Notes under the pieces: generated by a model
Databases searched by the model: none
Told to the model about the DNA's origin: nothing
The model's input: the letters and a program-made list of their open reading frames with translations, nothing else
In this document: positions 1 to 64,000 of the stretch, piece by piece
How positions within the stretch are numbered: position 1 is the stretch's first letter
Layout: each line of letters begins with the position of its first letter
NCBI GenBank assembly: GCA_038203565.1
Contig: JBBRDV010000001.1
Span: 72,335-136,334 of the forward strand
Length of the DNA: 64,000 bases
Direction: 5' to 3'
From: Atribacterota bacterium
GTDB taxonomy: Bacteria; Atribacterota; Phoenicimicrobiia; Phoenicimicrobiales; Phoenicimicrobiaceae
Translations under genes and position numbers: made by a program

Positions 1-1318
1 TAAGGTCAGGGATTTTATCTAAATATTGATCGTTTTCACCAGATAGAATCATATATCCCTTAAACAATATCTTAGAACCGGAAGTCCTAAAGATATATTT
101 TCCTGATTCTATATCTATAGTAATCTTTTCCAGATAGGCCGCCTTCATCCTGCTTGCCATAAATCTTTGCCAGATTAAATGATACAATTTATATTGATCT
201 TTAGTTAGATATTTTTTAATCAATTCCGGGTGATTAAATACATCTGTAGGTCTAATAGATTCATGAGCATCTTGAATATTTACATTTTTTATTTTATCTT
301 TCTCTTTCCCTGAGCTTTGTAATGATTTGGCAAATTCTTTGCCGTAATGCTCTTCAATATATTTTTTCGCTTCACTCTTTGCCTCGTTGGATACCCTTAC
401 TGAGTCGGTACGCATATAGGTAATTAAACCGATATTTCCTTTGTCACCCAAGTTAATACCTTCGTACAACTGCTGAGCTATTAACATAGTTATTTTGATA
501 GGAAAATATAATCTATTAAACCCTTCTTGTTGTAAAGTGCTGGTAGTAAATGGTGGTTGTGGATTTTTGAATTCCTTCTTTTTGTTAATATTTTTAACAT
601 ATATATCCTGATTTTTTACTTCTTTACAGATATTAGTTGCTTCTTTTTCAGTATTAATAGTCGCTTTTTTAGAGTCTACCGAAAAAAGTTTTGCCTCAAA
701 AGGTTCTGCCTTTTCATCTTCAATTTTTTTAAGCAAGGCGTTTATTGTCCAATATCCTTCTATTTTAAATTTAGCTATTTCTTCTTCTCTTTCACATATT
801 AAAAGTAAGGTTACAGATTGTACTCTTCCTGCACTTAATTTTTTGCCAATTTTTTCCCATAATAATGGACTAACCTTATAACCCACCAATCTATCTAATA
901 ATCTCCTGGCCTTTTGTGAATCTACCATATTAAGGTTAATCTCTCTCGGATTTTTAAAGGCCTGGGATACAGCTCTTTCGGTTATTTCATTAAAACTAAC
1001 TCTGTTGTTATCATTTTTAATTTTTAATTTTTGAGCAATATGCCAGGCAATGGCTTCACCTTCCCTGTCCGGATCAGTAGCTAAAAATACTTTCTCTTTA
1101 CCTTTAGTGCTTTCTTCTAATTCTTTTAATACCCTTCTTTGTTTAGGAATAACCACATATTCTGGCTGAAAGTTATTTTCAATAGATATTCCTAATTTTG
1201 TTTTAGGTAAATCAATTAAATGCCCTTTGCTCGATTTAATAATATAATCATCACCTAATATCTTTTTTAAGGTTTTTTCTTTAGTCGGTGATTCAACTAT
1301 CACTAAATATTTAGTCAT
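1..1318 (-). CDS. topA: DNA topoisomerase I, N-terminal part (gene runs off the window start)
   Basis: Minus-strand frame open from the ATG at 1318 to position 1. Translation begins MTKYLVIVESPTKEKTLKKILG (Toprim) and includes LSAGRVQSVTL and LYHLIWQRFMASRM, which are topo IA hallmarks. Absent from the ORF track because it is truncated at the window edge. Confidence 0.85.
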   Translation of the reverse strand, partial: MTKYLVIVESPTKEKTLKKILGDDYIIKSSKGHLIDLPKTKLGISIENNFQPEYVVIPKQRRVLKELEESTKGKEKVFLATDPDREGEAIAWHIAQKLKIKNDNNRVSFNEITERAVSQAFKNPREINLNMVDSQKARRLLDRLVGYKVSPLLWEKIGKKLSAGRVQSVTLLLICEREEEIAKFKIEGYWTINALLKKIEDEKAEPFEAKLFSVDSKKATINTEKEATNICKEVKNQDIYVKNINKKKEFKNPQPPFTTSTLQQEGFNRLYFPIKITMLIAQQLYEGINLGDKGNIGLITYMRTDSVRVSNEAKSEAKKYIEEHYGKEFAKSLQSSGKEKDKIKNVNIQDAHESIRPTDVFNHPELIKKYLTKDQYKLYHLIWQRFMASRMKAAYLEKITIDIESGKYIFRTSGSKILFKGYMILSGENDQYLDKIPDL

Positions 1319-1352
1319 TTTTTATTCCTTGTAAATTTTTTTTGTTATTTTT

Positions 1353-2459
1353 CTATTTTCCTTTTAACCGATTATATAAATCCTGTGGCCAGGAAGGTAA
1401 TATTATTGCACCATAAGAACAATGTTCATCACAACAAAAGCAAGAAATGCATTTCTTTCTATCCGCTTCAGGAAATTTATTGGTTAAATTCATTGCCGAA
1501 ACAGGACAAACTTCAATGCAATTTTTACATATTTTACATTTATTATGATTTACTATCGGCTTAACCGACGCAAAATTAAATACATGAGGGATCGCTGTTC
1601 TTCTCATTCTTTGCAAAATACCATTATTTGGTGTTTTAAACCCCGAAATTACTTCTAATTCTCCATCAATCATTATATTGGAGATATTTGTCTCCCCTAA
1701 ATTTCTTTCTTTGGCAACTTGCAATAACTCAATGGTATCAGGCTTAAGTCCCATCATGGCAGCCATAATTGAATCAAGAGAAATACCATTATCACTGCTT
1801 ATTATTTTATTTATAACTCGTGTTTTCCCATTAGTAGGTCCAGCACCTTCCATACCGATTATAGCATCCATAATATTTAAATCAGGTACTCTTATTTGAT
1901 AGATATCTACTAATAATTCAGCAAATTCTTTAACAGATCTAGTAAGAGTATGTAATTTTGCCTTCTTCCCTCCCGGAATGATACCGAACATATTTTTTAT
2001 GGCACCGGTAATAGTAGTTAAACTGTGGGTTTTGAATTTTGGAACATTAATGACATAATCTGCCTCTTTAACTATCTTGGAAATAAATAATTCTTCAATA
2101 AATTCTGATTCTATCTTTACTTCTACTATTTCCCTGGCAATATTACTATAACAACCATCAGAAGCATCTAATATTCCGGTAATTTTTGCTATTTTAAAAG
2201 GGTCGAAGTGAATACTACCGGAGTTATCTCCCACTATTATTGCTTTGGGGCTATACTTTTTTAATTCCTTAACAATTGCAGATATTATTCTTGGATCGGT
2301 AGTTACCCCTCTCTCCGGAGGAAATGGTCCTAAGAGATTTGGCTTTACTAAAACTTTTTTATCTTTTACTTTATCTTTTACCCCAAATATCTCAAAAACA
2401 TTTTTTATTATTTCAGATATTTCATTATTTCGTACATCACTGATTATGACTTTGAACAT
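1353..2459 (-). CDS. DUF362 domain protein with C-terminal 2x[4Fe-4S] ferredoxin-type motifs
   Basis: Core resembles the DUF362 family. Two CxxCxxCxxxCP-like motifs are present (CKICKNCIEVCP, CISCFCCDEHC). The start is probably the internal MFKVIISD codon preceded by AGAGGGAA; the ORF track gives 2486. Confidence 0.6.
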   Translation of the reverse strand: MFKVIISDVRNNEISEIIKNVFEIFGVKDKVKDKKVLVKPNLLGPFPPERGVTTDPRIISAIVKELKKYSPKAIIVGDNSGSIHFDPFKIAKITGILDASDGCYSNIAREIVEVKIESEFIEELFISKIVKEADYVINVPKFKTHSLTTITGAIKNMFGIIPGGKKAKLHTLTRSVKEFAELLVDIYQIRVPDLNIMDAIIGMEGAGPTNGKTRVINKIISSDNGISLDSIMAAMMGLKPDTIELLQVAKERNLGETNISNIMIDGELEVISGFKTPNNGILQRMRRTAIPHVFNFASVKPIVNHNKCKICKNCIEVCPVSAMNLTNKFPEADRKKCISCFCCDEHCSYGAIILPSWPQDLYNRLKGK

Positions 2460-2556
2460 ATTCCCTCTATCTTTAATTCGTAGCACGTATTGCGTATCGA
2501 GTATCGCGTGTAAACGCTATACGCTCTACGCTAGTTTTATTCACGAGCGACTATTT

Positions 2557-3162
2557 TTATTTTTCCATTTTGATCTTTTCTCCGATTTTTCTTTCTTTCT
2601 TTGATTTTAATTTTTCAATATTATCTTTATGTTTAAAAATACCGAGAATCATAATTATCGCACTGAATATAACATATTCATAAGGTTGTTTAAATAATAT
2701 TGTAAAAATAAAAATAGAAATTACAGCGAAAATAGATGATAAAGAGGCGTATCTTGTTATTATTATAACAATCACCCAGACTATTACTGCTAAAATTGAT
2801 ATCGTTGGATTGAGAGCAAATACAACTCCAAAGGTAGTAGCTATACCTTTACCGCCCTTAAACCCGAGAAATAAAGACCAGTCATGACCACATATTACTG
2901 CTAACCCTGCAATAGTTAATATTAATAAATTATCAATATTAAAATATTGTACTAAATAGATAGAAAAAATACCTTTGCCAATATCGCCAATTACTACAAA
3001 AGAAGCTAATAGAGGTCCCAATATCCTAAGAGCATTGGTTGCACCTATATTTCCGCTTCCGAGTTCTCTTATATCTACTTTCTTAAACAGTTTACCAACA
3101 ATATAGCCAAAAGGTATGGAACCCAAAAGATAACAACTTATAATTATTAAAACAATCTTCAT
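2557..3162 (-). CDS. plsY: glycerol-3-phosphate acyltransferase PlsY
   Basis: 201-aa polytopic membrane protein containing LGSGNIGATN and GGKGIAT motifs. Confidence 0.85.
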   Translation of the reverse strand: MKIVLIIISCYLLGSIPFGYIVGKLFKKVDIRELGSGNIGATNALRILGPLLASFVVIGDIGKGIFSIYLVQYFNIDNLLILTIAGLAVICGHDWSLFLGFKGGKGIATTFGVVFALNPTISILAVIVWVIVIIITRYASLSSIFAVISIFIFTILFKQPYEYVIFSAIIMILGIFKHKDNIEKLKSKKERKIGEKIKMEK

Positions 3163-4505
3163 ACTGTTTCCCTCTCCTCACTTTTTCTCGCTAAATTGAT
3201 AACTACAGGTGAGCCTTCAAAACCAAAAGTTTCATAAAATTTATTTTCTAAATATTTATGATAAGAGGTATACATTAATTTAGGATTGTTTACAAATAAT
3301 AGAAATGTAGGTGGTTTTATCCCTGTTTGAGTAGCGTATTTAATTTTTAGGGTATTTCCCACTACATATTTTGGAGGATTTTTAGAAATAACTTCTCTTA
3401 TAAAAGCATTTATTGCCGAAGTGGGAATTTTTTTACTGTATTGTAAGGCAACTTCTTTAATTTTTGAAATAATTTTATCAATATTATAACCTGTTATGGC
3501 AGAAGTCATTATCACGGGAGAGTTTTTCATAAAAGACAATTCATATCTTATCTCATCAATAAATAATTTTCTATCTATATTATCTTTAATTAAATCAAAT
3601 TTATTCAATATTATAATGCAGGCTTTTCTTTCATCTTGGATGTAATTTGCCATTTTTTTATCTTGCATGCTTACTCCCTGGGTAGCGTCCAATATCAATA
3701 ACACTATATCTGAATTATGCACCGCTTCAAAAGTTCTTAATGTACTGTAATATTCAACATCTTCTTTCGGTTTCGCCTTACCTCTCAAGCCTGCGGTATC
3801 GATAAATATTAATTTTAGTAAATCATGTTTAAAAATTATTTCAATAGCATCTCTGGTGGTGCCGGGATGTTCGCTGACTATAATTCTATCTTCCCCTAAA
3901 ATACGATTTAATAAACTTGATTTTCCTACATTGGGTTTCCCAATAATTGATATTTTTATAATGTCCTCTTCTTCTTCCGGTTCTGTTCCTACTTCTGGAA
4001 TACAGGATACTATTCTATCTAATAAATCATCAACATTAAGTCCGTGTTCTGCCGAAATAATATAGGGATCTCCGAATCCTAATTCGTAAAACTCATATAA
4101 TTTTAATTCACTTCCCTTTACATCTCCCTTGTTGGCTACCAGGATGCTTGTTTTATTTTTTTCTCTAATCGCTTTAGCCACCTTAAAATCATCCGGATTT
4201 ATTCCCTCTTTGACATCGACCAATAATATAATTAAGTCTGCCTCTTCAATAGCCAATTTAGTCTGAACAGTTATTTTTTTTTGCATTTCTTCTTTTTTTA
4301 TAAAATCCACGCCTCCGGTATCTACCAGAACAAATTGCTTTCCTTTCCATTTACATTCTGCATATATCCTATCTCTGGTAATTCCAGGTTCGTTTTCCAC
4401 AATAGCGGTTCTTTTCTTGGTGATTCTATTAAATAGGGTCGATTTCCCTACATTTATCCTTCCGATAATAGCAACAATAGGTTTTCTCAAGGCAAACACT
4501 CCCAT
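3159..4505 (-). CDS. der: ribosome-associated GTPase Der/EngA (tandem GTPase domains)
   Basis: Two G-domains (GRINVGKSTLFN and GKPNVGKSSLLN; DTAGLR) followed by a C-terminal KH-like domain. Overlaps plsY by 4 nt. Confidence 0.9.
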   Translation of the reverse strand: MGVFALRKPIVAIIGRINVGKSTLFNRITKKRTAIVENEPGITRDRIYAECKWKGKQFVLVDTGGVDFIKKEEMQKKITVQTKLAIEEADLIILLVDVKEGINPDDFKVAKAIREKNKTSILVANKGDVKGSELKLYEFYELGFGDPYIISAEHGLNVDDLLDRIVSCIPEVGTEPEEEEDIIKISIIGKPNVGKSSLLNRILGEDRIIVSEHPGTTRDAIEIIFKHDLLKLIFIDTAGLRGKAKPKEDVEYYSTLRTFEAVHNSDIVLLILDATQGVSMQDKKMANYIQDERKACIIILNKFDLIKDNIDRKLFIDEIRYELSFMKNSPVIMTSAITGYNIDKIISKIKEVALQYSKKIPTSAINAFIREVISKNPPKYVVGNTLKIKYATQTGIKPPTFLLFVNNPKLMYTSYHKYLENKFYETFGFEGSPVVINLARKSEERETV

Positions 4506-4522
4506 TTTTTAATTTTATTTTC

Positions 4523-5179
4523 CTATTTTAAAATGTTTTTTATTTTCTTTATGGTCATTTCAGGATTTGAGCTTTTAGATATGATTTGACCAACCACAAT
4601 TATTTCTGCTCCGGCTTTAACCACCTGATAAATATTATCTAAATTTATTCCGCCATCAACTGCCAAGCTTATTGATTTTTTTTGATTATCTATTATTTTT
4701 CTCGCCTTTTCTATTTTAGTAATCATCTCCGGGATAAATTTCTGCCCGCCAAAACCCGGATTAACTGTCATTAATAATAATATGTCTATCTTATTAATTA
4801 AATACTCAATAACACTTAGAGTAGTTGCCGGATTTAGAGCAATACCGGATTTTACATTAGACTCATTAATAGTTTGGATAAGTCTGTCAAGGTGTTTAGA
4901 AGTTTCGTAATGTACAATTATAATATCTCCACCCGCATCAACAAATGATTTAATGTGATTCTCCGGTTTTTCTACCATCAGATGAACTTCTAAGGGAAGA
5001 GAGGTTATACTTTTAATTGATTCTACTATCCTGGGACCAAAGGAAATATTCGGTACAAAATTTCCATCCATAATGTCTAAGTGAAGTAAATCTGCCCCTC
5101 CGTTTTCTATCTTTTTTATTTCTCTTTCCAAATGGGCAAAATCTACATCCAAGATTGAGGGAGCCAATTTTTTTATCAT
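4523..5179 (-). CDS. rpe: ribulose-phosphate 3-epimerase
   Basis: APSILDVDFAHLEREI..HLDIMDGNFVPNISFGP..VNPGFGGQKFI, which are Rpe hallmarks. Confidence 0.9.
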   Translation of the reverse strand: MIKKLAPSILDVDFAHLEREIKKIENGGADLLHLDIMDGNFVPNISFGPRIVESIKSITSLPLEVHLMVEKPENHIKSFVDAGGDIIIVHYETSKHLDRLIQTINESNVKSGIALNPATTLSVIEYLINKIDILLLMTVNPGFGGQKFIPEMITKIEKARKIIDNQKKSISLAVDGGINLDNIYQVVKAGAEIIVVGQIISKSSNPEMTIKKIKNILK

Positions 5180-5237
5180 AATTATAACACCACCTATTTA
5201 TATAAATAATTGTGTATTTTAAAAACTTTGGTCATAA

Positions 5238-6773
5238 TTAATACAGCCATAATTTACGATCAAGGCTTCTATATTGAATGGATTCAGATAAATGAGAAAT
5301 TTCTATCTTCTTTGATTGTTCTAAATCAGCTATGGTTCGGGCTACTTTTAATATACGGTCATAAGCTCGAGTACTTAAATTTAACTTTTCCATTGCCTTG
5401 TAAAGTAAATTTTTAGCATTGTCATCAATATTACAATATTCTTTAATCTGTTTTTTGGTCATTCGAGCATTACAAAAAATACTGTCTTCACAATATCTTT
5501 CTCTTTGTATTTTTCTTGCTCTTTCCACTCTTTCTCTTATGGTAAAAGAGTTTTCTTCAAAATCCTTCTCCATGACTTCTCGACAATTTATCCGGGGGAC
5601 TTCAATATGAATGTCAATTCGATCTAATAACGGTCCCGATATTTTTGAACGATATTTAACAATTTGAGACGAACTACAAGTGCAAACCTTAACCGGATCA
5701 CCGTAAAAGCCGCAAGGACAGGGATTTAGGGAAGATATCAACATAAAAGAAGAAGTATAACTAACAGAGCTAAGAGAGCGTGAAATGGTGACTATCCCGT
5801 CTTCCAGGGGTTGACGTAGAGATTCTAAAGCACTTCGGGAAAATTCCGGTAATTCGTCTAAAAATAGTACACCATTATGGGCCAAGCTAATTTCTCCTGG
5901 TTTGGGCGTCTTGCCTCCTCCGATTAATCCAACATTACTTATAGTATGATGCGGAGCTCTGAACGGTCTCTCCGTAACCAAAGGGGTATCCGGTGGAAGT
6001 AAATTGGCAATACTATATAATTTAGTAATTTCTATAGATTCTTCCAGGGTCAAAGAAGGAAGGATGGTTGGAAGCCTGCGTGCCAGCATGGTTTTTCCGG
6101 AACCTGGCGGACCAATCATTATAACATTGTGACTTCCAGCTGCCGCTACTTCGAAGGCTCTTTTAGCGTGTTCCTGTCCTTTAACCTCAGAAAAATCTAT
6201 TAGACTGTTTTCGCTTAGTCGAAAAATATCTTCTAAATCTATGAATACCGGTTCAATGGATATTTTTTTATTTAAAAAATCAATTACTTGGTAAAGTGAA
6301 TTAACAGGAAATACTTTTAATTCTTTAATTATCCCTGCTTCCTTAGCGTTTGCTTGAGGAATAAGCAATTTTTTTTTACCTATTTTTTTTGCCATCAAAG
6401 CAATGGGAAGCACACCATTTACCGGTTTTATACTTCCATCTAAAGATAATTCACCCATAATTAGATATTCATTTAATTGATCTGGCTTAACTTGCTTACT
6501 GGCAACTAAAATTGCCAGAGCGATAGATAGGTCAAAAATAGGACCTTCTTTTTTAATGTCCGCTGGAGCAAGATTTACCGTAATTCTCTGCATAGGAAAT
6601 TCGAATTCAGTATTTTTTATGGCGGCTCTAACTCTTTCTCGGGATTCCTGAACAGCCGTATCGGGCAATCCTACGATATTGAACGAAGGCAATCCTGGAT
6701 GAATATCAACTTCGATTTCTACCATAAAAGCTTCAACTCCGAATATAGCCGCACTATATAATTTGGATAACAA
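5238..6773 (-). CDS. YifB/ComM family Mg-chelatase-like AAA+ ATPase
   Basis: N-terminal Lon-like ChlI domain, Walker [11 protein letters not shown], and a C-terminal Mg-chelatase subunit ChlI-like region. Confidence 0.8.
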
Positions 6774-6962
6774 AAAAACACCTACTTTTTTAGTGAATAG
6801 TCATTAGTATTGTGTATTACGTTTGTTTCATCCTAACCCTAATCTTCTAAGGGGAGAGGGAATAAAGATTCTGTATCTTTTAATTCATCCCAATTGTACA
6901 CGCTAAACTCTCTACGCTGTACACTATCTTGCTATATACTCGATACTTACTTAATAATTAAA

Positions 6963-7337
6963 TTAAAAGGCTTGGTTGCTATCAAGATAAAAAGCATTCT
7001 TGATATGTTTTAACCTTTTTACATCTTTATGGTTAGAGATGCTGACCAATATTACATCGAAACAATAATTTTTCTCCCAAAGATTATATTTAGCTAAATA
7101 ACATAAAGCGTTTTTAATTATTTTTCGTTGTTTATTAAAGTTTATTGCTTCTTCAGGATATCCAAACTTATCAGAACGCCTGGTTTTTACTTCCACAAAG
7201 ATAATATTTCCCTTATATTCACTGATAATATCTATTTCTCCCAAGAAGGTACGATAATTTCTCTCTTTAATTTTGTAACCTTTTTCTTCTAAATATTTAG
7301 AAGCTATATCTTCTCCAAATTTCCCTATATTATCCAT
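6963..7337 (-). CDS. yraN: YraN family (UPF0102) predicted endonuclease
   Basis: 124 aa with GE(I/L)D..VFVEVKTRR core. Lies downstream of rnhB, as in Bacillota. Confidence 0.75.
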   Translation of the reverse strand: MDNIGKFGEDIASKYLEEKGYKIKERNYRTFLGEIDIISEYKGNIIFVEVKTRRSDKFGYPEEAINFNKQRKIIKNALCYLAKYNLWEKNYCFDVILVSISNHKDVKRLKHIKNAFYLDSNQAF

Positions 7338-7368
7338 CTGTAATAATCATCTATCTTTGTATTATTTG

Positions 7369-7543
7369 ATTAATCGTTGATTTTAAATACAACTTTTAGT
7401 TGTCAGTCTACAGTCTGGTACAAGGGAATATAATAATACAACCTCTACGCGCTTTGATTTTTCTATAAACTGGCAACTTGAAACCTATAATTATTAATTA
7501 TTAATGTATTTATTTGCTAAAGGCTATTCACTAATGACTAATT
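7369..7543. mobile_element. MITE-like dispersed repeat, copy A (~175 bp) bounded by degenerate inverted 12-mer termini
   Basis: Left end ATTAATCGTTGA; right end CTAATGACTAAT (reverse complement ATTAGTCATTAG). The core is ~80% identical to copy B at 22920-23117. Confidence 0.6.
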
Positions 7544-7559
7544 TCTTATTTTAAGTCAG

Positions 7560-8258
7560 CTACATCATTACTCTTTTATAGCTTTTTCTATGTATTTCTG
7601 ATGGGCCATACTTAAGTAGTGCTTTAAGATGTTCTTTTGTTCCATAACCTTTATTTTTTTTGAAAAGGTACTGTGGATATTTTTGGTCATATTGAATCAT
7701 AATATTATCTCTATAGACTTTAGCAACTATAGAGGCAGCAGCAATCGATATACTTCTGTCTTCACCTTTAATTAATGGTATCTGGAAAATATTTAGGTGA
7801 GGAATTTTAAAGCCGTCCACTAATAAATAATCAGGTAATTCTTTTAAATCTAAAATAGCTTTTTTCATTGCCAAAAAAGAAGCCTGAGCGATATTTATTC
7901 TATCAATAATTTTAGCTTCTACAACACCAATTCCCACGTCTTTTGCTTTACTTAAGATAGAACAATACAATTCTGTTCTTTTTTGTGAACTTAACTTTTT
8001 AGAATCTTTAATATAGGGAATAAACAATCGGCAGGGCAAAATTACTGCGGCAGCCACTACTGGCCCGGACAATGAACCCCTGCCTACCTCATCTATCCCG
8101 GCAATCAAAGAGTACCCTTCAAGTTTTAGTTGATTTTCATAGTTATAGAGATTATAAATTCTTAATCTTTCTGCATATAATCTTTCAATTTTTCTCCGAT
8201 AACTACAAATTATTGTTTTTGTTATTTTTGTTTTCCTATCTTTTACCTCAGGATCCAT
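7560..8258 (-). CDS. rnhB: ribonuclease HII
   Basis: IAGIDEVGRGSLSGPVVAAAVIL and DSKKLS motifs. Confidence 0.9.
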   Translation of the reverse strand: MDPEVKDRKTKITKTIICSYRRKIERLYAERLRIYNLYNYENQLKLEGYSLIAGIDEVGRGSLSGPVVAAAVILPCRLFIPYIKDSKKLSSQKRTELYCSILSKAKDVGIGVVEAKIIDRINIAQASFLAMKKAILDLKELPDYLLVDGFKIPHLNIFQIPLIKGEDRSISIAAASIVAKVYRDNIMIQYDQKYPQYLFKKNKGYGTKEHLKALLKYGPSEIHRKSYKRVMM

Positions 8259-8262
8259 TTAA

Positions 8263-8607
8263 TTATCTTTTTTCTTTAACTTTACTGGTTTTCCCAATCC
8301 TATCTCTTAAGTAATATAATTTTGCTCTTCGCGTTTTCCCTTTTTTTACAGATACTATTTTTACAATATTCGGTGAATGTAATTGAAATACTTTTTCTAC
8401 CCCAACACCTTTGGAAATTTTTCTTACTGTAAATGTTTCTTTACTTCCACCATGCTTTTTAGCTATGACTACTCCTGTAAAAACTTGTACTCGCTCTCTG
8501 GCGCCTTCAATAATTTTTTGATGTACTTCCACTGTATCACCAGGTGCAAATTCGCTATTCTCTTTTTTAGACTGTTCTTCTTCTAATTGTTTAATGTAAT
8601 CTACCAT
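8263..8607 (-). CDS. rplS: 50S ribosomal protein L19
   Basis: L19 signature FAPGDTV.V..KI.EG.RER.Q.F.GVVI. The likely start is the internal MVDYIKQ codon; the ORF track extends to 8643. Confidence 0.9.
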
Positions 8608-8687
8608 AAAAATCATCCTTCCTAAATATTTTTTAAATAACATTTTCTAATTATTTACTATACGCTCTCTTCACGTCCTAGGCCACA

Positions 8688-9494
8688 TCATTTTTTTATA
8701 TTTTTATTCTCTGTATTTTTTTCCTTTTTACCATAATCTTGCTTAAAGCACTTTTCTAATTCTTTAAGAAAAGTTAACTCTCTTTTAGACAATTTTTTAT
8801 TTACAAAAATTTCAGGCCTTCTAATCAAAGTTCTTAATAGAGAGTGTTTCCTTCTCCATTCTTCGATTTCTTTATGATTGCCCGAAAGTAATATATCCGG
8901 AACTTTAAGACCTTTAAAATCATCCGGTCTGGTATAATGAGGAAAATCAAGATACTCGTTATAAAATGAATCATTGACCATAGATTCTTCTTTTCCTAAA
9001 ACTCGGGGAATCATTCTCGAAATTGCATCTACCATTAACATAGCTGGTAATTCTCCTCCGCTAACTACAAAGTTGCCGATTGATATTTCCTCTGCATCGA
9101 GAAGCTGAGGTATCCGTTCATCTATGCCCTCATATCGACCGCAAATGATTAATAATCTATTTTCTTTCGACAAATCTTTAGCCATCCCCTGGTTAAAAAT
9201 CTTCCCCTGTGCAGAAGTGATTATAATTTTTAAAGATAATGGAGATTTGTTTTTTTTTATCACCTCTACAGCATCCCAAATTGGTTGAGGCTTTAAAAGC
9301 ATACCAGGCCCTCCGCCATAAGAGTAATCATCTACAGTCTTATGTTTGTCCAGAGTAAAATCCCTAAGGTCAATTAGATTTATTTTGATCAATCCTTTTT
9401 CTTGAGCCTTATTTAATATGCTTTCGGAAAAAGGGCCTTTAAACATATTGGGGAAAATAGTTAATATATTAATTTCTAAACAATCATTTATCAT
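8688..9494 (-). CDS. trmD: tRNA (guanine37-N1)-methyltransferase
   Basis: Begins INILTIFPNMF and carries the SPOUT-type TrmD core (YSYGGGPGML). Conserved rimM-trmD-rplS order. Confidence 0.9.
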   Translation of the reverse strand: MINDCLEINILTIFPNMFKGPFSESILNKAQEKGLIKINLIDLRDFTLDKHKTVDDYSYGGGPGMLLKPQPIWDAVEVIKKNKSPLSLKIIITSAQGKIFNQGMAKDLSKENRLLIICGRYEGIDERIPQLLDAEEISIGNFVVSGGELPAMLMVDAISRMIPRVLGKEESMVNDSFYNEYLDFPHYTRPDDFKGLKVPDILLSGNHKEIEEWRRKHSLLRTLIRRPEIFVNKKLSKRELTFLKELEKCFKQDYGKKEKNTENKNIKK

Positions 9495-10000
9495 ATTAAT
9501 CCATCTACCATGCTTATGGTAATTCGTTTTTTTTCTAAACTGACATTCTTTACAACTTCACGAATAGCCGGGACAAACAATTCTTTTTTATTTTTTCCTT
9601 TAACTATATATACATCATTACTTCCCGTGCTTATTACATTTTCTACTTTTCCCAGAAAAACATTATTTTCGGTATATACTTCAAGGCCAATTATCTCAAA
9701 GATAAAATAAGTGTCTTTTGGTAGTTTTACAGCATTTTTTCTTTCAATTTCAAGAAAAGACCCTACTATCGTTTTGGCTTCTTTGATGTTTTCTATTTCC
9801 TTTAATTTTAAAATAACCGTATCTTTTTTTGTTCTTATTTTCTCTATATTTAATATTGCTTGGCAATTTTTATTTCTTAAAAAAACGGTGGCTAAATTTT
9901 TAAATCTGTCAATTGAATCGGTAAGGGGCAAAACGTTAACTTCACCTTTATTGCCCTGGGTAGAAACCACTTTACCAATTATAATAAATTCTTGATTCAA
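9491..10000 (-). CDS. rimM: ribosome maturation factor RimM
   Basis: GKVVSTQGNKGEV..PLTD N-terminal domain plus a PRC barrel. 4-nt overlap with trmD. Confidence 0.85.
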   Translation of the reverse strand: MNQEFIIIGKVVSTQGNKGEVNVLPLTDSIDRFKNLATVFLRNKNCQAILNIEKIRTKKDTVILKLKEIENIKEAKTIVGSFLEIERKNAVKLPKDTYFIFEIIGLEVYTENNVFLGKVENVISTGSNDVYIVKGKNKKELFVPAIREVVKNVSLEKKRITISMVDGLI

Positions 10001-10047
10001 TAAAATTTCTCCTTATTCACTAACGACTAATACACTAACGGCTAATT

Positions 10048-10278
10048 TTAATCGATAATTTCGATAACCACTCGCTTATCATCCTTCTGCGCTGCAGCAT
10101 TCACTATAGTTCTTATTGACTTTATATTTCTGCCTTGCTTTCCTATTACCTTACCTATGTCTTTAGGATCAACCTTTATTTCAAATATCGATGATTTTTC
10201 ACCAATAATTTCATTTATCTCTACTTGGTTTGGATTGTCTACTATCCCTTTTATAATTAATTCAATAAGTTCTCTCAA
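10048..10278 (-). CDS. KH-domain RNA-binding protein (YlqC-like)
   Basis: 76 aa containing VIGKQGRNIKSIRTIV, a KH GXXG loop. Conserved position between rpsP and rimM. Confidence 0.8.
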   Translation of the reverse strand: MRELIELIIKGIVDNPNQVEINEIIGEKSSIFEIKVDPKDIGKVIGKQGRNIKSIRTIVNAAAQKDDKRVVIEIID

Positions 10279-10299
10279 AATAATCTCCTTAGGTCTTAT

Positions 10300-10548
10300 C
10301 TATTTTTTCAATATTCCTTCTTTCTTAAATAAATCTTTTACCGTTGTTGAAAGTTGAGCACCCTTTCCGATCCATTTTAAACTTGCCTCCTGGTCAATCT
10401 TAAGAACATAAGGATCAGAAAGTGGTTGATAATATCCTAATTGCTCTATAAATTTAGCATTACAAGCTCTCCTCGAATCGATTACCACTACTTTGTAAAA
10501 AGGTTTTTTCTTGCCACCTTCTCTTCTAAGTTTAATTTTAACTGACAT
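10300..10548 (-). CDS. rpsP: 30S ribosomal protein S16
   Basis: VKIKLRREGGKKKPFYKVVV..FIE.LGYYQP. The start is probably MSVKIKL; the ORF track gives 10563. Confidence 0.9.
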   Translation of the reverse strand: MSVKIKLRREGGKKKPFYKVVVIDSRRACNAKFIEQLGYYQPLSDPYVLKIDQEASLKWIGKGAQLSTTVKDLFKKEGILKK

Positions 10549-10635
10549 TGATTTTGCCTCCATTCTGTTATTTACATTTTTTTATTTTTCTGTATTTTTT
10601 ATATATCTTTCTATTCTCTTTTAACTTTAACTATT

Positions 10636-10664
10636 GTAGGGGCGCGATACATCGTGCCCCTACA
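10636..10664. promoter_or_regulatory. GC-rich hairpin between ffh and rpsP
   Basis: TGTAGGGGC-GCGATACATCGT-GCCCCTACA: a 9-bp stem, unusually GC-rich for this genome, with no trailing U-tract on either strand. Confidence 0.4.
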
Positions 10665-10693
10665 AATTACCCGTTAGATATTTAAAGACTAAT

Positions 10694-12016
10694 TTAATTA
10701 AAAGAAAAGTTTTTTAGTTTTGGTCCCTTTTTAAACATTTCTTTTATCTGATAAAATTGTTTGAGCAATCTATTTATATCAGAAAGCTGTGTTCCGCTCC
10801 CCCTGGATATTCTTTTCCTTCTGCTTCCGTTAATTATAGAAGGATTTTCCCTTTCTTCAACAGTCATAGAACTTATAATAGCTTCAATTTTCTTTAGTTC
10901 ACCCTCTCTATCTCCTAATTTTGCAACATCTATTCTATTTTTTAAATTATTAAATCCTGGAACCATATCCATAATCTGATCTACTGAACCAATATTTTTC
11001 ATTTTTTTTAGCTGCAAATAAAAATCATTTAAATCAAAATTATGGTCCTTCATCTTTTTGTCTAATTTTTCTAATTCATCTTTACTGTAAGCAGTTTCAA
11101 CTTTTTCTATTAGTGTCAAGACATCACCCATACCCAATATCCGAGAAGCCATTCTTTCTGGATGAAAAGGTTCAAAGTTATCAACCTTTTCGCCTATACC
11201 TATAAACTTAATAGGTACTCCTAAAACCTTTTTCAAGGATAAAGCCACTCCCCCCCGAGTGTCACCATCCAATTTGGTTAGAATAATTCCGCTTACTTTT
11301 ATTTTATCACAAAACACTTTAGCTGAATTTACCGCATCCTGCCCGGCCATAGCATCTACTATCAATAATTTTTCCTGAAGAGGAATATTTTCATTAATCT
11401 CTTGTAATTCATTCATTAGTTTATCATCTATATGTAATCTTCCGGCAGTGTCAATAATTAACATATCGTTATTTTTTTTAGATGAATATTTTATGGCAGC
11501 TTTAACAATATTTACTGCACTTTCGTTTTTACCCATGGAAAAAACCGGTAAATTTGATTTTTCACCTAATACCTGAAGTTGTTCGATAGCTGCCGGTCTG
11601 TATATATCTGTTGCTATTAAAAGCGGTAGATGCCCTTTTTTTCTAAAGTAATTAGCTAATTTTACGGCTGTTGTTGTTTTACCGGTTCCCTGCAATCCCA
11701 CTAACATTATAATAGTAGGAGGGGCAGGACTGATACTAAGGTCATTTTGTTTGCACCCTAATGTTAAAGTTATCTCCCCATTTACAATCTTTATAATTTG
11801 TTGAGAAGGTGATAGGCTTTCGGAAATCTTTTCCTCTTGTACTTTATCATGTAAACTATCTATAAATTCTTTTACCACTTTGTAATTTACATCTGCTTCT
11901 AAAAGGGCTATGCGAATTTCATGAAGACAATTTTTTATATCATTTTCATTTAATTTTCCCTTGTTTTTTATCTTTTTAAATATTGTCTGAAATTTATCAG
12001 TAAGGCTGGCAAACAT
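10694..12016 (-). CDS. ffh: signal recognition particle protein Ffh
   Basis: N-domain MFASLTDKFQ..ALLEADV, G-domain GLQGTGKTTT / DTAGR, and an M-domain with a Met-rich tail. Confidence 0.95.
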   Translation of the reverse strand: MFASLTDKFQTIFKKIKNKGKLNENDIKNCLHEIRIALLEADVNYKVVKEFIDSLHDKVQEEKISESLSPSQQIIKIVNGEITLTLGCKQNDLSISPAPPTIIMLVGLQGTGKTTTAVKLANYFRKKGHLPLLIATDIYRPAAIEQLQVLGEKSNLPVFSMGKNESAVNIVKAAIKYSSKKNNDMLIIDTAGRLHIDDKLMNELQEINENIPLQEKLLIVDAMAGQDAVNSAKVFCDKIKVSGIILTKLDGDTRGGVALSLKKVLGVPIKFIGIGEKVDNFEPFHPERMASRILGMGDVLTLIEKVETAYSKDELEKLDKKMKDHNFDLNDFYLQLKKMKNIGSVDQIMDMVPGFNNLKNRIDVAKLGDREGELKKIEAIISSMTVEERENPSIINGSRRKRISRGSGTQLSDINRLLKQFYQIKEMFKKGPKLKNFSFN

Positions 12017-12107
12017 AAAAAAATAACTCCTCTTAACTTCAGTTTATCTATTAATTTTCAATTCCGAAAAAATACCTTTATAAGTATATAGAAAATTATC
12101 TTTAGTG

Positions 12108-13061
12108 TCAATCAAGAAGAGCTTCAACAAATTTTTCAGCTTTAAAATCATATAAATTATTTAATTTTTCTCCACAGCTAATTAATTTAACCGGGATATC
12201 TAACTCTTTTTTTATAGCGATTACTATTCCCCCCTTGGCTGTTCCATCCATTTTAGTAAGTGCAATTCCGGTAACTCCTAAAGATTTGTTAAAAAATTCT
12301 GCTTGAGCTATAGCATTCTGGCCCATGGTAGCATCAATGGTTTGTAATATCTCTAATGAGCAATCATTAGCCTCTTTTTGGATTACTCTTTTTATCTTTT
12401 CTAATTCACTCATTAAATTTACCTTAGTATGAAGTCTTCCGGCAGTATCGATTATGACTATATTCTTTTTCCGGGCTCGAGCTGCACTGATCCCATCATA
12501 TACGACCGAAGCCGGGTCAGCACCTTCTTTGGTATTTATCATTTCTGCTCCTACCTTACAAGCTAAAATCTTAAGTTGCTGTACTGCTGCTGCTCTAAAG
12601 GTATCGGCAGGAACCATAATTATATCATTATTTATATTTTTTAAACGATAAGCAATCTTACCCGCTATTGAAGTTTTTCCTGAACCATTTACCCCTACCA
12701 GCATGATTATATTTAATCTATTTTCATTAATCTTAATATCGGGTGCAGTTGAATTTAAGATATCTATCAGGATAACCTTTAATTTTTCTTTGAAAAATAT
12801 AAAGTTATTTTCCTTATATTCTCTAAAATTAATCTGCTGAAATTCATTCATTATCTCTGCAGTAGCGGAGGTTCCTAAGTCAGATAATATTAATAACTCT
12901 TCTAATTTTTCTAAAAAATCTGATTTATCTTTGGAATTACTAAATAAAAATCCTAATTTATTAGCAAATTCTTTCCTCGTTTTATATAGCCCTTCTTTAA
13001 ATTGGGAAAATATATTTTTTATATTCATGATTTTTATTATCCATTTTGACTTATTTTTCAA
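12108..13061 (-). CDS. ftsY: SRP receptor FtsY
   Basis: GVNGSGKTS, DTAGRLH and TKMDGTAKGG. The true start may be the internal MNIKNIF codon at 13028, which would avoid an 11-nt overlap with smc. Confidence 0.9.
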   Translation of the reverse strand: MKNKSKWIIKIMNIKNIFSQFKEGLYKTRKEFANKLGFLFSNSKDKSDFLEKLEELLILSDLGTSATAEIMNEFQQINFREYKENNFIFFKEKLKVILIDILNSTAPDIKINENRLNIIMLVGVNGSGKTSIAGKIAYRLKNINNDIIMVPADTFRAAAVQQLKILACKVGAEMINTKEGADPASVVYDGISAARARKKNIVIIDTAGRLHTKVNLMSELEKIKRVIQKEANDCSLEILQTIDATMGQNAIAQAEFFNKSLGVTGIALTKMDGTAKGGIVIAIKKELDIPVKLISCGEKLNNLYDFKAEKFVEALLD

Positions 13062-16000
13062 ATTTTACCGAAACTAATTTTGAGATACCTGATTCTTCCA
13101 TGGTTATACCATATAATGTATCTGCTGCTTCCATCGTTGTTTTTTGATGGGTAATAAGAACCAATTGCGTCTGATTTAAATCTTCCCCCTTTAATATGTG
13201 GGTAAGTTTTTCAGCATTTACTTCATCTAAAGATGTATCTATTTCATCAAAAAGACAAAAAGGGCTGGGATTTGCTTTCCACAAGGCCATTAAAAGTGCT
13301 ATAGCAGTTAAGGCTTTTTCACCGGAGGATAACAATTCAATATTTTGCGTTTTCTTTCCGGGAGGACGGGCAATTATATCTATTCCGGAGTTTAATATAT
13401 CTTCTTCAGATTCAATAATTAATCTCCCTTCCCCACCGGAAAATATTTGTTTAAATATATCATTAAAGTAGGTTTTTACCTGATTAAATGTTTTTTTAAA
13501 TCTTTCTATGGCAATTCGGTCAATTTCTGAAATTGTTATTTCCATAATTTTTTTTGCCTTACATATCTCGTCGTATTTTTCGCATAGAGAATTACAGCGC
13601 TGTAACTGATTGTGGTATCTATTTTCTGCCTCAAAGTTTATCTGTCCCACTTTTAAAATGTTGTCTCTTAAAATGTCTATCCTTTGGTTAGCTTCTTTCT
13701 GTGAACCGGATATGTTTTTGTATAATTCTAATTTTTCCAGCGATAAGTTATAATTTTTATTTACTTCTTCCTCAATGTTAACCTGTTTTTCCCGATCTTG
13801 AACCTCTAATATTTCTTCTCTATGTTGTTTGTCTTTGATTGATTCGTACGTTTTTTGTTGGTTTATCTTATCCTGCTGTAAATTTTTTAAGAGATTGGAT
13901 TTCCTTTGAATAATCTCTCCTATCTCCTCTGCTTTCTTGAAAACAGAAGGATTTTCTTTGTTCAACCTGTTTATTTGAATTTTATATTCATTTATCTTTT
14001 TTAATATATCAGCAAGTTTTTCATTATATTCTTTTACAGTACTTCTTTTTTCGTTTAAATCGACTGAATGCTCATCTTTGTATTGAGAAATATTTTCAGC
14101 CTTCTCTTTTATACTAATCAGTTTTTCTTTATTTATTAGAATAATATTTTTTAGGTTATTTATGTCTCTGGAAAGATTGTTTATACGGTTGTTCCCTCTT
14201 GTAGCAATTTGATTAATTATTTTTATAGAATGACTAATATTTTTGTTATATTCAGAAAGAGTGTTGCAATATTTTTCCAAAATACGCAATTTCCCAGAAA
14301 TATTTTTTCTCTCCTCCAAAATACTATTTTCTTCAATTAAAAGATTTTTTAAGCCATCTCTTAGTTCATTAACCGAAACTGTTGCCCTGTTCAAATTATT
14401 TATACTGTCAGTTACGTTTTTTTCGTTCTCTCGTAATAATCTTTTTATATCCTGGTTTTCTTTCCATAGAGAATTATAAATATTGTTATTTATTTTTATA
14501 AAATCATTATTTCTTTCAACTTTAATTTTTAAAGTTTTTATATCTTTTTCTAATTTTTCAATCTCTTTTTCTACATAATAAAAACTCTCTTGAGAATTCT
14601 CTGAATTTGTTGAGGTTGAATAAATATCTACGGAGCCGTCCATATTTATTACCATCCCATCTAGTGAAATAATTTTATATTTACCTAAGTACTCATTAGA
14701 AATATCAAGGGCAGTTTTTATATCTTCAACTATTAATACATTGCCCAACAAAACTTTAAATAAATTCTGATATTTTTGGGAGTAATTTATCAATTCGTGG
14801 GCAAATCCACAAATATTATGGTTTTGAATTTCACCCTGGTTATCAGGAAGTGTTTTTATATTTTTGATTAAATCCAGAGGGATTATCTTTATTTTTTCTA
14901 ATTCGTTTTCCGATAAGGAATTAATTATATTTAAAGCATATGAAATATCGCTCACTACAATTGAGTTAAAACTTTCTCTTAAAGCAATCCTCATAATTTT
15001 CTCATATTTTGAAGGAATATTATCAATGAATTTTATGATTTTTTCACAAAGGTCATCTGGATATTTTTGGCAGTATTTGGAGTAAAATACCTCTATCTTT
15101 TGTTCGTTTTTCTTCCTGTTAGTCTCAATTGATTTCCTTAAAATATTTTTCCTTTCTTCTTTTAAGCTAATTACATGTCTATCTTTTTCCACTTCTGCCT
15201 GTAATTTTTTTAAGATATTTTCAATCTCTTTTATTTTCTCTTCATTTGATTTGAGATGTGGTTCATCTTCGATTTTTCTGTTTTCCCTTACGATTCTTTG
15301 ATAATCACTCTCTTTTGTCACCATATTTTCTAATTGATTTTCAAGTAATATCCTTTTTTTTCTAATTTTTTCTAAATTCATATTTATGATATTTAAGGTA
15401 GTACTATATCTTATTTTTGCTTCCTTTAAAAACAATTCCTTTTCCGAAATTATTTTTAATACCTTTCTCGAATTAATCTCTAAAATATTAAGCGAATCGG
15501 CAAGTCTAGAAATATTATTAGTATCTTTATTTAAATAAATAAGTTTTTTATTAAAACTTTCTATTTTATTGTTTACCTCCAAAATATTCAAACTTGCTTC
15601 TTTCTTATTTTGTTCACCAATAACTATTTTTTGAGTAATATTTTCAGCTTCTTTATTTAAATCATACAGCCTTTTTTCAACATCACTCTTCTTTTGTAAC
15701 ATTAAATTTAATTCGCTCTGAATTAATTTTTTTCTATTATCCAGTTCGTAATTATCATATTTATATTTCTCTTGTTCTTTACTTGAATTATCTAACTCTA
15801 TATTTAATGAGTTACTCGCTGTTTCTTCTTCTTTAATTTTTTTTATAATCTTGTTTTTTTCTTTTTCGTATTGTTCTAAATTTCTTTTTATTTTAGATAA
15901 ATTTGTTCTGCTTAAATTATATTTTTGATAGATTAAAAATAATTCCAAATTTTTAATCTCTTCTTGACATATTTTATAACTATTTAGATGTTTTGCTTCT

Positions 16001-16620
16001 TCTTCCAAAATTAATAATTGATTTTTTATTTCAGAAATTATATTTTCAATCTTATCTAAATTATTATTGATTTCCTCTATTTTATCTAAAGTTTTTTTCT
16101 TTTCATGTCTATATTTAGAAATAGAGGCAGCTTCTTCAAATAAATAACGTCTTTCAGGTGGTTTTGCACTTAAAATAAGATCTACTTCGCCCTGAGCAAT
16201 GATGGAATAGGTATTTTTACTCAATCCTGTATTCATAAATAATTCTTGAATCTCTTTCAATTTACAAGGGATTCCATTAATAAAACTTTCGGTCTCTCCG
16301 GAACGATAAATTCTTCTTTTAATATTTATTTCTTCCCAATCTAACGGGAGAACCTTCTCATAATTATTGACAGTTAACGAAACTTCCGCTAAGTTTAAAG
16401 GTTTTTCTTTGTGATTTCCTGAAAAAATAATATCTGTTAGCTGTTTTCCCCGTAATGACCTGATATTCTGTTCACCCAATACCCACCTGACTGCATCGGT
16501 AATATTGCTCTTGCCGCAACCATTTGGACCGACTATTGCGGTTATGCCAGAATTAAATGATAATTTAATTTTTTTTCCAAATGATTTAAATCCATATATT
16601 TCAAGTTCTTTTAAAAACAC
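13051..16620 (-). CDS. smc: chromosome segregation ATPase SMC
   Basis: 1189 aa with N-terminal Walker A GPNGCGKSN, long coiled coils, a hinge, and a C-terminal LSGGEKALTAIALL signature with Walker B. Confidence 0.95.
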   Translation of the reverse strand: MFLKELEIYGFKSFGKKIKLSFNSGITAIVGPNGCGKSNITDAVRWVLGEQNIRSLRGKQLTDIIFSGNHKEKPLNLAEVSLTVNNYEKVLPLDWEEINIKRRIYRSGETESFINGIPCKLKEIQELFMNTGLSKNTYSIIAQGEVDLILSAKPPERRYLFEEAASISKYRHEKKKTLDKIEEINNNLDKIENIISEIKNQLLILEEEAKHLNSYKICQEEIKNLELFLIYQKYNLSRTNLSKIKRNLEQYEKEKNKIIKKIKEEETASNSLNIELDNSSKEQEKYKYDNYELDNRKKLIQSELNLMLQKKSDVEKRLYDLNKEAENITQKIVIGEQNKKEASLNILEVNNKIESFNKKLIYLNKDTNNISRLADSLNILEINSRKVLKIISEKELFLKEAKIRYSTTLNIINMNLEKIRKKRILLENQLENMVTKESDYQRIVRENRKIEDEPHLKSNEEKIKEIENILKKLQAEVEKDRHVISLKEERKNILRKSIETNRKKNEQKIEVFYSKYCQKYPDDLCEKIIKFIDNIPSKYEKIMRIALRESFNSIVVSDISYALNIINSLSENELEKIKIIPLDLIKNIKTLPDNQGEIQNHNICGFAHELINYSQKYQNLFKVLLGNVLIVEDIKTALDISNEYLGKYKIISLDGMVINMDGSVDIYSTSTNSENSQESFYYVEKEIEKLEKDIKTLKIKVERNNDFIKINNNIYNSLWKENQDIKRLLRENEKNVTDSINNLNRATVSVNELRDGLKNLLIEENSILEERKNISGKLRILEKYCNTLSEYNKNISHSIKIINQIATRGNNRINNLSRDINNLKNIILINKEKLISIKEKAENISQYKDEHSVDLNEKRSTVKEYNEKLADILKKINEYKIQINRLNKENPSVFKKAEEIGEIIQRKSNLLKNLQQDKINQQKTYESIKDKQHREEILEVQDREKQVNIEEEVNKNYNLSLEKLELYKNISGSQKEANQRIDILRDNILKVGQINFEAENRYHNQLQRCNSLCEKYDEICKAKKIMEITISEIDRIAIERFKKTFNQVKTYFNDIFKQIFSGGEGRLIIESEEDILNSGIDIIARPPGKKTQNIELLSSGEKALTAIALLMALWKANPSPFCLFDEIDTSLDEVNAEKLTHILKGEDLNQTQLVLITHQKTTMEAADTLYGITMEESGISKLVSVKFEK

Positions 16621-16629
16621 TCTTTTACC

Positions 16630-17358
16630 TCATTTTATTGCTTTTAACTTTTTTAAAGTATCTTGTGCGGCATCCTGTTCTGCCTCTTTTTTATTCTCAC
16701 CAGTTCCGGTTCCATAGGTGATTTTCTTTAGTCTTACCTCAATACAAAATATTTTTTTATGATCCGGACCTTTTTCTTTAATTAGACAATATTCGGGTAA
16801 ACATTTCATCTTTTTTTGAGAAATTTCCTGTAGTAAAGTTTTATAATCTTCCCCATACTTTCCCTTCATAATTAGTTCCGTTTCTTTTTTTATAAATGAT
16901 GAGATAATTTTTTTAGCTTTTTGGAGGCCGCTATCTAAATATATTGCTCCTAATAAAGCCTCAAAACAATCTGCAAGAATAGATAATTTATTTCTCCCTC
17001 CGGTTGAATCTTCCCCTTTTCCCAAAATAATGTACTTTCCTAAGGAAAGGCGATCAGCCCATTTCGCCAAAATATCCTTGCTAACCATAACAGATTTAAT
17101 TTTTGTAAGCTTACCTTCCGAAAAAGAGACTAATTTACGATAAAGATATTCAGTAACAATTAAATTTAAAACAGAATCACCTAAAAATTCTAATCTTTGA
17201 TTGTTGGTTATCTTGTCTTTTAAACTTTTTTTTTGGAAAGAAGAATGGGTTAAAGCTTCTTTTAGAAGGGTTTTATTTTTAAATTTATAATCTAATTTTT
17301 TTTCTAAATTATTTGACATTAAATCCTTTTCTTTTTTCAAAGCCAGTATATCACTCAT
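16630..17358 (-). CDS. rnc: ribonuclease III
   Basis: RNase III signature ERLEFLGDSVL plus a dsRBD. The start is probably MSDIL (17358); the ORF track extends to 17382. Confidence 0.9.
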   Translation of the reverse strand: MSDILALKKEKDLMSNNLEKKLDYKFKNKTLLKEALTHSSFQKKSLKDKITNNQRLEFLGDSVLNLIVTEYLYRKLVSFSEGKLTKIKSVMVSKDILAKWADRLSLGKYIILGKGEDSTGGRNKLSILADCFEALLGAIYLDSGLQKAKKIISSFIKKETELIMKGKYGEDYKTLLQEISQKKMKCLPEYCLIKEKGPDHKKIFCIEVRLKKITYGTGTGENKKEAEQDAAQDTLKKLKAIK

Positions 17359-17713
17359 CTTTTTTATATTTGCCTGAACCAATTATAACTCCCGTTGAAT
17401 AAGAATCCTTTTCAGTAATTTTCAATTTAGAATCCTCAAGTGCCAGCATTGCCGCAACAATTGAAAATTGAGTGCTTTTATCCATTCTGTTTGCTTCTTT
17501 GACAGATATGTAATTTGTATAATTGAAATCTTTTACTTCTGCTGCTATTTTAGTAGGATATTTTTCGGTATCGAAATAACTTATCCTGTCGATACCACAT
17601 TTTCCTTGAATTAAGGATTGCCAAAATTTATTTTTTCCAATTCCTACGGGAGTAACCGGACCTAAACCGGTAATTACCACTCTATTTTTCAATATCCTAT
17701 TCTCCACCGTCAT
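17351..17713 (-). pseudogene. fabF: 3-oxoacyl-ACP synthase II (FabF) N-terminal remnant, only 120 codons
   Basis: MTVENRILKNRVVITGLGPVTPVGIG..FDTEKYPTKIAAEVKDF..STGVIIGSG matches FabF residues ~1-125. It then stops (..KYKKDE*) exactly at the rnc start. No room remains for the ~290 missing codons. Confidence 0.7.
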
Positions 17714-17744
17714 TAAATAATTTTTTTTATCAAATTTACATTTT

Positions 17745-17842
17745 AAATAAGGGTCGGATAAATCTCCAACCCTTATTTAATTAGACATTAATCTTAATTT
17801 CTTACCGTTATTCTTTATACATATTTTTTAAAAAATATGTAT
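17745..17842 (-). promoter_or_regulatory. acpP-distal hairpin (17745-17778) and 26-bp perfect AT palindrome (17817-17842)
   Basis: AAATAAGGGT..ACCCTTATTT 10-bp stem, and ATACATATTTTTTAAAAAATATGTAT. Candidate acpP terminator or processing region; the U-tract is weak. Confidence 0.35.
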
Positions 17843-17876
17843 AAAAAATACTCATGCATATTTTATATTTATATTC

Positions 17877-18101
17877 TTATTTGCTTAAGTATTTAACCGC
17901 ATCTCCAACAGTCTTAATTTTTTCTGCATCTTCATCTGGAATTTCTACATCAAATTCTTCCTCAAAAGCCATAATAAGTTCGACAATATCTAAAGAATCC
18001 GCACCTAAATCGTCAACAAAAGAAGAGTTTTCTGTAATTTTACTTTCATCAACTCCTAATTGATCTACTATTATTTTTTTTACTCTATCTATTGACTCCA
18101 T
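17877..18101 (-). CDS. acpP: acyl carrier protein
   Basis: 74 aa with the LGADSLD phosphopantetheine attachment motif. Confidence 0.95.
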
Positions 18102-18120
18102 TCTATACTTTCACCTCCTT

Positions 18121-18867
18121 TCACATTACCATACCGCCATCGACATTTATAACTTGCCCAGTAATATAATTTGCTGCATCAGAAACTAAAAAATACACCA
18201 CTTTAGCGATATCTTCCACAGTACCCAACCTTTTTAAAGGGATATGCTGTTGGAGATCTTGTCTAACTTTTTCCGGTAATTTCTTAGTCATATCTGTCTC
18301 GATAAATCCAGGCGCAATAGCATTTACATTTATATTTCTTAAGGCAAGTTCTTTTGCCATTGATTTAGTTAATCCTATTATCCCCGCTTTTGATGCGGCA
18401 TAATTAACCTGCCCGATATTTCCTATCAATCCGATAACTGAGGATATATTTACAATTTTATCAGTGCTCTTTTGCCTCATCATATATTTTGCCACAGCTT
18501 TGGAACAATTAAAAGTACCTTTTAGATTTATTCTTATCACTGCATCCCAATCCTCTTCTTTCATCCTGATTAAAAGAGAATCTCGGGTTATTCCAGCATT
18601 ATTTACTAATATATCTATTTTCCCAAATTTATTTATAATCTCCTTCATCATTCTATTCACTTCATCAAATACAGTTATATCAGCTTTTATCCCAATCGCT
18701 ATATTACCACCTCTTGTGATTTCTTCCAAAGTTTTATCGATCTCATTTTTTGGTAGAATATCATTAACAATTATATTTGCTCCATGATTGGCCAATTCCT
18801 GGGCAATAGCTTTACCTATTCCACGAGCTGATCCGGTAATTAAAGCAACCTTCCCAGATAGTCCCAT
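18121..18867 (-). CDS. fabG: 3-oxoacyl-ACP reductase
   Basis: SDR family: TGSARGIGKAIA, NNAG and YAASKAG. Confidence 0.9.
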   Translation of the reverse strand: MGLSGKVALITGSARGIGKAIAQELANHGANIIVNDILPKNEIDKTLEEITRGGNIAIGIKADITVFDEVNRMMKEIINKFGKIDILVNNAGITRDSLLIRMKEEDWDAVIRINLKGTFNCSKAVAKYMMRQKSTDKIVNISSVIGLIGNIGQVNYAASKAGIIGLTKSMAKELALRNINVNAIAPGFIETDMTKKLPEKVRQDLQQHIPLKRLGTVEDIAKVVYFLVSDAANYITGQVINVDGGMVM

Positions 18868-18868
18868 T

Positions 18869-19819
18869 TTATAAGACCTCCTCTATTTTTTCAACTACAT
18901 TTTGAAGAGAATTTGAATCAAATACATTAAAGACATTAGACTCGGGAATAATTTGCGTAATTAATTCTTTCAACACTTTCCCGGGGCCTACCTCTATAAA
19001 ATATTTAATACCTTCGGAATACATTTTTGTTATAGTATCAACCCACTTTACAGGATGAGTCATTTGTTTGATTAGAGCTGATCTAACCTCTTCTTTATTG
19101 TGCATATAATCAGCACTAACATTGCAACGTATAGGTATTTTGGGATTATCTATTTTTACTTTTTCCAAATATCTTGCTAAATTCTCTTTGGCTGTCTCCA
19201 TAAAGGATGAGTGAAAAGGAGCATTTACTTTTAAAGGTATTACCATCCTTGCTCCTTTCTCTTTGGCCATTATTGATAACTTTTCCAATGCTTTATTTTC
19301 ACCGGAAACTACAATTTGAGTCGGAGAATTATAATTAGCAATTTCCACTACCCCAATATCCTTAATTTTTTCACACATTTTACTTATCTCATTTTTTTCT
19401 AAGCCGATAATTGCTAACATTGAACCAGTTCCTGCTGGAGTTGCACTCTGCATATATTCTCCTCTTTTCCTTACTAACTTCACTGCATCTTCAAATTTAA
19501 TAGCAGAACTAGCTACCAGTGCTGAATATTCTCCCAAACTATGTCCTGCAACTATAGAAGGCTTAACTTTATTTTTTCTTAATAATTTGCACAAAATTGT
19601 ACTGATAGTTAAAATTGCAGGTTGAGCATTAACCGTATTTTTTAATTCTTCTTCTGGTCCTTCGAAACAGATTTTACCAATATCTACTCCTTCTTCTTTT
19701 AGAGCTTTATTAGCTATATTAAATAAAATATTTGCTTCGGGGTAATTCTCTATTAAATCTTTTCCCATTCCTATTTTTTGAGAACCTTGACCAGGAAATA
19801 CAAAAGCTATTTTGTTCAT
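18869..19819 (-). CDS. fabD: malonyl CoA-ACP transacylase
   Basis: FPGQGSQ and GHSLGEYSAL active-site motifs. Confidence 0.9.
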   Translation of the reverse strand: MNKIAFVFPGQGSQKIGMGKDLIENYPEANILFNIANKALKEEGVDIGKICFEGPEEELKNTVNAQPAILTISTILCKLLRKNKVKPSIVAGHSLGEYSALVASSAIKFEDAVKLVRKRGEYMQSATPAGTGSMLAIIGLEKNEISKMCEKIKDIGVVEIANYNSPTQIVVSGENKALEKLSIMAKEKGARMVIPLKVNAPFHSSFMETAKENLARYLEKVKIDNPKIPIRCNVSADYMHNKEEVRSALIKQMTHPVKWVDTITKMYSEGIKYFIEVGPGKVLKELITQIIPESNVFNVFDSNSLQNVVEKIEEVL

Positions 19820-19860
19820 TATCTATGGTGTAACTCCTTTTTAAATATATATTATCGAGA

Positions 19861-20853
19861 TTATTTAATCCATTTTATAACAATGGTGCCGCTAGTTAGA
19901 CCAGCACCAAATGCGGTAAGTGCTACGATATCACCATTTTTAATCTTACCTTCTTTTACTGCTTCATCAAGAGCAATCATAACAGAAGCAGCTGAGGTAT
20001 TTCCATATTTATTTAAATTTACAAAAACTTTATCTTTTTTTATTTTCAAAACTCTTGTCAGGGCAGAAATAATTCGGATGTTTGCTTGATGCGGAATAAA
20101 ACAATCTACATCTTCTACCGAAAGATTACATTTATCCAAAGTTTTTACAGTTGTCCTTTTCATGTTTTTTACTGCAAACTTAAATACTTCATTTCCTTTC
20201 ATCTTAACATAATGCATTTTCTTTTCTACGGTTTCATGGGAAGCAGGGTTTTTAGAAAGCCCGGCTGGTATCATAATCAAATCATCGTACGACCCGTCTC
20301 CTGTCAAACAACCAGAAAAGATTCCTTTCTCCTGGTCGGCTTTTAAAACAGCCGCCCCTGCTCCATCGCCAAAAAGAATACAAGTATTTCTGTCAGTCCA
20401 ATCAACGAATTTTGAGAGAGTATCTGCCCCGATTACTAAAACATTATCATAAAAACCGGTAGCAATATACTGCCAAGCAGTAATTAGGGCATAAACCGCA
20501 CCAGTACAACCTGCTTGCAGATCAAAGGTTGCGGCATTTACAGCTTTAATTCTCTTTTGAATCAGGCAAGCGGTAGCTGGAAAAATCATATCCGGAGAAT
20601 TGGTAGCAACAATGATTAAATCAATCTCCTCCGGTTTAATATTTGAATCTTTTAGCGCTTTCAAAGCTGCCTTTGCAGCTATATCTGAAGTTGTTTCATT
20701 ATCTTCAGCTATACGGCGTTCAGCAATACCGGTTCTGGTGACAATCCATTCGTGATTTGTATCCACCATTTTTTCCAAATCTTCATTAGTTAGAACTTTT
20801 GTGGGAACATAAGAACCTGTTCCAATTATTTTAACATTTTTTATATTTTTCAT
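19861..20853 (-). CDS. fabH: 3-oxoacyl-ACP synthase III
   Basis: FabH family: ..ACTGAVYAL.. and HQANIRI. Confidence 0.9.
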   Translation of the reverse strand: MKNIKNVKIIGTGSYVPTKVLTNEDLEKMVDTNHEWIVTRTGIAERRIAEDNETTSDIAAKAALKALKDSNIKPEEIDLIIVATNSPDMIFPATACLIQKRIKAVNAATFDLQAGCTGAVYALITAWQYIATGFYDNVLVIGADTLSKFVDWTDRNTCILFGDGAGAAVLKADQEKGIFSGCLTGDGSYDDLIMIPAGLSKNPASHETVEKKMHYVKMKGNEVFKFAVKNMKRTTVKTLDKCNLSVEDVDCFIPHQANIRIISALTRVLKIKKDKVFVNLNKYGNTSAASVMIALDEAVKEGKIKNGDIVALTAFGAGLTSGTIVIKWIK

Positions 20854-20898
20854 TAATTAGCATTCTCCCCTTCTTGTTAGTGAATTATTTTTTTTTAT

Positions 20899-21876
20899 TT
20901 ATATTTCTTTAAAGTGCTCAACTATGTTAGCATCAATAAATTTACCGGTATTAAGTATAGCATTTTTAAAAGTTTTTGCTTTAGACCGTCCATGACATAT
21001 AAAGCATAATCCGTTTACGCCTAATAGGGGAGATCCGCCATATTCTGTATAATCGGTCATTTTTACCAAATTCATAAATTTTTCCTTTAATTTATCCATT
21101 TCTTGATTTTGGGGAAGTTGACTGATTACCATACTATTAACCTCTGTTAAAAGCAATTTTGCTAAACCTTCAGAAGATTTTAATAATATGTTGCCAGTAA
21201 ATCCATCACAAACTAATACATCTGCTTTTCCCTTAAAAATATCCTTACCTTCGATATTCCCCACAAAATTAATATTGGCACTTTCTAAATTTTTATAGGC
21301 ATTTTGACTAAATTTATTTCCTTTATTTTCTTCCTCACCTATATTTAGCAATCCTATTTTCGGATTTTCTATTCCTAAAATATATTTTGCGTATTTGCTT
21401 CCTATAAAGGCAAATTGGGGTAAATGTTCCGGTTTGCAATCAACATTTGCACCCACATCTAATACTAATACTTTCCCTTTTTCCGAGGGCAATATGGCAG
21501 CAATAGCCGGACGGCGTATTTGAGGAATACACCCTAACTCCAATAATGCCGCGGCCATAACCGCCCCGCTATTTCCGGCAGAAATAAAAGCATCAGCCTG
21601 ATTATTTTTTATTAATTTCGTGCCTATCACTATAGAAGAATCCCTTTTATTCCGTATGGCATCTAAAGGAAACTCACCTGTTTCAATATATTCTTTACAA
21701 ATTATGACCGATAATTTATCTTTTTTATATTTATATTTTATTAACTCTTTTTTGACTTTCTCCATATCACCTAATAAAATAATCTCTAAGTCTCTTTCTT
21801 CTAAGGCTAAAATTGCGCCTTTCACAACTTCTTCGGGGGCATAATCCCCTCCCATGGCATCAAGAGCTATTTTCAT
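20899..21876 (-). CDS. plsX: phosphate acyltransferase PlsX
   Basis: MKIALDAMGGDYAP.. PlsX N-terminus. Lies immediately downstream of fapR. Confidence 0.9.
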   Translation of the reverse strand: MKIALDAMGGDYAPEEVVKGAILALEERDLEIILLGDMEKVKKELIKYKYKKDKLSVIICKEYIETGEFPLDAIRNKRDSSIVIGTKLIKNNQADAFISAGNSGAVMAAALLELGCIPQIRRPAIAAILPSEKGKVLVLDVGANVDCKPEHLPQFAFIGSKYAKYILGIENPKIGLLNIGEEENKGNKFSQNAYKNLESANINFVGNIEGKDIFKGKADVLVCDGFTGNILLKSSEGLAKLLLTEVNSMVISQLPQNQEMDKLKEKFMNLVKMTDYTEYGGSPLLGVNGLCFICHGRSKAKTFKNAILNTGKFIDANIVEHFKEI

Positions 21877-22464
21877 TTAAGCTTTCTCCTTTTTTACTTT
21901 ATCGTTAACCGAAAAAATTACTAATTTTCCCGTAAATACTTCCTTTTGATCAGATTTTACGTGTACTGATACTAAATATTTATTACCTCTATTACGAGCA
22001 ACCCTTGCCTTGGCAACCAAAGTTTCTCCGGCATATACAGGTTTTTTGTAACTTAATCGGGCAATTCCCGTTAAGGCAACTTCTGTGTCAATGATGGAAA
22101 TGGCTAATGAGTCGGCTAAAGAAAAGATATAGTGACTTCGAATTATTCCGGTTCTTCCAAAAGCCATATCTTTTGTAGTCTTCAAGATAGCAATTCCGTT
22201 TTTTCCTAACTCTATATCTATTAATTCTCCGATTATCTCTTCTCTTTTTAGAGATTTTACCTTATCCTTGGAAGAAGTATTTTTGGCAACCAGCACTATC
22301 CGTTTTCTCATTTCAGGAATCCCCATTTCCAGTCGATCTAATCGAATAGTTTGCACACTAATGCTAAATAATTCAGCAAGTTTTTTATCAGACAAAAATG
22401 GGTCCTTCGAAATATTTTCCTTTATTCTTTTTTGCCTTTCTAATTTACTTAAATTTCGAATCAT
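21877..22464 (-). CDS. fapR: fatty acid and phospholipid biosynthesis regulator FapR
   Basis: N-terminal HTH (SVQTIRLDRLEMGIPE) plus a hotdog thioesterase-like effector domain. Upstream of plsX, as in Bacillota. Confidence 0.85.
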   Translation of the reverse strand: MIRNLSKLERQKRIKENISKDPFLSDKKLAELFSISVQTIRLDRLEMGIPEMRKRIVLVAKNTSSKDKVKSLKREEIIGELIDIELGKNGIAILKTTKDMAFGRTGIIRSHYIFSLADSLAISIIDTEVALTGIARLSYKKPVYAGETLVAKARVARNRGNKYLVSVHVKSDQKEVFTGKLVIFSVNDKVKKEKA

Positions 22465-22503
22465 TTTCCCAACCGCCTATTTTATATTTATTAATAGCAC
22501 CTA

Positions 22504-22557
22504 TTATTAGCAACTACTAATTGTAAGTATTATACATTAAGCGTATCTAAAAATCAA
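22504..22557 (-). promoter_or_regulatory. putative fapR promoter with FapR-box-like palindrome
   Basis: Minus strand: TTGATT at 22552-22557, a 17-nt spacer, then TATAAT at 22529-22534. Downstream at 22504-22520 is TTAGTAGTTGCTAATAA, which resembles the B. subtilis FapR operator pattern TTAGTA-N5-TANTAA. Confidence 0.45.
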
Positions 22558-22583
22558 ACATATTTCTTATTTGATGCAGAAAT

Positions 22584-22627
22584 AAAAAAAGTGCCACATT
22601 TTAATAAATTAACTGGGCACTTTTTTA
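22584..22627 (-). terminator. intrinsic terminator downstream of rpmF
   Basis: Minus strand reads AAAAAGTGCC-(loop)-GGCACTTTTTTT. A second hairpin TATTTCT..AGAAATA lies just beyond. Confidence 0.6.
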
Positions 22628-22653
22628 CATCTAATAATAACGATATTTAGAAT

Positions 22654-22851
22654 TTATTTCGTTTTGTCTTTTTTTTCAGAAGATGAAATAATTTCTTTTC
22701 CATTATAATAACCACATTCAAGACATGCTCTGTGAGGCAATTTCATCTCATGGCATCTAGGACATTCCTCTAAGTTTACTTCATTCAAATTCCAGTGCGT
22801 ACGTCTCTTATCTCTTCTTGATTTGGATGTTTTTCTTTTTGGTACCGGCAT
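22654..22851 (-). CDS. rpmF: 50S ribosomal protein L32
   Basis: MPVPKRKTSKSRRDKRRTH plus a C4 zinc ribbon (CPRC..CLEC). Confidence 0.9.
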   Translation of the reverse strand: MPVPKRKTSKSRRDKRRTHWNLNEVNLEECPRCHEMKLPHRACLECGYYNGKEIISSSEKKDKTK

Positions 22852-22919
22852 AACGCATGCCTCCTTATTATATAATATAATTTAATTTTATCGGGATTTC
22901 CTTTTTTCCGTAAAGCCTA

Positions 22920-23117
22920 ATTAGTCGTTAGCTTCAAATACAAGTTTTTAGTTATCAATTTACAGTTTATTACAATGGAGTATGATAATACAACCTTAAC
23001 ACGCTTTGAGTTTTCTAAAAACTGGCAACTTGTAACTTGAAACTTAAAACCCATAACTTATTAATCATTAATGTGTTTTATTTACTAAATACTATTCACT
23101 ATTCATTAACGACTAAT
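22920..23117. mobile_element. MITE-like dispersed repeat, copy B (~198 bp) with perfect-ish terminal inverted repeats
   Basis: ATTAGTCGTTAG ... TTAACGACTAAT termini. The core (TACAACCT..ACGCTTTGA.TTTTCTA.AAACTGGCAACTTG.AAC) aligns with copy A. Confidence 0.6.
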
Positions 23118-23169
23118 ATAATATCTTAATAACTTTAAAAGTATATAATTTCTTATTGAAAAAAGCAAA

Positions 23170-24525
23170 TTATTTTTGATTTTTTTTATTGTGTCTATTA
23201 GCCTTTATTTTAGATAAATCAGGCTTTTTTTTACATTCTTTTTCGAAGGATTTTTCTCTCATTAAATTTTTATAATTTTCTTTCTGAAAAGTATATTTAA
23301 AGTTAGTATGAATATCATAAGTACCTTCCAGCAGGGCTACCACATCTTCCACAAAGACTAATTCTTCGTCGGTGGGGATAATAAATATCTTTACCGGAGA
23401 ATCATCGGCAGAGATATCAAGTTCAGCATTCCTGGTTCTGGCTATTTTATTCTTTTGGGGGTTATATTTAATTCCTAAATTATCTAAACCTTCTAATACC
23501 TTTTCTCTGATAGTATCACTCAACTCCCCTACTCCGGCGGTAAAGACCAGGGCATCTACTCTTCCTAAAGCGGCAGTATAGGCACCAATATATTTCTTCA
23601 GTCGGTAGGATTCCATTTCGATGGCCAACTGAGATCTTTTGTCCCCTTGGGAGGCTGCTTTTATCACATCTCTTCTATCTATATACTTACCGGTTATACC
23701 CAATATTCCACTCTTCTTATTGAGTATAGTATCCATCTCTTGGGGAGAATAACCTTCCTGCTGCATAACATAGAAGTCCAGAGCGGCATCATGGTCTCCG
23801 GCTCTGGTACCCATAATGGCTCCCTCTAAAGGGGTAAATCCCATACTAGTATCATAAGAAAGACCATTTTTCACTGCATTTACACTTACTCCATTTCCGA
23901 TATGGCAGCTGATTAAGTTACAGCTAAAGGGGTCTTTACCCAGGAGAACAGCTGCTCTTTTAGCAACATATAATAATGAAGTGCCGTGAAAACCATATCT
24001 TCTTATCCCGTATTTTTCATACCACTGGTAGGGTACGGCGTAATTATAGACATAGTCAGGCATAGTCTGATGCCAGGCTGTATCCATAATAGCCATATGG
24101 GGAATATCAGGTAATAGTTCCATGGCTGCCTCAATTCCCATGATATTAGGGGGATTGTGCAGGGGAGCGAGTACGGCAAGTTCTTTAAATGTTTTTAGGA
24201 CTTCCCGGTTGATGATTACCGATTTGTAAAATTTTTCACCCCCATGAACTACCCTATGGCCGATAGCGGAAATATCTGATAAATCCTTTATGGCACCGTA
24301 TTCTGGATGAACAAGGCTATCTATAATTAATTTTATAGCTTCTTTATGGGTAGGACAATTATGCTCTATGGTAACTTTTTCTTTATGATTAACCTCATGG
24401 ACACAGAAAGAATCTCCTATGATGACTCGCTCTACTATACCTTTGGCAATTATTTCCTGTTTTTCCCAATTATAGAGTTGATATTTTACAGAGGAACTGC
24501 CACAGTTAAAAGATAAGATGATCAT
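23170..24525 (-). CDS. ackA: acetate kinase with ~45-aa lysine-rich C-terminal extension
   Basis: Acetate/propionate kinase hallmarks (LSFNCGSSSVKYQL, GHRVVHGG, IPTDEEL). At 451 aa versus the usual ~400 aa, the extra tail is KENYKNLMREKSFEKECKKKPDLSKIKANRHNKKNQK. Confidence 0.9.
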   Translation of the reverse strand: MIILSFNCGSSSVKYQLYNWEKQEIIAKGIVERVIIGDSFCVHEVNHKEKVTIEHNCPTHKEAIKLIIDSLVHPEYGAIKDLSDISAIGHRVVHGGEKFYKSVIINREVLKTFKELAVLAPLHNPPNIMGIEAAMELLPDIPHMAIMDTAWHQTMPDYVYNYAVPYQWYEKYGIRRYGFHGTSLLYVAKRAAVLLGKDPFSCNLISCHIGNGVSVNAVKNGLSYDTSMGFTPLEGAIMGTRAGDHDAALDFYVMQQEGYSPQEMDTILNKKSGILGITGKYIDRRDVIKAASQGDKRSQLAIEMESYRLKKYIGAYTAALGRVDALVFTAGVGELSDTIREKVLEGLDNLGIKYNPQKNKIARTRNAELDISADDSPVKIFIIPTDEELVFVEDVVALLEGTYDIHTNFKYTFQKENYKNLMREKSFEKECKKKPDLSKIKANRHNKKNQK

Positions 24526-24666
24526 AGTTTTTTCCTCCCAATCTTTTGCCTATATTTAAACTTGACAATTTATTTCTAATTATTTTTAGCAGGTTCGACG
24601 TATCGTACGCCCACCTCTTAGCCTTAATCTTCTCCACGCAATACTCGATACTCGATGCTAATTACT

Positions 24667-24682
24667 ATTCACTAACGACTAA
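24667..24682. repeat. representative copy of the 17-mer boundary motif TTCACTAACGACTAAT
   Basis: The same or a one- to three-mismatch motif, in either orientation, is at 2530, 6787, 7527, 10017, 10030, 22920, 23106, 31372, 31425, 34600, 39546, 39603, 60811 and 63638, always intergenic or touching a stop codon. Confidence 0.7.
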
Positions 24683-24691
24683 TCTATATAT

Positions 24692-25693
24692 TTATACTTC
24701 ACCTGCTTGTAATACGGTAATTGCTACCACATTAACTATGTCTTCGGCACTACAACCGCGAGAAAGGTCATTAACCGGTTTTCTCATCCCCTGAGAGATG
24801 GGACCTATGGCCTCAGCTTTAGCTAATCTTTCTATTAATTTATAAGCAATGTTTCCAGAATTTAGATCGGGGAATATCAGGACATTAGCTTTTCCGGCAA
24901 TTTTACTGTTTGGAGCTTTTCGCTCTCCAATTGAGGGAATCAATGCAGCATCAGCCTGAAGTTCTCCATCGATAAGTAACTCCGGCTTCTTTTCTTTGGC
25001 AATTTTAGTAGCCTCGATTACTTTTTCCACTAAAGGATGTTTGGCACTCCCCTTAGTCGAAAAAGATAACATTGCTACTTTTGGTTCAAAGCCAATCAGT
25101 GCTTTTCCGGTTGCAGCACTGGCGATAGCAACATCAGCAAGCTGTTCGGCATTGGGTTCCGGATTTAAAGCACAATCAGCAAAAACTATGATTCCCTTTT
25201 CTCCATAAGGGCAATCAGGTACCACCATAACAAAAGAACTGGAAACAATATTTATACCAGGGGCAGTTTTTATAGTCTGTAGAGCTGGTCTAAAAACATC
25301 TCCTGTGGCGTTAATAGAACCGGCAACCAAACCATCTGCATCATCATGATAGACCATTAATGCACCAAAATAAAGAGGATTTTCCAATAATTGGTAAGCT
25401 TCGTCTAAGCTTACTCCTTTATTTTTACGAATTTGGTAATATGATTCAGCATATTCTTTCAATTTTTCCGAATCTTTGGGATTTATTATTTTAATCTTAT
25501 TCGGTAAATCAATTCCCAATTCCCGGGCTTTAGACTTAATACTTTCTTCTCTTCCTAAAAGTATTAAACTGGCAAAACCCTCATTAATAATAGTTTCCGC
25601 CGCTTTAATCATCCTTGGCTCTTCACCCTCCGGAAGCACAATAATTTTAGGGTTTTTTTTAGCTTTTTCACGAATGAGTTGTGATAATTTCAT
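24692..25693 (-). CDS. pta: phosphate acetyltransferase (short form)
   Basis: 333 aa PTA_PTB family with C-terminal ..SRGCSAEDIVN.. Confidence 0.9.
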   Translation of the reverse strand: MKLSQLIREKAKKNPKIIVLPEGEEPRMIKAAETIINEGFASLILLGREESIKSKARELGIDLPNKIKIINPKDSEKLKEYAESYYQIRKNKGVSLDEAYQLLENPLYFGALMVYHDDADGLVAGSINATGDVFRPALQTIKTAPGINIVSSSFVMVVPDCPYGEKGIIVFADCALNPEPNAEQLADVAIASAATGKALIGFEPKVAMLSFSTKGSAKHPLVEKVIEATKIAKEKKPELLIDGELQADAALIPSIGERKAPNSKIAGKANVLIFPDLNSGNIAYKLIERLAKAEAIGPISQGMRKPVNDLSRGCSAEDIVNVVAITVLQAGEV

Positions 25694-25745
25694 TTATCTC
25701 CTCCTTTTAATTAACATTTATTAATGTAAACATTAGTGTGTATTT

Positions 25746-25776
25746 AGAGAAAGAAAAGACTGGTACTTTTCTTTCT
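25746..25776. promoter_or_regulatory. hairpin in pta/tmcAL divergent spacer
   Basis: AGAAAGAAAAG-ACTGGTA-CTTTTCTTTCT: an 11-bp stem. Confidence 0.4.
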
Positions 25777-25888
25777 ATTTCTATACGCAATACACGTACG
25801 ATATGCGAGATACGGATATATTACTATCAATTTTATTGCAAATTTTGTATAATTATAACATAAAATATTTTTTAAATCGAGAAATCTT

Positions 25889-27211
25889 ATGAAAATATTA
25901 GGAATAATTACTGAATATAATCCTTTTCACAATGGCCATCTTTACCATCTTTTTAAAGCAAAAGAAATAACCAGGGCAGATTATGTAGTAGCAGTCATGA
26001 GCGGAAATTTTCTGCAGAGAGGAGAGCCGGCAATTATAAATAAATGGGCCAGAACAAAGATGGCACTCAATGCCGGTGTTGATCTGATAATTGAGCTCCC
26101 CTTTGTTTTTTCTACTCAGGATGCAAACGGTTTTGCCTTTGGAGCAGTAAAATTACTTGATTCGCTTAAGATTATAGATTATCTATGTTTTGGTTGTGAA
26201 ACTGATAACCTTGATACCCTTTACTCTATAAGCAATTTTTTACATGTTGAACCACAGAAATATAAAGAGTTGATAGTATACAATAGTAAAAACGGATACG
26301 CATTTCCCAAAGCAAGGAGCCAGGCCTTATGTGAATACCATAGGAAATTCGGAATAGACGGCTTAGAAAAAATATCAACTTTAGAGTTAAGTAAATTACT
26401 AAAATACCCCAATAATATTTTAGCATTAGAATATATAAAACATCTATTAAATCTAAAGAGCAAAATCAAGCCTATAGCCATAAAAAGAATAGGTGCAAGT
26501 TATCATCAAAAGAATATTAAAGGTAAAATTTCCAGTGCTACCTCTATCAGAAATGAAATACTAAATAATTTAAGCTCCCCTAAAACCGACCTTTTTATGC
26601 TAAATGATAAAATAAAATCAACCATTCCTCCGTCAGGATTTTCTGTATTAGAGAGGGAATTAAGAGAAGGCAGGGGCCCTATCACCCTCGACTCTTACCG
26701 GCAATCTATTTTTGCTATATTGAGAAGAATGTCATCGGATGATATTTCCCGTATTCATGGAGTAACTGAGGGATTGGAAAATAGAATAGAGAAAGCATCT
26801 TTAAAATCTTATTCCGTTGAGCAATTAATTAATTCAATTAAAACCAGGAGATATACCCGTACTAAAATTCAACGCATAATTTTGCACATTATGATGAATC
26901 TATCCAAAGAAGATATAGCCATATTCAATAAGTATGGATCTTTGTATGCAAGGGTTTTGGGATTTTCTAAAAAAGGGAAAACTCTATTAAGAGCTATTAA
27001 AAAAAATTCTTCTACGCCTTTAATCAGTAAGCTATCAAATTATTTAAGGCAAATAATTTTCGAAAAAAATAATCGTCTTCGAAATAGATTAGTTAAGATG
27101 CTTGATTATGACATTCTTGCTACTGATATATATGTTCTTGGTAATAAAAAAGCAGAAGATAGGGTGGCTCGGCTTGATTTTACTCACAAAATAGCAATAA
27201 AAAAAGACTAA
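25889..27211 (+). CDS. tmcAL: tRNA(Met) cytidine acetate ligase TmcAL (YlbM/UPF0348)
   Basis: N-terminal nucleotidyltransferase motif YNPFHNGHLYH. Conserved neighbourhood with ylbL-coaD-rsmD. Confidence 0.8.
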   Translation: MKILGIITEYNPFHNGHLYHLFKAKEITRADYVVAVMSGNFLQRGEPAIINKWARTKMALNAGVDLIIELPFVFSTQDANGFAFGAVKLLDSLKIIDYLCFGCETDNLDTLYSISNFLHVEPQKYKELIVYNSKNGYAFPKARSQALCEYHRKFGIDGLEKISTLELSKLLKYPNNILALEYIKHLLNLKSKIKPIAIKRIGASYHQKNIKGKISSATSIRNEILNNLSSPKTDLFMLNDKIKSTIPPSGFSVLERELREGRGPITLDSYRQSIFAILRRMSSDDISRIHGVTEGLENRIEKASLKSYSVEQLINSIKTRRYTRTKIQRIILHIMMNLSKEDIAIFNKYGSLYARVLGFSKKGKTLLRAIKKNSSTPLISKLSNYLRQIIFEKNNRLRNRLVKMLDYDILATDIYVLGNKKAEDRVARLDFTHKIAIKKD

Positions 27212-27245
27212 ATTATTTCTTATCATCTATAATAATTTTTCATTT

Positions 27246-28238
27246 TTATAATTTTATTAATTTCATTATTGCATCATCAAAATCATCAACCGGAATGATT
27301 CTAATACCATGACTGAATTTAAGAGCTTCTGGGTAATTTTTTTGAGGCACTAAAAATACGCCAGCTTTATGTTTTTTTGCAGATAGTATTTTTTGTTTAA
27401 TTCCATCTACTTCGGTTATTCTCCCATCCATACTTAAATTACCGGTACCGGCGATCAACAAACCACTGCTTAGATCATTTTCGGCTAATTGATTCAATAT
27501 TTCTAAGGCAATCATTAGACCAGCAGAAGGTCCTTTTATCTTTTCTAAATTTATTTCTATTTTTAAAGGGAATCTGCATTGAAGATCTTTAGTATCAGTA
27601 TAGATACCTATCCCTATTCCTTCTGTTTCATCATCAGCGCTAGGAAGTTCAATTAGAGGAATTGATGTTGAATAAGTACTATTATCTCTTAAAAAAGTAA
27701 TTCTTACAATTTGACTTAAATTATAACTTCTGATAATTTCTGAAAATTCTTCCAGAGTATAAACCTGTTGCTCATCAATTTTTATAATCACATCACCCGG
27801 TAATAATTTATTTTTTGCCGGACTGTTATCCAATATTCCGTTAATCAATATTCCTCGTCCTGATATTTCCGGCGAATATCCTGCTTTCCTTATAGCTACA
27901 ACTTTGGAAATCATCTGGCTTTCTTGCATTAATTTTTCCATTATATTAATATAATCTTTTTGTTTCATCTTCAATAATATTTCATCATCCCTATTTTTTA
28001 AATCTATGTTAGGGTCAAAAAATCCATAAATATATAATAATAAATTGGCTTTTATTATAGCGGTTGAAGTAAGGAGAAATTGGCCTTTAGCGTCTTTTTC
28101 GCCGTTTTCTACTGTAATATTTTTACTAAGATTGATGGCTTGCCCCGGAATTATCAGGAAATAGGGAGTAGGGATTAGATTAAGTAAGAATAGAACTGTG
28201 ATTATAATAATTAAAAAATATCTTTTAAAATAATACAT
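27246..28238 (-). CDS. YlbL-like membrane-anchored PDZ + Lon-C (S16) peptidase
   Basis: N-terminal TM helix, a PDZ domain, and a Lon protease C-terminal proteolytic core (PSAGLMIALEIL..K). Confidence 0.75.
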   Translation of the reverse strand: MYYFKRYFLIIIITVLFLLNLIPTPYFLIIPGQAINLSKNITVENGEKDAKGQFLLTSTAIIKANLLLYIYGFFDPNIDLKNRDDEILLKMKQKDYINIMEKLMQESQMISKVVAIRKAGYSPEISGRGILINGILDNSPAKNKLLPGDVIIKIDEQQVYTLEEFSEIIRSYNLSQIVRITFLRDNSTYSTSIPLIELPSADDETEGIGIGIYTDTKDLQCRFPLKIEINLEKIKGPSAGLMIALEILNQLAENDLSSGLLIAGTGNLSMDGRITEVDGIKQKILSAKKHKAGVFLVPQKNYPEALKFSHGIRIIPVDDFDDAIMKLIKL

Positions 28239-28320
28239 TGTTTCTCTTTATCATCCAGATAGATTTTTATTCCGATTCAATAATAAATATTTTCGCTAAA
28301 AAAATTGCTAAAGTTCTTTT

Positions 28321-28809
28321 TTAAGCTTTTTTATTGAAAAATAATGTCTTTAACTTTTTCTCTACAATTTCCGGGACCAACTGGAATATGTTACCATTTA
28401 AACTCGCTATCTCTTTAACTATACTGGAATTTAAATAAGAATACTTAGAACAAGTAACCATAAAAATTGTTTCAATCTCCGGAGCAAGTCTTTTATTCAT
28501 TAAAGCCAGTTGTGATTCATGTTCAAAATCAGATATGGCTCTCATCCCCCTGATGATAATATTTGCTTTATTTTTTCTAACAAAATCAGTTAATAAACCG
28601 GAAAATGACAGCACTTTAACCTCCTCCAAATCCTTGATGGTCTCTTTTATCATATCTACTCTTTCTTGGGCTGAAAACAAAGTTGATTTTTTAGAATCGA
28701 CTGCCACTGCTACTATTAATTTATCAACAATTTTTATGGTTCTTTCAATAATATTTAAATGGCCATTAGTAATTGGATCAAAACTACCTGGATAAACGGC
28801 AATTTTCAT
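28321..28809 (-). CDS. coaD: phosphopantetheine adenylyltransferase
   Basis: MKIAVYPGSFDPITNGH. The start is probably the internal M; the ORF track extends to 28848. Confidence 0.9.
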   Translation of the reverse strand: MKIAVYPGSFDPITNGHLNIIERTIKIVDKLIVAVAVDSKKSTLFSAQERVDMIKETIKDLEEVKVLSFSGLLTDFVRKNKANIIIRGMRAISDFEHESQLALMNKRLAPEIETIFMVTCSKYSYLNSSIVKEIASLNGNIFQLVPEIVEKKLKTLFFNKKA

Positions 28810-28876
28810 TTTTCCCTCCTTGCTATACGCTATAGTTCCTTTATTCACTTGACTCTTACAATTTTAAAATTTCCTA

Positions 28877-29434
28877 TTAAATATTAACATAATCGTAAAA
28901 AGATAGGTAGCACTCTCCGTATCTTCTTTGATTAAACAATTTCAAATTATTTAAATTTTCCATAACTTTTTCTTTTTTGTGATGTTGGGCAATCACCAAA
29001 CCATTATGTCTCAATATAGGTAATTTCGCTATTTCTAATAAAGAAATATTTACCAGTCCTTTGCTGTAAGGGGGGTCAAAAAAGATATAATCCAATAGAT
29101 AATTTTTTTTGACTAGTAATTTTAGACCGGATAAAAAATCTATTTTGTAAACTATAGCATTTTGTCTGTTTCCAGTCTTTTCTAAATTTTCTTTTATAAT
29201 TTTTATGCATTTTAGCTCTTTTTCGATAAATATTACTTCTCTTGCCCCCCTGCTTAAGGCTTCAATTCCTATTGCACCGGTACCTGCAAATAGATCTAAA
29301 AAACAGGTTTCCTTGATAGATGTTCCCAAAATATCAAATAAAGCTTCCCTCACTTTTTCAGAAGTAGGACGAACAGATAAATCCTTGGGGAATTTTAATA
29401 TATTACCTTTGTTCTTCCCAGCAACAATTCTCAT
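28877..29434 (-). CDS. rsmD: 16S rRNA (guanine966-N2)-methyltransferase RsmD
   Basis: DLFAGTGAIGIEALSRGA and FFDPPY motifs. Confidence 0.85.
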   Translation of the reverse strand: MRIVAGKNKGNILKFPKDLSVRPTSEKVREALFDILGTSIKETCFLDLFAGTGAIGIEALSRGAREVIFIEKELKCIKIIKENLEKTGNRQNAIVYKIDFLSGLKLLVKKNYLLDYIFFDPPYSKGLVNISLLEIAKLPILRHNGLVIAQHHKKEKVMENLNNLKLFNQRRYGECYLSFYDYVNI

Positions 29435-29474
29435 AATTTACCTTTCGAATTAGACTTCTTTCTTCTTCTTTTCT

Positions 29475-29512
29475 TAACTAACCACTAACCAGGTAACCAC
29501 TTAACCAGCTAA
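29475..29512. repeat. periodic AACCA tract in rsmD/rpmB divergent spacer
   Basis: TAACTAACCACTAACCAGGTAACCACTTAACCAGCTAAG: four AACCA copies at 8-9 nt spacing. Confidence 0.6.
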
Positions 29513-29549
29513 GTAAATATTATAAACTTTAGATTATTTAAATTATTAC

Positions 29550-29579
29550 TTGCTAAGACTTTATATAATATGATAAAAT
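29550..29579 (+). promoter_or_regulatory. putative rpmB promoter
   Basis: TTGCTA, an 18-nt spacer, then an extended -10 element TGATAAAAT. RBS GGAGGAAA lies 8 nt before the ATG. Confidence 0.45.
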
Positions 29580-29624
29580 GTCTACTGTTAGATATTTTTT
29601 ACAACGGACAGGAGGAAATATAAA

Positions 29625-29813
29625 ATGGCAAAATGTGATATTTGTGGTAAAGGTCCACAATTTGGCAATAAAATAAGCCACTCTCATAGAGTTACTAAAA
29701 GAATGTGGCATCCCAATATACAAAAAATAAAAGCAAATATTGATAATACCGTAAAAAGAATTAATATCTGCACTAAATGCTTAAAAGCCAGTAAAGTAAA
29801 GAAAAGTTCTTAA
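29625..29813 (+). CDS. rpmB: 50S ribosomal protein L28
   Basis: MAKCDICGKGPQFGNKISHSHRVTKRMW, the L28 family signature. Preceded by a GGAGGAAA RBS. Confidence 0.9.
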   Translation: MAKCDICGKGPQFGNKISHSHRVTKRMWHPNIQKIKANIDNTVKRINICTKCLKASKVKKSS

Positions 29814-30652
29814 CCATACCATTCTTTAAGTTTATCAATTATTTCATTAGTTATCCAGTCAGGAGTAGAGGCACCACTGGCAATTCCAACTTTACCTTCA
29901 GGATAAAACCATTTATATTTTAGCTGGTTTTTAGTTTCAATATGATAAGTCTTTACTCCCTGATTCTTAGCTATTTCTGCTAATCGAGTTGTATTAGCGC
30001 TTTCCTTTCCTCCAATCACCAAAATCACATCTACTTCTTTTGCCAACTCAAATACGCTCTTTTGTCTTTCCGTGGTAGATTTACATATTGTATTAAATAT
30101 TCTTAATTCCTCAGCTCTGTTTAACAGGGCAGATGATAATTTAAAAAAATCATAAATATTTTTAGTGGTTTGAGAGATAAGACCAATTTTTTTCTTTCTA
30201 GTTATCTTCTCTGCATCGGAAATTGAATTTATTACTAAAGCATTGTTTTGAATCGTATCCAATAAACTTAGTACTTCGGGATGTTTCTTGTCTCCATAGA
30301 CAACTAAAAAATAGTCCTTCTCGTATAAATAACACGCTATTTTTTGTACTTTTCTAACATATGGACAGGTAGTGTCAACTACCGATAATTTTTTTTGGTA
30401 CGCTTTTTTAAGCATTGTAGGAGAAATACCGTGCGCCCTGGTTATAACCGTGCTTTCTTCCGGAACTTCATCTAAATTATCTGTTATCTTTACTCCCTTT
30501 TTTATAAAATATTCTATAACCTGAGGATTATTTATTATTGAACCTAACATATACAGGTTATTTTTTCTTGCTTTTAAGGCATTTTTGGCTAAGTTTACGG
30601 ATTTTTTGACTCCAAAACAAAATCCCATTTTTTTAGATAATATTATTTTCAA
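29810..30652 (-). CDS. ispH: 4-hydroxy-3-methylbut-2-enyl diphosphate reductase
   Basis: IspH/LytB family (GFCFGV.., ..TTCPYV..). Its 3' end converges with and overlaps rpmB by 4 nt. Confidence 0.9.
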   Translation of the reverse strand: MKIILSKKMGFCFGVKKSVNLAKNALKARKNNLYMLGSIINNPQVIEYFIKKGVKITDNLDEVPEESTVITRAHGISPTMLKKAYQKKLSVVDTTCPYVRKVQKIACYLYEKDYFLVVYGDKKHPEVLSLLDTIQNNALVINSISDAEKITRKKKIGLISQTTKNIYDFFKLSSALLNRAEELRIFNTICKSTTERQKSVFELAKEVDVILVIGGKESANTTRLAEIAKNQGVKTYHIETKNQLKYKWFYPEGKVGIASGASTPDWITNEIIDKLKEWYG

Positions 30653-31359
30653 TCTGTTTTTCCCCTGTATTTTTTATGCTTTCTTATTATCTTTAAAATC
30701 TCATCCTTAACTTCCTCAATGCTTTTTTCCGTAGAGTCTATAACAATAGCATCTTTTGCCTTGATCAAAGGAGCATATTTTCTCTTGCTATCTATTTCAT
30801 CCCTCTGTACTATCTGTTTCTTAACTTCTTCATAATCTACATTATAACCTTTATCTACAAGTTCTGTATATCTCCTCTTAATTCTTTCCTCTTCAGAAGC
30901 AGTAAAATATAATTTTATATCTGCCTGCGGTAAAATTACCGAACCTATATCTCTGCCTTCCATTACAATATTCCCTTTTTCAGCTAATCTTCTCTGCAGA
31001 TGAATTAACTGTTTTCTAATTTTAGGCAGTCTGGCTATCTGGGAAACATTTTGATCAATCCTGGGATTGCGTATTTCCTCAGTCACATCTTTTCCGTCAA
31101 CAAAGATGTAATAATAATCATTAAGGCTCTTGTAATTTGCTCTTTCTATAGTTATACAGGTATCTGAAACCAGATTAGAAATCATCTCTTCATCGTTTAT
31201 ATTAATATTATTTTTTAGAACCTTCCAGGTTATTACCCTGTAAATCGCTCCTGTATCGATATATAAAAAGCCTAATTCCCGGGCAATCAATTTACCCATA
31301 GTGCTTTTTCCTACAGCAGCTGGTCCATCTATAGCGATTACTAAACCATTATTTTTCAT
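30649..31359 (-). CDS. cmk: cytidylate kinase
   Basis: IAIDGPAAVGKST..IDTGAIYR. Confidence 0.9.
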   Translation of the reverse strand: MKNNGLVIAIDGPAAVGKSTMGKLIARELGFLYIDTGAIYRVITWKVLKNNININDEEMISNLVSDTCITIERANYKSLNDYYYIFVDGKDVTEEIRNPRIDQNVSQIARLPKIRKQLIHLQRRLAEKGNIVMEGRDIGSVILPQADIKLYFTASEEERIKRRYTELVDKGYNVDYEEVKKQIVQRDEIDSKRKYAPLIKAKDAIVIDSTEKSIEEVKDEILKIIRKHKKYRGKTD

Positions 31360-31371
31360 TAATTCACCCCA

Positions 31372-31438
31372 AATTAGTCGTTAGCCTGTCTGCGCCTGCC
31401 TGTGCAGGTTCGCACAGGTAGATGAATAGTCATTAGTG
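31372..31438. repeat. ~67-bp hairpin-containing intergenic element, copy 1
   Basis: ATTAGTCGTTAG-CCTGTCTGCGCCTGCCTGTGCAGGTTCGCACAGGTAGATG-AATAGTCATTAGTG. Internal 7-bp stem CCTGTGC/GCACAGG. Copy 2 lies at 39546-39614 in inverted orientation. Confidence 0.7.
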
Positions 31439-31554
31439 TTAAATACACGTTTTAAGTTTTCAGCTCTCGGTTTTCAGTAAGTAGGGCCGTATTGCTTATT
31501 CTATTAACCGGTAAACCGAGTAACTGGTCAACTAATACGATATACGATATACTG

Positions 31555-32280
31555 CTAAACAATTTTCTTCAGACTTTTAATTTCTTCTTTATTTAAATAC
31601 CTGTATTCTCCTGGTTTCACGCCTTTTAAAGAAACTGGGCCTGTCTGGATTCTTGTCAGTTTTAAAACAAAATGCCCAATATATTCAGCCATTTTTCTAA
31701 TCTGTCTTTTCTTCCCTTCTTTTATTTTTATTTTTAATATAGCATTTCCGTTAATAGTTTTTAATAAGTAAATATTGCAGGGTGTCAGTTTATAATTATT
31801 CTTTAAAGTCACTCCTTTTGATAATGTCTTTAATTTTTCAGAAGAAGGAATTCCCTTTACTTTAACAATGTAAACTTTTTCTACTTCTTTTGCAGGATGG
31901 GTTAAGGCGTGAGTCAGCTCACCATCATTAGTAAGAATTAATAATCCTTCAGAATAATAATCTAATCGACCAACCGGATACACTCTTTCTTTTATATCTT
32001 TTAACAAATCCAAAACAGTCAGCCTCCCAAAAGGGTCAGATAAAGAAGTTAAATACCCTTTAGGCTTATTTAGCAATATATAAGAATAATGTTTATTCTC
32101 TTTATATTTTATTAATTTACCCTTTACTTCAATTTTATCTTTTTTAGGGTCAATTTTAGTTCCTAACTCGGTAACGACAGAATTATTTACCCGCACCTGC
32201 CCCTGAAGGATAAGTTCCTCACATTTTCTTCGAGAATCAATTCCTGCTCCTGCTAAATATTTTTGTAATCTTTCAATCAT
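31555..32280 (-). CDS. rluB: rRNA pseudouridine synthase (RsuA/RluB family) with S4 domain
   Basis: N-terminal S4 domain (RLQKYLAGAGIDSRRKCEELI) plus the catalytic core GRLDYYSEGLLILTNDG. Confidence 0.85.
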   Translation of the reverse strand: MIERLQKYLAGAGIDSRRKCEELILQGQVRVNNSVVTELGTKIDPKKDKIEVKGKLIKYKENKHYSYILLNKPKGYLTSLSDPFGRLTVLDLLKDIKERVYPVGRLDYYSEGLLILTNDGELTHALTHPAKEVEKVYIVKVKGIPSSEKLKTLSKGVTLKNNYKLTPCNIYLLKTINGNAILKIKIKEGKKRQIRKMAEYIGHFVLKLTRIQTGPVSLKGVKPGEYRYLNKEEIKSLKKIV

Positions 32281-32281
32281 A

Positions 32282-32767
32282 TTATTTAATTCCTATTTCC
32301 CTTAGTTTGGGAAGATCGCCGATTTTCTTTAAACCGAAATGTATTAAAAAAAAGTCCGTAACTTTGTAAAGCAAAGGATTTCCAGGAGCTTTCTTTCTAC
32401 CGCTAATTCTTACAAATCTATGCTTTAATAAACTAAATAAGACCCCTGAACAACTTACTCCTCTTATCTTTTCAATTTCTAAACGGGTTACCGGTTGATT
32501 GTAGGCAATAATGGCCAGGGTTTCCAAAGCCGCTTTAGAAATTTGATGCTTTTTTTTATTTTCTAAGATTTTTTTCACCCAGACAGAGTATTGAGGCTTG
32601 GTACCCAGTTTATATCCACCAGCAATTTCATATATTCTAAATGGTCTGTTATCATTGTCATATTTTGAAATTAATTCATTAATAATCAATCTACCTCTTC
32701 TTTTCTCAAGACCGGTAATCTCTTTTACCTTTTCAAGGGTTAAAGCATTATTGTGTATAAGCAACAA
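32282..32767 (-). CDS. scpB: segregation and condensation protein B
   Basis: ScpB winged-helix pair (..IAYNQPVTRLEIEKIRGV..). Downstream of scpA. Confidence 0.85.
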   Translation of the reverse strand: MLLIHNNALTLEKVKEITGLEKRRGRLIINELISKYDNDNRPFRIYEIAGGYKLGTKPQYSVWVKKILENKKKHQISKAALETLAIIAYNQPVTRLEIEKIRGVSCSGVLFSLLKHRFVRISGRKKAPGNPLLYKVTDFFLIHFGLKKIGDLPKLREIGIK

Positions 32768-32802
32768 GCATTCTATTATATTCCCCCATTCGGAGTTGTT
32801 TT

Positions 32803-33573
32803 TTAATTCTTCTTTAAATTTAATGCACCTACTTTCAGATTGAATATTATCTTATCGAAACTTATATTTTGATAACATTTTATTTTTTGTAAATATATAA
32901 GTTCTAATAAAGCAAGGAAAATAACGATAATTTCTAACCTGCTTTGTGCTTTTTCCATAAAATAATCGAAGGATAACCCCTCTTTGCTGCCTTTTAACAA
33001 TAAATTAATTATCTCTTTCATCTTGGTGGCTACGGTAAAAGCTCTTTTCTTAAAGGGTATAAATTCTTCCTTTTTTTTGTTTTGTAATACTTTTTCTAAA
33101 GAAGTTAAAAGGTCTGCTAAATCAACTTTCTCGATTTCTATACTGTCTTCTTTATCATTACTTTCTATCGTCGGAAAATAAATATCATTTTGCGTCCCTT
33201 CTCTTTCCTTTAAATATTCGACTATTTTTTGATATTTTTCATATTCCTGAAGGTACGCTTCTTTTTCTTTTGAAATCATAAAATCATTGTCTTCATCATC
33301 TTCCTCTTCCCTGCTTTTAACTTCTAATTTAGGGAGAAGATTTTCTGATTTTATTTTTAGTATTATCGCTATTTCAGTTATGGTTTTACCGGCAATGCTC
33401 AAGTCAATAACACTCTTGTTTTGAATAACATATTTTAAATACTGATCTATTATTTCAGTAATGGGTACCTGTTCAATATCTACGATACCTTCTTTTATAT
33501 TTTTCAGTAATTTGTCTACGAAGCTATCTAAATCATCAATCTTTATCTTAAAGTCTATATTTTTTTTATTCAT
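32803..33573 (-). CDS. scpA: segregation and condensation protein A (kleisin)
   Basis: ScpA family with a C-terminal winged helix LEIIVIFLALLEL. Confidence 0.85.
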   Translation of the reverse strand: MNKKNIDFKIKIDDLDSFVDKLLKNIKEGIVDIEQVPITEIIDQYLKYVIQNKSVIDLSIAGKTITEIAIILKIKSENLLPKLEVKSREEEDDEDNDFMISKEKEAYLQEYEKYQKIVEYLKEREGTQNDIYFPTIESNDKEDSIEIEKVDLADLLTSLEKVLQNKKKEEFIPFKKRAFTVATKMKEIINLLLKGSKEGLSFDYFMEKAQSRLEIIVIFLALLELIYLQKIKCYQNISFDKIIFNLKVGALNLKKN

Positions 33574-34552
33574 AGTCTAAATTCATGGCTTTCTTTGCTT
33601 CATCGAGAGTCTGTTTAGCTACTTGCCTTGCCTTTTTGCTCCCCTCGATTATAATTTCTCTAATTATTTTCGGATTTTTTTCATAATATTTTCTTTTTTC
33701 TCTGAAACCATCAAACTTATTTATTAAGGCCTGAGCCAATCTCTTTTTGCATTCTACACACCCTAATTTTCCTGATTTACATCCGGCAGATATTTCTTCA
33801 GATTGATCCGAATTAAACATCTCATGATAGGTAAACACAACACAAATATCAGGATGCCCCAAATCATTCAACCTTATTTTTTGGGTATCAGTTATCATTG
33901 TCTTCGCTTTTTCTTCAATTTTTTCCGGCGAATCGGATATGGAAATAGTATTCCCTAGAGTTTTACTCATTCTCTTTCCGTCAGTTCCTGGCACACGAGG
34001 AATCTTAGTCAATTTTACCTGGGGTAAAGGAAAAATATTTTTATAAAGATTATTAAATCTCCGGGCTATTTCCCGAGTTAATTCTACATGGTGTACCTGA
34101 TCTTCTCCCACCGGTACAGCATTCGCTTTGTAGATCAATATATCTGAAGCCATTAGAACCGGGTATCCCAAAAGACCATAACTAATATTATCTTTCAATC
34201 CTAAATCTCGTACTTGTTCTTTTAATACCGGATTCCTCTCTAACCAGGGCAAAGGAGTAATCATGGATAAAAGTAGATGCAATTCTGCATGTTCCGGGAC
34301 ATAAGATTGCATTAATACAGTACTCCTTTCGGGGTTAATTCCTGCACTAAACCAATCTATAAGCATCTCCCTAATGTTTTCTTTTAAATCGTCAGTTTTG
34401 TCATAGCCAGTGGTTAGAGCGTGTAAATCTACGACTCCAAAAAAACACTTGTATTCTTCCTGAAGTTTTACCCAATTTTCCAAAGCTCCTAAATAATTTC
34501 CTAAATGTAATTTGCCGGTAGGTCGCATTCCACTAAAAATTATTCCCGCCAT
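33566..34552 (-). CDS. trpS: tryptophan--tRNA ligase
   Basis: Class I aaRS motifs (GMRPTGKLHLGNYLG; KMSKT). The start is probably the internal MAGIIFSG codon; the ORF track extends to 34594. Confidence 0.9.
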   Translation of the reverse strand: MAGIIFSGMRPTGKLHLGNYLGALENWVKLQEEYKCFFGVVDLHALTTGYDKTDDLKENIREMLIDWFSAGINPERSTVLMQSYVPEHAELHLLLSMITPLPWLERNPVLKEQVRDLGLKDNISYGLLGYPVLMASDILIYKANAVPVGEDQVHHVELTREIARRFNNLYKNIFPLPQVKLTKIPRVPGTDGKRMSKTLGNTISISDSPEKIEEKAKTMITDTQKIRLNDLGHPDICVVFTYHEMFNSDQSEEISAGCKSGKLGCVECKKRLAQALINKFDGFREKRKYYEKNPKIIREIIIEGSKKARQVAKQTLDEAKKAMNLDYE

Positions 34553-34646
34553 TTGAAATACTCCTCTCTTAATTTTATTATTGAAATATGTCATCTGTTA
34601 ACTCATTATCGACTAATTATAAAATATTTTAAAAATAAATCTATAT

Positions 34647-35294
34647 TTAAGCTAGCAAACGAAATATAAAAAATACAATAGGAAATAACACTTTTCCAAT
34701 TATACCACTTAATACCAGAATTAATAAGAAAATTGGCCCATAAGATTCTAACTTAGCATACCTGTAGGCTTGAGAATAAGGCAAAAGACCCATCAATACC
34801 TTAGATCCATCTAAAGGCGGAACAGGAATCAAGTTAAATATGGCTAGTGCTAAATTTATTATTACACCAGTCTGTAAGAATATTAACCATCCTCTTAACA
34901 TAGTTACCAATAGATTAAAAAAAGAGCTGTTTTGTGCTATGGTGATTTGTCCGATGAGATAATAACTTAACCTTAATATAAGAGCAAATATTATGGCAAT
35001 GACTATATTGGCTATAGGTCCTGCCAATGAAACATATATCATATCTCTTTTGGGATGATTCAATCTATTAAAATTTACCGGGACTGGTTTTGCCCATCCG
35101 AATCGAAATAAAAGCAACATCAAAGTTCCTATAGGGTCAAGATGAGCCAGAGGATTCAAGGTAAGTCTTCCCGCTTCTGCTGCTGTTGGATCACCCATTT
35201 TATAAGCCATCCTACCATGACAGTACTCATGAAAAGTAATGGCGATTAAAACAGCCGGGATGCTCCAAACAATTTCGAATATATTGTTCAACAT
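34647..35294 (-). CDS. site-2 protease family (M50) membrane metalloprotease
   Basis: HEYCHG HExxH motif in the first TM region. Polytopic. Confidence 0.75.
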   Translation of the reverse strand: MLNNIFEIVWSIPAVLIAITFHEYCHGRMAYKMGDPTAAEAGRLTLNPLAHLDPIGTLMLLLFRFGWAKPVPVNFNRLNHPKRDMIYVSLAGPIANIVIAIIFALILRLSYYLIGQITIAQNSSFFNLLVTMLRGWLIFLQTGVIINLALAIFNLIPVPPLDGSKVLMGLLPYSQAYRYAKLESYGPIFLLILVLSGIIGKVLFPIVFFIFRLLA

Positions 35295-35298
35295 TTTT

Positions 35299-37941
35299 CT
35301 ATATCTTATTCCTTTCCTTTAGAATATTTTTTACAAATCTAATTTCATCTCTTTTATTTTTTACCTCTCCATCTAACTTGGCACAAAGTAATTTATTTAA
35401 AATCTGCGAATAGATCGGACCTGGTTTTAGCTGTAGTTCTTTTAATTCATTTCCTGAAATATATAGACTTTCTTTTTTATATTTTCTAAAATAGTTGTTT
35501 ATCCTTTCTTTTGCAATATTAGTGTCGCTTTCCGTCATAGCTAAAAATAATGCTTCGTTAGGTAAACCTTTTAATTTTAAATAGATAACGCTCGGTGATA
35601 TTTTAGTTTTTTGTGATATCATTTTTATGATTTGATCTAAATTTGAGTAACAATAATTTATCTTGTCTATAAACTTTTGCTTAATGATTAGCTTTTTATA
35701 AATTCTCTGTAGTTGACTTTTTTTTAGATTTCTAATTAAACAGCAAAAATATATGACCCACAATTCTATTTTTTCATCAGGTATATCGTGTGTCCAAAAA
35801 TCAAAATTGTCTTTTACCTTGTTTAATCTTTCAACTGTTGCTTCATTTAATTCAAAATCCGGAAGAATATACTTTAACGCTCCTAATTCTTCCATTCTTT
35901 TTAAAGATTTTAATGGATTTTCTTCTTTCAATATTAGAATTAATTCTTCAGTGATTCTTTTCTTTCTTAATCTGGAGAGTAATTTATCATCAATAGCTTT
36001 TTTAAGAAAATCTTCTGTTGTCCTATTCATTTTAAAATTATATCTCTGTTCAAATCTTATTGCCCGTATAATACGTGCCGGATCTTCAACAAAACTCAAA
36101 TTATACAAAACCCTGATTGTACCTATACGCAAATCTTTCTGCCCACCAAAAAAGTCGATTAATTTTCCAAAATACTTCTGGTTTAACTGGACAGCCATGG
36201 CATTTATAGTAAAATCTCTTCTATATAAGTCTTTTTTAATTGAACTTAGCTCAACCTTAGGAAAGGCTGCGGGGTATTCATAAAATTCTCTTCGCGCAGT
36301 TGCCACATCTATTTTAAAATCATCCGCTAAAATTACTATTGCGGTTCCAAATTTTTCGTGGCTTTTAGTTCTCCCTCCCAAGTCTCTTCTTAACTCTCGG
36401 GCAAATTTTATTCCTTCTCCTTCAACCACAATGTCAAGATCATAATTCTTAATCCCTAAAAATAGGTCTCTTACGATCCCACCTACCATAAAAACTGGAA
36501 AATCTAATCTATCACCTATCTCCCCAATTTTATTTAGAACATCTTTAACTCTTTTGGGAAATATTTTTTCTATTAATTCTATTTGCTTCTTTCTCTCTAT
36601 ATTGCTGCTGGTCTCAACATAAGTTGAAAATGATCTTTTGGGAATATGGCCCTCTCCATATAAATTTCTTATTAAATCAGTTCTGGTAATAATTCCTACC
36701 AATTTATCTTCTTGGCTAACAACTAGTATCCTCCCGATATCGTAATTGATCATTAATTCTTGAATTTCAGTTAAAGGAGTATTCAATTTTACGGTAACTA
36801 CCTGATCGGACATATATTTACTTACCAGCTCTTTTCCAAGTCCATGTTGTTTGGCCTTATTTACTTCCTGCGTTGTTATAATGCCCTTTAGCTCCCCCGC
36901 TTCTACTACCGGAATACCGTTATGTCCGTATCTTAATAATATTTTTTTCGTCTCTTCAATAGAAGCTAAAGTATTAACAGTCTTAATCGGTGAAGACATA
37001 ATATCTTTCGCTACAATTCCCGCCCTTACTTTTTTTTCTAAGATCCTGATAAGTTTTTTCTCTAATTCATCAAGAGATAAATCTTTTACTACAGCCGAAG
37101 CTGCCTGAAAGTGACCTCCCCCTCCTAATTCTTTTAAAACTTCATCTACGTCAACAGAATTTGTTCTACTTCTTCCAACTATATATATTCGGTCTACCAT
37201 TTTTACTATAGTAAAAAAAACATCGCTATTTTCTATTTCTATTAATTTATGAGTAAGAAGAGCTAGCCCTTCTGTATAATTTTTTACTTCTGCATTAGCC
37301 ATATTAATTCGTATGCCCTTGCAAAATATTTCCTTAGAAGAAAGCAGCAATTTATTTAATAATTTTTTTTGAGCTATGCTTAGGCCGATATTTATAAAAT
37401 TTGCTACAACTTTTAAGTTTATACCTTTATCAAATAAATAAGAAATACTATTTATATCATCAATCGTAGTAGTTGAAAAAGTAAGGGAGCCGGTATCTTC
37501 ATAAATCCCCAAGGCAAACAGAGTTGCTTCGATGGGACTAATTTCTAAATTCATTTTCCTTATTTTTTTCAACATTATGGTAGTAGTTGCCCCTACTTCT
37601 TCTATTGCATTAATGTCCCCTTTAATATCATCCGCAGTGGAGGGGTGGTGATCATAGATATGAATTTCCAAATCTCTCTTATTTATTACATTAGCAAATG
37701 GTCCAATCCGTCTTTTTATTCTAGTGTCAACTATTATCAATTTATTAATTTCTTCTATTTTAATTTTCTTAATAGGGGTTATCTCTATCAAATCGCCATA
37801 CATAGAGATAAATTTTCTTACATTTCTCTCTATTGCTCCGGTAAATACTAAAAGAGCGTCTTTATATATTTTTTTGGCTGCCACCATAGCAGCCAAAGAA
37901 TCAAAATCAGTGCTTTGATGACTTATAATTACTTCCAACAA
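35299..37941 (-). CDS. multidomain DHH-DHHA1 / CBS pair / poly(A) polymerase-head (tRNA nucleotidyltransferase-like) / HD protein
   Basis: N-terminal DHH motifs (HQSTDFDSL.., ..DHHP), DHHA1 (GGGH), two CBS domains, then a nucleotidyltransferase head (GG.VRD.. ..DLDIVVEG..RRDFTINA) and a C-terminal helical/HD-like region. Confidence 0.7.
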   Translation of the reverse strand: MLEVIISHQSTDFDSLAAMVAAKKIYKDALLVFTGAIERNVRKFISMYGDLIEITPIKKIKIEEINKLIIVDTRIKRRIGPFANVINKRDLEIHIYDHHPSTADDIKGDINAIEEVGATTTIMLKKIRKMNLEISPIEATLFALGIYEDTGSLTFSTTTIDDINSISYLFDKGINLKVVANFINIGLSIAQKKLLNKLLLSSKEIFCKGIRINMANAEVKNYTEGLALLTHKLIEIENSDVFFTIVKMVDRIYIVGRSRTNSVDVDEVLKELGGGGHFQAASAVVKDLSLDELEKKLIRILEKKVRAGIVAKDIMSSPIKTVNTLASIEETKKILLRYGHNGIPVVEAGELKGIITTQEVNKAKQHGLGKELVSKYMSDQVVTVKLNTPLTEIQELMINYDIGRILVVSQEDKLVGIITRTDLIRNLYGEGHIPKRSFSTYVETSSNIERKKQIELIEKIFPKRVKDVLNKIGEIGDRLDFPVFMVGGIVRDLFLGIKNYDLDIVVEGEGIKFARELRRDLGGRTKSHEKFGTAIVILADDFKIDVATARREFYEYPAAFPKVELSSIKKDLYRRDFTINAMAVQLNQKYFGKLIDFFGGQKDLRIGTIRVLYNLSFVEDPARIIRAIRFEQRYNFKMNRTTEDFLKKAIDDKLLSRLRKKRITEELILILKEENPLKSLKRMEELGALKYILPDFELNEATVERLNKVKDNFDFWTHDIPDEKIELWVIYFCCLIRNLKKSQLQRIYKKLIIKQKFIDKINYCYSNLDQIIKMISQKTKISPSVIYLKLKGLPNEALFLAMTESDTNIAKERINNYFRKYKKESLYISGNELKELQLKPGPIYSQILNKLLCAKLDGEVKNKRDEIRFVKNILKERNKI

Positions 37942-37989
37942 AAAAACCTTCTTTTTTATTTTTTTATTAAAATTATAGCATAAATAAAC

Positions 37990-38160
37990 AAATGATAGAA
38001 CATAGTATTTCGTATTTCGTATTTCGTTAAGAAAGACTAGCGCAGAGTGTGTAGCGTTTAGTGTAGAGTTAAGAAAGAAGAATACAAAAGTCTAATTCGT
38101 ATTTGGTGAATCGTATCTCGGATGTAACGATATACCATATACGATATACGATATACGATT
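37990..38160. repeat. cluster of 7-bp-periodic tandem repeats and ACGCT-module
   Basis: (GTATTTC)x3 at 38004-38026; CTAGCGCAGAGTGTGTAGCGTTTAGTGTAGAG, the reverse complement of the CTCTACGCTAAACGCT..CACT module; CGTATCTCG; and (ATACGAT)x3 ending at the pdp stop. Confidence 0.7.
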
Positions 38161-39487
38161 AAATAAATTCTTTAACGTCTTCCTTACTGAAGGTTGCTAA
38201 GATTAGTGGTAATTTTTTAGGTTTATTGTCTCCTATAACAAATGAGGAGAACAATTTGTTCTTTGCTTCTTTTAATTTTTCTGAATCATTATAATACACT
38301 TCGGCTAAATTTTCATTAATATTAACCTTACTGCCTACTTTCTTCTTTAAAATAATTCCTACAGATAAATCGATTTCTGATTCTTTTTTCTCTCTGCCTG
38401 CTCCTAAAAGCATGGCGCTCTCACCAATTAATCGGGAATCTATTTTCTGTATATAGCCGCTAATAACCGCTTTAATTTTAGTACAATGTTTGGCCAGAGG
38501 TAATAATTCCGGTTTATCTATTATTTTCGGATTTCCGCCCTGAGCGGCTACCATCTCCTTAAATTTACTGAAAGCTGTCCCCTCTTTTAGTATTTTTTCT
38601 AATCTGTTTCTTCCTTCCTCATAGTTCTTTGCTGTTCCGCCTAATTTTAGCATATAAGCACCTAGAACCAGACAAAGGTTACGTAAATCTTCCGGTCCTC
38701 TATTTTTTAAAATTTCGATAGCTTCTTTAACTTCTAAGGAATTACCGATAGCAAAACCCAAAGGTTCATCCATATTTGAAACTACTGCCACGGTCTCTTT
38801 GCCAAACTCTAATCCTATATCTACCATTATTTTCCCTAATTTCAAGGCATCTTTATATTCTTGCATAAAAGCACCGCTACCGGTAGTAACATCTAATACA
38901 ATGGCATCGGCACCAGCAGCTAATTTTTTACTCATAATACTGCTTACGATTAAGGGAATACTATCTATCGTTCCGGTGACATCCCTTAACGCGTATAATT
39001 TTTTGTCTGCCGGAGCCAGATCTGAAGTAGGACTGATAATTGATGCTCCAACTTTCTTAACGATATTTATAAATTTATTTAGACTTAATTCTGTTTTAAA
39101 CCCTTTGATTGATTCTAACTTATCTATTGTACCGCCGGTATGACCTAATCCCCGTCCCGACATCTTGGCTACTGGCACACCTGCTGCTGCCACCATGGGG
39201 GCTAAAGCAAGGGTAGTAGTATCTCCTACTCCTCCTGTACTGTGTTTATCGACCTTAATACCGGGAATGGAACTAAGGTCGATAATTTTTCCAGAATGAA
39301 CCATAGCCATAGTTAGATATTTTATTTCATCAATATTCATTCCTTGAAAATAGATAGCCATCAGCATAGCAGACATTTGGTAATCCGGAATCCTATCTTC
39401 GCAATATTCTTTTATCATGAAATTTATTTCTTTTTGAGTTAATTCCTGGCCATCTCTTTTTTTGATAATTAAATCATAAAATCTCAT
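38159..39487 (-). CDS. pdp: pyrimidine-nucleoside (thymidine) phosphorylase
   Basis: ..DKHSTGGVGD.. and ..GRGLGHTGGT.. Confidence 0.9.
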   Translation of the reverse strand: MRFYDLIIKKRDGQELTQKEINFMIKEYCEDRIPDYQMSAMLMAIYFQGMNIDEIKYLTMAMVHSGKIIDLSSIPGIKVDKHSTGGVGDTTTLALAPMVAAAGVPVAKMSGRGLGHTGGTIDKLESIKGFKTELSLNKFINIVKKVGASIISPTSDLAPADKKLYALRDVTGTIDSIPLIVSSIMSKKLAAGADAIVLDVTTGSGAFMQEYKDALKLGKIMVDIGLEFGKETVAVVSNMDEPLGFAIGNSLEVKEAIEILKNRGPEDLRNLCLVLGAYMLKLGGTAKNYEEGRNRLEKILKEGTAFSKFKEMVAAQGGNPKIIDKPELLPLAKHCTKIKAVISGYIQKIDSRLIGESAMLLGAGREKKESEIDLSVGIILKKKVGSKVNINENLAEVYYNDSEKLKEAKNKLFSSFVIGDNKPKKLPLILATFSKEDVKEFI

Positions 39488-39545
39488 TTAATGTTTCCTC
39501 CCAATTGTATTCTTTGGGAATTTTTTTTGCATTTTGTATTTAAAA

Positions 39546-39614
39546 CTAACGACTATTCATCTACCTGTGCGAACCTGCACAGTCAGGCGCAGACAGGATA
39601 TTTACTAATGACTA
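39546..39614. repeat. ~67-bp hairpin-containing intergenic element, copy 2 (inverted, overlaps hppA stop codon)
   Basis: Reverse complement is nearly identical to 31372-31438, differing at one position. Confidence 0.7.
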
Positions 39615-41576
39615 TTTTATAAATAGAGGAACAAACACCAGAGCGACTATAGACATTACTTTAATTAATATATTCATAGAAGGGCCGGCAGTATCTTTAA
39701 GAGGATCACCTACAGTATCACCTATAACTGCGGCCTCATGGACTTTTGTACCTTTTCCCCCATAATTTCCCATTTCAATATATTTTTTGGCATTATCCCA
39801 AGCTCCTCCGGAATTGGCCATCTGTATAGCCAACAATACTCCTACTAACACTGCTCCAATCAACATTCCTCCCAATGCTTCTGGTCCAAGTACTATTCCT
39901 ACTACTATAGGGGCAATTATGGCTAACAACCCGGGCAATACCATCTCTTTTAAAGCTCCTTTAGTGCTAATATCTACACATCTCGCAGAATCCGGCTTAG
40001 CTTTTCCCTCTTTCAAACCAGGAATTTCTCTAAATTGCCTTCGAACTTCTTCTATCATTAAGAAAGCTGTTTTCCCTACTGCATTTATGGCTAAAGCAGA
40101 AAAAAGATAAGGCAAAAGACCACCTATAAACATCCCGGCTACCACTATCGGATTGGTTATGCTTATAGTTTCTAAACCTACAGATTTACAATAAGCTGAA
40201 AATAAAGCCAAAGCAGTTAATGCTGCTGAGCCGATAGCAAAACCCTTTCCAATAGCAGCTGTGGTATTTCCTACAGCATCTAATGAATCGGTAATTTTTC
40301 GAACCTTGGGATCCAGCCCGGCCATTTCGGCAATTCCACCCGAATTATCAGCAATCGGACCATAGGAATCAACGGAAACCGTCATGCCGACTATAGAAAG
40401 CATTCCTACCGCTGAAACAGCAATACCGTATAAACCCGCGAATTTATAGGCAACTAATACCGTAAAGGCAATCACGAGTAGTGGTATAGCAGTACTTTGC
40501 ATACCGACAGCCAATCCCGAAATAATGGTAGTTGCTGCTCCGGTAAGTGATGATTTAGAAATTGATTTTACCGGAGGATAATGGTAAGAGGTATAATATT
40601 CAGTTACTAATCCGATAATTATACCGGCAATCAATCCAGCGGTAGTGGCATAAAATACATTTAAACTATTAAATAAAACATTAGAAAGAAAAGCAGAAGC
40701 AATAATAACTAAAAATCCGCTTGCCAAAGTTCCTTTGGTTAAAGCAAGATTTAGATTCTTTTCACTTTTAGTATTTACAAAAAAGGTGCCTATAATAGAA
40801 GAAATTGCCCCACAAGCAGCTAACAATAGAGGGAACATAACTCCTTTAGCCCCTTCAAATAATAATCCACCTAAGATCATGCTGGAAATAATTGCACCTA
40901 CATAAGATTCAAATAGGTCTGCACCCATTCCGGCTATATCCCCTACATTATCCCCTACATTATCAGCGATAACTGCCGGGTTACGAGGGTCATCTTCGGG
41001 TATCCCTACTTCCACCTTTCCCACTAAATCAGCTCCCACATCTGCTGCCTTAGTAAATATTCCACCACCTACTCTGGCAAATAAGGCTATAGAGCTCGCG
41101 CCTAAAGCAAATCCATTTATAATTTCCGGGTCTCTGATGAAGTAATATAAAATACCTAAACCTAATAATCCAAAACCTGCTACCGACATACCCATTACTG
41201 CACCACCGGAAAAAGCAATTTTTAATGCTTTGCTTATTCCGCCATCCATGGCAGCATGAGCAGTCCTCGAATTTGCTTTAGTGGCAATTTTCATTCCGGT
41301 TAAACCTGCTAATCCAGAACAAATTGCCCCCACCACAAAAGATAAGCTGGTAATAGGGTTTCTCACCCAGCCCAGTACAAGACTAACTACAATGATAAAA
41401 AATACTAAAACGCTATATTCTCTTTTTAAAAAAGCCATAGCTCCCTGTTCAATCATCTTTGATATTTCTTGCATTAATTCATTTCCCGGTTTTTCTCTAA
41501 TTACCTTCAGAGAAAGAAATACGGCAAATATAAGGCTAATTATGCCACTAAGAGGGATTAACAGTTCAATTTGCAT
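39612..41576 (-). CDS. hppA: membrane-bound ion-translocating pyrophosphatase
   Basis: 654-aa polytopic protein with the V-PPase signature GDNVGD..DLFESY.. and GDTVGDP.. Confidence 0.9.
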
Positions 41577-41661
41577 GTTACTTTATATCCTTTCTTTTTA
41601 TTTACATTTCATTTTCTTATTTAAGTGTTTAGGGGTATATTAAATACGCACCTATAACTTT

Positions 41662-41687
41662 TGATTTATATTTTGATTTATATTTTG
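41662..41687. repeat. 13-bp tandem direct repeat (TGATTTATATTTT)x2 in hppA upstream region
   Basis: Read directly from the sequence. Confidence 0.8.
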
Positions 41688-41724
41688 TACTTTTCAATTA
41701 CCGCTATAAGCTATTTTCTATCAT

Positions 41725-41754
41725 TCTCCAATTGGATAATTGGCCAATTGGAGA
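41725..41754. promoter_or_regulatory. 30-bp palindrome between ppdK and hppA
   Basis: TCTCCAATTGG-ATAATTGG-CCAATTGGAGA. Perfect 11-bp arms; the core CCAATTGG is itself palindromic. Candidate operator upstream of hppA. Confidence 0.45.
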
Positions 41755-41766
41755 ATCGGTGAATTA

Positions 41767-44427
41767 TTATTTTTTATCTATATTTTTTTCTTTTATTACC
41801 GCCTGCGCAGCTGCTAATCGGGCAATAGGGACTCTAAAAGGCGAACAGCTCACATAGCTTAAGCCTACAGAATGACAAAATTCGACCGATTGTGGCTCTC
41901 CACCGTGCTCTCCGCAAATTCCTACTTCTAAGTTAGGACGGGTTTTCCTTCCTAACTTTGTACCCAGCTTAACTAATTCTCCTACTCCTTCTCGATCTAA
42001 AACCTCAAAAGGATTATCTTCTAAAATTTTATCATCAACGTATTTTAATAAGAATTTTCCCTCAGCATCATCCCGGCTTATACCAAAAGCTGTCTGGGTT
42101 AAATCATTGGTACCGAAAGAAAAGAATTCAGCTTCTTCTGCTATCTTATCAGCAGTTAAAGCAGCCCGTGGTAACTCAATCATAGTCCCGACTTTATACT
42201 CTAATTCTACCTCTGCAGATTTTATCTTTTCGTTAGCAATTTCTCTAGTTCTTTTGCATATCGGTCTAAATTCGTTTATATGACTTACCAGAGGAATCAT
42301 TATTTCAGGTTTTACTTTGACACCCTTTTTAGTTAATTCTATGGCAGCTTCTATGATAGCTTCAACCTGCATATCATATATTTCCGGATATAATATGCCT
42401 AACCTACACCCTCGAAGCCCTAACATTGGATTTATTTCGTGTAAAGATTTAATTATTTCCAATAATTTTTCCTTCTTGGCAAGTTCTGCTAAATCGTTAT
42501 TTTTTAATTTTAAAGTAGTTACCTCTATTAAAGTATCTTCAAGGTTGGGTAAAAATTCGTGAAGTGGCGGATCGAGAAGTCTGATAATTACCGGTAGCCC
42601 TTCCATGGCCTTTAAAATGCCTATAAAATCACTTTTCTGCATAGGTAGTAATTTTTTTAAGGCCTCTGCTCTACTTTTTTTAGTATCAGCCATAATCATT
42701 TTTTGGACAATGGGTAAACGTTCCTGCGCCATAAACATATGCTCAGTTCTGGTGAGCCCTATGCCCTCCGCCCCTAATTTTCTGGCTTTTTGTGCTTCTT
42801 CCGGGGTATCGGCATTAGCGTACACACCTAAACGTTTTATTTTGTCTGCCCAGGATAGCAGGGTCTCAAATTCCTGACTCATTTTCGGTTCAATGGTAGG
42901 CACTTTTCCCAGAAATACTTCACCGGTTCCGCCATCTATAGTGATAAATTCGTCTTTTTTTATTACCAAGTCATTAACAGAAATAGTTTCTTTTTTTGCA
43001 TTAATATTCAAAGCACTACAACCGGCTACACAAGCCTTACCCATCCCTCTTGCCACAACTGCCGCATGACTGGTCATACCTCCCCTGCTGGTAAGAACAC
43101 CCTGAGCTTCTACCATGCCATGGATGTCATCCGGAGTGGTTTCTGATCTTACCAATATTACCTTTTCTCCTTTTTTTCCTAATTCTTCTGCTTCATCAGC
43201 GGTGAAGATCACTTTTCCATAAGCGGCGCCCGGAGAAGCCGGTAATCCTTTGGCAATTACTTCCACTTTTGCTTTGGGATCTATTCTTCTGTGTAACAGC
43301 TGATTTAATTGATTTGGTTCTATTCTTAGGATTGCCTCTTCTTTGGTAATTATTCCTTCTTCTACCATATCAACAGCAATTTTAAGAGCAGACTGGGCAG
43401 TTCTTTTACCGGTTCTGGTCTGAAGCAAGTAAAGTTTTCCTTTTTCAATGGTAAATTCATAATCTTGAATATCTCTATAATGCTTTTCTAAAAGTGTAAC
43501 TATCTTTATAAGTTCTTTATAAGCTTTTGGTAAATCGTTTTTGAGATTAGATAAAGGTAAAGGTGTTCTGATACCGGCAACTACATCTTCTCCCTGAGCA
43601 TTCAGTAGATATTCTCCATAATCTTCTTTTTTCCCGGTAGAAGGATTTCTGGTAAATCCAACCCCTGTTCCCGAATCTTCTCCCATATTACCGAAAACCA
43701 TCTCTTGAACATTAACTGCTGTCCCCAAATCATCGGGAATTTTATTAATCCTACGATAGGTTACTGCCCTTTTAGTGTTCCAGGAATTAAATACAGCATC
43801 TATAGCCATCTTTAATTGAGCTTTAGGTTCTTGAGGAAAATATTCTCCGGTCTCTTTTTTAATCAGTTTTTTGTATCTCTCCACTAATATTTTCAGACCT
43901 TCACAGTCAATTTCCGTATCTAATTTTAGGCTAAGTTCTTTTTTAAGCCCTTCCAAAAGGTATTCAAATTTATCATGTTCAATACCCAGAACTACATTTC
44001 CAAACATCTGCATAAAGCGTCGATAACTATCGTAAGCGAAACGCTCATTTTTTGTTTTTTCTACAATTCCCAGAATAGTAATATCATTTAACCCTAAATT
44101 TAGAACTGTATCCATCATACCGGGCATGGAAATTGGTGCACCGGAACGAACTGAGACTAACAAAGGATTTTTGGAATCTCCAAATGCTTTTTTAGATACC
44201 TGTTCTAATTTATTTAAATTTTTCTCTATCTGCTCCTCTAATCCTTGAGGATATTTTTTTTCATTTTTATAATATTCCACACATACTTCTGTAGTGATAG
44301 TAAATCCCTGAGGAACAGGAAGGCCTATTCGGGTCATTTCTGCCAGACCTGCACCTTTTCCTCCTAAAATGGATTTCATATCCCCTTTTCCTTCATCAAA
44401 AAAATAGACATATTTCTTCATACTCAT
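41767..44427 (-). CDS. ppdK: pyruvate, phosphate dikinase
   Basis: 886 aa with ATP-grasp, phosphohistidine (GGMTSHAAVVARG) and PEP-utilising TIM barrel domains. Confidence 0.95.
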   Translation of the reverse strand: MSMKKYVYFFDEGKGDMKSILGGKGAGLAEMTRIGLPVPQGFTITTEVCVEYYKNEKKYPQGLEEQIEKNLNKLEQVSKKAFGDSKNPLLVSVRSGAPISMPGMMDTVLNLGLNDITILGIVEKTKNERFAYDSYRRFMQMFGNVVLGIEHDKFEYLLEGLKKELSLKLDTEIDCEGLKILVERYKKLIKKETGEYFPQEPKAQLKMAIDAVFNSWNTKRAVTYRRINKIPDDLGTAVNVQEMVFGNMGEDSGTGVGFTRNPSTGKKEDYGEYLLNAQGEDVVAGIRTPLPLSNLKNDLPKAYKELIKIVTLLEKHYRDIQDYEFTIEKGKLYLLQTRTGKRTAQSALKIAVDMVEEGIITKEEAILRIEPNQLNQLLHRRIDPKAKVEVIAKGLPASPGAAYGKVIFTADEAEELGKKGEKVILVRSETTPDDIHGMVEAQGVLTSRGGMTSHAAVVARGMGKACVAGCSALNINAKKETISVNDLVIKKDEFITIDGGTGEVFLGKVPTIEPKMSQEFETLLSWADKIKRLGVYANADTPEEAQKARKLGAEGIGLTRTEHMFMAQERLPIVQKMIMADTKKSRAEALKKLLPMQKSDFIGILKAMEGLPVIIRLLDPPLHEFLPNLEDTLIEVTTLKLKNNDLAELAKKEKLLEIIKSLHEINPMLGLRGCRLGILYPEIYDMQVEAIIEAAIELTKKGVKVKPEIMIPLVSHINEFRPICKRTREIANEKIKSAEVELEYKVGTMIELPRAALTADKIAEEAEFFSFGTNDLTQTAFGISRDDAEGKFLLKYVDDKILEDNPFEVLDREGVGELVKLGTKLGRKTRPNLEVGICGEHGGEPQSVEFCHSVGLSYVSCSPFRVPIARLAAAQAVIKEKNIDKK

Positions 44428-45242
44428 TTTTCCTCCTTTATAATTTTAAGTATATTTGTGGCAATGTCTTCTATGGCCATATTGGTTACGTTAATTATCG
44501 GACATCCGATTTTTTTATAAATAATATCTGCATATTTTAACTCTTTAATTACTCTTTCTTTTTTATTATATACACCCTCGTCTGGTAGCCCTAATGCCTT
44601 TAATCGTTCACTTCTTATCTCGATTAATTTATCGGGGTCCATGGTTAAACCAACTACTTTTTCCGGCGGTAAACTAAATATTTCAGTTGGCGGTTCAAAT
44701 TCAAAATCTAATACTATATTGGCCACCTTTATCCCTTTATAGGCAAGATACATACTAAGTGGTGTTTTTGAAGTTCGAGAAACCCCTAATATTACCAGAT
44801 CAGCTTTAGATAACTCTAATTCTCTCTGGCAGGCATCATACTTCACCGCAAATTCCATTGCTTCCATTCTTTTAAAATATTCTTTATCTATTTTTCTAAT
44901 AATCCCCGCTTCTAATTTAGGTCTGATTCCGCTTATCCTTTCAATATTTTCTATCATTGGACCAAGCATGTCGAAGGAAACAACAGATTGCTTTTTAGAT
45001 TCCTCTTTCAGAAATAATCTTAATTCTGGTTTTACAATAGTATAGACTATAAAGTCTTTTTCTTTATTGAGTTGACTTATTATCCCTGTAATATCTTTTT
45101 TAGATTCAATGTGGGAAAATAATTTTAACTTAATATCATCAGAATCAAACTGACTAAGCGCAGCATGCACTACATTTTGAGCAGTTTCGCCGGTAGAATC
45201 AGAAATTATATAGACAGTGGGTTTAAATTTAACACTATCCAT
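44424..45242 (-). CDS. pyruvate, phosphate dikinase regulatory protein (PDRP, DUF299 kinase/pyrophosphorylase)
   Basis: ..VYIISDSTGETA.. and GVSRTSKTPLS P-loop-like motifs. 4-nt overlap with ppdK. Confidence 0.85.
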   Translation of the reverse strand: MDSVKFKPTVYIISDSTGETAQNVVHAALSQFDSDDIKLKLFSHIESKKDITGIISQLNKEKDFIVYTIVKPELRLFLKEESKKQSVVSFDMLGPMIENIERISGIRPKLEAGIIRKIDKEYFKRMEAMEFAVKYDACQRELELSKADLVILGVSRTSKTPLSMYLAYKGIKVANIVLDFEFEPPTEIFSLPPEKVVGLTMDPDKLIEIRSERLKALGLPDEGVYNKKERVIKELKYADIIYKKIGCPIINVTNMAIEDIATNILKIIKEEK

Positions 45243-45244
45243 AA

Positions 45245-47347
45245 TTACTCCCTCCCCTCTTTTATAGAAACAATTTTGGATAAATAAGCTACCTGGTTAA
45301 ACAATATTCCTATTTTCTTGATAAGTGCGACCCTATTCTTTCTGATGCCTTTATCTTTGTCCATTACCAACACCTGGTCAAAAAACTCATCGACCGGTTC
45401 GCATAAATCTCCCAATAATTTAAATACTTCTTTATACTCTTTGTTACAAATAAATTCGCTTGTTCGCAGATAAATACTTTCATAATTATAATATAAACTT
45501 AACTCTGCTTTTTCCTTTAATAGTGAAGGGTCAATCTCAGTTTCTTCATAATTTTTTGATAAATTTAATACCCTGCTTGATGAGTTAAGTATTTTTCTAA
45601 AAATGGGCTGATTATATAATTTCTCTATAGTGTTTATCCTATGTTTAATATCAACTACATCTCCATCGCTATCCACAGCCAAAACTGCGTCAATTACATC
45701 ATAGCGAATCCCCTCTTCTAAAAAGATATTTATTACTCTTTGTTTGAAAAAATTTAATGTCTGGGACACCACCTCATTTTCATCAATTTTTAATTCCAAC
45801 GAACCACTTTCTTTGTATAAGGATAAAGATTTCCGAATAATATCTTTTAACGAAATTTGCAGGTTGTTTTTCAAAATTATGGCAATTTGTCCGCGAGATT
45901 GTCTTCTCAATCCGTAAGGGTCCTGTGATCCTGTTGGGATTAAGCCCATTACGAAACAGCCAATAATACTATCCAATTTATCAGCAATCCCTAAAATTAT
46001 ACCACTTTTAGTTAGGGGTAACCTATCCCCTGAAAAGCGAGGGAGATAATGTTCAAAGATAGCTTCCGCTACTTCTTTTCTTTCACCCGATAAAACTGCA
46101 TATTCTTTTCCCATTATTCCCTGTAACTCTGGAAATTCTTTTACCATTTCAGTAACCAAATCTGCTTTGCACAGATGAGCAGACCTTAAAAGATCTTTTT
46201 TAACTTTCTGTTCAACCTGCAAACTATCTGAAATGTAGTCACACAGCAATTCTAATCTCTCTGTTTTATCAAAAAGGCTTCCCAGATTTTCCTGGAAAGT
46301 AACATTTTTTAATTTACCCGCCCTTTTCTCTAAAGGAATCTTCTGGTCTTCCTGGTAGAAAAATTTTGCATCTTCCAACCTGGCTCTGAGAACATTTTCG
46401 TTACCCTCTCTAATTTTAGAAGCATACTTCTTGGAGTTATTGATAATTACAATAAATAGAGGAAGTAATTCATTCTTGTTTTTAAAAACAGGAAAATATT
46501 TTTGATGTTTTTCCATAACTATAGTTAAGACATCCTTGGGCAATTCTAAATATTTTTTATCATAACTTCCTAAAATTGCATTGGGATATTCAACTAAATA
46601 AATTATTTCCTTTAACTGTTTTTCATTTATTATTTTTTCCCCACCAATTTCTTTAATTATCTGTTCTATATCTGTTCTAACTATATTTTCTCTAATTTTG
46701 GGATCGACTATTACATAATTTTTTTCTAGCTTCTTGAAATATTCCTGAGTAGAAGATATTTTGATTTTTTGAGGCGCCAAAAGTCTATTACCGTAAGTAA
46801 TATTTTCAGAATCTAAACCATTTAGATTGAATTTGATTATTTCTTGTCCATACAGGGCAAGTATCCATCTTATAGGACGGATAAATCGCAATGATCTTTC
46901 TCCCCAGCGCATTGATTTAGGAAATTGTATGCCCGTTATTATTTTAGGAAATATCCGGGATAATATTTCAATAGTTGGCTGGCCTATTATGGATTTGGAG
47001 GCAAAAATATATTTCCCTTTTTCGGTGTCTTCGACTATTAAATCCTCAACATTTAACCCCTGGCTTTGGGCAAATCTCAGGGCAGGTTTTTGGGGTTGCA
47101 AATCTTTATTATAAGCAATTGAATAGGCAGGTCCTTTAATCTTTTGAAAAATGTCTTCCTGTTTTTCTTTAATGTGGAAGATGAATAATGTTAATCTTCG
47201 AGGAGTGCCATAAACCTTTATTTCTTTATAATTTATTCTGGCTTCTTCTAAATATTTTTGTGCTAACTGATTTAAATCTTTTAGGGCATTCTCCATATAC
47301 TGCGCCGGTATTTCTTCGCTTCCAATTTCTAAAATGACATTCTCCAT
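45245..47347 (-). CDS. glyS: glycine--tRNA ligase beta subunit
   Basis: 700 aa GlyS family. Abuts and overlaps PDRP by 1 nt. Confidence 0.9.
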   Translation of the reverse strand: MENVILEIGSEEIPAQYMENALKDLNQLAQKYLEEARINYKEIKVYGTPRRLTLFIFHIKEKQEDIFQKIKGPAYSIAYNKDLQPQKPALRFAQSQGLNVEDLIVEDTEKGKYIFASKSIIGQPTIEILSRIFPKIITGIQFPKSMRWGERSLRFIRPIRWILALYGQEIIKFNLNGLDSENITYGNRLLAPQKIKISSTQEYFKKLEKNYVIVDPKIRENIVRTDIEQIIKEIGGEKIINEKQLKEIIYLVEYPNAILGSYDKKYLELPKDVLTIVMEKHQKYFPVFKNKNELLPLFIVIINNSKKYASKIREGNENVLRARLEDAKFFYQEDQKIPLEKRAGKLKNVTFQENLGSLFDKTERLELLCDYISDSLQVEQKVKKDLLRSAHLCKADLVTEMVKEFPELQGIMGKEYAVLSGERKEVAEAIFEHYLPRFSGDRLPLTKSGIILGIADKLDSIIGCFVMGLIPTGSQDPYGLRRQSRGQIAIILKNNLQISLKDIIRKSLSLYKESGSLELKIDENEVVSQTLNFFKQRVINIFLEEGIRYDVIDAVLAVDSDGDVVDIKHRINTIEKLYNQPIFRKILNSSSRVLNLSKNYEETEIDPSLLKEKAELSLYYNYESIYLRTSEFICNKEYKEVFKLLGDLCEPVDEFFDQVLVMDKDKGIRKNRVALIKKIGILFNQVAYLSKIVSIKEGRE

Positions 47348-47371
47348 TAAATTTATCCTCTGCCTGGTCTT

Positions 47372-48241
47372 TTATTGCTTAATTAAGGGAAAACCTAATC
47401 TTCCCCTCTGCTTTACGTATTCTTCTGCACATAATCGGGCAATGTTTCTTACCCGGGAAATATATCCTGTTCTTTCTGAAACACTAATTGCACCTCGAGC
47501 ATCTAATAGATTAAAAGTATGGGAGCATTTTAATATATAGTCATATGCCGGTAAAGGCAGCTCTATTACTATTAATCTTCTGGCTTCTTTTTCATACATA
47601 TTAAAGAGGTTAAATAACATCAGTATGTCTGCTTCTTCAAAGTTATACTTAGATTGTTCTACTTCTGCTTGATAGCGTATGTCCCTATAGGTAATATTTT
47701 TACCCCATTTTAAGTCAAAAACATTATTCACATCCTGGATAACCATACCTAATCTCTCTAAACCATAGGTTATTTCAACCGGAATAATATCTAAATCAAG
47801 CCCGCCAGCTTGTTGAAAATAAGTAAATTGAGTTATTTCTAAGCCATCTAACCATACTTCCCAGCCTAATCCCCAGGCACCCAGGGTAGGGGCTTCCCAA
47901 TCACCTTCAATAAATCTTATATCATGCTCTTTTCTTGATATCCCCAAATTTTTTAAACTTTTAAAATAAATATCCTGCACATTTTCAGGAGAAGGTTTTA
48001 ATACAACCTGGAATTGATAATGTTGTTGTACTCTATTGGGATTTTCTCCATAACGTCCATCAGCAGGCCTGCGAGATGGTTCAACATAAGCTACTTTCCA
48101 TGGTTCAGGGCCTAATACTCTTAAAAAAGTGGTTGGGTTCATTGTTCCTGCCCCTTTTTCTGTATCATATGGCTGCTGAATGATACAACCCTGTTCTCCC
48201 CAAAATTTCTGTAAATTAAAAATTATCTCTTGAAAATCCAT
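47372..48241 (-). CDS. glyQ: glycine--tRNA ligase alpha subunit
   Basis: [31 protein letters not shown], a highly conserved GlyQ signature. Confidence 0.95.
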
Positions 48242-48277
48242 ATTAACATCTCTTTCTCTCTTAATTACTAATGAAAT

Positions 48278-48326
48278 TCCCTCTCATAGAGATTTTCTGA
48301 AAACTATTATCTGTTAGAGAGAGGGA
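48278..48326 (-). promoter_or_regulatory. hairpin in glyQ leader
   Basis: 8-bp stem TCCCTCTC / GAGAGGGA with a ~33-nt interior. No T-box consensus is present. Confidence 0.4.
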
Positions 48327-48342
48327 CAATATTTTATTTGTT

Positions 48343-48371
48343 AATATATCAAAATCAGCCTTAATTGTCAA
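48343..48371 (-). promoter_or_regulatory. putative sigmaA promoter of glyQ-glyS-PDRP-ppdK
   Basis: Minus strand TTGACA (48366-48371), a 17-nt spacer, then TATATT (48343-48348). Gives a ~95-nt leader to the glyQ ATG. Confidence 0.5.
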
Positions 48372-48374
48372 CGT

Positions 48375-48672
48375 AACTAAATATAGTATCGAGTATCAAG
48401 TATCCAGTATCGAGCGAAGGAAATCGGTTGTCAGTTATCGGTTATAATTTTTAAATAAAGAAATAAAAAGAATTGGATTCTGTATTCTGACTTCTTTTTA
48501 TTAACTAACCAGCAAGGGATGCAATGTGTAACATTTGGTAAGTAACGTGTAATAAGTAACCCGTTGTTGTAAATCCAGAACTATAGTTTTATTACATATT
48601 ACTTAATACTGTGTTCTTTTCACTCTACGCTAAACGCTCCACACTAGTTTGCACGAGATACGAGATACGAAT
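48375..48672. repeat. two repeat clusters in the recO-glyQ spacer
   Basis: 48380-48415 TATCGAGTATCAAGTATCCAGTATCGAG (TCGAGTA-type heptads) and 48612-48672 CTCTACGCTAAACGCTCCACACTAGTTTGCACGAGATACGAGATACGA. Confidence 0.65.
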
Positions 48673-48680
48673 TTAGCCAG

Positions 48681-49424
48681 CTACAGAAATTTCAAAAATC
48701 TATCTGTTTTAAAACTTTTTTCTGAATGATAGGCTATATATAAATCAGTTATTTTCCCTAATTCTTTTATTTTTTCATCAGGGATGGTAGCGTTTGATAT
48801 AGTAGATAAAGGCGTAATTAGTATTTTCCTTACTAATTTATTAAAATAAATAGAAACTTTAACACACCCTTCTTTATCTTTGACTATACAATTATTACAC
48901 ACCAGTCCGCCTTCTTTTATATTAAAATACATCTCTTTTTGGTCTTCTACACTTTTATTGCATCTGCAACAATGATTAAGTGAGGGTCTATATCCTAAAA
49001 TTGACATAGTTTGCCATTTGAAAGATAAGGTCAGTAATTTTGGATTATTAGATTCCCTCAAATAATGTAAAACCTCTTTTAGTAAATTAAACAGATCAAT
49101 ATTTTTCTCCCGCTCTTCGGTTAATTTATTAACTACCTCCACACAATTGGCAGCAAAAGCAAATTTAATAACTTCTTTGCTCGCTGAGAAAAAAGATTCT
49201 AAAATTTCGGCCTCACTGACAATATCAATATTTCTACCTTTATAAAACAAAAAGACAGAGTGAGTTAATATTTCCAAACTGCTTCCGAATTTACTTTTTG
49301 TCTTTCGGACTCCTTTGGCAATGGCGGTAATCTTACCATAATTTTTGGTATATATATTAACAATTTTGTCAGCTTCTTCATACTCCATACTTTTTAAGAC
49401 TATACCTTCTGTTTTATACAACAT
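48681..49424 (-). CDS. recO: DNA repair protein RecO
   Basis: N-terminal OB fold plus a C4 zinc motif (CCRCNK..CNNC). Confidence 0.85.
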   Translation of the reverse strand: MLYKTEGIVLKSMEYEEADKIVNIYTKNYGKITAIAKGVRKTKSKFGSSLEILTHSVFLFYKGRNIDIVSEAEILESFFSASKEVIKFAFAANCVEVVNKLTEEREKNIDLFNLLKEVLHYLRESNNPKLLTLSFKWQTMSILGYRPSLNHCCRCNKSVEDQKEMYFNIKEGGLVCNNCIVKDKEGCVKVSIYFNKLVRKILITPLSTISNATIPDEKIKELGKITDLYIAYHSEKSFKTDRFLKFL

Positions 49425-49442
49425 ACTATAAGATAATCTCCC

Positions 49443-49841
49443 TTATAAAAGATCATTTTTACCAAATGCCTCAGGAAGCAATTCCTTTATTTTTTTAATC
49501 TTAACATCTCCCTTTAAATTCACCATAATCAGGGGAATATCTTCACCAAATTCTGATATTACCTGCCGGCAAGCGCCACAGGGAGAACAGGGTTTATCTG
49601 TATCACCAATAACAGCGATAGCTTCAAATTTAGTTGAGCCCTCTGAAATAGCTTTAAAAATAGCGACTCTTTCTGCGCATACAGTCAAACCAAAAGATGC
49701 GTTCTCAATATTGCAGCCAGTAAATATTTTGCCATCAGCGCAGAGAACAGCAGCTCCCACTTGGAATTTAGAATAGGGAGTATAGGCCCTTTTTCTGACC
49801 TTTTCTGCTTCTTTAATTAATTTTTTAAATTCTTCTTTCAC
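49443..49841 (-). CDS. cdd: cytidine deaminase
   Basis: CAER, and PCGACRQV zinc-binding motifs. Confidence 0.9.
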   Translation of the reverse strand: MKEEFKKLIKEAEKVRKRAYTPYSKFQVGAAVLCADGKIFTGCNIENASFGLTVCAERVAIFKAISEGSTKFEAIAVIGDTDKPCSPCGACRQVISEFGEDIPLIMVNLKGDVKIKKIKELLPEAFGKNDLL

Positions 49842-49942
49842 AGTATTTTCACCTTCTTTATTTAAACCACGTCTTTGTTTCCTCTGGCACCAAATGAATC
49901 CATATTTTCCCCTGGTTTAAGTTTATAACATTTCCCTGGTTA

Positions 49943-50792
49943 TCATAACATACAGTCGGTTCGGTCTTTAGACTTTTTGACCCACTTCGTTAAATAATAA
50001 TTTCCTCCGTAAAATATCTTGGCAATACCTTCGCCGATTACCCCTACCTCCAGCCTTCCCTCTTCATCACCGGGTATTTCTTCAACCGGAATATACTGGA
50101 TTATTATATTGGAAGCAGCTATAGATTCGAGGGTTTTGCTATCCTGATGGGGCTTAGAATTTATGTACCTTAAATAGGTGTTGGTATTGGCTTTATATTC
50201 GTAAGATATGGTAAGATATGGTATATTTTTGGTTATATTGAATAGATATTTTAGTGATATCCCCTCCTGATAAATTCAGTGTTCTTAGGCTGAACAAATA
50301 GTTATCCAAATTTACCTTTTCCTGAAAACCCATTTTTCTGCTCTTCTCTCTTATATTCTGGGTTTTAGCAAAAAGATTTATCCATCCCCCAATGTTTTTA
50401 TCCCGCCAATAAGAGGAAGGATAAAGCATCTGGTCTAAATTAACCATCCTTTCACTCTTCAAGCTCTGCCCTCCACAGTGAGCAAAGATGGCAGACCACT
50501 CTATAGCTAATCTTGAAAAATAATACCTGCTGCTTCTGACCGGTCCTACTATAACCTCATCACTATTATTAAACATGGCCATTAATCTGGTAAAAGGATA
50601 CTCTACATTTGCTTCATAAATTATATCTGCCTTATTCAGACCAGTTTGGTGAATTACTTCTTCGGGTGAATTGCCGATCATTATGGCTAAGGGTCTTACA
50701 GTGCTGGCGTAAATATTACTATTTATAGTAAGACGAGTAAATAAAACAAAAAATAACAATATAAACACGCATAAAAATGATTTACTCAACAT
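49943..50792 (-). pseudogene. DUF3048 (YerB-like) secreted protein gene disrupted by a +10-bp tandem duplication
   Basis: The 199-aa ORF (signal peptide, then AIMIGNSPE..GPVRSSRYYF) stops at 50193. Another frame continues as SYEYKANTNTYLRYINSKPHQD..IPGDEEGRLEVGVIGEGIAKIFYGGNYYLTKWVKKSKDRT, matching the DUF3048 C-terminal domain. The frames are joined by removing one copy of the GTAAGATATG x2 repeat at 50201-50220. Confidence 0.7.
50201..50220. repeat. 10-bp perfect tandem duplication GTAAGATATG x2 inside DUF3048 gene
   Basis: Read directly from the sequence. It explains the frameshift. Confidence 0.9.
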
Positions 50793-50806
50793 TTCGTCCT
50801 TTATAA

Positions 50807-51826
50807 TTATTTAGCTTTATCAAATTCGTCTTCTATCTCTCCAAAAATTTCCTCTAATAAATCTTCTATGGTAACTACTCCGGATATTTTATTTTCTTTA
50901 TTTATTACTACGGCAATATGTACTTTCTTTCTCTGAAATTCTTTTAGAAGAGTAGTAACTCTTTTACTTTCTGAGACCGAGTAAGGCGGATGGATCAAAC
51001 CTAATAATATTATACTTTTACTTAATTTCTTTTTTAAATCTCCGATAAGGAAGTCTTTGGCATAAATAAAACCTATGATATTATTTATATTATTCTGATA
51101 AACCGGTATCCTGGAAAGACCTTCTTTGTTCATTAATCTTACTGCTTCCTCTAAGCAGGTATTTTCTTCAACAGCTACCATATACTTTTGGGGTATCATT
51201 ACATTCTTAACAAAAATATCATTTAGATTTAAAATTCTTTCAATCATATTTTGTTCCTTTTTCTCTAATACACCTTCCTTTTCGCCGACTTCAAAAATTA
51301 ATTTTAAATCTTTTTTAGTAAAAAAAGCATTTAAGGGTACATACTTCTTACCAGTAAAGATTCTAATGATAAAGTTCGATATCCAACTGAAAAAGACTTC
51401 AATGGGATAAAGGATGTAAGAGGCTATTTTTAAAAAATAAGCTGCCTTAAGCGAAATTTTTTGTGAATTATTTTGAGCAATGGTTTTAGGAATTATCTCG
51501 CAAAAAACTAAAATTATTAGAGTAGTAAACAATATTGAAATAGTAACTCCTCTATCACCCCATATATGCATTGCCAGGGCAGAGGAAACCGTGGAAGATA
51601 CGATTACTGCTATATTGGTTCCGATTAGAACCAACCTTAAAAATTTATCGGGCTTTTGAATTAAATTAGACACTATTATAGCTTTTTTATCCCCTCTCTT
51701 GGCTAAATATTTAAGATGCAGCTTACTGGTAGAGATAACTGCAGTTTCTGTACCGGAAAAAAAAGCAGCAATAAATATACATATAAATAATATAAAAGGG
51801 TAAACTTTAATCCAAAAATCTGTCAA
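50807..51826 (-). CDS. CNNM/HlyC-CorC family transporter (DUF21 + CBS pair, no CorC_HlyC domain)
   Basis: GTETA DUF21 motif plus a CBS pair. Ends directly after the CBS domains. Confidence 0.75.
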   Translation of the reverse strand: MTDFWIKVYPFILFICIFIAAFFSGTETAVISTSKLHLKYLAKRGDKKAIIVSNLIQKPDKFLRLVLIGTNIAVIVSSTVSSALAMHIWGDRGVTISILFTTLIILVFCEIIPKTIAQNNSQKISLKAAYFLKIASYILYPIEVFFSWISNFIIRIFTGKKYVPLNAFFTKKDLKLIFEVGEKEGVLEKKEQNMIERILNLNDIFVKNVMIPQKYMVAVEENTCLEEAVRLMNKEGLSRIPVYQNNINNIIGFIYAKDFLIGDLKKKLSKSIILLGLIHPPYSVSESKRVTTLLKEFQRKKVHIAVVINKENKISGVVTIEDLLEEIFGEIEDEFDKAK

Positions 51827-51840
51827 AATTTCCTTACCTC

Positions 51841-53199
51841 CTATGAATCTTTATCCGGAATGTTACTTTTGTTCTGTGGTAGTTCTTTTATTATCTTTAC
51901 TCTTCTAATTCTATTTTTTACTACCTGTTCTATGATCATTTGACAATTCTGATACCTTATCTTTTCATCTTTCTTAGGCACTCTGCCCAATAGATCAAAA
52001 ATAAAACCACCCAGGGTCTCGAAACCATTTTCAGGTATTTTGATGTTTAGAATTTCATTAATCTTGTCAATACTTATTATTGCATCAGCAATTACAATAT
52101 TATCTCCGATCATTTCATACAATTTTATCTCTTTATCATATTCATCAATTATCTCGCCTACTACTTCCTCTACCACATCCTCCATGGTAATCAATCCTAC
52201 TGTCCCGCCATATTCATCAATAGCAACGGCAATTTGAATTCTATCTTTCCGAAAAATATCCAACAGTTCGTCTATTTTCTTATTTTCCGGAACAAAGTAA
52301 GCCTCCCTTATTATCCCCTTTAAATCAAACTTTTTCTTTGAAGTATACCATTGCTCATATATGCCTAAAAGATCCCTGGCATACAGTACCCCGATAATAT
52401 TGTCTATAGTTTCTTCAAATACCGGGATTCTCGAATGTCCCATTTTTTTAATCAATTTTAATATTGAACCTAATTTAGTATCAGAAGGAATGCAAGCCAT
52501 GTCTACCCGGGGGATCATTACTTCTTTTACCATAGTATCGCCAAATTCAAATATATTTCTAATCATCTTTTTCTCTTCTTCCTTTATCACTCCCTCATCC
52601 TTACCCATATCTATCAAAGTTATTAAATCTTCTTCGGTAATTCCTTTTTTCTCTTTAGTCTTTTTCATTCTTAAAAAATAATATAGGGCGCTAATTATTA
52701 TTTTGAAAAATTTTATTAGAGGAAACAACCCGATAGAAATTATTTCTATCGGTCTAGCAACTTTTTTGGATATTTTTTCGGCATTAACAACAGCTAATGA
52801 TTTGGGGATAATTTCTCCAAAAACAAGTATGGTAAAAATCATTATTCCGCTGGCTATACCGATGCCTATATTTCCAAAAAGTTTTATAGCTAAATAAGTA
52901 GCCAAAGAGGATGCCGCAATGTTTACGAATGTATTACCAATTAAAATAGAGATTAATGCTCTTTGAGGATCATCAAGGAGTTTGATAATTAATTTTATCC
53001 GCCAATTGTTTTCTTCTTTTTTTTGCATTTTCTTTAATTGTAATTTATTAAGAGAGAAAAGAGCGGTCTCTGTGCCGGAAAAAAAGGCAGATAGTATTAT
53101 GAAACTCAGTAAAGCAATAGCTTCAAATATCAATATTATTAAATTAAGGGGGTCATCCAAAAAATAATCACCGCAACTTTTTAAAATATCGCTAAGCAT
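51841..53199 (-). CDS. CNNM/HlyC-CorC family transporter (DUF21 + CBS pair + CorC_HlyC)
   Basis: GTETA DUF21, a CBS pair, and a C-terminal transporter-associated domain. Paralog of the gene immediately downstream. Confidence 0.8.
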   Translation of the reverse strand: MLSDILKSCGDYFLDDPLNLIILIFEAIALLSFIILSAFFSGTETALFSLNKLQLKKMQKKEENNWRIKLIIKLLDDPQRALISILIGNTFVNIAASSLATYLAIKLFGNIGIGIASGIMIFTILVFGEIIPKSLAVVNAEKISKKVARPIEIISIGLFPLIKFFKIIISALYYFLRMKKTKEKKGITEEDLITLIDMGKDEGVIKEEEKKMIRNIFEFGDTMVKEVMIPRVDMACIPSDTKLGSILKLIKKMGHSRIPVFEETIDNIIGVLYARDLLGIYEQWYTSKKKFDLKGIIREAYFVPENKKIDELLDIFRKDRIQIAVAIDEYGGTVGLITMEDVVEEVVGEIIDEYDKEIKLYEMIGDNIVIADAIISIDKINEILNIKIPENGFETLGGFIFDLLGRVPKKDEKIRYQNCQMIIEQVVKNRIRRVKIIKELPQNKSNIPDKDS

Positions 53200-53374
53200 A
53201 TTCTAAAATATCGACCATTTCAACAAATTAAACCAAGATGATGTGTTTACCTTTGCTCATTTAGATTGGGGATCCAAATATCAACAATAATTGAGTCTAT
53301 TCGATTTCTAACCTAATGGTTTTTTATTACAAAATTACAAAAAATTAAAATTAACACAGAGATTTTTAATTAAA

Positions 53375-55327
53375 CTATGCAAATTTAACTTTCTTCGATA
53401 TTCTTATTTTCTGTAAGATTATTACCACTACTAATAAGACGATACCTATACTATCAGTTAATAATCCAGGTTTTATTAGAGCAAGTGCACTAATAATTAA
53501 TATAACTCTTTCATATATTTTAGTATGATCTAATAGATATCCACTGGCTGCCGCTCCCAATGCTAATACGCCGACCAATGAGGTTACAATTAGTATTAAA
53601 TTATGGCCAATTGAACCACTTAAAAACATCAATCCCGGATCAAGGGCAAATATAAAGGGAATCATAAATCCCGCTACTGCCAATCTCACGGCAATAAAAC
53701 CGGTTTTCATTGAATTCCCGCCGGAAATTCCTGCTGCGGCATAAGCGGCTACCGCAACCGGCGGGGTAAGGTCAGCGATCACGCCAAAGTAAAGGATAAA
53801 TAGATGGGCAGCTAAAGGGTTTACACCTAAATCAATCAAAGCAGGTGCTGCCATGATCGATAAGATAATATATTTTGCCGTGGTAGGAAGTCCCATTCCC
53901 AATAATATGGAGGCAATCATAGTGAAGAAAAGGGTTAACAATAGATTTCCATGACCTAACATCACCAATCCATTAGCAATCTTTAATCCTAAACCGGTAA
54001 GAGTAACTGCCCCCACTACCATTCCCGCACAGGCACACGCCGCAGCAACACCTAAAGCGCTCTTGGCACCCTCCTCAAAGGCTTCAGCTAATTTCTTTAG
54101 ATTCAAACGAGTCTCAGATTTTACCATACTTATCGCCAGGCTCATTACAATGGCCCAAAAAGCAGAAAATAAGGGAGAATATCCTCTTACTAATAAATAT
54201 ACTAAACCAAGTATAGGGGCAAGCAAATGACCTCTGGCCTTTAATACTTTACCTAATTTCGGAAGCTGCTCTTTGGGAAGACCTTTTAATCCATATTTGC
54301 AAGCTTCCAGGTGAACCATTGTTGCAACAGCAATGTAATATATTACAGCCGGAATAGCTGCTGCTGCTGCAATTTTAATATAGGGAATACCTAAAAATTC
54401 TGCCATGACAAAGGCAGCTGCTCCCATTACCGGCGGCAGTATTTGTCCACCAGTAGAGGCGGCCGCCTCTACTGCTCCGGCAAAATCCTTCCGATAACCT
54501 ATGCTTTTCATTAATGGAATGGTAAAACTCCCGGTTGTTACTACATTGGCGACTGAACTTCCGTTGATGGAACCCATTAAACCACTGGCTATAACTGCAA
54601 CTTTAGCCGGCCCTCCGGTAGTATGACCGGCAAGAGCCATAGCTATATCAATAAAAAATTTACCCATTCCGGTTTTATTTAATACTGCCCCAAATAAAAT
54701 AAAAAGAAATACAAAAGAAGAAGATACCCCTAAAGGTATACCAAATATCCCTTCCGTTCCGGCATATAGATGCTCTATTATTCTTTCCAAAGAGTACCCT
54801 CGATGAGCGAAGAATCCCGGCATAATCTGCCCAAAATAAGAATACAGTAAAAATACAATGACTACTATGGGGAGAGCTGATCCTATAATTCTTCTGGTTG
54901 CTTCCAGGACCAATAGGATAGCCAAGCCGCCTATAATTAAATCAAGTGTAGTAGGTAAACCGGAACGTATGACCATAGCATTGTAAAATAGCACTAAATA
55001 ATAACATACTCCTGCCCCCAATACAGCCAGAATTATATCCAGCAAAGGTATTTTATCTTTATTTTTTTCAAAACTATTTTTACTGCCAGGGTAAATAAGG
55101 AAGGCTAAACACAAAGTAAAAGCCAGATGGAATGCCCTCTGTTTTAGAGCTAAAAGCAGACCAAATCCCCCGGTATAAAATTGGAAAGCCGAAAAAGATA
55201 TGGCAATAATAGAAATAATTATCGCCATAATCCCCAAAGGATTTCTTACTCTCGATTCAGAATCATATTGTTCCATAAGCTTTTGAACATCAATTTCTTT
55301 ATTTTCCCTTTTAATTTCTTCGGTCAT
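53375..55327 (-). CDS. TRAP transporter fused permease subunit (TAXI-type, DctQ-DctM fusion)
   Basis: 650-aa protein with ~18 TM helices; the DctM-like portion appears duplicated. Confidence 0.8.
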   Translation of the reverse strand: MTEEIKRENKEIDVQKLMEQYDSESRVRNPLGIMAIIISIIAISFSAFQFYTGGFGLLLALKQRAFHLAFTLCLAFLIYPGSKNSFEKNKDKIPLLDIILAVLGAGVCYYLVLFYNAMVIRSGLPTTLDLIIGGLAILLVLEATRRIIGSALPIVVIVFLLYSYFGQIMPGFFAHRGYSLERIIEHLYAGTEGIFGIPLGVSSSFVFLFILFGAVLNKTGMGKFFIDIAMALAGHTTGGPAKVAVIASGLMGSINGSSVANVVTTGSFTIPLMKSIGYRKDFAGAVEAAASTGGQILPPVMGAAAFVMAEFLGIPYIKIAAAAAIPAVIYYIAVATMVHLEACKYGLKGLPKEQLPKLGKVLKARGHLLAPILGLVYLLVRGYSPLFSAFWAIVMSLAISMVKSETRLNLKKLAEAFEEGAKSALGVAAACACAGMVVGAVTLTGLGLKIANGLVMLGHGNLLLTLFFTMIASILLGMGLPTTAKYIILSIMAAPALIDLGVNPLAAHLFILYFGVIADLTPPVAVAAYAAAGISGGNSMKTGFIAVRLAVAGFMIPFIFALDPGLMFLSGSIGHNLILIVTSLVGVLALGAAASGYLLDHTKIYERVILIISALALIKPGLLTDSIGIVLLVVVIILQKIRISKKVKFA

Positions 55328-55837
55328 CTATAAAATTCCTCCTAAAAAGTAATTAAATAAATTGTGTTTATATATATTAAGGATCAGTAATTTGTCTCCA
55401 ACCAATTTAGACAGATTAATCTCTTTATCTTTAAAATAAAAATAATTTTCTCTTATTGCCCCAATCCTGTAATAAATTGGGGTAGCAATAATTCTGTGCA
55501 TATTTTTTATTTTAAATCTACCCTCTTCTTCCACAAATATTTCATTTTCAAAAGTTGTATAGGGAAGTCCTGCCCCGTGGTCAAAAAAATCAGTTTCGAT
55601 TAATATAATTTGATAATCTTTATCGATGGTAAAGATTTCCCATACCGGAGTAAGGGCAACAGAATGTTTATATTTCAAAGTAAATTGATCGTCTGGTTGA
55701 ATTGTTTTCTGAAATATTAACTTACTATCAGAAAAAGACCTGAGTTCCAGGGTATATACCGGAATAAAAATTAATATTATGATAATAATTATGGCAATAA
55801 GCAAGAAAAGCGGGGTAACGTATTTATTCTTTAACAT
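55328..55837 (-). CDS. DUF1850 domain protein (TAXI-TRAP associated)
   Basis: 169 aa with a single N-terminal TM helix. Sits between the TAXI receptor and the permease, as is usual for DUF1850. Confidence 0.65.
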   Translation of the reverse strand: MLKNKYVTPLFLLIAIIIIIILIFIPVYTLELRSFSDSKLIFQKTIQPDDQFTLKYKHSVALTPVWEIFTIDKDYQIILIETDFFDHGAGLPYTTFENEIFVEEEGRFKIKNMHRIIATPIYYRIGAIRENYFYFKDKEINLSKLVGDKLLILNIYKHNLFNYFLGGIL

Positions 55838-55906
55838 ATAAATTGATTCCGGGTACCATAGAAAAATATTCTCATTCTATGGTGCCCGGATTTTATTTTC
55901 CTAACC

Positions 55907-56875
55907 TTATTTAATCAAGCCAATTTCTTTGTAGTATAATTCTGCACCCGGATGTAATGGTATTCCTATTCCGTCGATTGCAGTTTCCAAAGTAATATTT
56001 TTACCCTGAGAATGTACTTTTTCCAGTATATCTCTATGTTCCCACAGGGCTTTAGTCATTTTGTAGACTACAGTAGATGATAATTTAGCATCACAGATCC
56101 ATAAAGCTGGAGTGGCAATAGCTGGAACAGGTTCATCTACTCCTTTATATATTCCCGCCGGGATAGTTGTAGCTCCATAATAAGGAATTGCGGCAACTAA
56201 TTCTTTTATCTTTTCTTCGCTGATAGGCACCAGCACCATATCTCTCTTGGTTGCTATATCAATAATACTGGAAGTAGGGTAACCAGCGGTAGTAAAGCCA
56301 GCATCTATCTGCCCGTCAACTAAACGCTGAGCCACTTCATTAAAGTCAATAAAATCTGCTTTTACATCATCAAAAGTAAGGCCATAGGCCTTTAAAATTA
56401 TCTCGGCATCAGCAGCAGTTCCACTATTAGGAGCACCTACTCCTATCCTCTTCCCTTTGAAGTCTTCTATGGTTTTAATTCCGGAGGCTTTAGTAGCAAT
56501 GATATGAATAGTTTCCGGATATAAAGAAGCAATACCCCTTAAGTTAGTGATAGGTTGTGTATCTTTTAACATCCCGGTGGCAGTATAACACCAAAAAGTT
56601 GTATTAGCCTGGGAAAAAGCTGTTTCAATTTGACCTCTACCTATTAAATTACAGTTTTCTATTGATGCATTTGAGGTCATTGCAGTCACAATTAATCCTT
56701 CGACATTATTAGAAAGCATTTGAGCTAAGGCTCCACCTAAAGGATAATAGGTTCCGCCGGTTCCACCGGTAGCAATAGCTACAAATTGTCTTTCGGCAGT
56801 ATAGCCAAAACTAAAGATTCCCACAACCAAACTAATTGCTAATACTAAAATTAATATTGTCTTGCTTTTTAACAT
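55907..56875 (-). CDS. TRAP transporter solute receptor, TAXI family
   Basis: Signal peptide plus ATGGTGGTYYPLGGALA, a TAXI hallmark. Confidence 0.85.
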   Translation of the reverse strand: MLKSKTILILVLAISLVVGIFSFGYTAERQFVAIATGGTGGTYYPLGGALAQMLSNNVEGLIVTAMTSNASIENCNLIGRGQIETAFSQANTTFWCYTATGMLKDTQPITNLRGIASLYPETIHIIATKASGIKTIEDFKGKRIGVGAPNSGTAADAEIILKAYGLTFDDVKADFIDFNEVAQRLVDGQIDAGFTTAGYPTSSIIDIATKRDMVLVPISEEKIKELVAAIPYYGATTIPAGIYKGVDEPVPAIATPALWICDAKLSSTVVYKMTKALWEHRDILEKVHSQGKNITLETAIDGIGIPLHPGAELYYKEIGLIK

Positions 56876-57087
56876 TAATAGATCCTCCTTTAAATTTTTA
56901 AAATTTAATTGATCATACTAAAAGCAAATATCTTTCTTAGGCTTATACCTCACCTCCTATTTTTTTAACTCTTTTCCTTCAGCAAATCTATACAAAGTAA
57001 TTTTTTCTAACTATTTACTTTTTAGGTTAAAATATCCTGAAAAAGTAAATAAATATAATTATCAATTTGATTATATTAAACATATAG

Positions 57088-57534
57088 CTAAAAATCAAAT
57101 ATTTTCAGCATTTCAGTCTCTTTTTCCCGCATAATTTTATAATCTTTGTCTTCTTCGTGAGCATAACCGGTTAAATGCAATAAGCCATGAATTAATAATA
57201 CTGTTAGCTCTTTTTCCATACTATGATTTAAGTTATCTGCCTGTCTTTGGGCAGTCTCAACGGAGATAATTATATCCCCCAAAAGTTTATCGCTCTCTGA
57301 TTCTGGAGTTTTGACAGACCCTTCCCATAAACTAAAAGATAAAACATCGGTTGATTTATCAATCCCTCGATATTTATTATTCAGTGACCTTATAAATTTA
57401 TCATCAGTAAATAAAATACTAACTTCAGTTTTTTCATCAACTTTCAGAAACTGCAGAGCCTTTTTGATTATCTCCCTTATCTTCCGTTGATTTATCTTTT
57501 TTGTTTTCTGCTGATTTTTTATTAGAATTTCCAA
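57088..57534 (-). CDS. ybeY: rRNA maturation endoribonuclease YbeY
   Basis: HGLLHLTGYAH zinc-binding motif. Confidence 0.9.
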   Translation of the reverse strand: MEILIKNQQKTKKINQRKIREIIKKALQFLKVDEKTEVSILFTDDKFIRSLNNKYRGIDKSTDVLSFSLWEGSVKTPESESDKLLGDIIISVETAQRQADNLNHSMEKELTVLLIHGLLHLTGYAHEEDKDYKIMREKETEMLKIFDF

Positions 57535-59671
57535 TCCTTTTTCCCTCTTCTTTTATTTTTTTTATTAAATCCTCATCGGGATATTCCACCCGGCTGTGAA
57601 ACATTCCGGTAAGAATCCGGGAAAAACTATCTCCAATTTTATCCAAGTCTTTCAAGGTCAAATCACATTCTTCCAACTGGCCATTTTCTAAATTCCTCTG
57701 AATAATTTCTTTCGCCAGGGTTTTTATTCTAGTTGCCGTAGGATTATTTAAACTTCTGGTTGCCGCTTCTAATGAATCAGCTAGTAAAATAATTCCTGCT
57801 TCTTTAGTCTGCGGTTTTGGTCCGGAATAACGATAATTCTCTTCGGCGACTGCATCATTAGCTGGTTCATTTTCTTTTAAAGCTCTGTGGAAGAAATAGG
57901 TAATCAAGTTGGTTCCGTGGTGTTGGGCAATTATATCAATTATATCTTTAGGGAGTTTATTTTTTTTCGCCAATTCTATTCCTTCTTTAACATGAGAAGC
58001 AATGACTAAAGCACTTAAACTGGGTTCCATATCATCATGAATATTTTTATATGCTTCTTGATTTTCAGTAAAGAAATAAGGTCTTTTTATTTTACCTATA
58101 TCATGATAAATGGCACCAACCCGAGCTAATAACCCATTACCCCCAATTTCTTCGGTAGCAGTCTCAGATAGATTTCCCACAACTATGCTGTGATGATAGG
58201 TACCGGGTGCTTCCAATACCATCTTTTTTAATAAAGGTTGGTTAGGATTAGATAATTCCATCAGTTTAAAAGAGGTAGTAATATCGAAATAGCTTTCTAA
58301 GAAAGGTAGAATTCCGATAGTCAAAATGACTGCTAAAAAACCGTTTAACACTCCCCATAAATTGTTTTGTAAAATTAGATAATAACCTTCATTATTGATT
58401 AAACCCAAAGCTGATATAGTAATGATATTAACTCCGGCAATAATTAACCCTGCACGGGTCAGGCTTGACCTTTGAGTAGCTTTCCGAATACTATATATAG
58501 CTACGATCCCACTAATTATAGAAACTAAAATATAATTTAATCCGACACCCGGAATAAATCCTATTAACAAGCTTAATATGACGGTAAGCAATATGGCAAT
58601 ATTGGGACTTAAAGATATGGCAATTAACATTGAGGCAGATGCACTGGGCATTAAATATCCTGATACCTGACTTGCTATTTTAGCGAGCAAAACAACAAAA
58701 ATAGAAATAATACACAGCAATATTAATTTGTTTACATTTTCATAAATGTCAGGATAAAAGTAGCTTAAATATAAAAAGACCACTAAAAGGCAGATCGCAG
58801 TAATCATAATTATGCCTATAATATTGGAAAAATTTATCTTGGGATTTTTTAGACCTAAAGCATTAAGAATGGCGATACCTTCCCAAGTTGCCACTTCTCC
58901 TTTTCTTATAATTATCTGCCCTTTTTGAATTGTTCTTATAACATCATCTACCGAAGCGATAGCTTCCTGACGCCTTTTTTCTGTATCTTCTTCATTTAAA
59001 AATAAACTTGGTAGAAGCAAAGAGGTAGCAATCTCGCTGGCAATCAGGGCATCATGATGATCAAGGGAAATCTCACTAATCTCCCTAATTAATTGTTTTT
59101 TAGCATTTTCTAAATCATCTTTTTTAATTCCTTGTTCCATAATTTTTCTCACGGAACTTTTAATATCTACCTTTATTTTCTCTAAAGATAAATTATCCAG
59201 TTGGAGATAACCTACTATGACCTGCTCACTAATATATAATCCTAAATCTTCATTTATTTCATTAGCCATAGCCATTTCGTTCAGCTCAACATCTGTCAAT
59301 CTGCTATCGATTTCCACTATAGGGGTGGTAGTATCTTTAGATGATTCATCTATTTTTTCTTGGTATTCTCCTATTTTTAAAAAGAAACTATCTATTTCTT
59401 TTTCAACATTTTCAATATTTGCTAAATTTAAATCATACACTTCTTTTATCGATTTGGCAGCTTTTTCTCTTAAACTTTGCGTTGCTTCTACATCTGCAAA
59501 TTCAAAATCACCCGGGGACAGAATATCTTTCGTGCAGATTTGCCCTTCTTTCAAAAGAATTTTATCCGGGAAAAAATTAATAGACAGAACGAGAGTAATG
59601 GCGATTAACAAAATAAAAAATATAGATATTTTTTGTATTTTATTTTTATCAATCAATTTTTTCTTTTGCAT
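57437..59671 (-). CDS. pgpH: 7TM-receptor HD phosphohydrolase PgpH (cyclic-di-AMP phosphodiesterase family)
   Basis: Extracellular 7TMR-HDED domain, seven TM helices and a cytoplasmic HD domain (HH..VGNL, HDIGK). The low-complexity C-terminal tail overlaps ybeY by 98 nt. Confidence 0.85.
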   Translation of the reverse strand: MQKKKLIDKNKIQKISIFFILLIAITLVLSINFFPDKILLKEGQICTKDILSPGDFEFADVEATQSLREKAAKSIKEVYDLNLANIENVEKEIDSFFLKIGEYQEKIDESSKDTTTPIVEIDSRLTDVELNEMAMANEINEDLGLYISEQVIVGYLQLDNLSLEKIKVDIKSSVRKIMEQGIKKDDLENAKKQLIREISEISLDHHDALIASEIATSLLLPSLFLNEEDTEKRRQEAIASVDDVIRTIQKGQIIIRKGEVATWEGIAILNALGLKNPKINFSNIIGIIMITAICLLVVFLYLSYFYPDIYENVNKLILLCIISIFVVLLAKIASQVSGYLMPSASASMLIAISLSPNIAILLTVILSLLIGFIPGVGLNYILVSIISGIVAIYSIRKATQRSSLTRAGLIIAGVNIITISALGLINNEGYYLILQNNLWGVLNGFLAVILTIGILPFLESYFDITTSFKLMELSNPNQPLLKKMVLEAPGTYHHSIVVGNLSETATEEIGGNGLLARVGAIYHDIGKIKRPYFFTENQEAYKNIHDDMEPSLSALVIASHVKEGIELAKKNKLPKDIIDIIAQHHGTNLITYFFHRALKENEPANDAVAEENYRYSGPKPQTKEAGIILLADSLEAATRSLNNPTATRIKTLAKEIIQRNLENGQLEECDLTLKDLDKIGDSFSRILTGMFHSRVEYPDEDLIKKIKEEGKRIGNSNKKSAENKKDKSTEDKGDNQKGSAVSES

Positions 59672-59747
59672 ACTTTTACCTGAAATTTTATCTCTACCTT
59701 TCCATTTATTCTATTTATCATATAGGTTCACGAGGTTGCATTACTCC

Positions 59748-60581
59748 TTATTTCTGGTTCCGTAAATCTTCCCTTTCATAAGCACGGATAATCTCCTGAA
59801 CCAATCTGTGTCGCACCACGTCCCGATCATTAAGATATACAAATTCGATACCTTTTATATTTTTAAATATCTTTTCCACTCTTGTTAATCCAGAATGTTC
59901 TTTAAGTGGTAAATCTATCTGAGTAATATCCCCATTAATTATAACTTTAGAACCAAAACCAAATCGGGTTAAAAACATCTTCATCTGCCCAAAAGTAGTA
60001 TTTTGAGCATCATCCAAAATAATAAAGGAATTATTTAAGGTTCTTCCTCTCATATAGGCTAATGGGGCTATTTCTATTATCCCTCTTTCCATATACTTTT
60101 GAAATTTTTCGGAAGGCATCATTTCGTACATTGCATCATATAAGGGGCGAAAATAGGGGTCTATCTTTTCCAATAAATCTCCGGGTAAATAACCTAAACT
60201 TTCTCCGGCTTCTACCGCTGGTCTAACCAAAATTATTCTATCTACTTCTTCATTCTTTAGGGCAGATAAAGCAATAGCAACTGCTAAGTAGGTCTTTCCC
60301 GTTCCAGCAGGTCCGATAACAAAGACAATATCATTCTTTTTAACAGCTTCTATATATTTCTGTTGACCTAAAGTTTTTGGCTTAATCTCTTTATCTTTTT
60401 TAAAAACGAGAATCACGTCTTTGTATAATAATTTCCAATCTACAGGCTGGTTACTCTGAGACATTTCGACATGGTATTTTACCTGTGCTAAAGAAAGTGG
60501 ATGCCCATTCCTAATTATAGAGAGAAGCTCTTCAATTATTTTTACAGCCTTATCCGTTTCGCTTTTTATCCCTAAAATCAC
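59748..60581 (-). CDS. phoH: PhoH family ATPase (GTG start in ORF track; homology continues upstream)
   Basis: IGPAGTGKTYLAV..RPAVEAGESLGYLPGDL. The same frame stays open up to 60737 and there encodes ..NELRELFGQYDENIKLINQHFTIKISTQNDSKL, which looks like the PhoH N-terminal domain, but with no ATG/GTG/TTG start. Confidence 0.85.
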   Translation of the reverse strand: MILGIKSETDKAVKIIEELLSIIRNGHPLSLAQVKYHVEMSQSNQPVDWKLLYKDVILVFKKDKEIKPKTLGQQKYIEAVKKNDIVFVIGPAGTGKTYLAVAIALSALKNEEVDRIILVRPAVEAGESLGYLPGDLLEKIDPYFRPLYDAMYEMMPSEKFQKYMERGIIEIAPLAYMRGRTLNNSFIILDDAQNTTFGQMKMFLTRFGFGSKVIINGDITQIDLPLKEHSGLTRVEKIFKNIKGIEFVYLNDRDVVRHRLVQEIIRAYEREDLRNQK

Positions 60582-60767
60582 TAACTTGCTATCATTTTGG
60601 GTTGATATCTTTATAGTAAAATGCTGGTTGATAAGTTTGATATTTTCATCATATTGTCCAAAAAGTTCTCTTAGCTCATTTTTATTATTAATTGATATGC
60701 TATGACTTATGTTTTTATCTTTTTCTATTATAATTCCCTACTTTCGTAAAATATAGTAAAGGAACTA

Positions 60768-60826
60768 AAAGTGTAAAACGCTAAACGCTGTACACTCTTC
60801 GCTAGTTTTGTTCGCTAACGATTAAT
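60768..60826. repeat. composite intergenic repeat: ACGCT module + 17-mer terminus
   Basis: AAAACGCTAAACGCTGTACACTCTTCGCTAGTTTTGTTCGCTAACGATTAAT. Modules of the same kind occur at 2481-2554, 6896-6952, 24593-24684, 25781-25826 and 31532-31552. Confidence 0.65.
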
Positions 60827-61234
60827 TTATCGTAATCTTTTATATCTCTGAAAATCATAAGGCCTTAAAGCTCTAGGCGGAGCAATTATCTCTGATAATA
60901 TTATTCCGTTAACCAGAATATTATTAGATAAATATATTTCCAATCCGCTTTCCCGGCTAGATGAAATTTCTTCTCCATCTTCTACTACCGGTTTTTCAGC
61001 TAAAACCTCTTTCTCTTTATCCTCAACTTTGTTCTTATAAAATTCTTTAACCTCTTCATCTATAATAATTTTATCCCCGGGCGGACCTGCTTCATCCTGA
61101 ATTTCTGAAAATACCGAGATGGAATTATCTTCTTCTTTCCGCATTAAGCTATAAGATTTTCTTTTCTTATTTCCTATCCGGCTTAATAAACTTATTATAA
61201 TATAGAAAATAGATATATATAAAACTAATGACAT
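60827..61234 (-). CDS. hypothetical small membrane protein (positional YqfB-like, downstream of floA)
   Basis: 135 aa with an N-terminal TM helix and an acidic middle region. No recognisable motif. Confidence 0.4.
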   Translation of the reverse strand: MSLVLYISIFYIIISLLSRIGNKKRKSYSLMRKEEDNSISVFSEIQDEAGPPGDKIIIDEEVKEFYKNKVEDKEKEVLAEKPVVEDGEEISSSRESGLEIYLSNNILVNGIILSEIIAPPRALRPYDFQRYKRLR

Positions 61235-61271
61235 TGTTTACTCTATCCTTTTTAAGTAAAATAATACTATC

Positions 61272-62252
61272 TTATTTATTTTCTTTCTTCTTTGAGGTTT
61301 CAGAGATACTATCCCGCATAGCAGTATCGGCAGCGATATTTTTCAAATTATAATAATCCATTACTCCTAATTTTCCAGTTCTTAACGCTTCTGCCATAGC
61401 CTTAGGAACTTCTGCTTCTGCTTCTACCACCTTTGCTCTCATTTCTTGGACTCTGGCTTTCATTTCTTGCTCCTGAGCTACCGCTAAAGCCCTTCTTTGC
61501 TCGGCCTTGGCTTGAGCAATCTTCTTATCCGCTTCTGCCTGATCAGTTTGCAGCATGGCACCAATATTTTTACCTACATCTACATCCGCAATATCTATGG
61601 ATAATATTTCAAAAGCTGTCCCGGCATCTAAACCTTTTTTTAATACAGTCTTAGAAATATTATCTGGGTTTTCTAAGACATTTTTATGGGTTTCTGCTGA
61701 ACCAATAGTAGTAACAATTCCCTCTCCTACTCTAGCTATAATGGTTTCCTCGCCAGCTCCTCCAACTAACCGTTCAATATTTGCTCTTACCGTCACTCTG
61801 GCAGTGGCCATAACTTGAATACCATTTTTGGCTACCGCTGCTACTATCGGTGTTTTTATTACTTTTGGGTTTACACTCATTTGAACAGCCTCCAAGACAT
61901 CTCTTCCAGCTAAATCAATAGCGGTACCTTTTTCAAAAGATAAAGGAATGCCTGCTCTTTCTGCAGCAATCAAAGCATTAATCACTCGATCAACATTTCC
62001 CCCAGCCAAGTAATGCGCTTCCAATTTATCAATAGAAATGGTCAAACCAGCTTTAGTGGCCTTGATTAAAGCATTAACAATCTGATGAGGAGGAACCCTT
62101 CTAAGTCTCATACCCACCAAAGTAAAAATCCCCACCTTTACTCCTGCCGCTATAGCTGAAATCCATAATCCTACCGGTATAAATTGAAAGAAAATATAGA
62201 TTATAAAAATAACTACAATAATTGGAATCAACGGAACTAATAACTCAGTCAT
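61272..62252 (-). CDS. floA: flotillin-like protein FloA (SPFH/band-7)
   Basis: N-terminal TM helix, an SPFH domain, and a C-terminal Ala/Glu-rich coiled coil ([19 protein letters not shown]). Confidence 0.85.
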
Positions 62253-62288
62253 TTCTTTACCTCCTTATTCTAAAATAATAATAAGCTA

Positions 62289-63617
62289 TCAAGAAACATC
62301 AATCGCTTCGACAACTATCTTATTGCCTTCAACACTAATTATTTTAATTTTGCTATTAGAAACAATGTATTCTCCCTGAGTAATAACATCTAATTTTTTG
62401 CCATTAATCTCTGCTATACCAGACGGGCGCAAAGGGGTAATGGTTATGCCTTTTTCCCCGGTCAATCGTTTTAAATCTTTTGTCCCTACTGTATATCCCA
62501 ATTCCTTTTTCTGCTCAGTAGAAAGTACAAACTTTCTCCAGGTTCGAGTGGAAGGAATATATTTAATTAATAAGAAAAACCCTATTACGGATATACTCAG
62601 GGCAATCAAAATAGAATAAGTCGCCTGGGTAATATTCCCAAAAGTAAGAAATATACTGGCTAAAATAGCTGCAATTCCGCTTATTCCAGCCAGACCGAAA
62701 CCGGGAATAAAAAATATTTCTGCCAAAAGCAAAATAAACCCGATTGCAAATAGGATAATTGTTTCAAATCCTGCTAAACCGACGATTATATGTCCTCCAA
62801 AAAATAAAGACAGAGAAATTATTCCTATTAACCCTGCAATCCCCCAGCCTAAAGTCCAAAATTCAATTATCAGTCCTAAAAAACCTATAGACAATAATAA
62901 TGGGCTGACTACAGGATTGGTAATAAATCGGCTTATATTCTCTGCCCAATTTGGATAAATATATACTATTTTAGCATCTTTGAGATTTAGAAAATTTAAA
63001 ACTTCTTCAATATTTGAATAAATACCATCTACAAAATTTAATTTTATAGCTTGTTCTGCATTTAAAGTTAATATTTTATCTTTTTTTATTATACCATTAA
63101 TTTCTACATCTTTGTCAACCATGGCTGCAGCTATATCTTCCGAACGCCCTCTGCTTGAAGCAGTAGAAGTAAATTCAGCCCTTAAGGCTGAAATATTTTT
63201 TTCATCTGCCGGTCTTGGTTCTGCTGCACCGATACTGGCACTTTTATCTATTAGAATATATTCTGCAGATAGAGCAATCAGAGCTCCTGCAGACCAGGCT
63301 CTATTTTTAACATAGGCTACGTTTGGTATATTCAGGCTCAATATCTTATCTCTTATCTGGATAGCGGCATCTACTCTTCCCCCGAAGGTATCAATTTCTA
63401 AAATAACCGCTTTTGCCTTGTTTAAAACCGCTTCCTCTAAAGCCCGCTTTACATAAGAAGACAAACCTAAGTCAATTGTCCCTTTAATGGACACTAAATA
63501 TACTTCATCTATTTCGTTGGCGAACGTGTTTAGAGCAATTAAACTAAAAATTACAAATAGAGTTATAATGATAAGAAATACTTTGTACTTTTTATTTAAA
63601 TTATATTTTATTATCAA
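62289..63617 (-). CDS. NfeD family membrane-bound ClpP-class protease (YqeZ-like)
   Basis: ClpP/crotonase-like domain (GGRVDAA..SAGALIA), a TM segment block, and a C-terminal NfeD OB-fold. TTG start with an AGGAG RBS. Confidence 0.8.
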   Translation of the reverse strand: MIIKYNLNKKYKVFLIIITLFVIFSLIALNTFANEIDEVYLVSIKGTIDLGLSSYVKRALEEAVLNKAKAVILEIDTFGGRVDAAIQIRDKILSLNIPNVAYVKNRAWSAGALIALSAEYILIDKSASIGAAEPRPADEKNISALRAEFTSTASSRGRSEDIAAAMVDKDVEINGIIKKDKILTLNAEQAIKLNFVDGIYSNIEEVLNFLNLKDAKIVYIYPNWAENISRFITNPVVSPLLLSIGFLGLIIEFWTLGWGIAGLIGIISLSLFFGGHIIVGLAGFETIILFAIGFILLLAEIFFIPGFGLAGISGIAAILASIFLTFGNITQATYSILIALSISVIGFFLLIKYIPSTRTWRKFVLSTEQKKELGYTVGTKDLKRLTGEKGITITPLRPSGIAEINGKKLDVITQGEYIVSNSKIKIISVEGNKIVVEAIDVS

Positions 63618-63771
63618 ATAATTTACACTCCTAAGTTAGTCGTTAGTTTGAAATACAATATACAAGATAAACTAGTTAAATAGTTTAATTCTAATAATTT
63701 ATTAACCAATTAACTAAGTAATTAAGCAACAAATCGAGATATATATTAAAATTATAAAATTATAAAAACAA

Positions 63772-63813
63772 AGAAAGACTCAAAATGCTTACCAAGGCAA
63801 GTCTGAGTCTTTC
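63772..63813 (-). terminator. intrinsic terminator downstream of yqeY
   Basis: 10-bp stem GAAAGACTCA / TGAGTCTTTC with a 21-nt loop. On the minus strand it is followed by CTTTGTTTTTATAATTTT. Confidence 0.55.
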
Positions 63814-63815
63814 GT

Positions 63816-64000
63816 TCTTAACATTAATTTTTTGAATTATCCAGAAAATCCCGTAACATTTTATTAACTATTTTCCCATCTGTTTTCCCCTTTAATTGGG
63901 GCATAATTTCTCTCATGGCGGGACCTATGTCTTGTAGGCCTTTAAATTCAAATTTTATAATAGTTTCTTTTACTATTTTCTCTACTTCTTCCTCAGATAA
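63816..64000 (-). CDS. yqeY: GatB/YqeY domain protein, C-terminal part (N-terminus beyond the window end)
   Basis: ..GLQDIGPAMREIMPQLKGKTDGKIVNKMLRDFL*, the C-terminus of the YqeY family. Confidence 0.7.

Follow-up and report, generated by a model that had tools for sequence, protein, structure and literature searches.

STRR-type heptamer tandem repeats were reportedly described in cyanobacteria by Mazel et al. in 1990. The BIMEs of E. coli are intergenic mosaics of REP hairpins and short conserved motifs, some of which flank the cluster, and the MITEs include Correia of Neisseria, Nezha of cyanobacteria, and BOX and RUP of pneumococcus. IS200/IS605 elements insert 3′ of a short target and produce no duplication. 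Uptake, Chi and KOPS signals also occur within genes and are skewed by replication strand.

TAACTGA heptamer repeats are found in Beggiatoaceae and some Bacteroidetes (MacGregor 2015, PMC4679880), and a regulatory role is suspected for heptamer repeats close to start codons in Beggiatoaceae and Nostoc (PMC4679880; bioRxiv 10.1101/2022.06.06.494920). REP/REPIN elements have been described with RAYT transposases (Bertels & Rainey 2011, PMC3116915, where BIMEs are also mentioned), as have GTAG-tagged REPs (PMC3733652), and MITE-type elements have been reviewed (PMC3184786). In the Bacillus hut terminator, three XAG triplets with 4-nt spacers are recognized on each face of the HutP hexamer (PMC2425495).

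We analyzed a 64,000-nt stretch (the window) of the AT-rich (32% GC) genome of a JS1-type Atribacterota bacterium, whose intergenic arrays resemble STRR-like heptamer tandem repeats rather than REP or uptake signals, with which a motif in them had been compared for its density. As in STRR and TAACTGA repeats, 7-nt units form short tandem runs, many heptamer families are mixed within one spacer, and the runs are intergenic, often lie beside start codons and differ in copy number among strains. In contrast to those systems, the host phylum is Atribacterota, the unit sequences are others (no fetched locus contained an exact TAACTGA doublet), and an ordered head (ATTAGTC-GTTAGTG-AATAG) replaces a pure single-unit repeat. 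All families here also share a head-towards-gene polarity, of which we found no description for STRRs. BIMEs are likewise REP-plus-motif intergenic mosaics that lie after stop codons and inside operons, but they are built on alternating REPs and their filler motifs are not heptamer arrays, whereas here REP doublets are optional and central and arrays dominate. The REP/REPIN likeness consists of GTAG-tagged palindromes that occupy the same spacers and, in relatives, flank a single RayT gene; the 17-mer studied here, however, is neither palindromic nor GTAG-tagged and is dispensable next to RayT. MITEs are also small, non-coding and intergenic with presence/absence polymorphism and outward-facing ends, and can be modular (BOX-like) or carry promoter-like modules. 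Here, in contrast, the ends form no obligatory pair, interiors are not conserved, and there is neither target-site duplication nor a cognate transposase with matching ends. HutP sites share XAG triplets, 4-nt spacers, grouping in threes and a flanking GC-rich stem, but here the sites number in the hundreds, occur in both orientations and lack a hut context, and a HutP-like reader would be a hypothetical homologue.

Copies of the 17-mer and their heptamer structure

The original prediction described a 17-mer, ATTCACTAACGACTAAT, at about 15 sites in the window. A copy, here called a cap, was found within a few bases of each coordinate that it gave. The caps and associated features are as follows.

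2537..2555, minus strand: cap AATAGTCGCTCGTGAATAA, 1 nt past the plsY stop codon
2485-2534: arrays of TAGCGTA-type and reversed TCGAGTA-type heptamers, inward of the preceding cap
6789..6814, plus strand: cap, ATTAG end 15 nt from the comM start codon (6773), just upstream of the RBS
7369..7382, plus strand: degenerate cap ATTAATCGTTGATT in spacer insert 7338-7559, at its end nearer to yraN
7510..7549, minus strand: cap array starting with ATTAGTCATTAGTGAATAGCCTTTAG, 10-17 nt after the rnhB stop codon
10013..10046, minus strand: two tandem caps that fill the spacer between the KH-protein gene and rimM from stop codon to RBS
10636..10667, no strand: REP-like palindrome with a GTAG tag, GTAGGGGCGCGATACATCGTGCCCCTAC, between ffh and rpsP; it belongs to a co-resident hairpin family distinct from the 17-mer
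22920..22933, plus strand: truncated cap ATTAGTCGTTAGCT in a spacer insert, at its end nearer to rpmF, abutting a promoter-like module TTAGGCTTTACGGAAAAAAGG
23078..23117, minus strand: cap array ATTAGTCGTTAATGAATAGTGAATAGTATTTAGTAAATAA at the other end, near ackA, of the insert whose rpmF side holds 22920..22933
24658..24683, minus strand: exact cap ATTAGTCGTTAGTGAATAG, 8 nt past the pta stop codon and followed inward by a TCGAGTA array (24635-24661)
31373..31447, plus strand: cap array with a GC-rich hairpin of 38-40 nt inserted into it (31386-31424)
34599..34617, minus strand: degenerate cap ATTAGTCGATAATGAGTTA; the spacer that holds it is 52 nt long and separates the genes for an M50 peptidase and a class I W/Y tRNA synthetase (Pfam tRNA-synt_1b)
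37942..38158, no strand: capless spacer with other heptamer arrays (GTATATC four to five times, CGAAATA three times, reversed TAGCG type)
39535..39616, minus strand: cap array that includes the hppA stop codon (39612-39614)
48242..48680, no strand: mosaic spacer, the largest in the window; period-7 structure occurs in five separate tracts (48381-48415, 48424-48445, 48474-48495, 48589-48611, 48650-48674)
60776-60796: TAGCG array beyond the following cap, resembling 2511-2557
60808..60826, minus strand: cap variant ATTAATCGTTAGCGAACAA that begins directly after the stop codon of gene 60827-61234
63635..63653, plus strand: cap GTTAGTCGTTAGTTTGAAA; gene 62289-63617 begins 17 nt downstream of it

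Over the whole window, the 17-mer or its complement matched nine times with at most three mismatches (at 2539, 7526, 10015, 10030, 23101, 24667, 34601, 39600 and 60810), compared with 0.25 matches expected from shuffled sequences, and all nine matches were intergenic. None of 100 shuffled sequences reached nine. A 14-mer core gave 19 matches with both strands counted, compared with 4.7 expected, and added sites at 6796, 22920, 31373, 31425, 39544 and 63635. When the window was scanned with a weight matrix trained on other contigs only, 24 of 27 matches fell within the non-coding 7.4% of the window (binomial P about 2e-24); these matches partly overlap and hence are not independent, representing about 15 separate sites. 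The earlier observation was thus confirmed as to number and intergenic placement. It was also correct about the tandem pair at 10013-10046, the copy at 39598-39616 that covers the H+-pyrophosphatase stop codon, and the bracketing pairs 22920/23117, 31373/31425 and 39544/39600. A ‘related form’ said to precede the fabH RBS (about 20865-20885) is doubtful, being a mere 10-nt match that is not conserved in the orthologous L188 spacer.

The 17-mer had been taken to be free-standing. Instead, it consists of two and a half 7-nt units (ATTAGTC GTTAGTG AATAG) and opens a degenerate heptamer array as its first units, with an extended consensus of TAA followed by ATTAGTC GTTAGTG AATAGTG AATAGTC GTTAGT and further units. 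The logo of the cap has an abrupt outer edge after TAA and decays slowly on its inner side. In the window, the match frequency at lag 7 was 0.382 in intergenic DNA versus 0.280 in coding DNA, with intergenic values of 0.30-0.33 at neighboring lags; 16 of 19 period-7 tracts were intergenic, and TRF also found the arrays. With two to four units the arrays are short, the lag-14 signal being weak and the lag-21 signal gone. As predicted, the 17-mer is not self-complementary and contains no hairpin plus T-run. Neither an Rfam family nor a plasmid record matched it, and the original prediction had likewise recognized no described element in it.

Polarity at gene boundaries and turnover between relatives

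The exact 17-mer was found in more than 120 metagenome contigs, and those that keep it range from 28% to 46% GC. Among copies in the window, L002 and 120 metagenome contigs, 185 of 198 (93%) were intergenic, with genes on the metagenome contigs assigned by crude long-ORF calls, and orientation followed the nearest gene end rather than the strand. The ATTAG end faces the adjacent gene and is either flush with its stop codon or just upstream of its RBS. Stop codon and motif lay exactly 0 nt apart in 17 cases, the distance was −5 in 7, and in about 45 of 83 it was at most 8 nt, whereas in reverse orientation the motif lay 4-30 nt ahead of start codons (13 nt for the array at cmk, 31373..31447). 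Paired copies were head-out in 28 cases and head-in in 3; with the weight matrix, the corresponding numbers were 48 and 0, and the outermost copies lay at relative spacer positions of 0.12 and 0.90. All ten heptamer families tested had the same inward polarity (Mann-Whitney p 1.7e-19 to under 1e-3). On sense RNA the two cap orientations were nearly equal (62 versus 54). Copies had been described as often paired, but forward and reverse caps co-occurred in a spacer no more often than by chance (18 observed versus 22.6 expected), indicating that each gene boundary carries its own cap independently; 71% of capped spacers were single-ended.

Filled, empty and altered spacers were all found at orthologous junctions of relatives, including pairs with 96% identical genes. 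Between rpe and der, the window has 17 nt but L002 has 476 nt, starting with AAAATAG followed by TCGTTAGTGAAT. The 222 nt that separate rnhB and yraN in the window correspond to 48 nt in L218, a relative with 96% identical genes that lacks insert 7338-7559. At the KH-rimM junction, 47 nt in the window compare with 266 nt in L218, with the 219 extra nucleotides placed exactly between cap and RBS. Indels either coincided with the edge of a cap or had lengths that were multiples of 7, with bumps in gap length at 7, 14 and 21, whereas spacers without arrays kept their length. For example, the L087 orthologue of the spacer at 63635..63653 has the same array lengthened by 21 nt (3 × 7), and the M50 peptidase-tRNA synthetase spacer of L178 holds a full cap array. 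Within the window, 31373..31447 and 39535-39609 are 91% identical in inverted orientation and are interrupted by the same GC-rich hairpin insert. No target-site duplication was visible at the filled and empty junctions compared. The arrays are restricted by lineage: a sister lineage is without them; the 21 kb of L203 hold none, L202 has them in two spacers, and L204, L218 and L219 have many.

The proposed boundary element of a modular repeat family is supported by the sharp outer edge and by interiors that are exchanged between relatives while the cap is kept. ‘Terminus or recombination site’ is a fair description of this behavior, but not of an isolated 17-mer, and the interpretation in the original prediction is therefore only partly supported.

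Origin of the blocks

The explanation that we favor, while giving it about an even chance of being right, is that the 17-mer is the gene-proximal head of polar, STRR-like, non-coding heptamer blocks that copy and slip. Together with other heptamer families and REP-type hairpins, the blocks form a fast-evolving intergenic mosaic in one JS1-type (uncultivated) Atribacterota lineage. Each block is anchored head-first at a gene end and extends inward, either 3′ of the stop codon (TAA followed by ATTAG, or with the motif's own TAG used as stop) or, on the opposite strand, directly upstream of the RBS. Orthologous junctions gain, lose and exchange blocks and arrays step by 7 while the conserved head survives. 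The head probably offers the homology, or is the recognized site, through which sequence is copied from other spacers, be it in ectopic recombination, in template switching at TAA/TAG microhomology or by a trans-acting enzyme, although neither such an enzyme nor an autonomous copy with cap ends was found. Unstructured and with stop codons in all three frames, it is probably tolerated beside genes for these reasons. The data show that the elements exist, are periodic, keep to intergenic DNA, point head-out, turn over and are confined to a lineage; we infer how they are copied and that most of them are neutral or selfish and not regulatory. On this reading the cap is neither a terminator nor an uptake signal, and inverted-repeat pairing of caps is not obligatory.

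REP-like hairpins are a component separate from the 17-mer in the same spacers. GTAG-tagged REP doublets lie near the spacer centre, mostly inverted and about 50 nt apart, and in relatives they flank a single RayT transposase gene.

We regard it as unlikely that the arrays are instead binding sites for a putative reader protein of single-stranded RNA or DNA with a 7-nt register, such as a HutP-like ring (three XAG, 4 nt apart) or a cold-shock-type OB-fold (about 7 nt per monomer). A cap at each gene exit would then mark departing transcripts for termination, antitermination, processing or stabilization, and a reversed cap would be an unstructured leader ahead of the RBS. The forward cap reads UAG-N4-UAG-N4-UAG, the spacing recognized by HutP, two to four units suit a trimeric site, and XAG-rich arrays are often found on the flanks of GC-rich hairpins (31373-31447, 39535-39616), an arrangement also seen in the hut terminator. 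Independent caps at each boundary suit a per-gene signal, repeats near start codons are suspected regulators elsewhere, and conservation of the exact 17-mer across diverged contigs of 28%-46% GC is explained as well by a functional trans-acting reader as by ongoing copying. However, with sense-RNA orientations of 62 versus 54, half of the copies read CUA rather than UAG, XAG is wholly absent from many array families, and caps come and go at housekeeping operon junctions between genomes with 96% identical genes. The cap inside the rpsP-KH-rimM-trmD operon leaves no room for a downstream promoter and so could not be a strong terminator, and an approximate query of 0.9 Mb of fragmentary related contigs found no HutP-like sequence.

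A mobile origin, with the cap as terminal inverted repeat of a MITE or as the end of a hairpin-type element that the lineage's RayT/IS200-like tyrosine transposase moves as ssDNA and that inserts 3′ of TAA/TAG, is decidedly improbable. It would account for the excess of head-out over head-in pairs (28:3 and 48:0), the sharp edge with its TAA flank, the discrete filled and empty alleles, the perfect 34-nt back-to-back palindrome formed by two caps in L201, the GTAG-REP doublets around RayT homologues, and the RayT (L182) and 23S_rRNA_IVP four-helix-bundle (L116) genes carried as cargo between head-out caps; insertion 3′ of TAA/TAG also matches the habit of IS200/IS605. The classic two-ended MITE model fails, however, because forward and reverse caps are statistically independent (18 versus 22.6 expected, with 71% of capped spacers single-ended), and interiors differ between copies and target-site duplications were not found. 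Y1 transposases recognize hairpins, whereas the cap is not one, capped spacers often fold no better than shuffled sequence, and the RayT loci of L206 and L209 have REP doublets and no cap. It is far less probable still that repeat addition or template-switch synthesis, primed by TAA/TAG microhomology at DNA ends or stalled forks, writes the arrays directionally, each side of a break being extended 5′ to 3′ to mid-spacer like telomere-type arrays fused head to head. All ten families run inward from both boundaries with independent sides, junctions lie directly after TAG or TAA, indels come in 7-nt units and the centre holds heterogeneous material and hairpins; but this architecture is the sole support, with no enzyme, ends or intermediates seen, and the same heptamer order at hundreds of sites needs a template, for which ordinary ectopic recombination is simpler. 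The motif is almost certainly neither an AT-rich word due to chance or low complexity nor a genomic signal of the DNA-uptake, Chi or KOPS type. AT-rich words recur at 32% GC, but the shuffles (0 of 100) refute a chance word, the exact 17-mer recurs in more than 120 contigs, and 93% intergenic placement with orientation set by the nearest gene end is unlike such signals.

Period-7 structure, overlooked in the original prediction, pervades most of the intergenic DNA of the window. The predicted fold energy of the capless spacer 37942..38158 was far below that of shuffled controls (z −3.9).

A heptamer-built motif at gene boundaries

The 17-mer ATTCACTAACGACTAAT, here termed the cap, had nine matches at ≤3 mismatches in the window, compared with 0.25 expected from dinucleotide shuffles. 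No shuffle reached nine, which excludes a chance word and bears out the excess claimed in the original prediction; the feature is real and strongly non-random. Its 14-nt core gave 19 matches on both strands of the window versus 4.7 expected, and the two sets combined recovered every site that had been predicted. The predicted intergenic siting also held. All of the 17-mer matches were intergenic, and a weight matrix built from sequences of other contigs alone placed 24 of its 27 matches, which represent roughly 15 independent sites, in non-coding DNA, which makes up 7.4% of the window (P ~2e-24). The copy described as covering the hppA stop was found at 39598-39616, where it overlaps the H+-pyrophosphatase stop codon. 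A ‘related form’ proposed in front of fabH is a 10-nt match only that is not kept in the orthologous spacer, and we discounted it.

On the gene strand the motif reads ATTAGTC GTTAGTG AAT(AG), or two and a half 7-nt repeat units. This make-up is not peculiar to the 17-mer and is common to many units in the spacers. TRF found period-7 arrays in the window spacers with units including CGTATCG, ACGCTAT, AAACTTG, ATACTCG, ACGATAT, GTATTTC and AGTATCG; 16 of the 19 period-7 tracts were intergenic. By inspection, heptamer arrays occur in about 17 of the 26 window spacers that are ≥40 nt long. The lag-7 self-match of intergenic DNA in the window was 0.382 versus 0.30–0.33 at neighbouring lags, and coding DNA gave a period-3 signal only (lag-7 match 0.280).

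The window has 32% GC, carries all but one of its 55–60 genes on the minus strand and has a GC skew of about −0.2 along its whole length (1-64000). The gene order is plsX-fabH-fabD-fabG-acpP ... rnc-smc-ftsY-ffh-rpsP-KH-rimM-trmD-rplS-rnhB-yraN-comM-rpe-der-plsY. No tRNA genes were found in the 64-kb window, nor did any Rfam family match it, whether gathering thresholds or a cut-off of E ≤0.05 was applied; the original prediction likewise did not recognise the motif as a described element. A Logan contig was 100% identical to the window across 13.7 kb, the nearest species-level genome was an uncultured Atribacterota MAG (TrmD 86%), and Ffh homologues with 76–97% identity came from ‘Candidatus Atribacteria’ wherever the source gives a name.

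Placement, polarity and turnover of the arrays

The exact 17-mer was present in at least 120 metagenome contigs (738 kb in total, mostly 30–37% GC). Placement was counted at ≤2 mismatches in at least 120 metagenome contigs, the window and L002, a contig from a relative (the other L numbers likewise denote contigs used for comparison). Among the matches listed, 185 of 198 copies (93%) were intergenic and the ATTAG end always pointed towards the neighbouring gene, so that the predicted intergenic bias was joined by an orientation set by the nearest gene end. Where the cap lay 3′ of a co-oriented gene, its first base directly followed the stop codon in 17 cases, its own TAG was the stop codon in 7, and it was ≤8 nt from the stop codon in about 45 of 83, again among the matches listed. 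Caps in the opposite orientation ended 4–30 nt 5′ of the start codon, directly upstream of the ribosome-binding site. The cap is anchored with its head outwards at TAA/TAG or directly before a ribosome-binding site, and independently at each boundary. In the cap logo the outer side has TAA at −3 to −1 (74, 59 and 79%) and background beyond that, and conservation on the inner side falls off gradually along AGTGAATAGTCGTTAGT. The element may include the TAA flank or may have it as a target.

When both orientations occurred in one spacer, head-out pairs, in which the ATTAG ends face the flanking genes, outnumbered head-in pairs 28:3, or 48:0 when counted by weight matrix; the outermost caps lay at relative spacer positions 0.12 and 0.90. 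However, 71% of capped spacers had one end only, and forward and reverse caps shared a spacer no more often than by chance (18 observed versus 22.6 expected). This independence rules out an obligatory inverted-repeat pair. The predicted boundary role of the motif was broadly right, but the pairs noted there are not the unit. Because the caps at the two ends are independent and capped spacers are often predicted to fold no better than shuffled sequence, each unit is a polar block with its head fixed at a single gene boundary and not a two-ended palindromic element. The smallest two-ended form observed is a perfect 34-nt palindrome at L201 4153-4186, in which two caps lie back to back, ATTAGTCGTTAGTGAAT followed by ATTCACTAACGACTAAT, and occupy the entire spacer.

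Ten heptamer repeat families of the spacers
A: the cap itself
B: TAGCGTA type
T: TCGAGTA type
W: GGTTAGC type
Q: CAGTTTT type
S: AGTCAGA type
K: AAAGCGA type
X: CCAATTG type
V: GTAATGA type
R: TCGTATC type

An inward polarity rule was common to all ten defined families, which recurred across the 120 contigs listed. Each family had one orientation in the left part of the spacer (median relative positions 0.14–0.40) and the reverse complement in the right part (0.66–0.89; Mann–Whitney p 1.7e-19 to <1e-3). Families A and B were outermost, and GTAG-tagged REP hairpins occupied the spacer centre (0.45 and 0.52). Mirror pairs exceeded chance for W, X and V only, most strongly for V (odds ratio 24).

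Turnover was followed in orthologous spacers of relatives with 87–96% gene identity. Array-free spacers kept their length and sequence; for example, the comM-rpe spacer (window 5180-5237) was 58 nt and of equal length in four genomes. Array spacers were replaced wholesale, with the cap retained at the boundary. The comparison of orthologous junctions proposed in the original prediction revealed both filled and empty spacers.

Filled and empty junctions
rpe-der: 17 nt in the window, 476 nt in L002; the L002 insert begins AAAATAG, then TCGTTAGTGAAT, at the rpe stop codon
rnhB-yraN: 222 nt in the window, 48 nt in L218 (96% identical) and L219; empty in these relatives
KH-rimM: 47 nt in the window, 266 nt in L218; the 219-nt indel is bounded exactly by ...GTTAGTGAAT and AAGGAG

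Boundary arrays of the window differed from those of L087 and L163 by 21 nt (3 × 7), and gap lengths in pairwise alignments had bumps at 7, 14 and 21. Blocks are rapidly gained, lost and replaced, and arrays change in 7-nt steps. The heptamer array system is restricted by lineage: a contig with 78% Ffh identity had no arrays in 21 kb (lag-7 match 0.314), one with 80% had arrays in two spacers, and contigs with 89–97% had many (lag-7 match 0.38–0.46).

Relation to known repeats and candidate mechanisms

STRRs, the heptamer tandem repeats of cyanobacteria, have been known for decades, and such repeats were later found in Beggiatoaceae and a few Bacteroidetes. We know of no agreed mechanism or function for them, and to our knowledge their origin and function have been unexplained since 1990. 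The arrays described here are closest in kind to the cyanobacterial STRRs and to the heptamer tandem repeats of Beggiatoaceae and Bacteroidetes (PMC4679880). They share the 7-nt unit in tandem runs, seen in the TRF output, the lag-7 peak and the cap itself, as well as a dispersed non-coding location (16/19 tracts, 93% of caps), mixed families (ten here) and strain variability. They differ in phylum, the host being a member of the Atribacterota and not a cyanobacterium, and in unit sequence. Identity with the canonical TAACTGA repeat was rejected, as no exact doublet was found in 217 loci and the window holds only a weak relative (48424-48444). No description of an ordered head with universal polarity was found in the literature searched, and no paper was found on repeats in Atribacterota. 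The element is of a kind that is known yet unexplained.

By defining features the element falls outside the REP, MITE, terminator and uptake-signal families; the original prediction had compared its density to that of REP or uptake-signal elements. Uptake, Chi and KOPS-type signals are frequent inside genes too, with orientation skewed by replichore, whereas the cap is intergenic and takes its orientation from the nearest gene end, and such signals are excluded. A REP/REPIN palindrome is 20–40 nt, GC-rich and tagged with GTAG or CGTC; the 17-mer is not self-complementary, and these features belong to a different co-resident element, GTAGGGGCACGATGCATCGTGCCC. An intrinsic terminator, which the original prediction had also argued against, was rejected since no hairpin is present in the motif, scanning for terminators gave 12 sites versus 11.3 in shuffles with none listed at any cap in the window, and the cap also occurs inside the rpsP-rimM operon. 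A promoter consensus scan found no enrichment relative to shuffles. A giant hairpin formed by pairing of the spacer arms was discarded (fold z-scores −3.9 to +0.9), and for neither of the two best capped inserts (7338-7559 and 22852-23169) did folding surpass that of shuffled sequence. A GC-skew dyad for Rho loading with C-rich outward RNA was discarded as well: half-spacer skews tracked the gene strand without a dyad, and families X and R have the opposite composition. A plasmid origin found no match among plasmid records.

Our preferred view, at about even odds, is that blocks multiply through copies taken from other spacers. The conserved head would serve as a homology or recognition point for copying, arrays would then drift by slippage, and the head would be tolerated beside genes because it is unstructured. 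Since 7 = 1 modulo 3, ATTAGTCGTTAGTGAATAG has stop codons in all three frames. Alternatively, cap arrays might be sites for a protein binding in a 7-nt register, since the forward cap reads UAG-N4-UAG-N4-UAG, the spacing of HutP sites (PMC2425495). However, both orientations are equally common on sense RNA, the reverse copies are without the XAG-N4 pattern, and caps are gained and lost between near-identical genomes, which makes a binding site rather doubtful. A tblastn search of 0.9 Mb of contig fragments with an approximate HutP query gave no match.

We consider a true MITE or a RayT-moved element unlikely. Spacers with both ends are always head-out by weight matrix, as terminal inverted repeats would be, and one RayT gene (in L182) lies between head-out caps, but the two ends co-occur at chance level. 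RayT is not supported as the cap mover, since at the RayT loci L206 and L209 REP doublets occur without a cap. No target-site duplication was seen at the three filled/empty junctions. Nor was a parent transposon with the same ends found in ~0.9 Mb of fragments, in which one RayT gene and one four-helix-bundle gene were all that head-out cap pairs enclosed apart from housekeeping genes. The inward polarity is common to all families, independent per boundary and starts at TAA/TAG, which could reflect a real directional process or reader, although we regard this as quite improbable. One such process would be a polar DNA synthesis or repair activity writing 7-nt repeats from the gene end to the spacer centre; one such reader, a genome-wide 7-nt-register nucleic-acid-binding protein marking every gene exit. 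Directional repeat writing at breaks or forks, for which the architecture of the arrays speaks, seems highly improbable. A cultured member of the phylum Atribacterota has a nucleoid enclosed by a membrane.

A directional process or reader, if true, would make these Atribacterota a way into how bacterial heptamer repeats arose or what they do. These uncultivated subsurface bacteria provide a dense, independent instance of such repeats, in which the head sequence is defined and all repeat families strictly point head-first towards the gene, and close relatives with clean filled/empty junctions plus a sister lineage without the system. Because these three properties combine, comparative tests are possible, of genes that track the arrays and of filled versus empty alleles.

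Other elements and rearrangements in the spacers

GTAG-tagged palindromes of the GTAGGGGCACGATGCATCGTGCCC type had 70 matches in the fetched loci (window copy 10636-10667), mostly as inverted doublets ~50 nt apart; a CACAATGAATTGTG variant of this REP-like family also occurs. In L182 (1-1313) an IS200-like gene, whose homologues JGI names ‘REP element-mobilizing transposase RayT’, lies among REP doublets, and REP-like sequence is found within its coding region (611-642). RayT homologues in other contigs (L205-L210) occupy a conserved place, often upstream of ligA-gatC-gatA, with REP doublets on either side. The lineage carries a system of the REPIN/RAYT type (as defined in PMC3116915), of which the cap does not appear to be part by the tests run. 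The spacers resemble E. coli BIMEs in being a mosaic of hairpins and flanking motifs.

GC-rich hairpins of 38–40 nt are inserted in cap arrays after GTTAG (31386-31424 and 39558-39597). The 75-nt stretches around them (31373-31447 and, inverted, 39535-39609) are 91% identical, with the hairpin core CCTGTGCAGGTTCGCACAGG in the cap array; one adjoins the cmk ribosome-binding site and the other the hppA stop. A ~145-nt element is present in two copies (7369-7513 and 22920-23065; 75% identical), containing AAGTTNC-type heptamers and a conserved core AAAGCGYGT...GGTTGTATTAT; it matched no Rfam family and had no significant fold. Some mosaics carry at their gene-proximal end a recurrent module made up of TTAGGGTTTACGGAAAAAAGG and then AAT..ATAAAAT. 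For the downstream genes that could be named, rpmF (window and L188) and rimM (L095), the module precedes the ribosome-binding site. Judged by its sequence, it looks like a portable −35/−10 promoter (TTTACG, 18 nt, TAAAAT). A composite module found several times per contig in relatives has inverted GTAATGA/GTTACTC heptamer arrays around a conserved AT-rich core, TTGTTTTTAT..ATTT.GGAAATTTAATCT.

Sites of the two recurrent modules
TTAGGGTTTACGGAAAAAAGG module: window 22865-22920; L095 450; L184 10308; L188 7441; L194 775
GTAATGA/GTTACTC composite module: L002 1-170, 3380-3490, 5860-5960, 6050-6150 and 8370-8480; L204 20480-20530

Small 23S_rRNA_IVP genes (four-helix-bundle, Avd-like) lie inside mosaics in L116 (6544-6906, between head-out caps) and L131 (189-539), as do decayed fragments in L187 (6123-6260) and L156 (712-887). 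A Coxiella S23p ORF, homologous to 23S_rRNA_IVP, is likewise preceded by tandem heptamers (PMC4990558), a coincidence of interest.

Seven hits to the 17-mer lay in viral contigs; four were single occurrences without arrays, which we attribute to chance. Real cap arrays were present in one virus-like contig family: L214-L216, of the contig family of L161, are IMG/VR-classed as viral and have 45–46% GC, far from the 30–37% of other cap carriers, with caps as a head-out pair ~720 nt apart at L216 7661-8397. They may stem from a virus that infects these hosts, from a transfer or from misclassification.

Array spacers break assemblies, as seen from the closest RayT homologues, which are on 1–5 kb contigs, and from an N run in the L218 ffh-rpsP spacer. 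Local deletions, such as the one that may have truncated fabF in the window, may be due to them as well. This gene (17393-17692, between acpP and rnc) retains the first 100 codons only, with 83% identity to residues 1–100 of L204 FabF, and no second fabF was found in the 64-kb window. Because L202 and L204 keep a full fabF followed by a 334–342 nt mosaic spacer at the same place, the truncation is likely to be a deletion or an assembly collapse at repeats.

Follow-up and report, generated by a model that had tools for sequence, protein, structure and literature searches.

BOX elements of Streptococcus pneumoniae have a boxA-boxB(n)-boxC architecture, cyanobacterial STRR repeats are intergenic heptanucleotide tandem repeats, and fimS of E. 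coli and the Bacteroides invertons are invertible promoter segments. Intergenic heptamer repeats of the TAACTGA type are known in Beggiatoaceae, Cyanobacteria and Bacteroidetes; their function is unknown, and slippage has been proposed as their origin (PMC4679880). The Correia elements (CREE) of Neisseria can create promoters, and transcribed CREE hairpins are bound or cleaved by RNase III (PMC2649163; PMC10969869). We found no report of heptamer repeats in Atribacterota in the searchable literature.

Here, we describe a repeat from an Atribacterota bacterium, detected in a stretch of 64,000 nucleotides (GCA_038203565.1, JBBRDV010000001.1:72335-136334) that we refer to as the window (W) and that has a G+C content of 32.7%. 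The original prediction reported two diverged copies, denoted A and B below, one in the rnhB–yraN spacer and the other in the ackA–rpmF spacer. The genes that flank both copies, yraN (6963-7337), rnhB (7560-8258), rpmF (22654-22851) and ackA (23170-24525), are all on the minus strand. The two copies belong to a lineage-specific, non-coding intergenic cassette of Atribacterota that is dispersed and polymorphic and that we call family 1. Their features are:

7369..7543, plus strand: copy A, family-1 cassette in the rnhB–yraN spacer; the most diverged copy, with decayed outer arms
7369..7380, plus strand: degenerate left arm of copy A, ATTAATCGTTGA, matching ATTAGTCGTTAG at 9 of 12 positions
7459..7480, plus strand: conserved 22-mer of copy A, TTTTCTATAAACTGGCAACTTG, right inner arm
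7524..7542, minus strand: right arm of copy A, a heptamer array with the minus-strand reading ATTAGTCATTAGTGAATAG
22920..23117, plus strand: copy B, family-1 cassette in the ackA–rpmF spacer
22920..22931, plus strand: left outer arm of copy B, ATTAGTCGTTAG
22939..22953, plus strand: left inner arm of copy B, pairing with 23020-23034 (15 nt, 80% complementary)
23011..23032, plus strand: conserved 22-mer of copy B, TTTTCTAAAAACTGGCAACTTG
23019..23050, plus strand: run of AACTTGN heptamers in copy B, 4.6 units (TRF), which includes TTGTAAC and TTGAAAC
23091..23117, minus strand: right outer arm of copy B, a heptamer array with the minus-strand reading ATTAGTCGTTAATGAATAGTGAATAGT

The likeness between the copies is far beyond chance. 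Pairwise alignment gave 75.3% identity over 146 nt (E = 3e-27), the mean column identity of the whole spacers was 76%, and a repeat search of the window returned the pair as 120 nt at 76%. With nhmmer, copy A was recovered at 7368-7561 (E = 1e-45) and copy B at 22909-23121 (E = 3e-55). The identity is thus nearer 75% than the roughly 80% of the original prediction; the sequence blocks that it quoted as shared are all found in both regions. Inverted 12-mer ends are present as described in copy B, in which the left arm ATTAGTCGTTAG is matched at the right end (23106-23117) by TTAACGACTAAT, its inverse at 11 of 12 positions, giving a perfect inverted repeat of 11 nt. In copy A the ends are degenerate only: the right end at 7531-7542 is a degenerate version of the 12-mer, CTAATGACTAAT, and no perfect outer inverted repeat reaches 9 nt. 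Both copies had been placed 60-90 bp from the next start codon, which is correct for copy B (69 nt, rpmF) but not for copy A (32 nt, yraN). The TTGAAAC and TTGTAAC sequences, previously taken for −35 hexamers, proved to be units of the AACTTGN run and have no partner −10.

The order of the parts was established from an alignment of 22 copies, oriented as on the plus strand of the window. The 5′ part consists of a (TAGTCGT/TAGTGAA)n array, TTTTAAATACA, GTTTTCAGTTATCGG and TTTACA-N16-TATGAT, and the 3′ part of AATACAAyCTCTACGCACTTTGAG, TTTTCTATAAACTGGCAACTTGTAACTTGAAAC, decaying heptamers and an (ACTATTC/ACTAACG)n array. The full-length unit is a nested palindrome. Its outer arms are oppositely oriented TAGTCGT/TAGTGAA arrays, and its inner arms set GTTTTCA GTTATCG GTTTACA against the reverse complement of TGGCAAC TTGTAAC TTGAAAC, enclosing a unique centre of about 46 nt that holds a conserved −10 of the sigma-70 type; the corresponding −35 lies in the left inner arm. 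Copy length is 175-200 bp in the window, compared to 180-270 bp in relatives; in L005, L025 and L026 (L numbers are our labels for contigs), the outer arms are 26-45 nt long and 78-88% complementary and the inner arms 27-29 nt long. The nested-hairpin folds reach −74.6 kcal/mol in L026 (z = −8.35) and −64.5 kcal/mol in L005 (z = −6.25). The window copies, which have trimmed or degenerate arms, folded no better than shuffled sequences (z from −0.4 to −2.2).

The promoter-like site in this central region, P1, lies at homologous positions in both window copies and is kept in about 20 relatives, in which its hexamers are either retained or swapped for other promoter-like hexamers. A further module, P2 (CTAATTAGGGCTTACGGAAAAAGGAAATTTCTATACAAT), comes after the unit at most loci. 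The sites in the window are:

7407..7434, plus strand: P1 of copy A, TCTACA-N16-TATAAT, with 10 of 12 sigma-70-like matches
22959..22986, plus strand: P1 of copy B, TTTACA-N16-TATGAT, with 10 of 12 sigma-70-like matches
22885..22914, minus strand: P2, TTTACG-N18-TAAAAT, facing rpmF and here opposite in direction to the cassette

In DNA as AT-rich as this, promoter-like hexamers are frequent: the regions of the two copies contained 1 and 4, compared to 2.0 and 2.7 expected. Both the promoter activity of P1 and any processing of its RNA are predictions. In most relatives, P2 is found just 3′ of the cassette and in the same direction. A general role of P2 as promoter for the gene that follows was rejected, since the module faces the 3′ end of a convergent gene in the contexts of tpiA and rpsI. 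Resemblances to sigma-54 sites, DnaA boxes, CodY boxes and attC cores were judged by eye to be poor matches and discarded.

Homologues were gathered with the exact 22-nt core pattern TTTTCTANAAACTGGCAACTTG, and the invariance of that stretch is therefore built in. In the species-representative genome collection, the pattern occurred in only four genomes, all of them Atribacterota MAGs and including Ca. Sediminicultor tertius. Among metagenome contigs there were 22 matches, 21 of which were homologous; the remaining one (L024) was a chance match. Logan contigs from SRR19962010 were identical to stretches of the window. A search with nhmmer for more diverged copies returned only partial matches that share the arrays and P2 and lack the centre. 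Judging by flanking ORFs and Pfam domains, the element occupies at least eight intergenic contexts on Atribacterota contigs:

yraN–rnhB: W (copy A) and its orthologues in L010, L017, L030 and L034
rpmF–ackA: W (copy B) and its orthologues in L007, L026 and L053; also L002
tpiA–secG: L005, L016 and L019
rpsI to an alanine-racemase-like gene: L009, L011, L013, L022 and L025
leuB–trpE: L003, L012, L021 and L027
tRNA operon: L004
upstream of korA: L023
between carbamoyltransferase-like and amidohydrolase-like genes: L006

The orientation of the cassette relative to the flanking genes is mixed. The original prediction had allowed that the pair might turn out to be only conserved promoter DNA of orthologous spacers. 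Further copies do exist in relatives, and their occurrence in this many unrelated spacers disposes of that reading, just as it excludes a promoter belonging to one orthologous gene.

The unit is not only dispersed to many spacers, but retained in them across species. Identity is 89-97% among copies that share a context, except for the diverged copy A and the half-replaced L011, and mostly 70-90% between copies from different contexts, from which it follows that the duplications are older than the species splits. Between copy B and the L002 copy it is 83%, while the 4-fold sites of ackA are only 46% identical. From these sequence comparisons, conservation above that of 4-fold sites points to constraint or concerted evolution. 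Part of it may reflect shared ancestry or concerted evolution and not selection, since the carriers are all fairly close relatives.

The 12-mer had been proposed as the boundary of the element. However, it is not specific to it: ATTAGTCGTTAG has 12 matches in the window at up to one mismatch, compared to 0.91 expected (a 13-fold over-representation), and the 19-mer ATTAGTCRTTAGTGAATAG occurs five times, compared to 0.02 expected. The 12-mer is two units of a tandem TAGTCGT/TAGTGAA heptanucleotide array. Sites of the 12-mer and 19-mer are also present in spacers that lack the element:

24665..24683, minus strand: heptamer array ATTAGTCGTTAGTGAATAG without a cassette, in the pta–ackA spacer
10013..10046, minus strand: tandem pair of 12-mer units, immediately 5′ of the rimM ribosome-binding site

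The arrays contain up to seven units in relatives (L026). In the spacers of copies A and B, identity at a 7-nt spacing was 0.447 and 0.45, compared to about 0.30 at other spacings; the corresponding value was 0.338, again compared to about 0.30, for all other spacers pooled, and 0.28 for coding DNA. TRF found many heptamer arrays in the window, and the spacers hold several heptamer families. Head-to-tail heptamer units were thus found both in the arms and in spacers generally, with a unit other than TAACTGA; most copies contain its reverse complement, TCAGTTA, in the left inner arm. Rather than being termini private to the element, the arrays are a genome-wide trait of the spacers of this lineage. 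(The array motif was present on 10 IMG/VR contigs; the core was absent from IMG/VR, and a phage origin was rejected on that ground.)

Between close relatives, cassettes are replaced, inverted and truncated and their arrays resized, with breakpoints at the arrays. The rnhB–yraN spacer was compared among nine contigs that encode exactly the YraN protein of the window, and that have flanks about 97% identical and 4-fold sites 96-99% identical. Copy A was present in two of the nine, and the other seven had in its place about 170 nt of unrelated sequence rich in heptamers. On one side, the breakpoint of this replacement directly follows ATTAGTCATTAGTGAATA; on the other, it falls close to the degenerate arm. 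The right arm of copy A (7524..7542) is still present in the strains with the replaced cassette. Because the more distant species L010 (88-92% identical) retains copy A, the replacement is the derived state, and because the whole unit is replaced in conspecific strains, copy A is dispensable.

The sequence that replaces copy A belongs to a second type of cassette, family 2, which is also represented in the window (71% identity over 108 nt with 63661-63768, E = 6e-16). It is homologous to ackA–rpmF spacers as well, in L056 (78% over 142 nt, E = 2e-27), L054, L049 and L048. Family 1, family 2 and a GC-rich hairpin insert found in the window have the same terminal 12-mer:

63635..63768, plus strand: family-2 cassette, starting GTTAGTCGTTAG-TTTGAAATACAA
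31373..31436, plus strand: 40-nt GC-rich hairpin insert (31385-31424) with direct copies of the 12-mer on either side
39546..39616, minus strand: second GC-rich hairpin insert, between direct 12-mers

(A REP-like GTAG hairpin elsewhere in the window, at 10636-10663, is separate from the family-1 element.)

Contigs for a comparison of the ackA–rpmF spacer were found via RpmF homologues. This spacer has constant left and right blocks and a variable middle, which is family 1 in W, L053, L026 and L007, and family 2, in some cases together with GC-rich hairpin inserts, in L048, L049, L051 and L054-L056. A short family-2 fragment is left in L052 (143-nt spacer) and almost nothing in L062 (118-nt spacer). 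In L053 and L049, the flanks are 98-99% identical and the cassettes are different. The number of array units varies among the orthologues in W, L007, L053 and L026. In L002, a segment of about 200 bp is inverted relative to the shared flanks (flanks collinear at 80-85% identity, core reversed at 83%); this inversion is a single comparison, in which the downstream gene differs and one flank is itself a repeated module. Elsewhere, the L004 copy, which lies between two tRNA-Met genes, lacks the promoter half, the 3′ half of the L011 copy is replaced by other heptamers, and the L012 copy is interrupted next to a UPF0236/ISLre2-type transposase fragment unrelated to the cassette ends.

We consider the element to be a new mosaic intergenic repeat, MITE- or Correia-like in behaviour, that is probably moved by recombination at heptamer arrays. 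In a classical MITE, the inverted arrays would instead be true terminal inverted repeats (TIRs, typically about 4-30 bp), cut and pasted by a transposase encoded elsewhere. The element is of the right size (about 200 bp), AT-rich, intergenic and non-coding, as in the definition of MITEs as elements of <500 bp (PMC10969869). It has inverted arms of up to 45 nt in relatives and stable hairpin folds in full-length copies, it is dispersed (two copies in 64 kb and the contexts listed above), its presence differs between strains, with polymorphism at two loci, and its terminal 12-mer is shared by different cores, which would resemble MITE families under one transposase. The MITE-like label of the original prediction can be kept for these traits. 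It fits poorly, however, with what was found at the ends and at the insertion sites. No consistent target-site duplication was seen in a comparison of the flanks, with lengths of 0-4 nt that differed between orthologues (4 nt in L007, 1 nt in copy B and 0 nt in L026), and this weakens MITE membership; old MITEs can lose their target duplications (PMC10969869). In 12 of 24 copies, a perfect outer inverted repeat of at least 9 nt was lacking, and the arms differ in their number of units and are also found on their own. Among the contigs compared at rnhB–yraN and ackA–rpmF, where the alternative alleles are replacements, none had a clean empty site. Copies occupy orthologous sites in species whose 4-fold sites are 46-75% identical, and recent transposition is not evident. 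No transposase with ends matching the arrays was seen on the contigs examined, the sole transposase being the fragment in L012. A classical MITE is thus unlikely. Still more so, to the point of being extremely improbable, is an inverton, in which a site-specific recombinase would flip the segment between the inverted 12-mers and toggle rpmF or antisense transcription. Inverted repeats do surround the promoter-like site, and the L002 segment is opposite to that of the window relative to the shared flanks, but this sole inversion separates species with 46% identical 4-fold sites. Each locus has a single orientation in the same or sister populations (W, L030 and L034 at rnhB–yraN; W, L007, L026 and L053 at ackA–rpmF), and switching within populations was discarded, as none was seen among the contigs at either locus. 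Moreover, the flanked genes are housekeeping genes, and no invertase gene was found near copy A or copy B.

A structured small RNA family, which the original prediction offered as the alternative to a MITE, found no support. Rfam gave no matches in the window at the gathering threshold and none at the element in six loci, and only chance-level matches to both copies at E ≤ 10. Consensus folding of 18-20 homologues with RNAalifold, on both strands and for the inner-arm region, gave −1.4, 0 and −4.0 kcal/mol with no compensatory pairs, and no terminator was found adjoining copy A or copy B. An RNA of about 100-130 nt, small or antisense, could still be driven by P1 from near ACAACC, with an unstructured conserved 5′ region as its active part. 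The conserved −35 and −10 are followed by about 60 conserved nucleotides, and the unit points against the flanking genes in five contexts. In L004, a stretch from ACAACC to the right arm, lacking the promoter, is located between two tRNA genes and on their strand, which fits release by tRNA processing. However, P1 is not followed by a terminator, the Rfam result and the consensus folds of the two strands (−1.4 and 0 kcal/mol, no compensatory pairs among 20 sequences) weigh against this RNA as well, the 3′ half is swapped for other heptamers in L011, and the whole unit is replaced in conspecific strains, making such a gene family very unlikely. A small protein is ruled out by the absence of a conserved ORF in any frame: stop-free stretches across the core are as short as 4-15 aa, with no shared start. 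(A T-box leader between the element and trpE in L003 and L021 was a guess by eye that had no Rfam support and was dropped.) HutP-type recognition involves UAG triplets spaced 4 nt apart, and the gene strand of the arrays reads UAG-N4-UAG-N4-UAG, in agreement with the array itself being the functional unit, a multi-site target of an abundant nucleic-acid-binding protein, and the cassette a by-product of array expansion and decay. The arrays are over-represented, nine of the 12 matches are on the gene strand, several arrays lie directly after stop codons or before ribosome-binding sites, and the 7-nt periodicity extends across the whole element; comparable proposals have been made for TAACTGA repeats (PMC4679880). 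We nevertheless give this explanation little credence: it leaves the conserved, non-periodic 46-nt centre unexplained, together with the 80-97% identity of that centre across unrelated spacers, no candidate binding protein was identified, and other spacers contain quite different heptamers.

For a mosaic repeat moved by recombination, the following mechanism can be proposed. The ubiquitous arrays would provide short, portable homology between spacers, and cassettes would move when arrays from different spacers undergo ectopic recombination or gene conversion with each other. Slippage inside the arrays would add resizing, and cassettes would be copied, replaced, inverted and truncated in the process; the same few spacers would therefore come to hold different cassettes in different strains. 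The cassette would supply an outward-firing promoter and, when read through, would form a long RNA hairpin, a possible RNase III or stability determinant of the kind reported for Correia elements (PMC2649163; PMC10969869). Either the promoter or the hairpin could alter the expression of the flanking housekeeping genes. Array-mediated movement without a dedicated transposase, combined with such an effect on the cell, strikes us as a proposition for which the scales are evenly balanced. More speculatively, the housekeeping spacers (rpmF, yraN, secG, rpsI and others) might be array-bounded docking sites of a so far undescribed cassette-exchange system, in which a dedicated recombinase that recognises the arrays would actively exchange, invert and resize a small set of cassettes of about 200 bp (family 1 with its promoter, family 2 and GC-hairpin inserts). 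We regard such a system as doubtful; if it exists, promoters and 5′ and 3′ UTR structure would be rewired at population scale.

The novelty lies in finding three traits together: variable "termini" that consist of inverted heptamer arrays, a nested palindrome whose centre is promoter-like, and a pair of cassette families of which conspecific strains carry one or the other at the same housekeeping spacers. The main interest lies in the lineage-wide hypervariable spacers, more than in the two copies first noticed. If the mosaic-repeat reading is true, exchangeable cassettes are a means by which an abundant phylum of the subsurface, as yet uncultured, diversifies the non-coding stretches that separate its housekeeping genes, with the result that strains with 97-99% identical genes differ completely in these spacers, which could be a hidden source of regulatory variation. 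The cassettes would also break metagenome assemblies and could serve as strain markers, and heptanucleotide tandem repeats, unexplained since their description in cyanobacteria and Beggiatoaceae, would gain a testable role in recombination or as boundaries. Were the element only a decaying selfish repeat, it would nonetheless be, going by the literature searched, the first family of this kind from Atribacterota.

Compared to fimS and the Bacteroides invertons, the element likewise has inverted repeats around a promoter-like site and occurs in both orientations among relatives, but neither orientation polymorphism within populations nor an adjacent recombinase was found. The TAACTGA repeats and the long simple sequence repeats of Mrazek et al. 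(2007) are also tandem heptamers in spacers, often by start codons (summarised in PMC4679880). The heptamers in the present case are TAGTCGT/TAGTGAA and several others, however, and the arrays are arranged in inverted pairs around conserved unique centres and mark the breakpoints of cassettes, an arrangement of which there is no description for TAACTGA repeats. The element shares with BOX and enterobacterial BIME/REP a modular intergenic build with complementary end modules, variable internal tandem units and reusable modules. There is no sequence relation to either, and the family-1 core does not contain the GC-rich, 20-40 nt palindrome with a GTAG head that is typical of REP and is associated there with a RAYT transposase.

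Prokaryotic MITEs such as QMITE2 of Coxiella and Chunjie of Geobacter are AT-rich, intergenic, non-coding elements of <500 bp with inverted ends, stable predicted transcript folds, and truncated and size-variable copies (PMC10969869), all of which is similar to the element described here. The differences are that no flanking direct repeats or partner transposase were found, that copies occupy conserved orthologous sites, and that the alternative allele is another cassette and not an empty site. Like the Correia elements (CREE/NEMIS), which are intergenic, about 100-200 bp long and variable in presence between strains, with inverted-repeat ends and a conserved core, the element is laid out in this way and has a promoter-like site; a long hairpin is also predicted for it. 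Unlike them, it occurs in a different host phylum, no sequence relation is apparent, no TA or other consistent target duplication was found, and its arms are variable tandem heptamer arrays that are also found alone; it is, accordingly, a functional analogue only. By sequence, the element does not appear to be a member of any of these groups (CREE, MITEs, BOX/BIME or heptanucleotide repeats). By analogy, it most resembles Correia elements and bacterial MITEs in function, BOX and BIME in build, and heptanucleotide repeats in its arms.

Intergenic spacers in this lineage vary extensively, even between close relatives. The yraN-comM spacer, which adjoins the rnhB-yraN spacer, is 189 nt long in the window (6774-6962) compared to 391 nt in the related contig L029 (region 3446-3729). 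The two are conspecific strains, yet homology is absent across the gap, making this a second hypervariable spacer. Among the related loci L062-L069, which all encode one identical RpmF protein (P0012), the rpmF-fapR spacer (about locus 2711-3500) measures 426 nt at its shortest and 782 nt at its longest, an extreme variation inside one species-level group. In two other relatives (L049, 2698-3342, and L050, 253-897), a terminator hairpin that is strong and looks bidirectional, GTGCCACA...TGTGGCAC followed by a T run, lies within this spacer. A module of the P2 type, the promoter-like sequence usually found just 3' of the family-1 cassette, lies ≈110 nt downstream and is directed back toward the hairpin, an arrangement that would result in a short convergent transcript.

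Several hairpin elements were found in the window:

31385-31424, plus strand: GC-rich hairpin element of 40 nt, CCTGTCTGCGCCTGNCTGTGCAGGTTCGCACAGGTAGATG, one of two window copies
39558-39597, minus strand: second window copy of the same 40-nt element
10636-10663, minus strand: REP-like palindrome, GTAG at its head and CTAC at its tail, GTAGGGGCACGATGTATCGCGCCCCTAC, 18 nt from a 12-mer variant

Both copies of the GC-rich element, which is itself REP-like, are flanked by direct copies of the 12-mer (A)ATAGTCRTTAG, as if the hairpin had been inserted into a heptamer array. The strongest 7-nt periodicity was observed in the window spacers 37942-38158, 48242-48680 and 2487-2556, with identities at 7-nt spacing of 0.54, 0.40 and 0.49, respectively. 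These are composed of the heptamers CGTATAT, GAAATAC, GATACTC and TAGCGTA/GAGCGTA, which differ from the TAGTCGT/TAGTGAA array units.

The array motif TAGTCGTTAGTGAATAGT was also present on 10 IMG/VR contigs (L038-L047), some of which share a sample series with host contigs. Phages of these Atribacterota, or their prophages, may be the source of these viral-collection contigs; alternatively, the contigs may be misclassified host DNA. In L012, a truncated UPF0236 (ISLre2-type) transposase ORF is located ≈810-1470 nt downstream of the family-1 core, in core orientation. The preceding family-1 copy is missing its right arm (the heptamer-array end), and the junction motif, GTTAGTGTAAACTTTARTRGGGTAGTTA, is found again in L049. 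The only Rfam family detected across the six related loci scanned was the lysine riboswitch RF00168 (L002, 6775-6963; 128.6 bits).

The ackA-rpmF spacer, which is as short as 118 nt in relatives (L062), has the cassette as its sole content in the window (22852-23169). There is no DUF177/YceD-type gene between ackA and rpmF in this interval; such a gene occupies this position in many Firmicutes-like gene orders.

Follow-up and report, generated by a model that had tools for sequence, protein, structure and literature searches.

A probable fabF remnant, left by an in-frame deletion, in the fatty-acid synthesis cluster of a JS1-lineage Atribacterota genome

The open reading frame between acpP and rnc

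The fatty-acid synthesis cluster of an Atribacterota genome, lying in a window of 64,000 nucleotides (the whole stretch of DNA that was analysed), holds an open reading frame of only 120 codons in the place of fabF, which raises the question of whether this is a gene in its own right, what is left of a larger one, or an error of assembly. The cluster is read from the minus strand and comprises fapR (21877-22464), plsX (20899-21876), fabH (19861-20853), fabD (18869-19819), fabG (18121-18867) and the acyl carrier protein gene acpP (17877-18101; Pfam and NCBIfam), all intact, followed by the 120-codon stump, the RNase III gene rnc (16630-17319, 229 aa from a conserved ATG; NCBIfam and comparison with relatives) and, in the same orientation, smc (13051-16620; list of open reading frames). 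Each neighbour of the stump scored above its NCBIfam cutoff, and the gene order was that of the original prediction, fapR-plsX-fabH-fabD-fabG-acpP-fabF-rnc-smc.

The open reading frame (17351-17713, minus strand; MTVENRILKNRVVITGLGPVTPVGIG...STGVIIGSGKYKKDE) opens at an upstream in-frame ATG, contains FabF residues 1-107 and closes with KYKKDE and a stop. It matched PF00109 (ketoacyl-synt; E=4.2e-18, positions 2-126 of 252 in the Pfam profile) and the FabF family TIGR03150 (E=6.6e-36, positions 1-105 of 407 in the NCBIfam profile), in agreement with the prediction of a clean FabF N-terminus of 120 codons after acpP. The match to TIGR03150 reached 123.9 bits against a cutoff of 493.75, far from a whole FabF protein, whereas the full-length relative L024 scored 632.6 bits over profile positions 1-406. 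Pfam gave no match of the stump to PF02801 and an incomplete one to PF00109, so that the two-domain thiolase fold is not present.

Homology to full-length FabF ends at residue 107 in the canonical MKNR numbering (residue 114 of the 120-aa open reading frame), at window position 17372, leaving no space for the rest of the gene, as had been predicted. The retained codons 1-107 (MKNR...GVIIGSG; 17372-17692, minus strand, by alignment to full-length FabF) encode a segment 98% identical over 107 aa to the full-length Atribacterota proteins P0060 and P0072, and this identity, together with a position between acpP and rnc shared with 48 related loci, indicates an orthologous origin. By comparison with related loci, the canonical fabF start (MKNRVV...) falls at a TTG codon (17690-17692, minus strand); of 55 related loci, 51 have ATG here, and the only other sequence with the TTG is Logan contig L001. 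Two loci, L079 and L080, have ACG at this position. A Shine-Dalgarno-like GGTGGAG is still present at the stump together with the upstream in-frame ATG.

The intergenic region between acpP and fabF (17743-17850, minus strand) folds into two strong hairpins (z = -7.2 against shuffled sequences) that are conserved in relatives, one AT-rich with a 19-bp stem (17809-17850) and one GC-rich (17743-17780). These may act as a terminator, an attenuator or an RNase III processing site; a promoter and terminator scan around the locus gave matches no higher than the shuffled expectation. Among strains, the GC-rich hairpin (AAGGGTCGG-loop-CCGACCCTT) has its loop in either orientation (AGATTTAT or ATAAATCT), a small 'flip' inversion.

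Anatomy and age of the deletion

Compared with a 413-aa orthologue, the stump lacks residues 108-409, a loss of 302 codons (906 bp) in frame, and the related loci align on both sides of this clean gap, which upholds the predicted precise internal deletion leaving a FabF remnant. Two details of that prediction were revised: the missing piece is 906 bp instead of about 870 bp, the last six codons being native FabF tail, and the active-site cysteine lies 56 residues beyond the break (Cys163 against residue 107) instead of about 40. Relative to FabF-type KAS II (TIGR03150, composed of PF00109 and PF02801, with the triad Cys163-His303-His340 in Escherichia coli), the first 107 residues are orthologous, whereas the deleted segment held all three catalytic residues, the second half of PF00109 and the whole of PF02801.

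The 3' end of the open reading frame is colinear with that of the intact gene. Full-length orthologues end in GVIVLGKYKE(D) or NSFGFGGHNGVIVLGKYKE(D) before the stop, and the tail GGCAAATATAAAAAAGATGAGTGA of the window aligns to their GGCAAGTATAAGGAAGATTAGTAA. The window sequence GGC AAA TAT AAA AAA GAT GAG TGA, whose last seven codons (17351-17371, minus strand) encode KYKKDE and the stop and are homologous to GKYKED or GKYKE plus stop, aligns base for base with GGC AAG TAT AAG GAA GAT TAG TAA of locus L004, one of the relatives with a tight fabF-rnc junction, and in both the rnc leader follows. A simple truncation by a new stop codon was discarded, since the last six native codons and the stop are kept.

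Both breakpoints fall in a 13-nt imperfect direct repeat (ATTGGTTCAGGCA and ATTGTTTTAGGCA, identical at 11 of 13 positions), each version of which is common among relatives. The left breakpoint is in ATTGGTTCAGGCA/TAGG (I-G-S-G/I-G) and the right one in ATTGTTTTAGGCA/AATA (I-V-L-G/K-Y), where ATTGTTTTAGGCA corresponds to codons 406-410 of full-length alleles; the two sites of the relatives appear in the window as ATTGGTTCAGGCAAATA, in which a single repeat copy, the left one, is kept at the junction (17371-17383, minus strand, by alignment to relatives). No exact match shared by the breakpoints is longer than the 5-nt microhomology AGGCA at 17371-17375. These features suggest a single deletion of codons 108-409 between the ATTGGTTCAGGCA copy, encoding (I)IGSG, and the ATTGTTTTAGGCA copy, encoding (V)IVLG, which would have arisen by replication slippage (slipped mispairing) or by illegitimate recombination at short homologies. 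The classic case of spontaneous deletions between short direct repeats is reportedly that of lacI, attributed to Albertini et al. 1982, which the window resembles in having its breakpoints in a short direct repeat of which one copy is kept. The likeness extends to the length of the homology, with 5 exact nucleotides in the window and 5 (ATAAT) in locus L005, described below; unlike the lacI deletions, the mechanism in the window is deduced from sequence alone.

The deletion may have left expression of the downstream genes untouched. In relatives, rnc begins with M-S/T/L-N-N-L-E-K-K-L-D-Y-K-F and encodes 229 aa in five other assemblies, and the corresponding start in the window is the ATG at 17317-17319, located 31 nt downstream of the TGA of the stump (17351-17353). 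The intervening leader (TATACTGGCTTTGAAAAAAGAAAAGGATTTA; 17320-17350, minus strand), with a Shine-Dalgarno-like AAGGA motif, is conserved in relatives. Both in the list of open reading frames and among the genes called on the Logan contig, rnc begins further upstream, at a TTG at 17382 (250 aa), and the overlap of the stump's stop with the rnc start that had been predicted exists only if rnc is extended to that TTG or to an ATG at 17358; the fabF stop does overlap the conserved rnc ATG in loci L010 and L012 (ATGACAAATAA). With the reading frame, the native stop and the leader all preserved, translation of rnc-smc should be unchanged, with no polarity and with the same ribosome traffic. An in-frame outcome has a chance expectation of 1 in 3, and it is plausible that survival favours non-polar deletions such as this one. 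The case illustrates that an in-frame deletion with clean ends may pass for a short gene joined to the next one; in annotation, the open reading frame is best marked as a pseudogene, with rnc starting at 17319.

The usual organisation of the locus was established from related loci gathered with the RNase III protein, taking one genome per species, plus 80 loci from a metagenome scan. The nearest RNase III matches, at 90-96% protein identity, were metagenome-assembled genomes named Candidatus Sediminicultor or Atribacterota, which placed the window in the JS1 lineage of that phylum. Among 52 JS1 Atribacterota loci spanning acpP to rnc, fabF is uninterrupted (413-414 aa) in 48, which is the outcome of the comparison of orthologous loci proposed with the original prediction; the other four are the window, L005, L026 and L003, which has a gap of Ns inside fabF. 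A search with a full-length FabF protein returned at least 120 distinct 90%-identity clusters of 413-431 aa, all at least 90% identical, and no paralogue was found among the matches listed (the best 120, all orthologues with at least 90% identity). FabF is therefore normally present in this clade, single at the locus and strongly conserved.

Judging from this comparison, fabF between acpP and rnc is ancestral in the JS1 clade and the arrangement in the window is secondary. The backbone of the cluster has the same gene order as fapR-plsX-fabD-fabG-acpA-rnc-smc-ftsY of Bacillus subtilis, in which we take the direct adjacency of acpA and rnc, with no fabF, to be native. A deeper Atribacterota lineage (L016, L084 and L085; rnc 60-65% identical) carries pta-...-fapR-plsX-acpP-rnc-smc, and its member L084 resembles B. 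subtilis in having fapR-plsX-acpP-rnc with no fabF between. In the cluster of this lineage (225-4681 in L084), fabH, fabD, fabG and fabF are all absent, being either elsewhere in the genome or lost. Unlike B. subtilis, the window still holds both ends of fabF between acpP and rnc.

The flanks of the deletion are 96.5-97.5% identical to those of L003 and of strains L023, L024, L008 and L051, the last four of which carry a 413-aa fabF. The stump differs from the closest full-length alleles at 4-6 nt in 318, and pairwise dN/dS in the intact genes fapR, plsX, fabH, fabD, fabG and acpP is 0.05-0.4. Because the stump and the flanks have diverged so little, the deletion appears to be recent and at strain level, a within-species polymorphism. 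Taken with the anatomy of the junction, the open reading frame is very probably a non-functional fabF (KAS II) remnant produced by a recent single deletion in a JS1-lineage Atribacterota.

The adjacent acpP may have a different history. Its dS to the closest strains is 0.35-0.41, compared with 0.02-0.08 for the adjacent fabG and the fabF stump, and because this synonymous divergence is so far above that of its neighbours, allelic replacement by recombination at acpP (17877-18101, minus strand) is suggested.

Authenticity of the junction and alternative readings

The alternative that survives best, and which we nevertheless consider improbable, is an artefact, in which the genome has a full-length fabF and the junction was created by repeat collapse, by a PCR or MDA template-switch chimera, or by the mixing of strains. 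FabF is intact almost universally elsewhere in the clade, template-switch chimeras also arise at microhomologies, and the only database entries with proteins of the window are Logan contigs of one sequencing run, SRR19962010. FabD and the stump were found in no other run, the exact SMC protein is in no record, and no paper was found to mention the run. One Logan contig of the run (L001, 1,538 bp) is 100% identical to window positions 16301-17838 across the junction and another (L021) agrees with the window at all but 1 of 2,580 bp. L001, the product of a separate pipeline (k=31), crosses the junction without branching and extends into about 340 bp of fabF in one direction and over 1 kb in the other, so that the junction is supported by two assemblies, which are probably from the same or a sister sample and may share reads. 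By exact-sequence look-up, five other samples contain the closest full-length protein (P0060), and SRR19962010 gave no match to it.

Repeat collapse requires an exact match of about k-1 bases. Because the breakpoints have no more than 5 consecutive bases in common (within the 11 of 13 shared), far below the k of any assembler, such a collapse is unlikely, and the identity of the separate Logan contig across the junction weighs further against the assembly collapse that the original prediction had offered as one explanation. Sporadic chimeras, for their part, would not become the consensus path in two assemblies. The haplotype with the junction also carries a private change from ATG to TTG at the canonical fabF start, and real, independent deletions of fabF occur in relatives on contigs of 61 kb and 38.5 kb.

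It is far less probable still that the stump encodes a working short protein of a separate kind, such as a regulatory or ACP-binding mini-protein. The frame is open to the native stop, preceded by an upstream ATG and the Shine-Dalgarno-like GGTGGAG, and has taken few substitutions, a low divergence that the recent age of the deletion explains. The product would be a 107-residue piece of a thiolase fold in which half of the N-terminal domain (PF00109) and all of PF02801 are missing, and there is no family of such proteins, its exact sequence being on one contig only. A family of short proteins had been hinted at by the first homology search with the stump, which returned short proteins only; on inspection these proved to be fragments at contig ends or with frameshifts, continuing ...GSGIGGIGTFEKQH... 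as ordinary FabF, and no similar short homologue was found in other genomes. The short protein family that had been named as the alternative to a truncated FabF thus fails.

Least probable of all is a split or relocated gene, in which the missing 302 codons moved elsewhere and supply KAS activity alone or with the stump: the 64 kb contain no middle or C-terminal part of fabF, residues 108-409 by themselves would have neither a start nor the complete fold, and the native last six codons, still in place, agree with a deletion between direct repeats but disagree with a translocation.

Fatty-acid elongation and fabF loss in Atribacterota

Because the triad, half the fold and the whole C-terminal domain are gone, the predicted product of the remnant cannot condense malonyl-ACP or act as a ketosynthase, and elongation by type II fatty-acid synthesis (FASII) from this locus would be abolished. 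The deletion would be an ordinary kind of gene loss that removed the only elongating enzyme seen at the locus. Besides the stump, tblastn with full-length Atribacterota FabF found no second KAS II or KAS I in the 64-kb window. Among some 50 other open reading frames of the window, annotated with Pfam and NCBIfam, there was no FabB/FabF, FabZ, enoyl reductase, Acc, FakA/B or acyl-ACP synthetase; these are housekeeping genes, with plsY (2557-3162) as the sole other lipid gene among them. Literature on fatty-acid synthesis in Atribacterota yielded nothing bearing on fabF copy number.

Three consequences for the strain were considered. It may take up exogenous fatty acids, which we rate somewhat short of an even chance and with which the presence of PlsX and PlsY, together the acyl-phosphate route to phosphatidic acid, is compatible. 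It might use another ketosynthase encoded outside the window, a plausible if rather doubtful solution. The allele could also be harmful and yet linger in a subsurface population that grows slowly, which seems unlikely without being far-fetched. Because the other fab genes are intact and FabF is very conserved in the clade, a long-lived FabF-less lineage would be surprising, leaving room for a minority or defective allele.

A bypass of FASII by exogenous fatty acids is reported for Staphylococcus aureus (PMC5059476). The window resembles the Firmicutes bypass in that a FASII gene is inactive while plsX, plsY and acpP are kept; it differs in that FakA/FakB-DegV and an acyl-ACP synthetase were not seen in the window, that the case comes from a different phylum and an environmental genome, and that it is known from the genome only. 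Streptococcus agalactiae is another member of the Firmicutes in which exogenous fatty acids bypass FASII, and in this phylum the PlsX/PlsY route makes the bypass possible, since it can draw on acyl-phosphate derived from scavenged fatty acids. Atribacterota of the JS1 lineage dominate deep marine and aquifer sediments, and scavenging of sediment or necromass lipids by some subsurface Atribacterota, if true, would be a natural FASII bypass outside the Firmicutes. A strain with no elongating ketosynthase at all would bear both on the economy of membrane synthesis under extreme energy limitation and on FASII being conditionally dispensable beyond host-associated Firmicutes.

Other lesions of fabF occur among the relatives. 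In Candidatus Atribacteria bacterium RBG_19FT_COMBO_35_14, a metagenome-assembled genome from the Rifle aquifer, fabF is wholly deleted on a 61-kb contig (L005, MEYH01000090; deletion site at 5829-6040), and the contig Ga0154857_1090 (L026, 38.5 kb; deletion site at 3790-4001) has an identical fabF-less locus, so that the two are counted as one event. Both keep the 5' region of fabF as far as ...AATAGGATAAT, joined to the rnc leader TTTGAAAAAAGAAAAG or TTTGAAAAAAG at an ATAAT that is found at both parental sites in relatives, and their fapR, plsX, fabH, fabD, fabG and acpP are all intact. The flanks are about 95% identical to the window and the end points differ from those of its deletion, which on comparison of the sequences is a separate event. 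A third locus (L022; PVMK01089408.1, 2109-2802), from a related strain (about 90% nucleotide identity) with intact fabD, fabG and acpP, has a fabF with one additional A in an A-run and an in-frame change from GGC to TGA. This may be a true pseudogene; the presence of two lesions makes an error of sequencing less likely.

Counting the in-frame deletion of the window, the whole-gene deletion of MEYH01000090 and the frameshift with nonsense change of PVMK01089408, fabF may have been inactivated independently at least two, perhaps three, times in JS1. This could mean that some strains live on scavenged lipids and elongate no fatty acids de novo, or that an unrecognised ketosynthase takes the place of FabF, a broader reading that we regard as tentative and, on the whole, unlikely.

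A further contig (L002; Logan SRR25013518_46, 1-760) has the first 500 nt or so of fabF, to the active-site TACAS codons, joined to an inverted fabG, and acpP is missing. This is either an inversion or an assembly chimera, and it was treated as a possible chimera.

The spacer between fabF and rnc ranges from -5 to +712 bp among the 48 loci with uninterrupted fabF. The long spacers contain MITE-like inserts with terminal inverted repeats of about 44 nt, made up of CGTATAT/CGTATTT heptamers, and internal hairpins (for example L024:3690-3965, L023:3725-3950 and L035:2370-2750); there are none at this position in the window, L004, L010 or L012. Elsewhere in the window, the CGTATWT-heptamer repeat occurs 10 times against an expectation of 0.18, with placed copies at 25797-25813, 31536-31552, 48652-48668 and 63647-63663 and as an inverted pair about 160 bp apart at 37998-38156. 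Every placed copy is intergenic, which points to small palindromic elements forming a family between the genes of this genome.

A protein of 880 aa encoded at 35299-37941 (minus strand) has an end-to-end match to 'A-adding tRNA nucleotidyltransferase' of 808 bits, below the cutoff of 1440, with weaker N-terminal matches to an NrnA/DHH-type phosphoesterase and to CBS domains, and would be a long fused architecture.

Follow-up and report, generated by a model that had tools for sequence, protein, structure and literature searches.

How does a GC-rich hairpin of a few dozen nucleotides come to lie twice, nearly unchanged and in opposite orientation, between two different pairs of genes in one bacterial chromosome? 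The DNA considered here, referred to as the window, is a stretch of 64,000 nucleotides from an Atribacterota bacterium. An earlier note, made from its letters alone, had described a 67-bp hairpin element present in two copies, and had raised recent spread or gene conversion as its origin and an RNA-level function, a REP-like element or a protein recognition site as its nature. The analysis presented below indicates that the two copies are probably recent insertions of a 38-nt non-coding mobile element, an imperfect GC-rich palindrome that is a long-loop member of a widespread family. A miniature mobile element of the REP-like or SDR-like kind is the best reading of the data. The precise, duplication-free gain of a hairpin of 27-38 nt is directly visible in the sequences compared, both for the two copies of this lineage, which share one target motif, and repeatedly for family members in other places.

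The two copies and their genomic setting

The core of the repeat is 47 nt long (CCTGTCTGCGCCTGNCTGTGCAGGTTCGCACAGGTAGATGAATAGTC) and occurs exactly twice in the window, in opposite orientation, at 31385-31431 on the plus strand and 39551-39597 on the minus strand. The two cores differ by one mismatch; no such pair is expected by chance (0 matches in 100 shuffles), which bears out the description of two near-identical, oppositely oriented copies. Without gaps, the inverted repeat can be followed over 75 nt at 91% identity (31373-31447 and 39535-39609). The single difference in about 65 positions given earlier holds for the 47-nt core, and fails beyond it, where the left flanks of the two copies differ by a 7-nt unit (TAAATAT) and by substitutions. 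The repeat unit itself has the sequence CCTGTCTGCGCCTG[C/A]CTGTGCAGGTTCGCACAGGTAGA, in which copy 2 carries A in place of C at element position 15 (plus-strand coordinate 39583, corresponding to 31399 in copy 1). Only these two copies, both singlets and 8 kb apart, are visible in the 64-kb window.

Both copies are intergenic, the first between the rluB-like gene and cmk, the second between hppA and pdp, and the gene calls agree in this with the earlier placement. Homologues of cmk and pdp are labelled by their sources as Atribacterota, Candidatus Atribacteria or Caldatribacteriota. The window has a GC content of about 32%, and nearly every gene in it is encoded on the minus strand. On the minus-strand mRNA, copy 1 ends 25 nt upstream of the cmk start codon, and the cmk leader (GGGGTGAATTA-ATG) is also found in relatives without the element. 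Copy 2 stands downstream of the hppA stop codon, at a distance of 14 nt; the stop lies in the flanking motif, so that the overlap between copy 2 and this codon reported earlier does not exist for the 38-nt element. The coordinates of these features are collected in Table 1.

The intergenic DNA of the window consists largely of period-7 tandem tracts and small GC-rich palindromes. A palindrome family of the GTAGGGG type is also present, at 10636-10663. The motif TAGTCRTTAG is found at 10 places in the window, all of them intergenic, where chance would give 0.18, and four exact TAGTGAATAG sites remain unoccupied. The tract that forms the right flank of copy 1 recurs at 22922 and 63637 without a hairpin.

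Table 1. Positions of the two element copies, their flanks and the neighbouring genes in the window.
Feature	Position	Strand	Remark
Copy 1, 38-nt hairpin CCTGTCTGCGCCTGCCTGTGCAGGTTCGCACAGGTAGA	31385-31422	+	boundaries from the empty site in L150/L151
Copy 2, 38-nt element	39560-39597	-	boundaries from the empty site in L152-L155
Left target flank of copy 1, ATTAGTCGTTAG	31373-31384	+	pre-existing heptamer-like tract; motif also in empty sites of relatives
Right target flank of copy 1, TGAATAGTCATTAGTGTTAAATACA	31423-31447	+	also found to the right of copy 2
Right target flank of copy 2, TGAATAGTCGTTAGTTTTAAATACA	39535-39559	-	identical to the empty-site sequence of L152-L154
Left target flank of copy 2, AATAGTCATTAGTAAATAT	39598-39616	-	includes the hppA stop codon TAG, 39612-39614
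Hairpin of the earlier note, CCTGTGC-AGGTTC-GCACAGG	31399-31418	+	one of two mutually exclusive folds
cmk	30649-31359	-	start codon ATG at 31357-31359
Shine-Dalgarno-like GGGGTG of cmk	31366-31371	-	not covered by the hairpin; read from the sequence itself
RluB-type pseudouridine synthase	31555-32280	-	gene beyond copy 1 as seen from cmk
pdp	38159-39487	-	flanks copy 2
Membrane pyrophosphatase (hppA)	39612-41576	-	flanks copy 2; stop codon TAG at 39612-39614

Empty sites in related genomes

The extent of the element was established by comparison with relatives in which the same spacers are empty. Two related contigs (L150/L151), 95.0% identical to the window in nucleotide sequence over 19.9 kb, contain, at the place of copy 1, the uninterrupted sequence ...ACTATTCA^CTAACGACT..., where the window reads ...ACTATTCA[38 nt]CTAACGACT...; their rluB-cmk spacer ends in ...AAACTAACGACTATTCA^CTAACGACTCATTTGGGGTGAATTA-ATG, and the window is identical except for 38 nt at the marked point. 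The insertion point of copy 1 lies directly after the final TAG of its left flank. Four further relatives (L152-L155, 93-95% identity) are empty at the place of copy 2, with TAGTAAATAG^TGAATAGTCGTTAG against TAGTAAATAT[38 nt]TGAATAGTCGTTAG in the window. Past the hppA stop codon these relatives read TAGTCGCTAGTAAATAG^TGAATAGTCGTTAGTTTTAAATACAAAATGCA, to which the window, in the reading direction of the element, adds 38 nt and an adjoining G-to-T change. The synteny from hppA to ispH is kept in relatives, and in more distant ones (L005-L016 and L146-L149, 88-90% identity) the element is absent at both loci, in spacers of 62 to 470 nt.

Because these empty sites match the window minus exactly 38 nt, the unit is 38 nt long, and the remainder of the 67-bp extent first assigned to it is target DNA. 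The repeat had looked 67-75 nt long because the right flank is common to both copies. Both copies occupy the target TAG^TGAATAGTC(R)TTAG and face the same way with respect to it, and they appear inverted because the two target tracts themselves lie oppositely oriented in the chromosome. The TAGTCRTTAG motifs, described earlier as direct repeats bracketing each copy, are neither element ends nor duplications; they are pre-existing heptamer-tract DNA of the target and are present in the empty sites. No target-site duplication was found in three clean pairs of filled and empty sites. One of these pairs concerns a 30-nt canonical copy that L155 carries in the loop of a GTAG-type palindrome, which is empty in L152-L154. 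In L009/L011, a related hairpin (TTGTCTGCGTGCGCACACGCACAGGTAGAT) similarly occupies the loop of a GGGGCTTGAT/ATCAAGC palindrome, of which L010 has the empty form. The close relatives contain one family copy in 108 kb. The absence of both copies from orthologous spacers of relatives at 93-95% identity supports the suggestion of recent spread.

The empty sites also bear on the question of whether both copies arose by insertion. The second copy in the window could have been produced by ectopic recombination between similar heptamer tracts instead of transposition: one true insertion would then have been followed by gene conversion or ectopic repair that carried the hairpin to the second locus. 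Such tracts are frequent in the window, the right flanks of the copies are nearly identical over 25 nt (TGAATAGTC[A/G]TTAGT[G/T]TTAAATACA), and a single base separates the two elements. The left flanks, however, diverge right at the junction (...GTCGTTAG| against ...GTAAATAT|) and share no homology there, and the right flank of copy 2 already stands unchanged in the empty relatives. The transferred unit would moreover have the exact canonical ends of the family (CCTGTCTGCG...CACAGG+YAGR), as in the unrelated L155/L152 pair. A secondary transfer of this type is thus unlikely, and two separate insertions are preferred.

An assembly or sequencing artefact can be set aside almost entirely. Inverted repeats do break de Bruijn graphs, and in an independent Logan assembly (SRR19962010), which has the cmk-proximal half of copy 1, the contig stops within the loop of the hairpin. 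That assembly nevertheless has the same junction sequence, and the family turns up across numerous unrelated projects, as well as on the finished plasmid of a strain in culture. The element is not known to resemble any common adapter or linker.

Two alternative folds

A canonical member of the family has the form 5'-CCTGT-CT-GCG(TG)..loop..(CA)CGC-ACAGG-(C/T)AG(A/G)-3'. Its lower stem (CCTGT/ACAGG) is separated by a CT bulge from the upper stem (GCG(TG)/(CA)CGC); the apex varies, and a conserved tail is left unpaired at the 3' end. CTG repeats in the arms allow pairing in two registers. The stems are supported by divergent copies that show compensatory changes (CTTGC...GCAAG in L051; ...CTGCC/GGCAC... 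in L025, L091 and L106), and sister subfamilies (CCTGCCTGC...GCAGGCAGG) pair in the other register. An 11-12-bp register rich in G.U pairs was considered as the sole fold and dropped, as the compensatory changes favour CCTGT/ACAGG in the canonical subfamily.

The 7-bp stem CCTGTGC/GCACAGG of the earlier note is formed in copy 1 and not fully in copy 2, in which the substitution corresponding to 31399 (C against A) removes the seventh pair. In copy 1 this hairpin reaches 10 bp (CTGCCTGTGC/GCACAGGTAG, including one G.T pair) and is marginally the best fold of the plus strand in RNAfold, at -18.4 kcal/mol against -17.2 kcal/mol for the family-type fold, in which CCTGT/ACAGG is followed by GCG/CGC and then by CCTGC/GCAGG. 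For copy 2 and for both reverse strands, RNAfold prefers the family-type fold. The window element can be described as the family ends with a 16-nt apex (CCTGCCTGTGCAGGTT), which by itself forms a small CCTG...CAGG hairpin. It looks like a tiny hairpin nested in the loop of another, the composite now moving as a unit. Similar composites occur in L080 and L129 (with CCTGCCTGCGCAGGCAGG), in L112 (with CCTGTCTGGCAGACAGGCAGG) and in L067 (with a GGCGCC hairpin).

A dispersed family of hairpins

The element belongs to a dispersed family of imperfect palindromes, in keeping with the earlier proposal of a REP-like element. The family consensus is (A)CCTGTCTGCG-TGC..loop..-CGCACAGG-(C/T)AG(A/G), mostly 27 or 30 nt in length. 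A scan of metagenomes with the pattern TGTCTGCG-N(4-30)-CGCACAGGTAGAT returned 46 loci, and a scan of viral contigs with CCTGTCTGCG-N(3-30)-CGCACAGG returned 82; from the size of the collections, about 10 and about 50 chance matches were estimated, respectively. Chance is estimated in the same way to account for a minority, about 25-30%, of the raw pattern matches in the large collections. Most matches share features that the search patterns did not impose, namely CC before TGTCTGCG, TG after it and a complementary interior; likewise, the CAG[AG] tail, which the pattern did not require, is present in 61 of the 87 distinct viral matches.

A covariance model built from 29 metagenome copies only scores copy 1 at 33.2 bits and copy 2 at 33.0 bits (E ~1e-8) and finds no other site in the window. 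On contigs already known to carry the family, it reveals additional, more divergent copies. The host contigs range from 32 to 69% GC and include other Atribacterota. A family copy is also carried by plasmid pSTJ1 of Sulfuricystis multivorans, a cultured Betaproteobacterium whose plasmid is finished, where it lies inside a hairpin that overlaps the start of an HTH gene. At least 11 copies are carried within 27 kb by a tailed phage, which has genes for portal, terminase, capsid and lysozyme. Among the cultured phages of INPHARED the family was not detected.

The 38-nt variant of the window is an intergenic family member whose length is not a multiple of three (non-3n), and its exact sequence is absent from the IMG/VR contigs and from the JGI metagenome matches. 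A scan of genome contigs with the hairpin of the earlier note (CTGTGCAGGTTCGCACAGG) gave three matches, in unrelated metagenome-assembled genomes of 48-59% GC, where about four were expected by chance, and none of the three has the features of the family. A full-text literature search with family sequence strings returned unrelated primers only, and the family sequence is not in the text or the examined supplements of one REP survey (PMC3733652). Absence from these sources does not show the family to be undescribed.

Nesting and occurrence within genes

Copies of the family are repeatedly found inside one another. Triple-nested copies are present in L048/L054, and nesting is also seen in L112, L038, L083, L035 and L091, in either orientation and always in the apical part. 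The idea that nested copies enter at one fixed phosphodiester proved wrong; the entry points cluster apically, in the loop or behind position 8 or 10. Perfect stems of 6 bp or more flank 8% of copies, compared with 1.4% of shuffled flank pairs, and there are more imperfect cases. No common target motif was found across the flanks of the family.

In its relation to coding sequences, the family carries the signature of a selfish element. Length is divisible by three in 88 of 110 copies, 27 and 30 nt being dominant, and 35 of 67 distinct sequences are free of stop codons in all six frames. Counted on simple stop-to-stop ORFs, family copies are rarer inside ORFs than random positions; long ORFs contain about one quarter to one third of the 3n copies and none of the 13 non-3n copies. 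The in-frame hosts, as identified with Pfam, are hsdR (three copies in L025 and more in L035), BrxC, a phage large terminase and phage capsid proteins.

The possibility that the palindrome is an operator, that is, a DNA site bound by a regulator or a nucleoid protein and present in duplicate at two promoters, has to be judged against this distribution. The conserved lower stem of an imperfect palindrome would suit such a site, and the cmk ribosome-binding site follows closely on copy 1, as the HTH gene does on the pSTJ1 copy. Yet close relatives with the same genes lack the hairpin, copies nest in each other and occur inside ORFs and phage structural genes, and no gene family recurs beside them. 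An all-vs-all BLASTP of the ORFs within 2.5 kb of metagenome copies detected no recurrent neighbour protein beyond orthologous contigs. An operator is therefore very improbable. An association with GIY-YIG, prompted by L035, was found in one further weak case (L049) and was dropped.

The hairpin as a possible RNA signal

A selected cis-acting RNA stem-loop, acting as a 3' stabiliser or partial terminator after hppA or as a 5' leader or processing hairpin before cmk, is a more specific form of the RNA-level function suggested in the earlier note. Both copies lie within likely minus-strand operon transcripts and form stable hairpins (-12.5 to -18.4 kcal/mol for the 38-mers; z = -3.6 for the 69-nt span of copy 1), and the forward strand of canonical members folds better as RNA than the reverse, at -17.3 against -12.7 kcal/mol, because of G.U pairs. 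Many REPs have also been argued to act as RNA hairpins (Di Nocera et al. 2013, PMC3733652). Against this role, the hairpin is absent at both loci in relatives of 93-95% identity, and transcription reads the two copies in opposite orientations, which is what the suggested comparison of strand and transcription reveals.

Terminator scans detected no terminator-like site at either copy, a promoter scan likewise showed nothing at the elements, and neither copy is followed by a T-run, the downstream bases being GCAGGCGCAG... for copy 1 and TGAATAGTCG... for copy 2. Rfam 15 gave no gathering-score match in the window, matches at E<=10 around copy 1 being noise, and nothing relevant at six family-bearing loci. 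The family as a whole occurs in unrelated contexts, including coding sequences, in both orientations, and a crude test based on crude gene calling found no orientation bias of copies relative to genes. It is therefore improbable that the stem-loop was selected for an RNA function. Any effect on the expression of cmk, hppA or pdp, through a stem-loop in a 5' leader or 3' trailer, is probably incidental.

Possible mode of movement and its significance

If the hairpin is a mobile element, its conserved parts suggest how it could be handled. A nuclease or transposase acting in trans may recognise the folded single strand through the lower stem, the bulge and the tail, which are the constant parts, the apex being free to vary and to accept insertions. 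The element would be copied or moved in trans and joined into exposed single-stranded or AT-rich DNA. On circumstantial grounds, a single-strand transposase of the HUH/Y1 type may be put forward as the candidate enzyme class; the best precedent would be the HUH/Y1 chemistry of IS200/IS605 and RAYT, which likewise leaves no duplication. A strict lagging-strand-template mechanism of the IS608 type is at odds with the two window copies, which point in opposite directions on the same replichore.

A phmmer search with E. coli RayT and IS608 TnpA against the ORFs of about 1.4 Mb of loci and of the window returned a single match, at 5330-6028 of L035. This RAYT-like gene scores 21 bits against Pfam Y1_Tnp, below the cut-off, and is flanked and interrupted by canonical palindromes of the GTAGGGG type, not by the family of the window element.

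A more far-reaching possibility, which is offered tentatively and may well prove wrong, is that the family represents undescribed cross-phylum "nano-transposons": single hairpins of 27 or 30 nt, taken from host to host by phages and plasmids, inserting precisely and without target duplication into exposed loops including their own, kept translation-neutral by selection, and moved by an enzyme other than a canonical RAYT. If this were true, they would be among the smallest mobile DNA units known, and their 3n length and freedom from stops in six frames would permit survival inside hsdR, BrxC, terminase and capsid genes.

With its ends, its empty sites and its target in one genome now exactly defined, what began as a curious pair of hairpins has become a case in which very small mobile DNA can be studied closely. 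The family consensus separates the parts that are recognised (lower stem, CT bulge and 3' tail) from the free apex. The occurrence of the family across phyla and in phages, its habit of nesting in itself and the 3n, stop-free make-up of its copies are relevant to the origin and movement of REP-like repeats, and to whether a mobile unit can be a single hairpin instead of a doublet. For annotation, the elements carry a warning: a short in-frame insertion in a defence or phage gene can be one of them, and contigs of Atribacterota assemblies can break where they lie.

Comparison with known systems

One close resemblance is to REP sequences. REP and REPIN elements are mobilised by RAYT (TnpA_REP) proteins, Y1 HUH transposases (Messing et al. 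2012, PMC3479197; Bertels & Rainey 2011, PMC3116915), and super-families tagged with GTAG or CGTC have been distinguished (Di Nocera et al. 2013, PMC3733652). The HUH/Y1 chemistry works on imperfect, bulged hairpins, guided by 4 nt at the hairpin foot, and creates no duplication, and binding and cleavage by RAYT need GTAG 5' of that foot (PMC3479197). The window family shares with REPs a GC-rich imperfect palindrome of 20-40 nt, a conserved unpaired bulge in the stem, G.T pairs and a conserved 4-nt tail at the hairpin foot, GYAG being a listed degenerate form of GTAG. Variable loops of up to 27 nt with self-complementary interiors, the occupation of other small palindromes, occasional in-frame gene copies and the lack of target duplication are further points in common.

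The family also differs from REPs. The conserved G(C/T)AG(A/G) tail of the window family stands 3' of the hairpin (...ACAGG-CAGR/TAGA), not as a 5' GTAG, and the 5' side is variable. Filled and empty pairs show single hairpins and not the inverted doublets of REPINs or BIMEs. Density in Atribacterota is low, with two copies in 64 kb and one in the 108 kb of relatives, and no RAYT gene flanked by family copies was found in about 1.4 Mb of loci and the window. REP families are usually lineage-specific, whereas the family sequence is near-identical across phyla and phages.

Another close parallel is with cyanobacterial SDRs. Elhai et al. 2008 (Genome Res 18:1484) reportedly described SDR1-8 of Nostocaceae as repeats of 21-27 nt nested in tandem heptamer (STRR) tracts. 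By their published description, SDRs resemble the window family in being very small and in part hairpin-forming, in lying inside heptamer tracts, and in inserting precisely at a defined target with presence or absence between related genomes. In papers citing that work, SDRs are reported only from Nostocaceae, and SDR5 is stated to insert between nucleotides 3 and 4 of HIP1 (PMC5861425, PMC4390886). The window family differs in its hosts, which are Atribacterota, a Betaproteobacterial plasmid, phages and many unidentified organisms.

Elements of the IS200/IS605 type act through imperfect hairpins on single-stranded DNA, cause no duplication and insert in a fixed orientation beside a short specific target (PMC3479197). 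Like these elements and their non-autonomous derivatives (PATEs), the window copies lack a duplication, and both sit at an identical target in the same orientation. The IS200/IS605 elements have two different subterminal hairpins, exceed 100 nt and use an invariant target of 4-5 nt. The window family has a single hairpin and no common target motif across its flanks, and the orientations of the two window copies do not follow replication.

Two other groups of small repeats invite comparison. Rickettsia palindromic elements (RPEs) are about 100-150 bp long and not known outside Rickettsia, in contrast to the 27-30 nt and cross-phylum occurrence of the window family. MITEs measure 50-400 bp and have terminal inverted repeats and target-site duplications. 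Those of the DDE type resemble the window family in being non-autonomous, dispersed and capable of forming hairpins; the latter differs in its 27-38 nt and in having no target-site duplication. The likeness to RPEs lies in the tolerance of in-frame palindromic copies within protein genes, RPEs having been described as palindromic selfish DNA in frame inside protein-coding genes (PMC3733652). Taken together, the window element behaves like a REP or a cyanobacterial SDR and is not a canonical GTAG-REP.

In-frame insertions and copy-rich viral contigs

Copies of the CCTGTCTGCG hairpin family lie in frame within real genes, encoding HsdR, BrxC, phage terminase and phage capsid, and the few confirmed in-frame hosts prominently include defence genes and genes for phage structural proteins. 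A single hsdR gene in locus L025 carries three in-frame copies; another hsdR, in L035, also harbours in-frame copies, one of them nested and adjoining an in-frame GIY-YIG-like segment. The tailed-phage contig IMGVR_UViG_3300044786_000060 (L067, L091, L103, L127) holds at least 11 copies within 27 kb; most of them occupy tiny intergenic gaps, and most are oriented as the genes are. A further contig listed as viral, IMGVR_UViG_3300033148_003842 (L112), has four copies in 10.7 kb.

Palindromes that house the hairpin

Palindromes of a canonical 5'-GTAG type, GTAGGGG-NNNGAT-nn-ATCNNN-CCC(CTAC), are found in the window and in its relatives and frequently house the CCTGTCTGCG hairpin in their loops. 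In L035, an inverted pair of these palindromes lies in frame within a RAYT-like gene. The hppA-pdp spacer of the window lacks about 160 nt seen in the close relatives L152-L155; two GTAG-type palindromes lie within this missing stretch, and both spacer ends are conserved. The hppA coding region itself contains a perfect 12-nt tandem, TATCCCCTACAT, in 2.3 copies, which on the coding strand reads ATGTAGGGGATA and thereby contains GTAGGGG, the head of these palindromes.

Positions of repeats and host genes in the window and in compared loci (L-numbers)
Feature	Sequence	Positions
In-frame host ORFs	L025	8656-11970
	L035	6001-7656
	L106	2-3052
	L072	2033-4198, 6468-8930
	L091	3797-6151
GTAG-type palindromes	window	10636-10663
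	L152	about 8480-8560
	L155	1180-1240
	L035	5620-5770
hppA-pdp spacer	window	39488-39611
	L152	8329-8611
12-nt tandem in hppA	window	40937-40964
CTTGCAGTATCGAAATTATTGAAATTCCGATACTGCAAG repeats	L039	5590-7190
	L045	
120-nt repeat copies	window	7394-7513, 22946-23065 (full unit about 22920-23118)
AATTGG(A/T)GAATTG-type tandem units	window	41728-41759
	L005	about 9930-10000
	L009	about 9930-10000
	L013	3395-3418
Contig end at hairpin copy 1	L001	1-52
Heptamer arrays	window	2486-2533, 23019-23105, 24641-24656, 31535-31552, 38005-38027, 38127-38159, 48385-48414, 48653-48670
	L005-L016, L146-L155	spacers

Other repeat families

A different repeated hairpin of 39 nt, CTTGCAGTATCGAAATTATTGAAATTCCGATACTGCAAG, occurs in L039 and L045, with one CCTGTCTGCG copy sitting among its repeats. 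Its matches to Rfam CRISPR-DR54 are weak and sub-threshold, and the spacing of the repeats does not resemble that of a CRISPR array. Besides the hairpin, the window contains a second repeat family of 120 nt (76% identity between copies), with no match in Rfam. The copy upstream of rpmF has inverted ATTAGTCGTTAG...TAACGACTAAT on its two sides. The start of this family, TT-AAATACAA-TTTTAG, also forms the continuation of several heptamer-tract sites, among them the one on the right-hand side of hairpin copy 1. In relatives, many start codons are directly preceded by tandem AATTGG(A/T)GAATTG-type units with a period of 7-8 and one GGAG or GGTG inside each, which amount to arrays of Shine-Dalgarno-like units.

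Heptamer tracts and their possible part in assembly fragmentation

The cmk-bearing Logan contig L001 terminates exactly in the loop of hairpin copy 1, which suggests that these inverted 38-mers and the heptamer tracts are among the reasons why Atribacterota assemblies are so heavily fragmented. In this clade, intergenic DNA consists for the most part of heptamers in short tandem arrays (CGTATCG, ATACGAT, AGTATCG, GTATTTC and others), in the window and in relatives' spacers alike, and orthologous spacers range from 62 to 470 nt among relatives. These arrays resemble the STRRs of cyanobacteria and the TAACTGA repeats of Beggiatoaceae genomes (PMC4679880).
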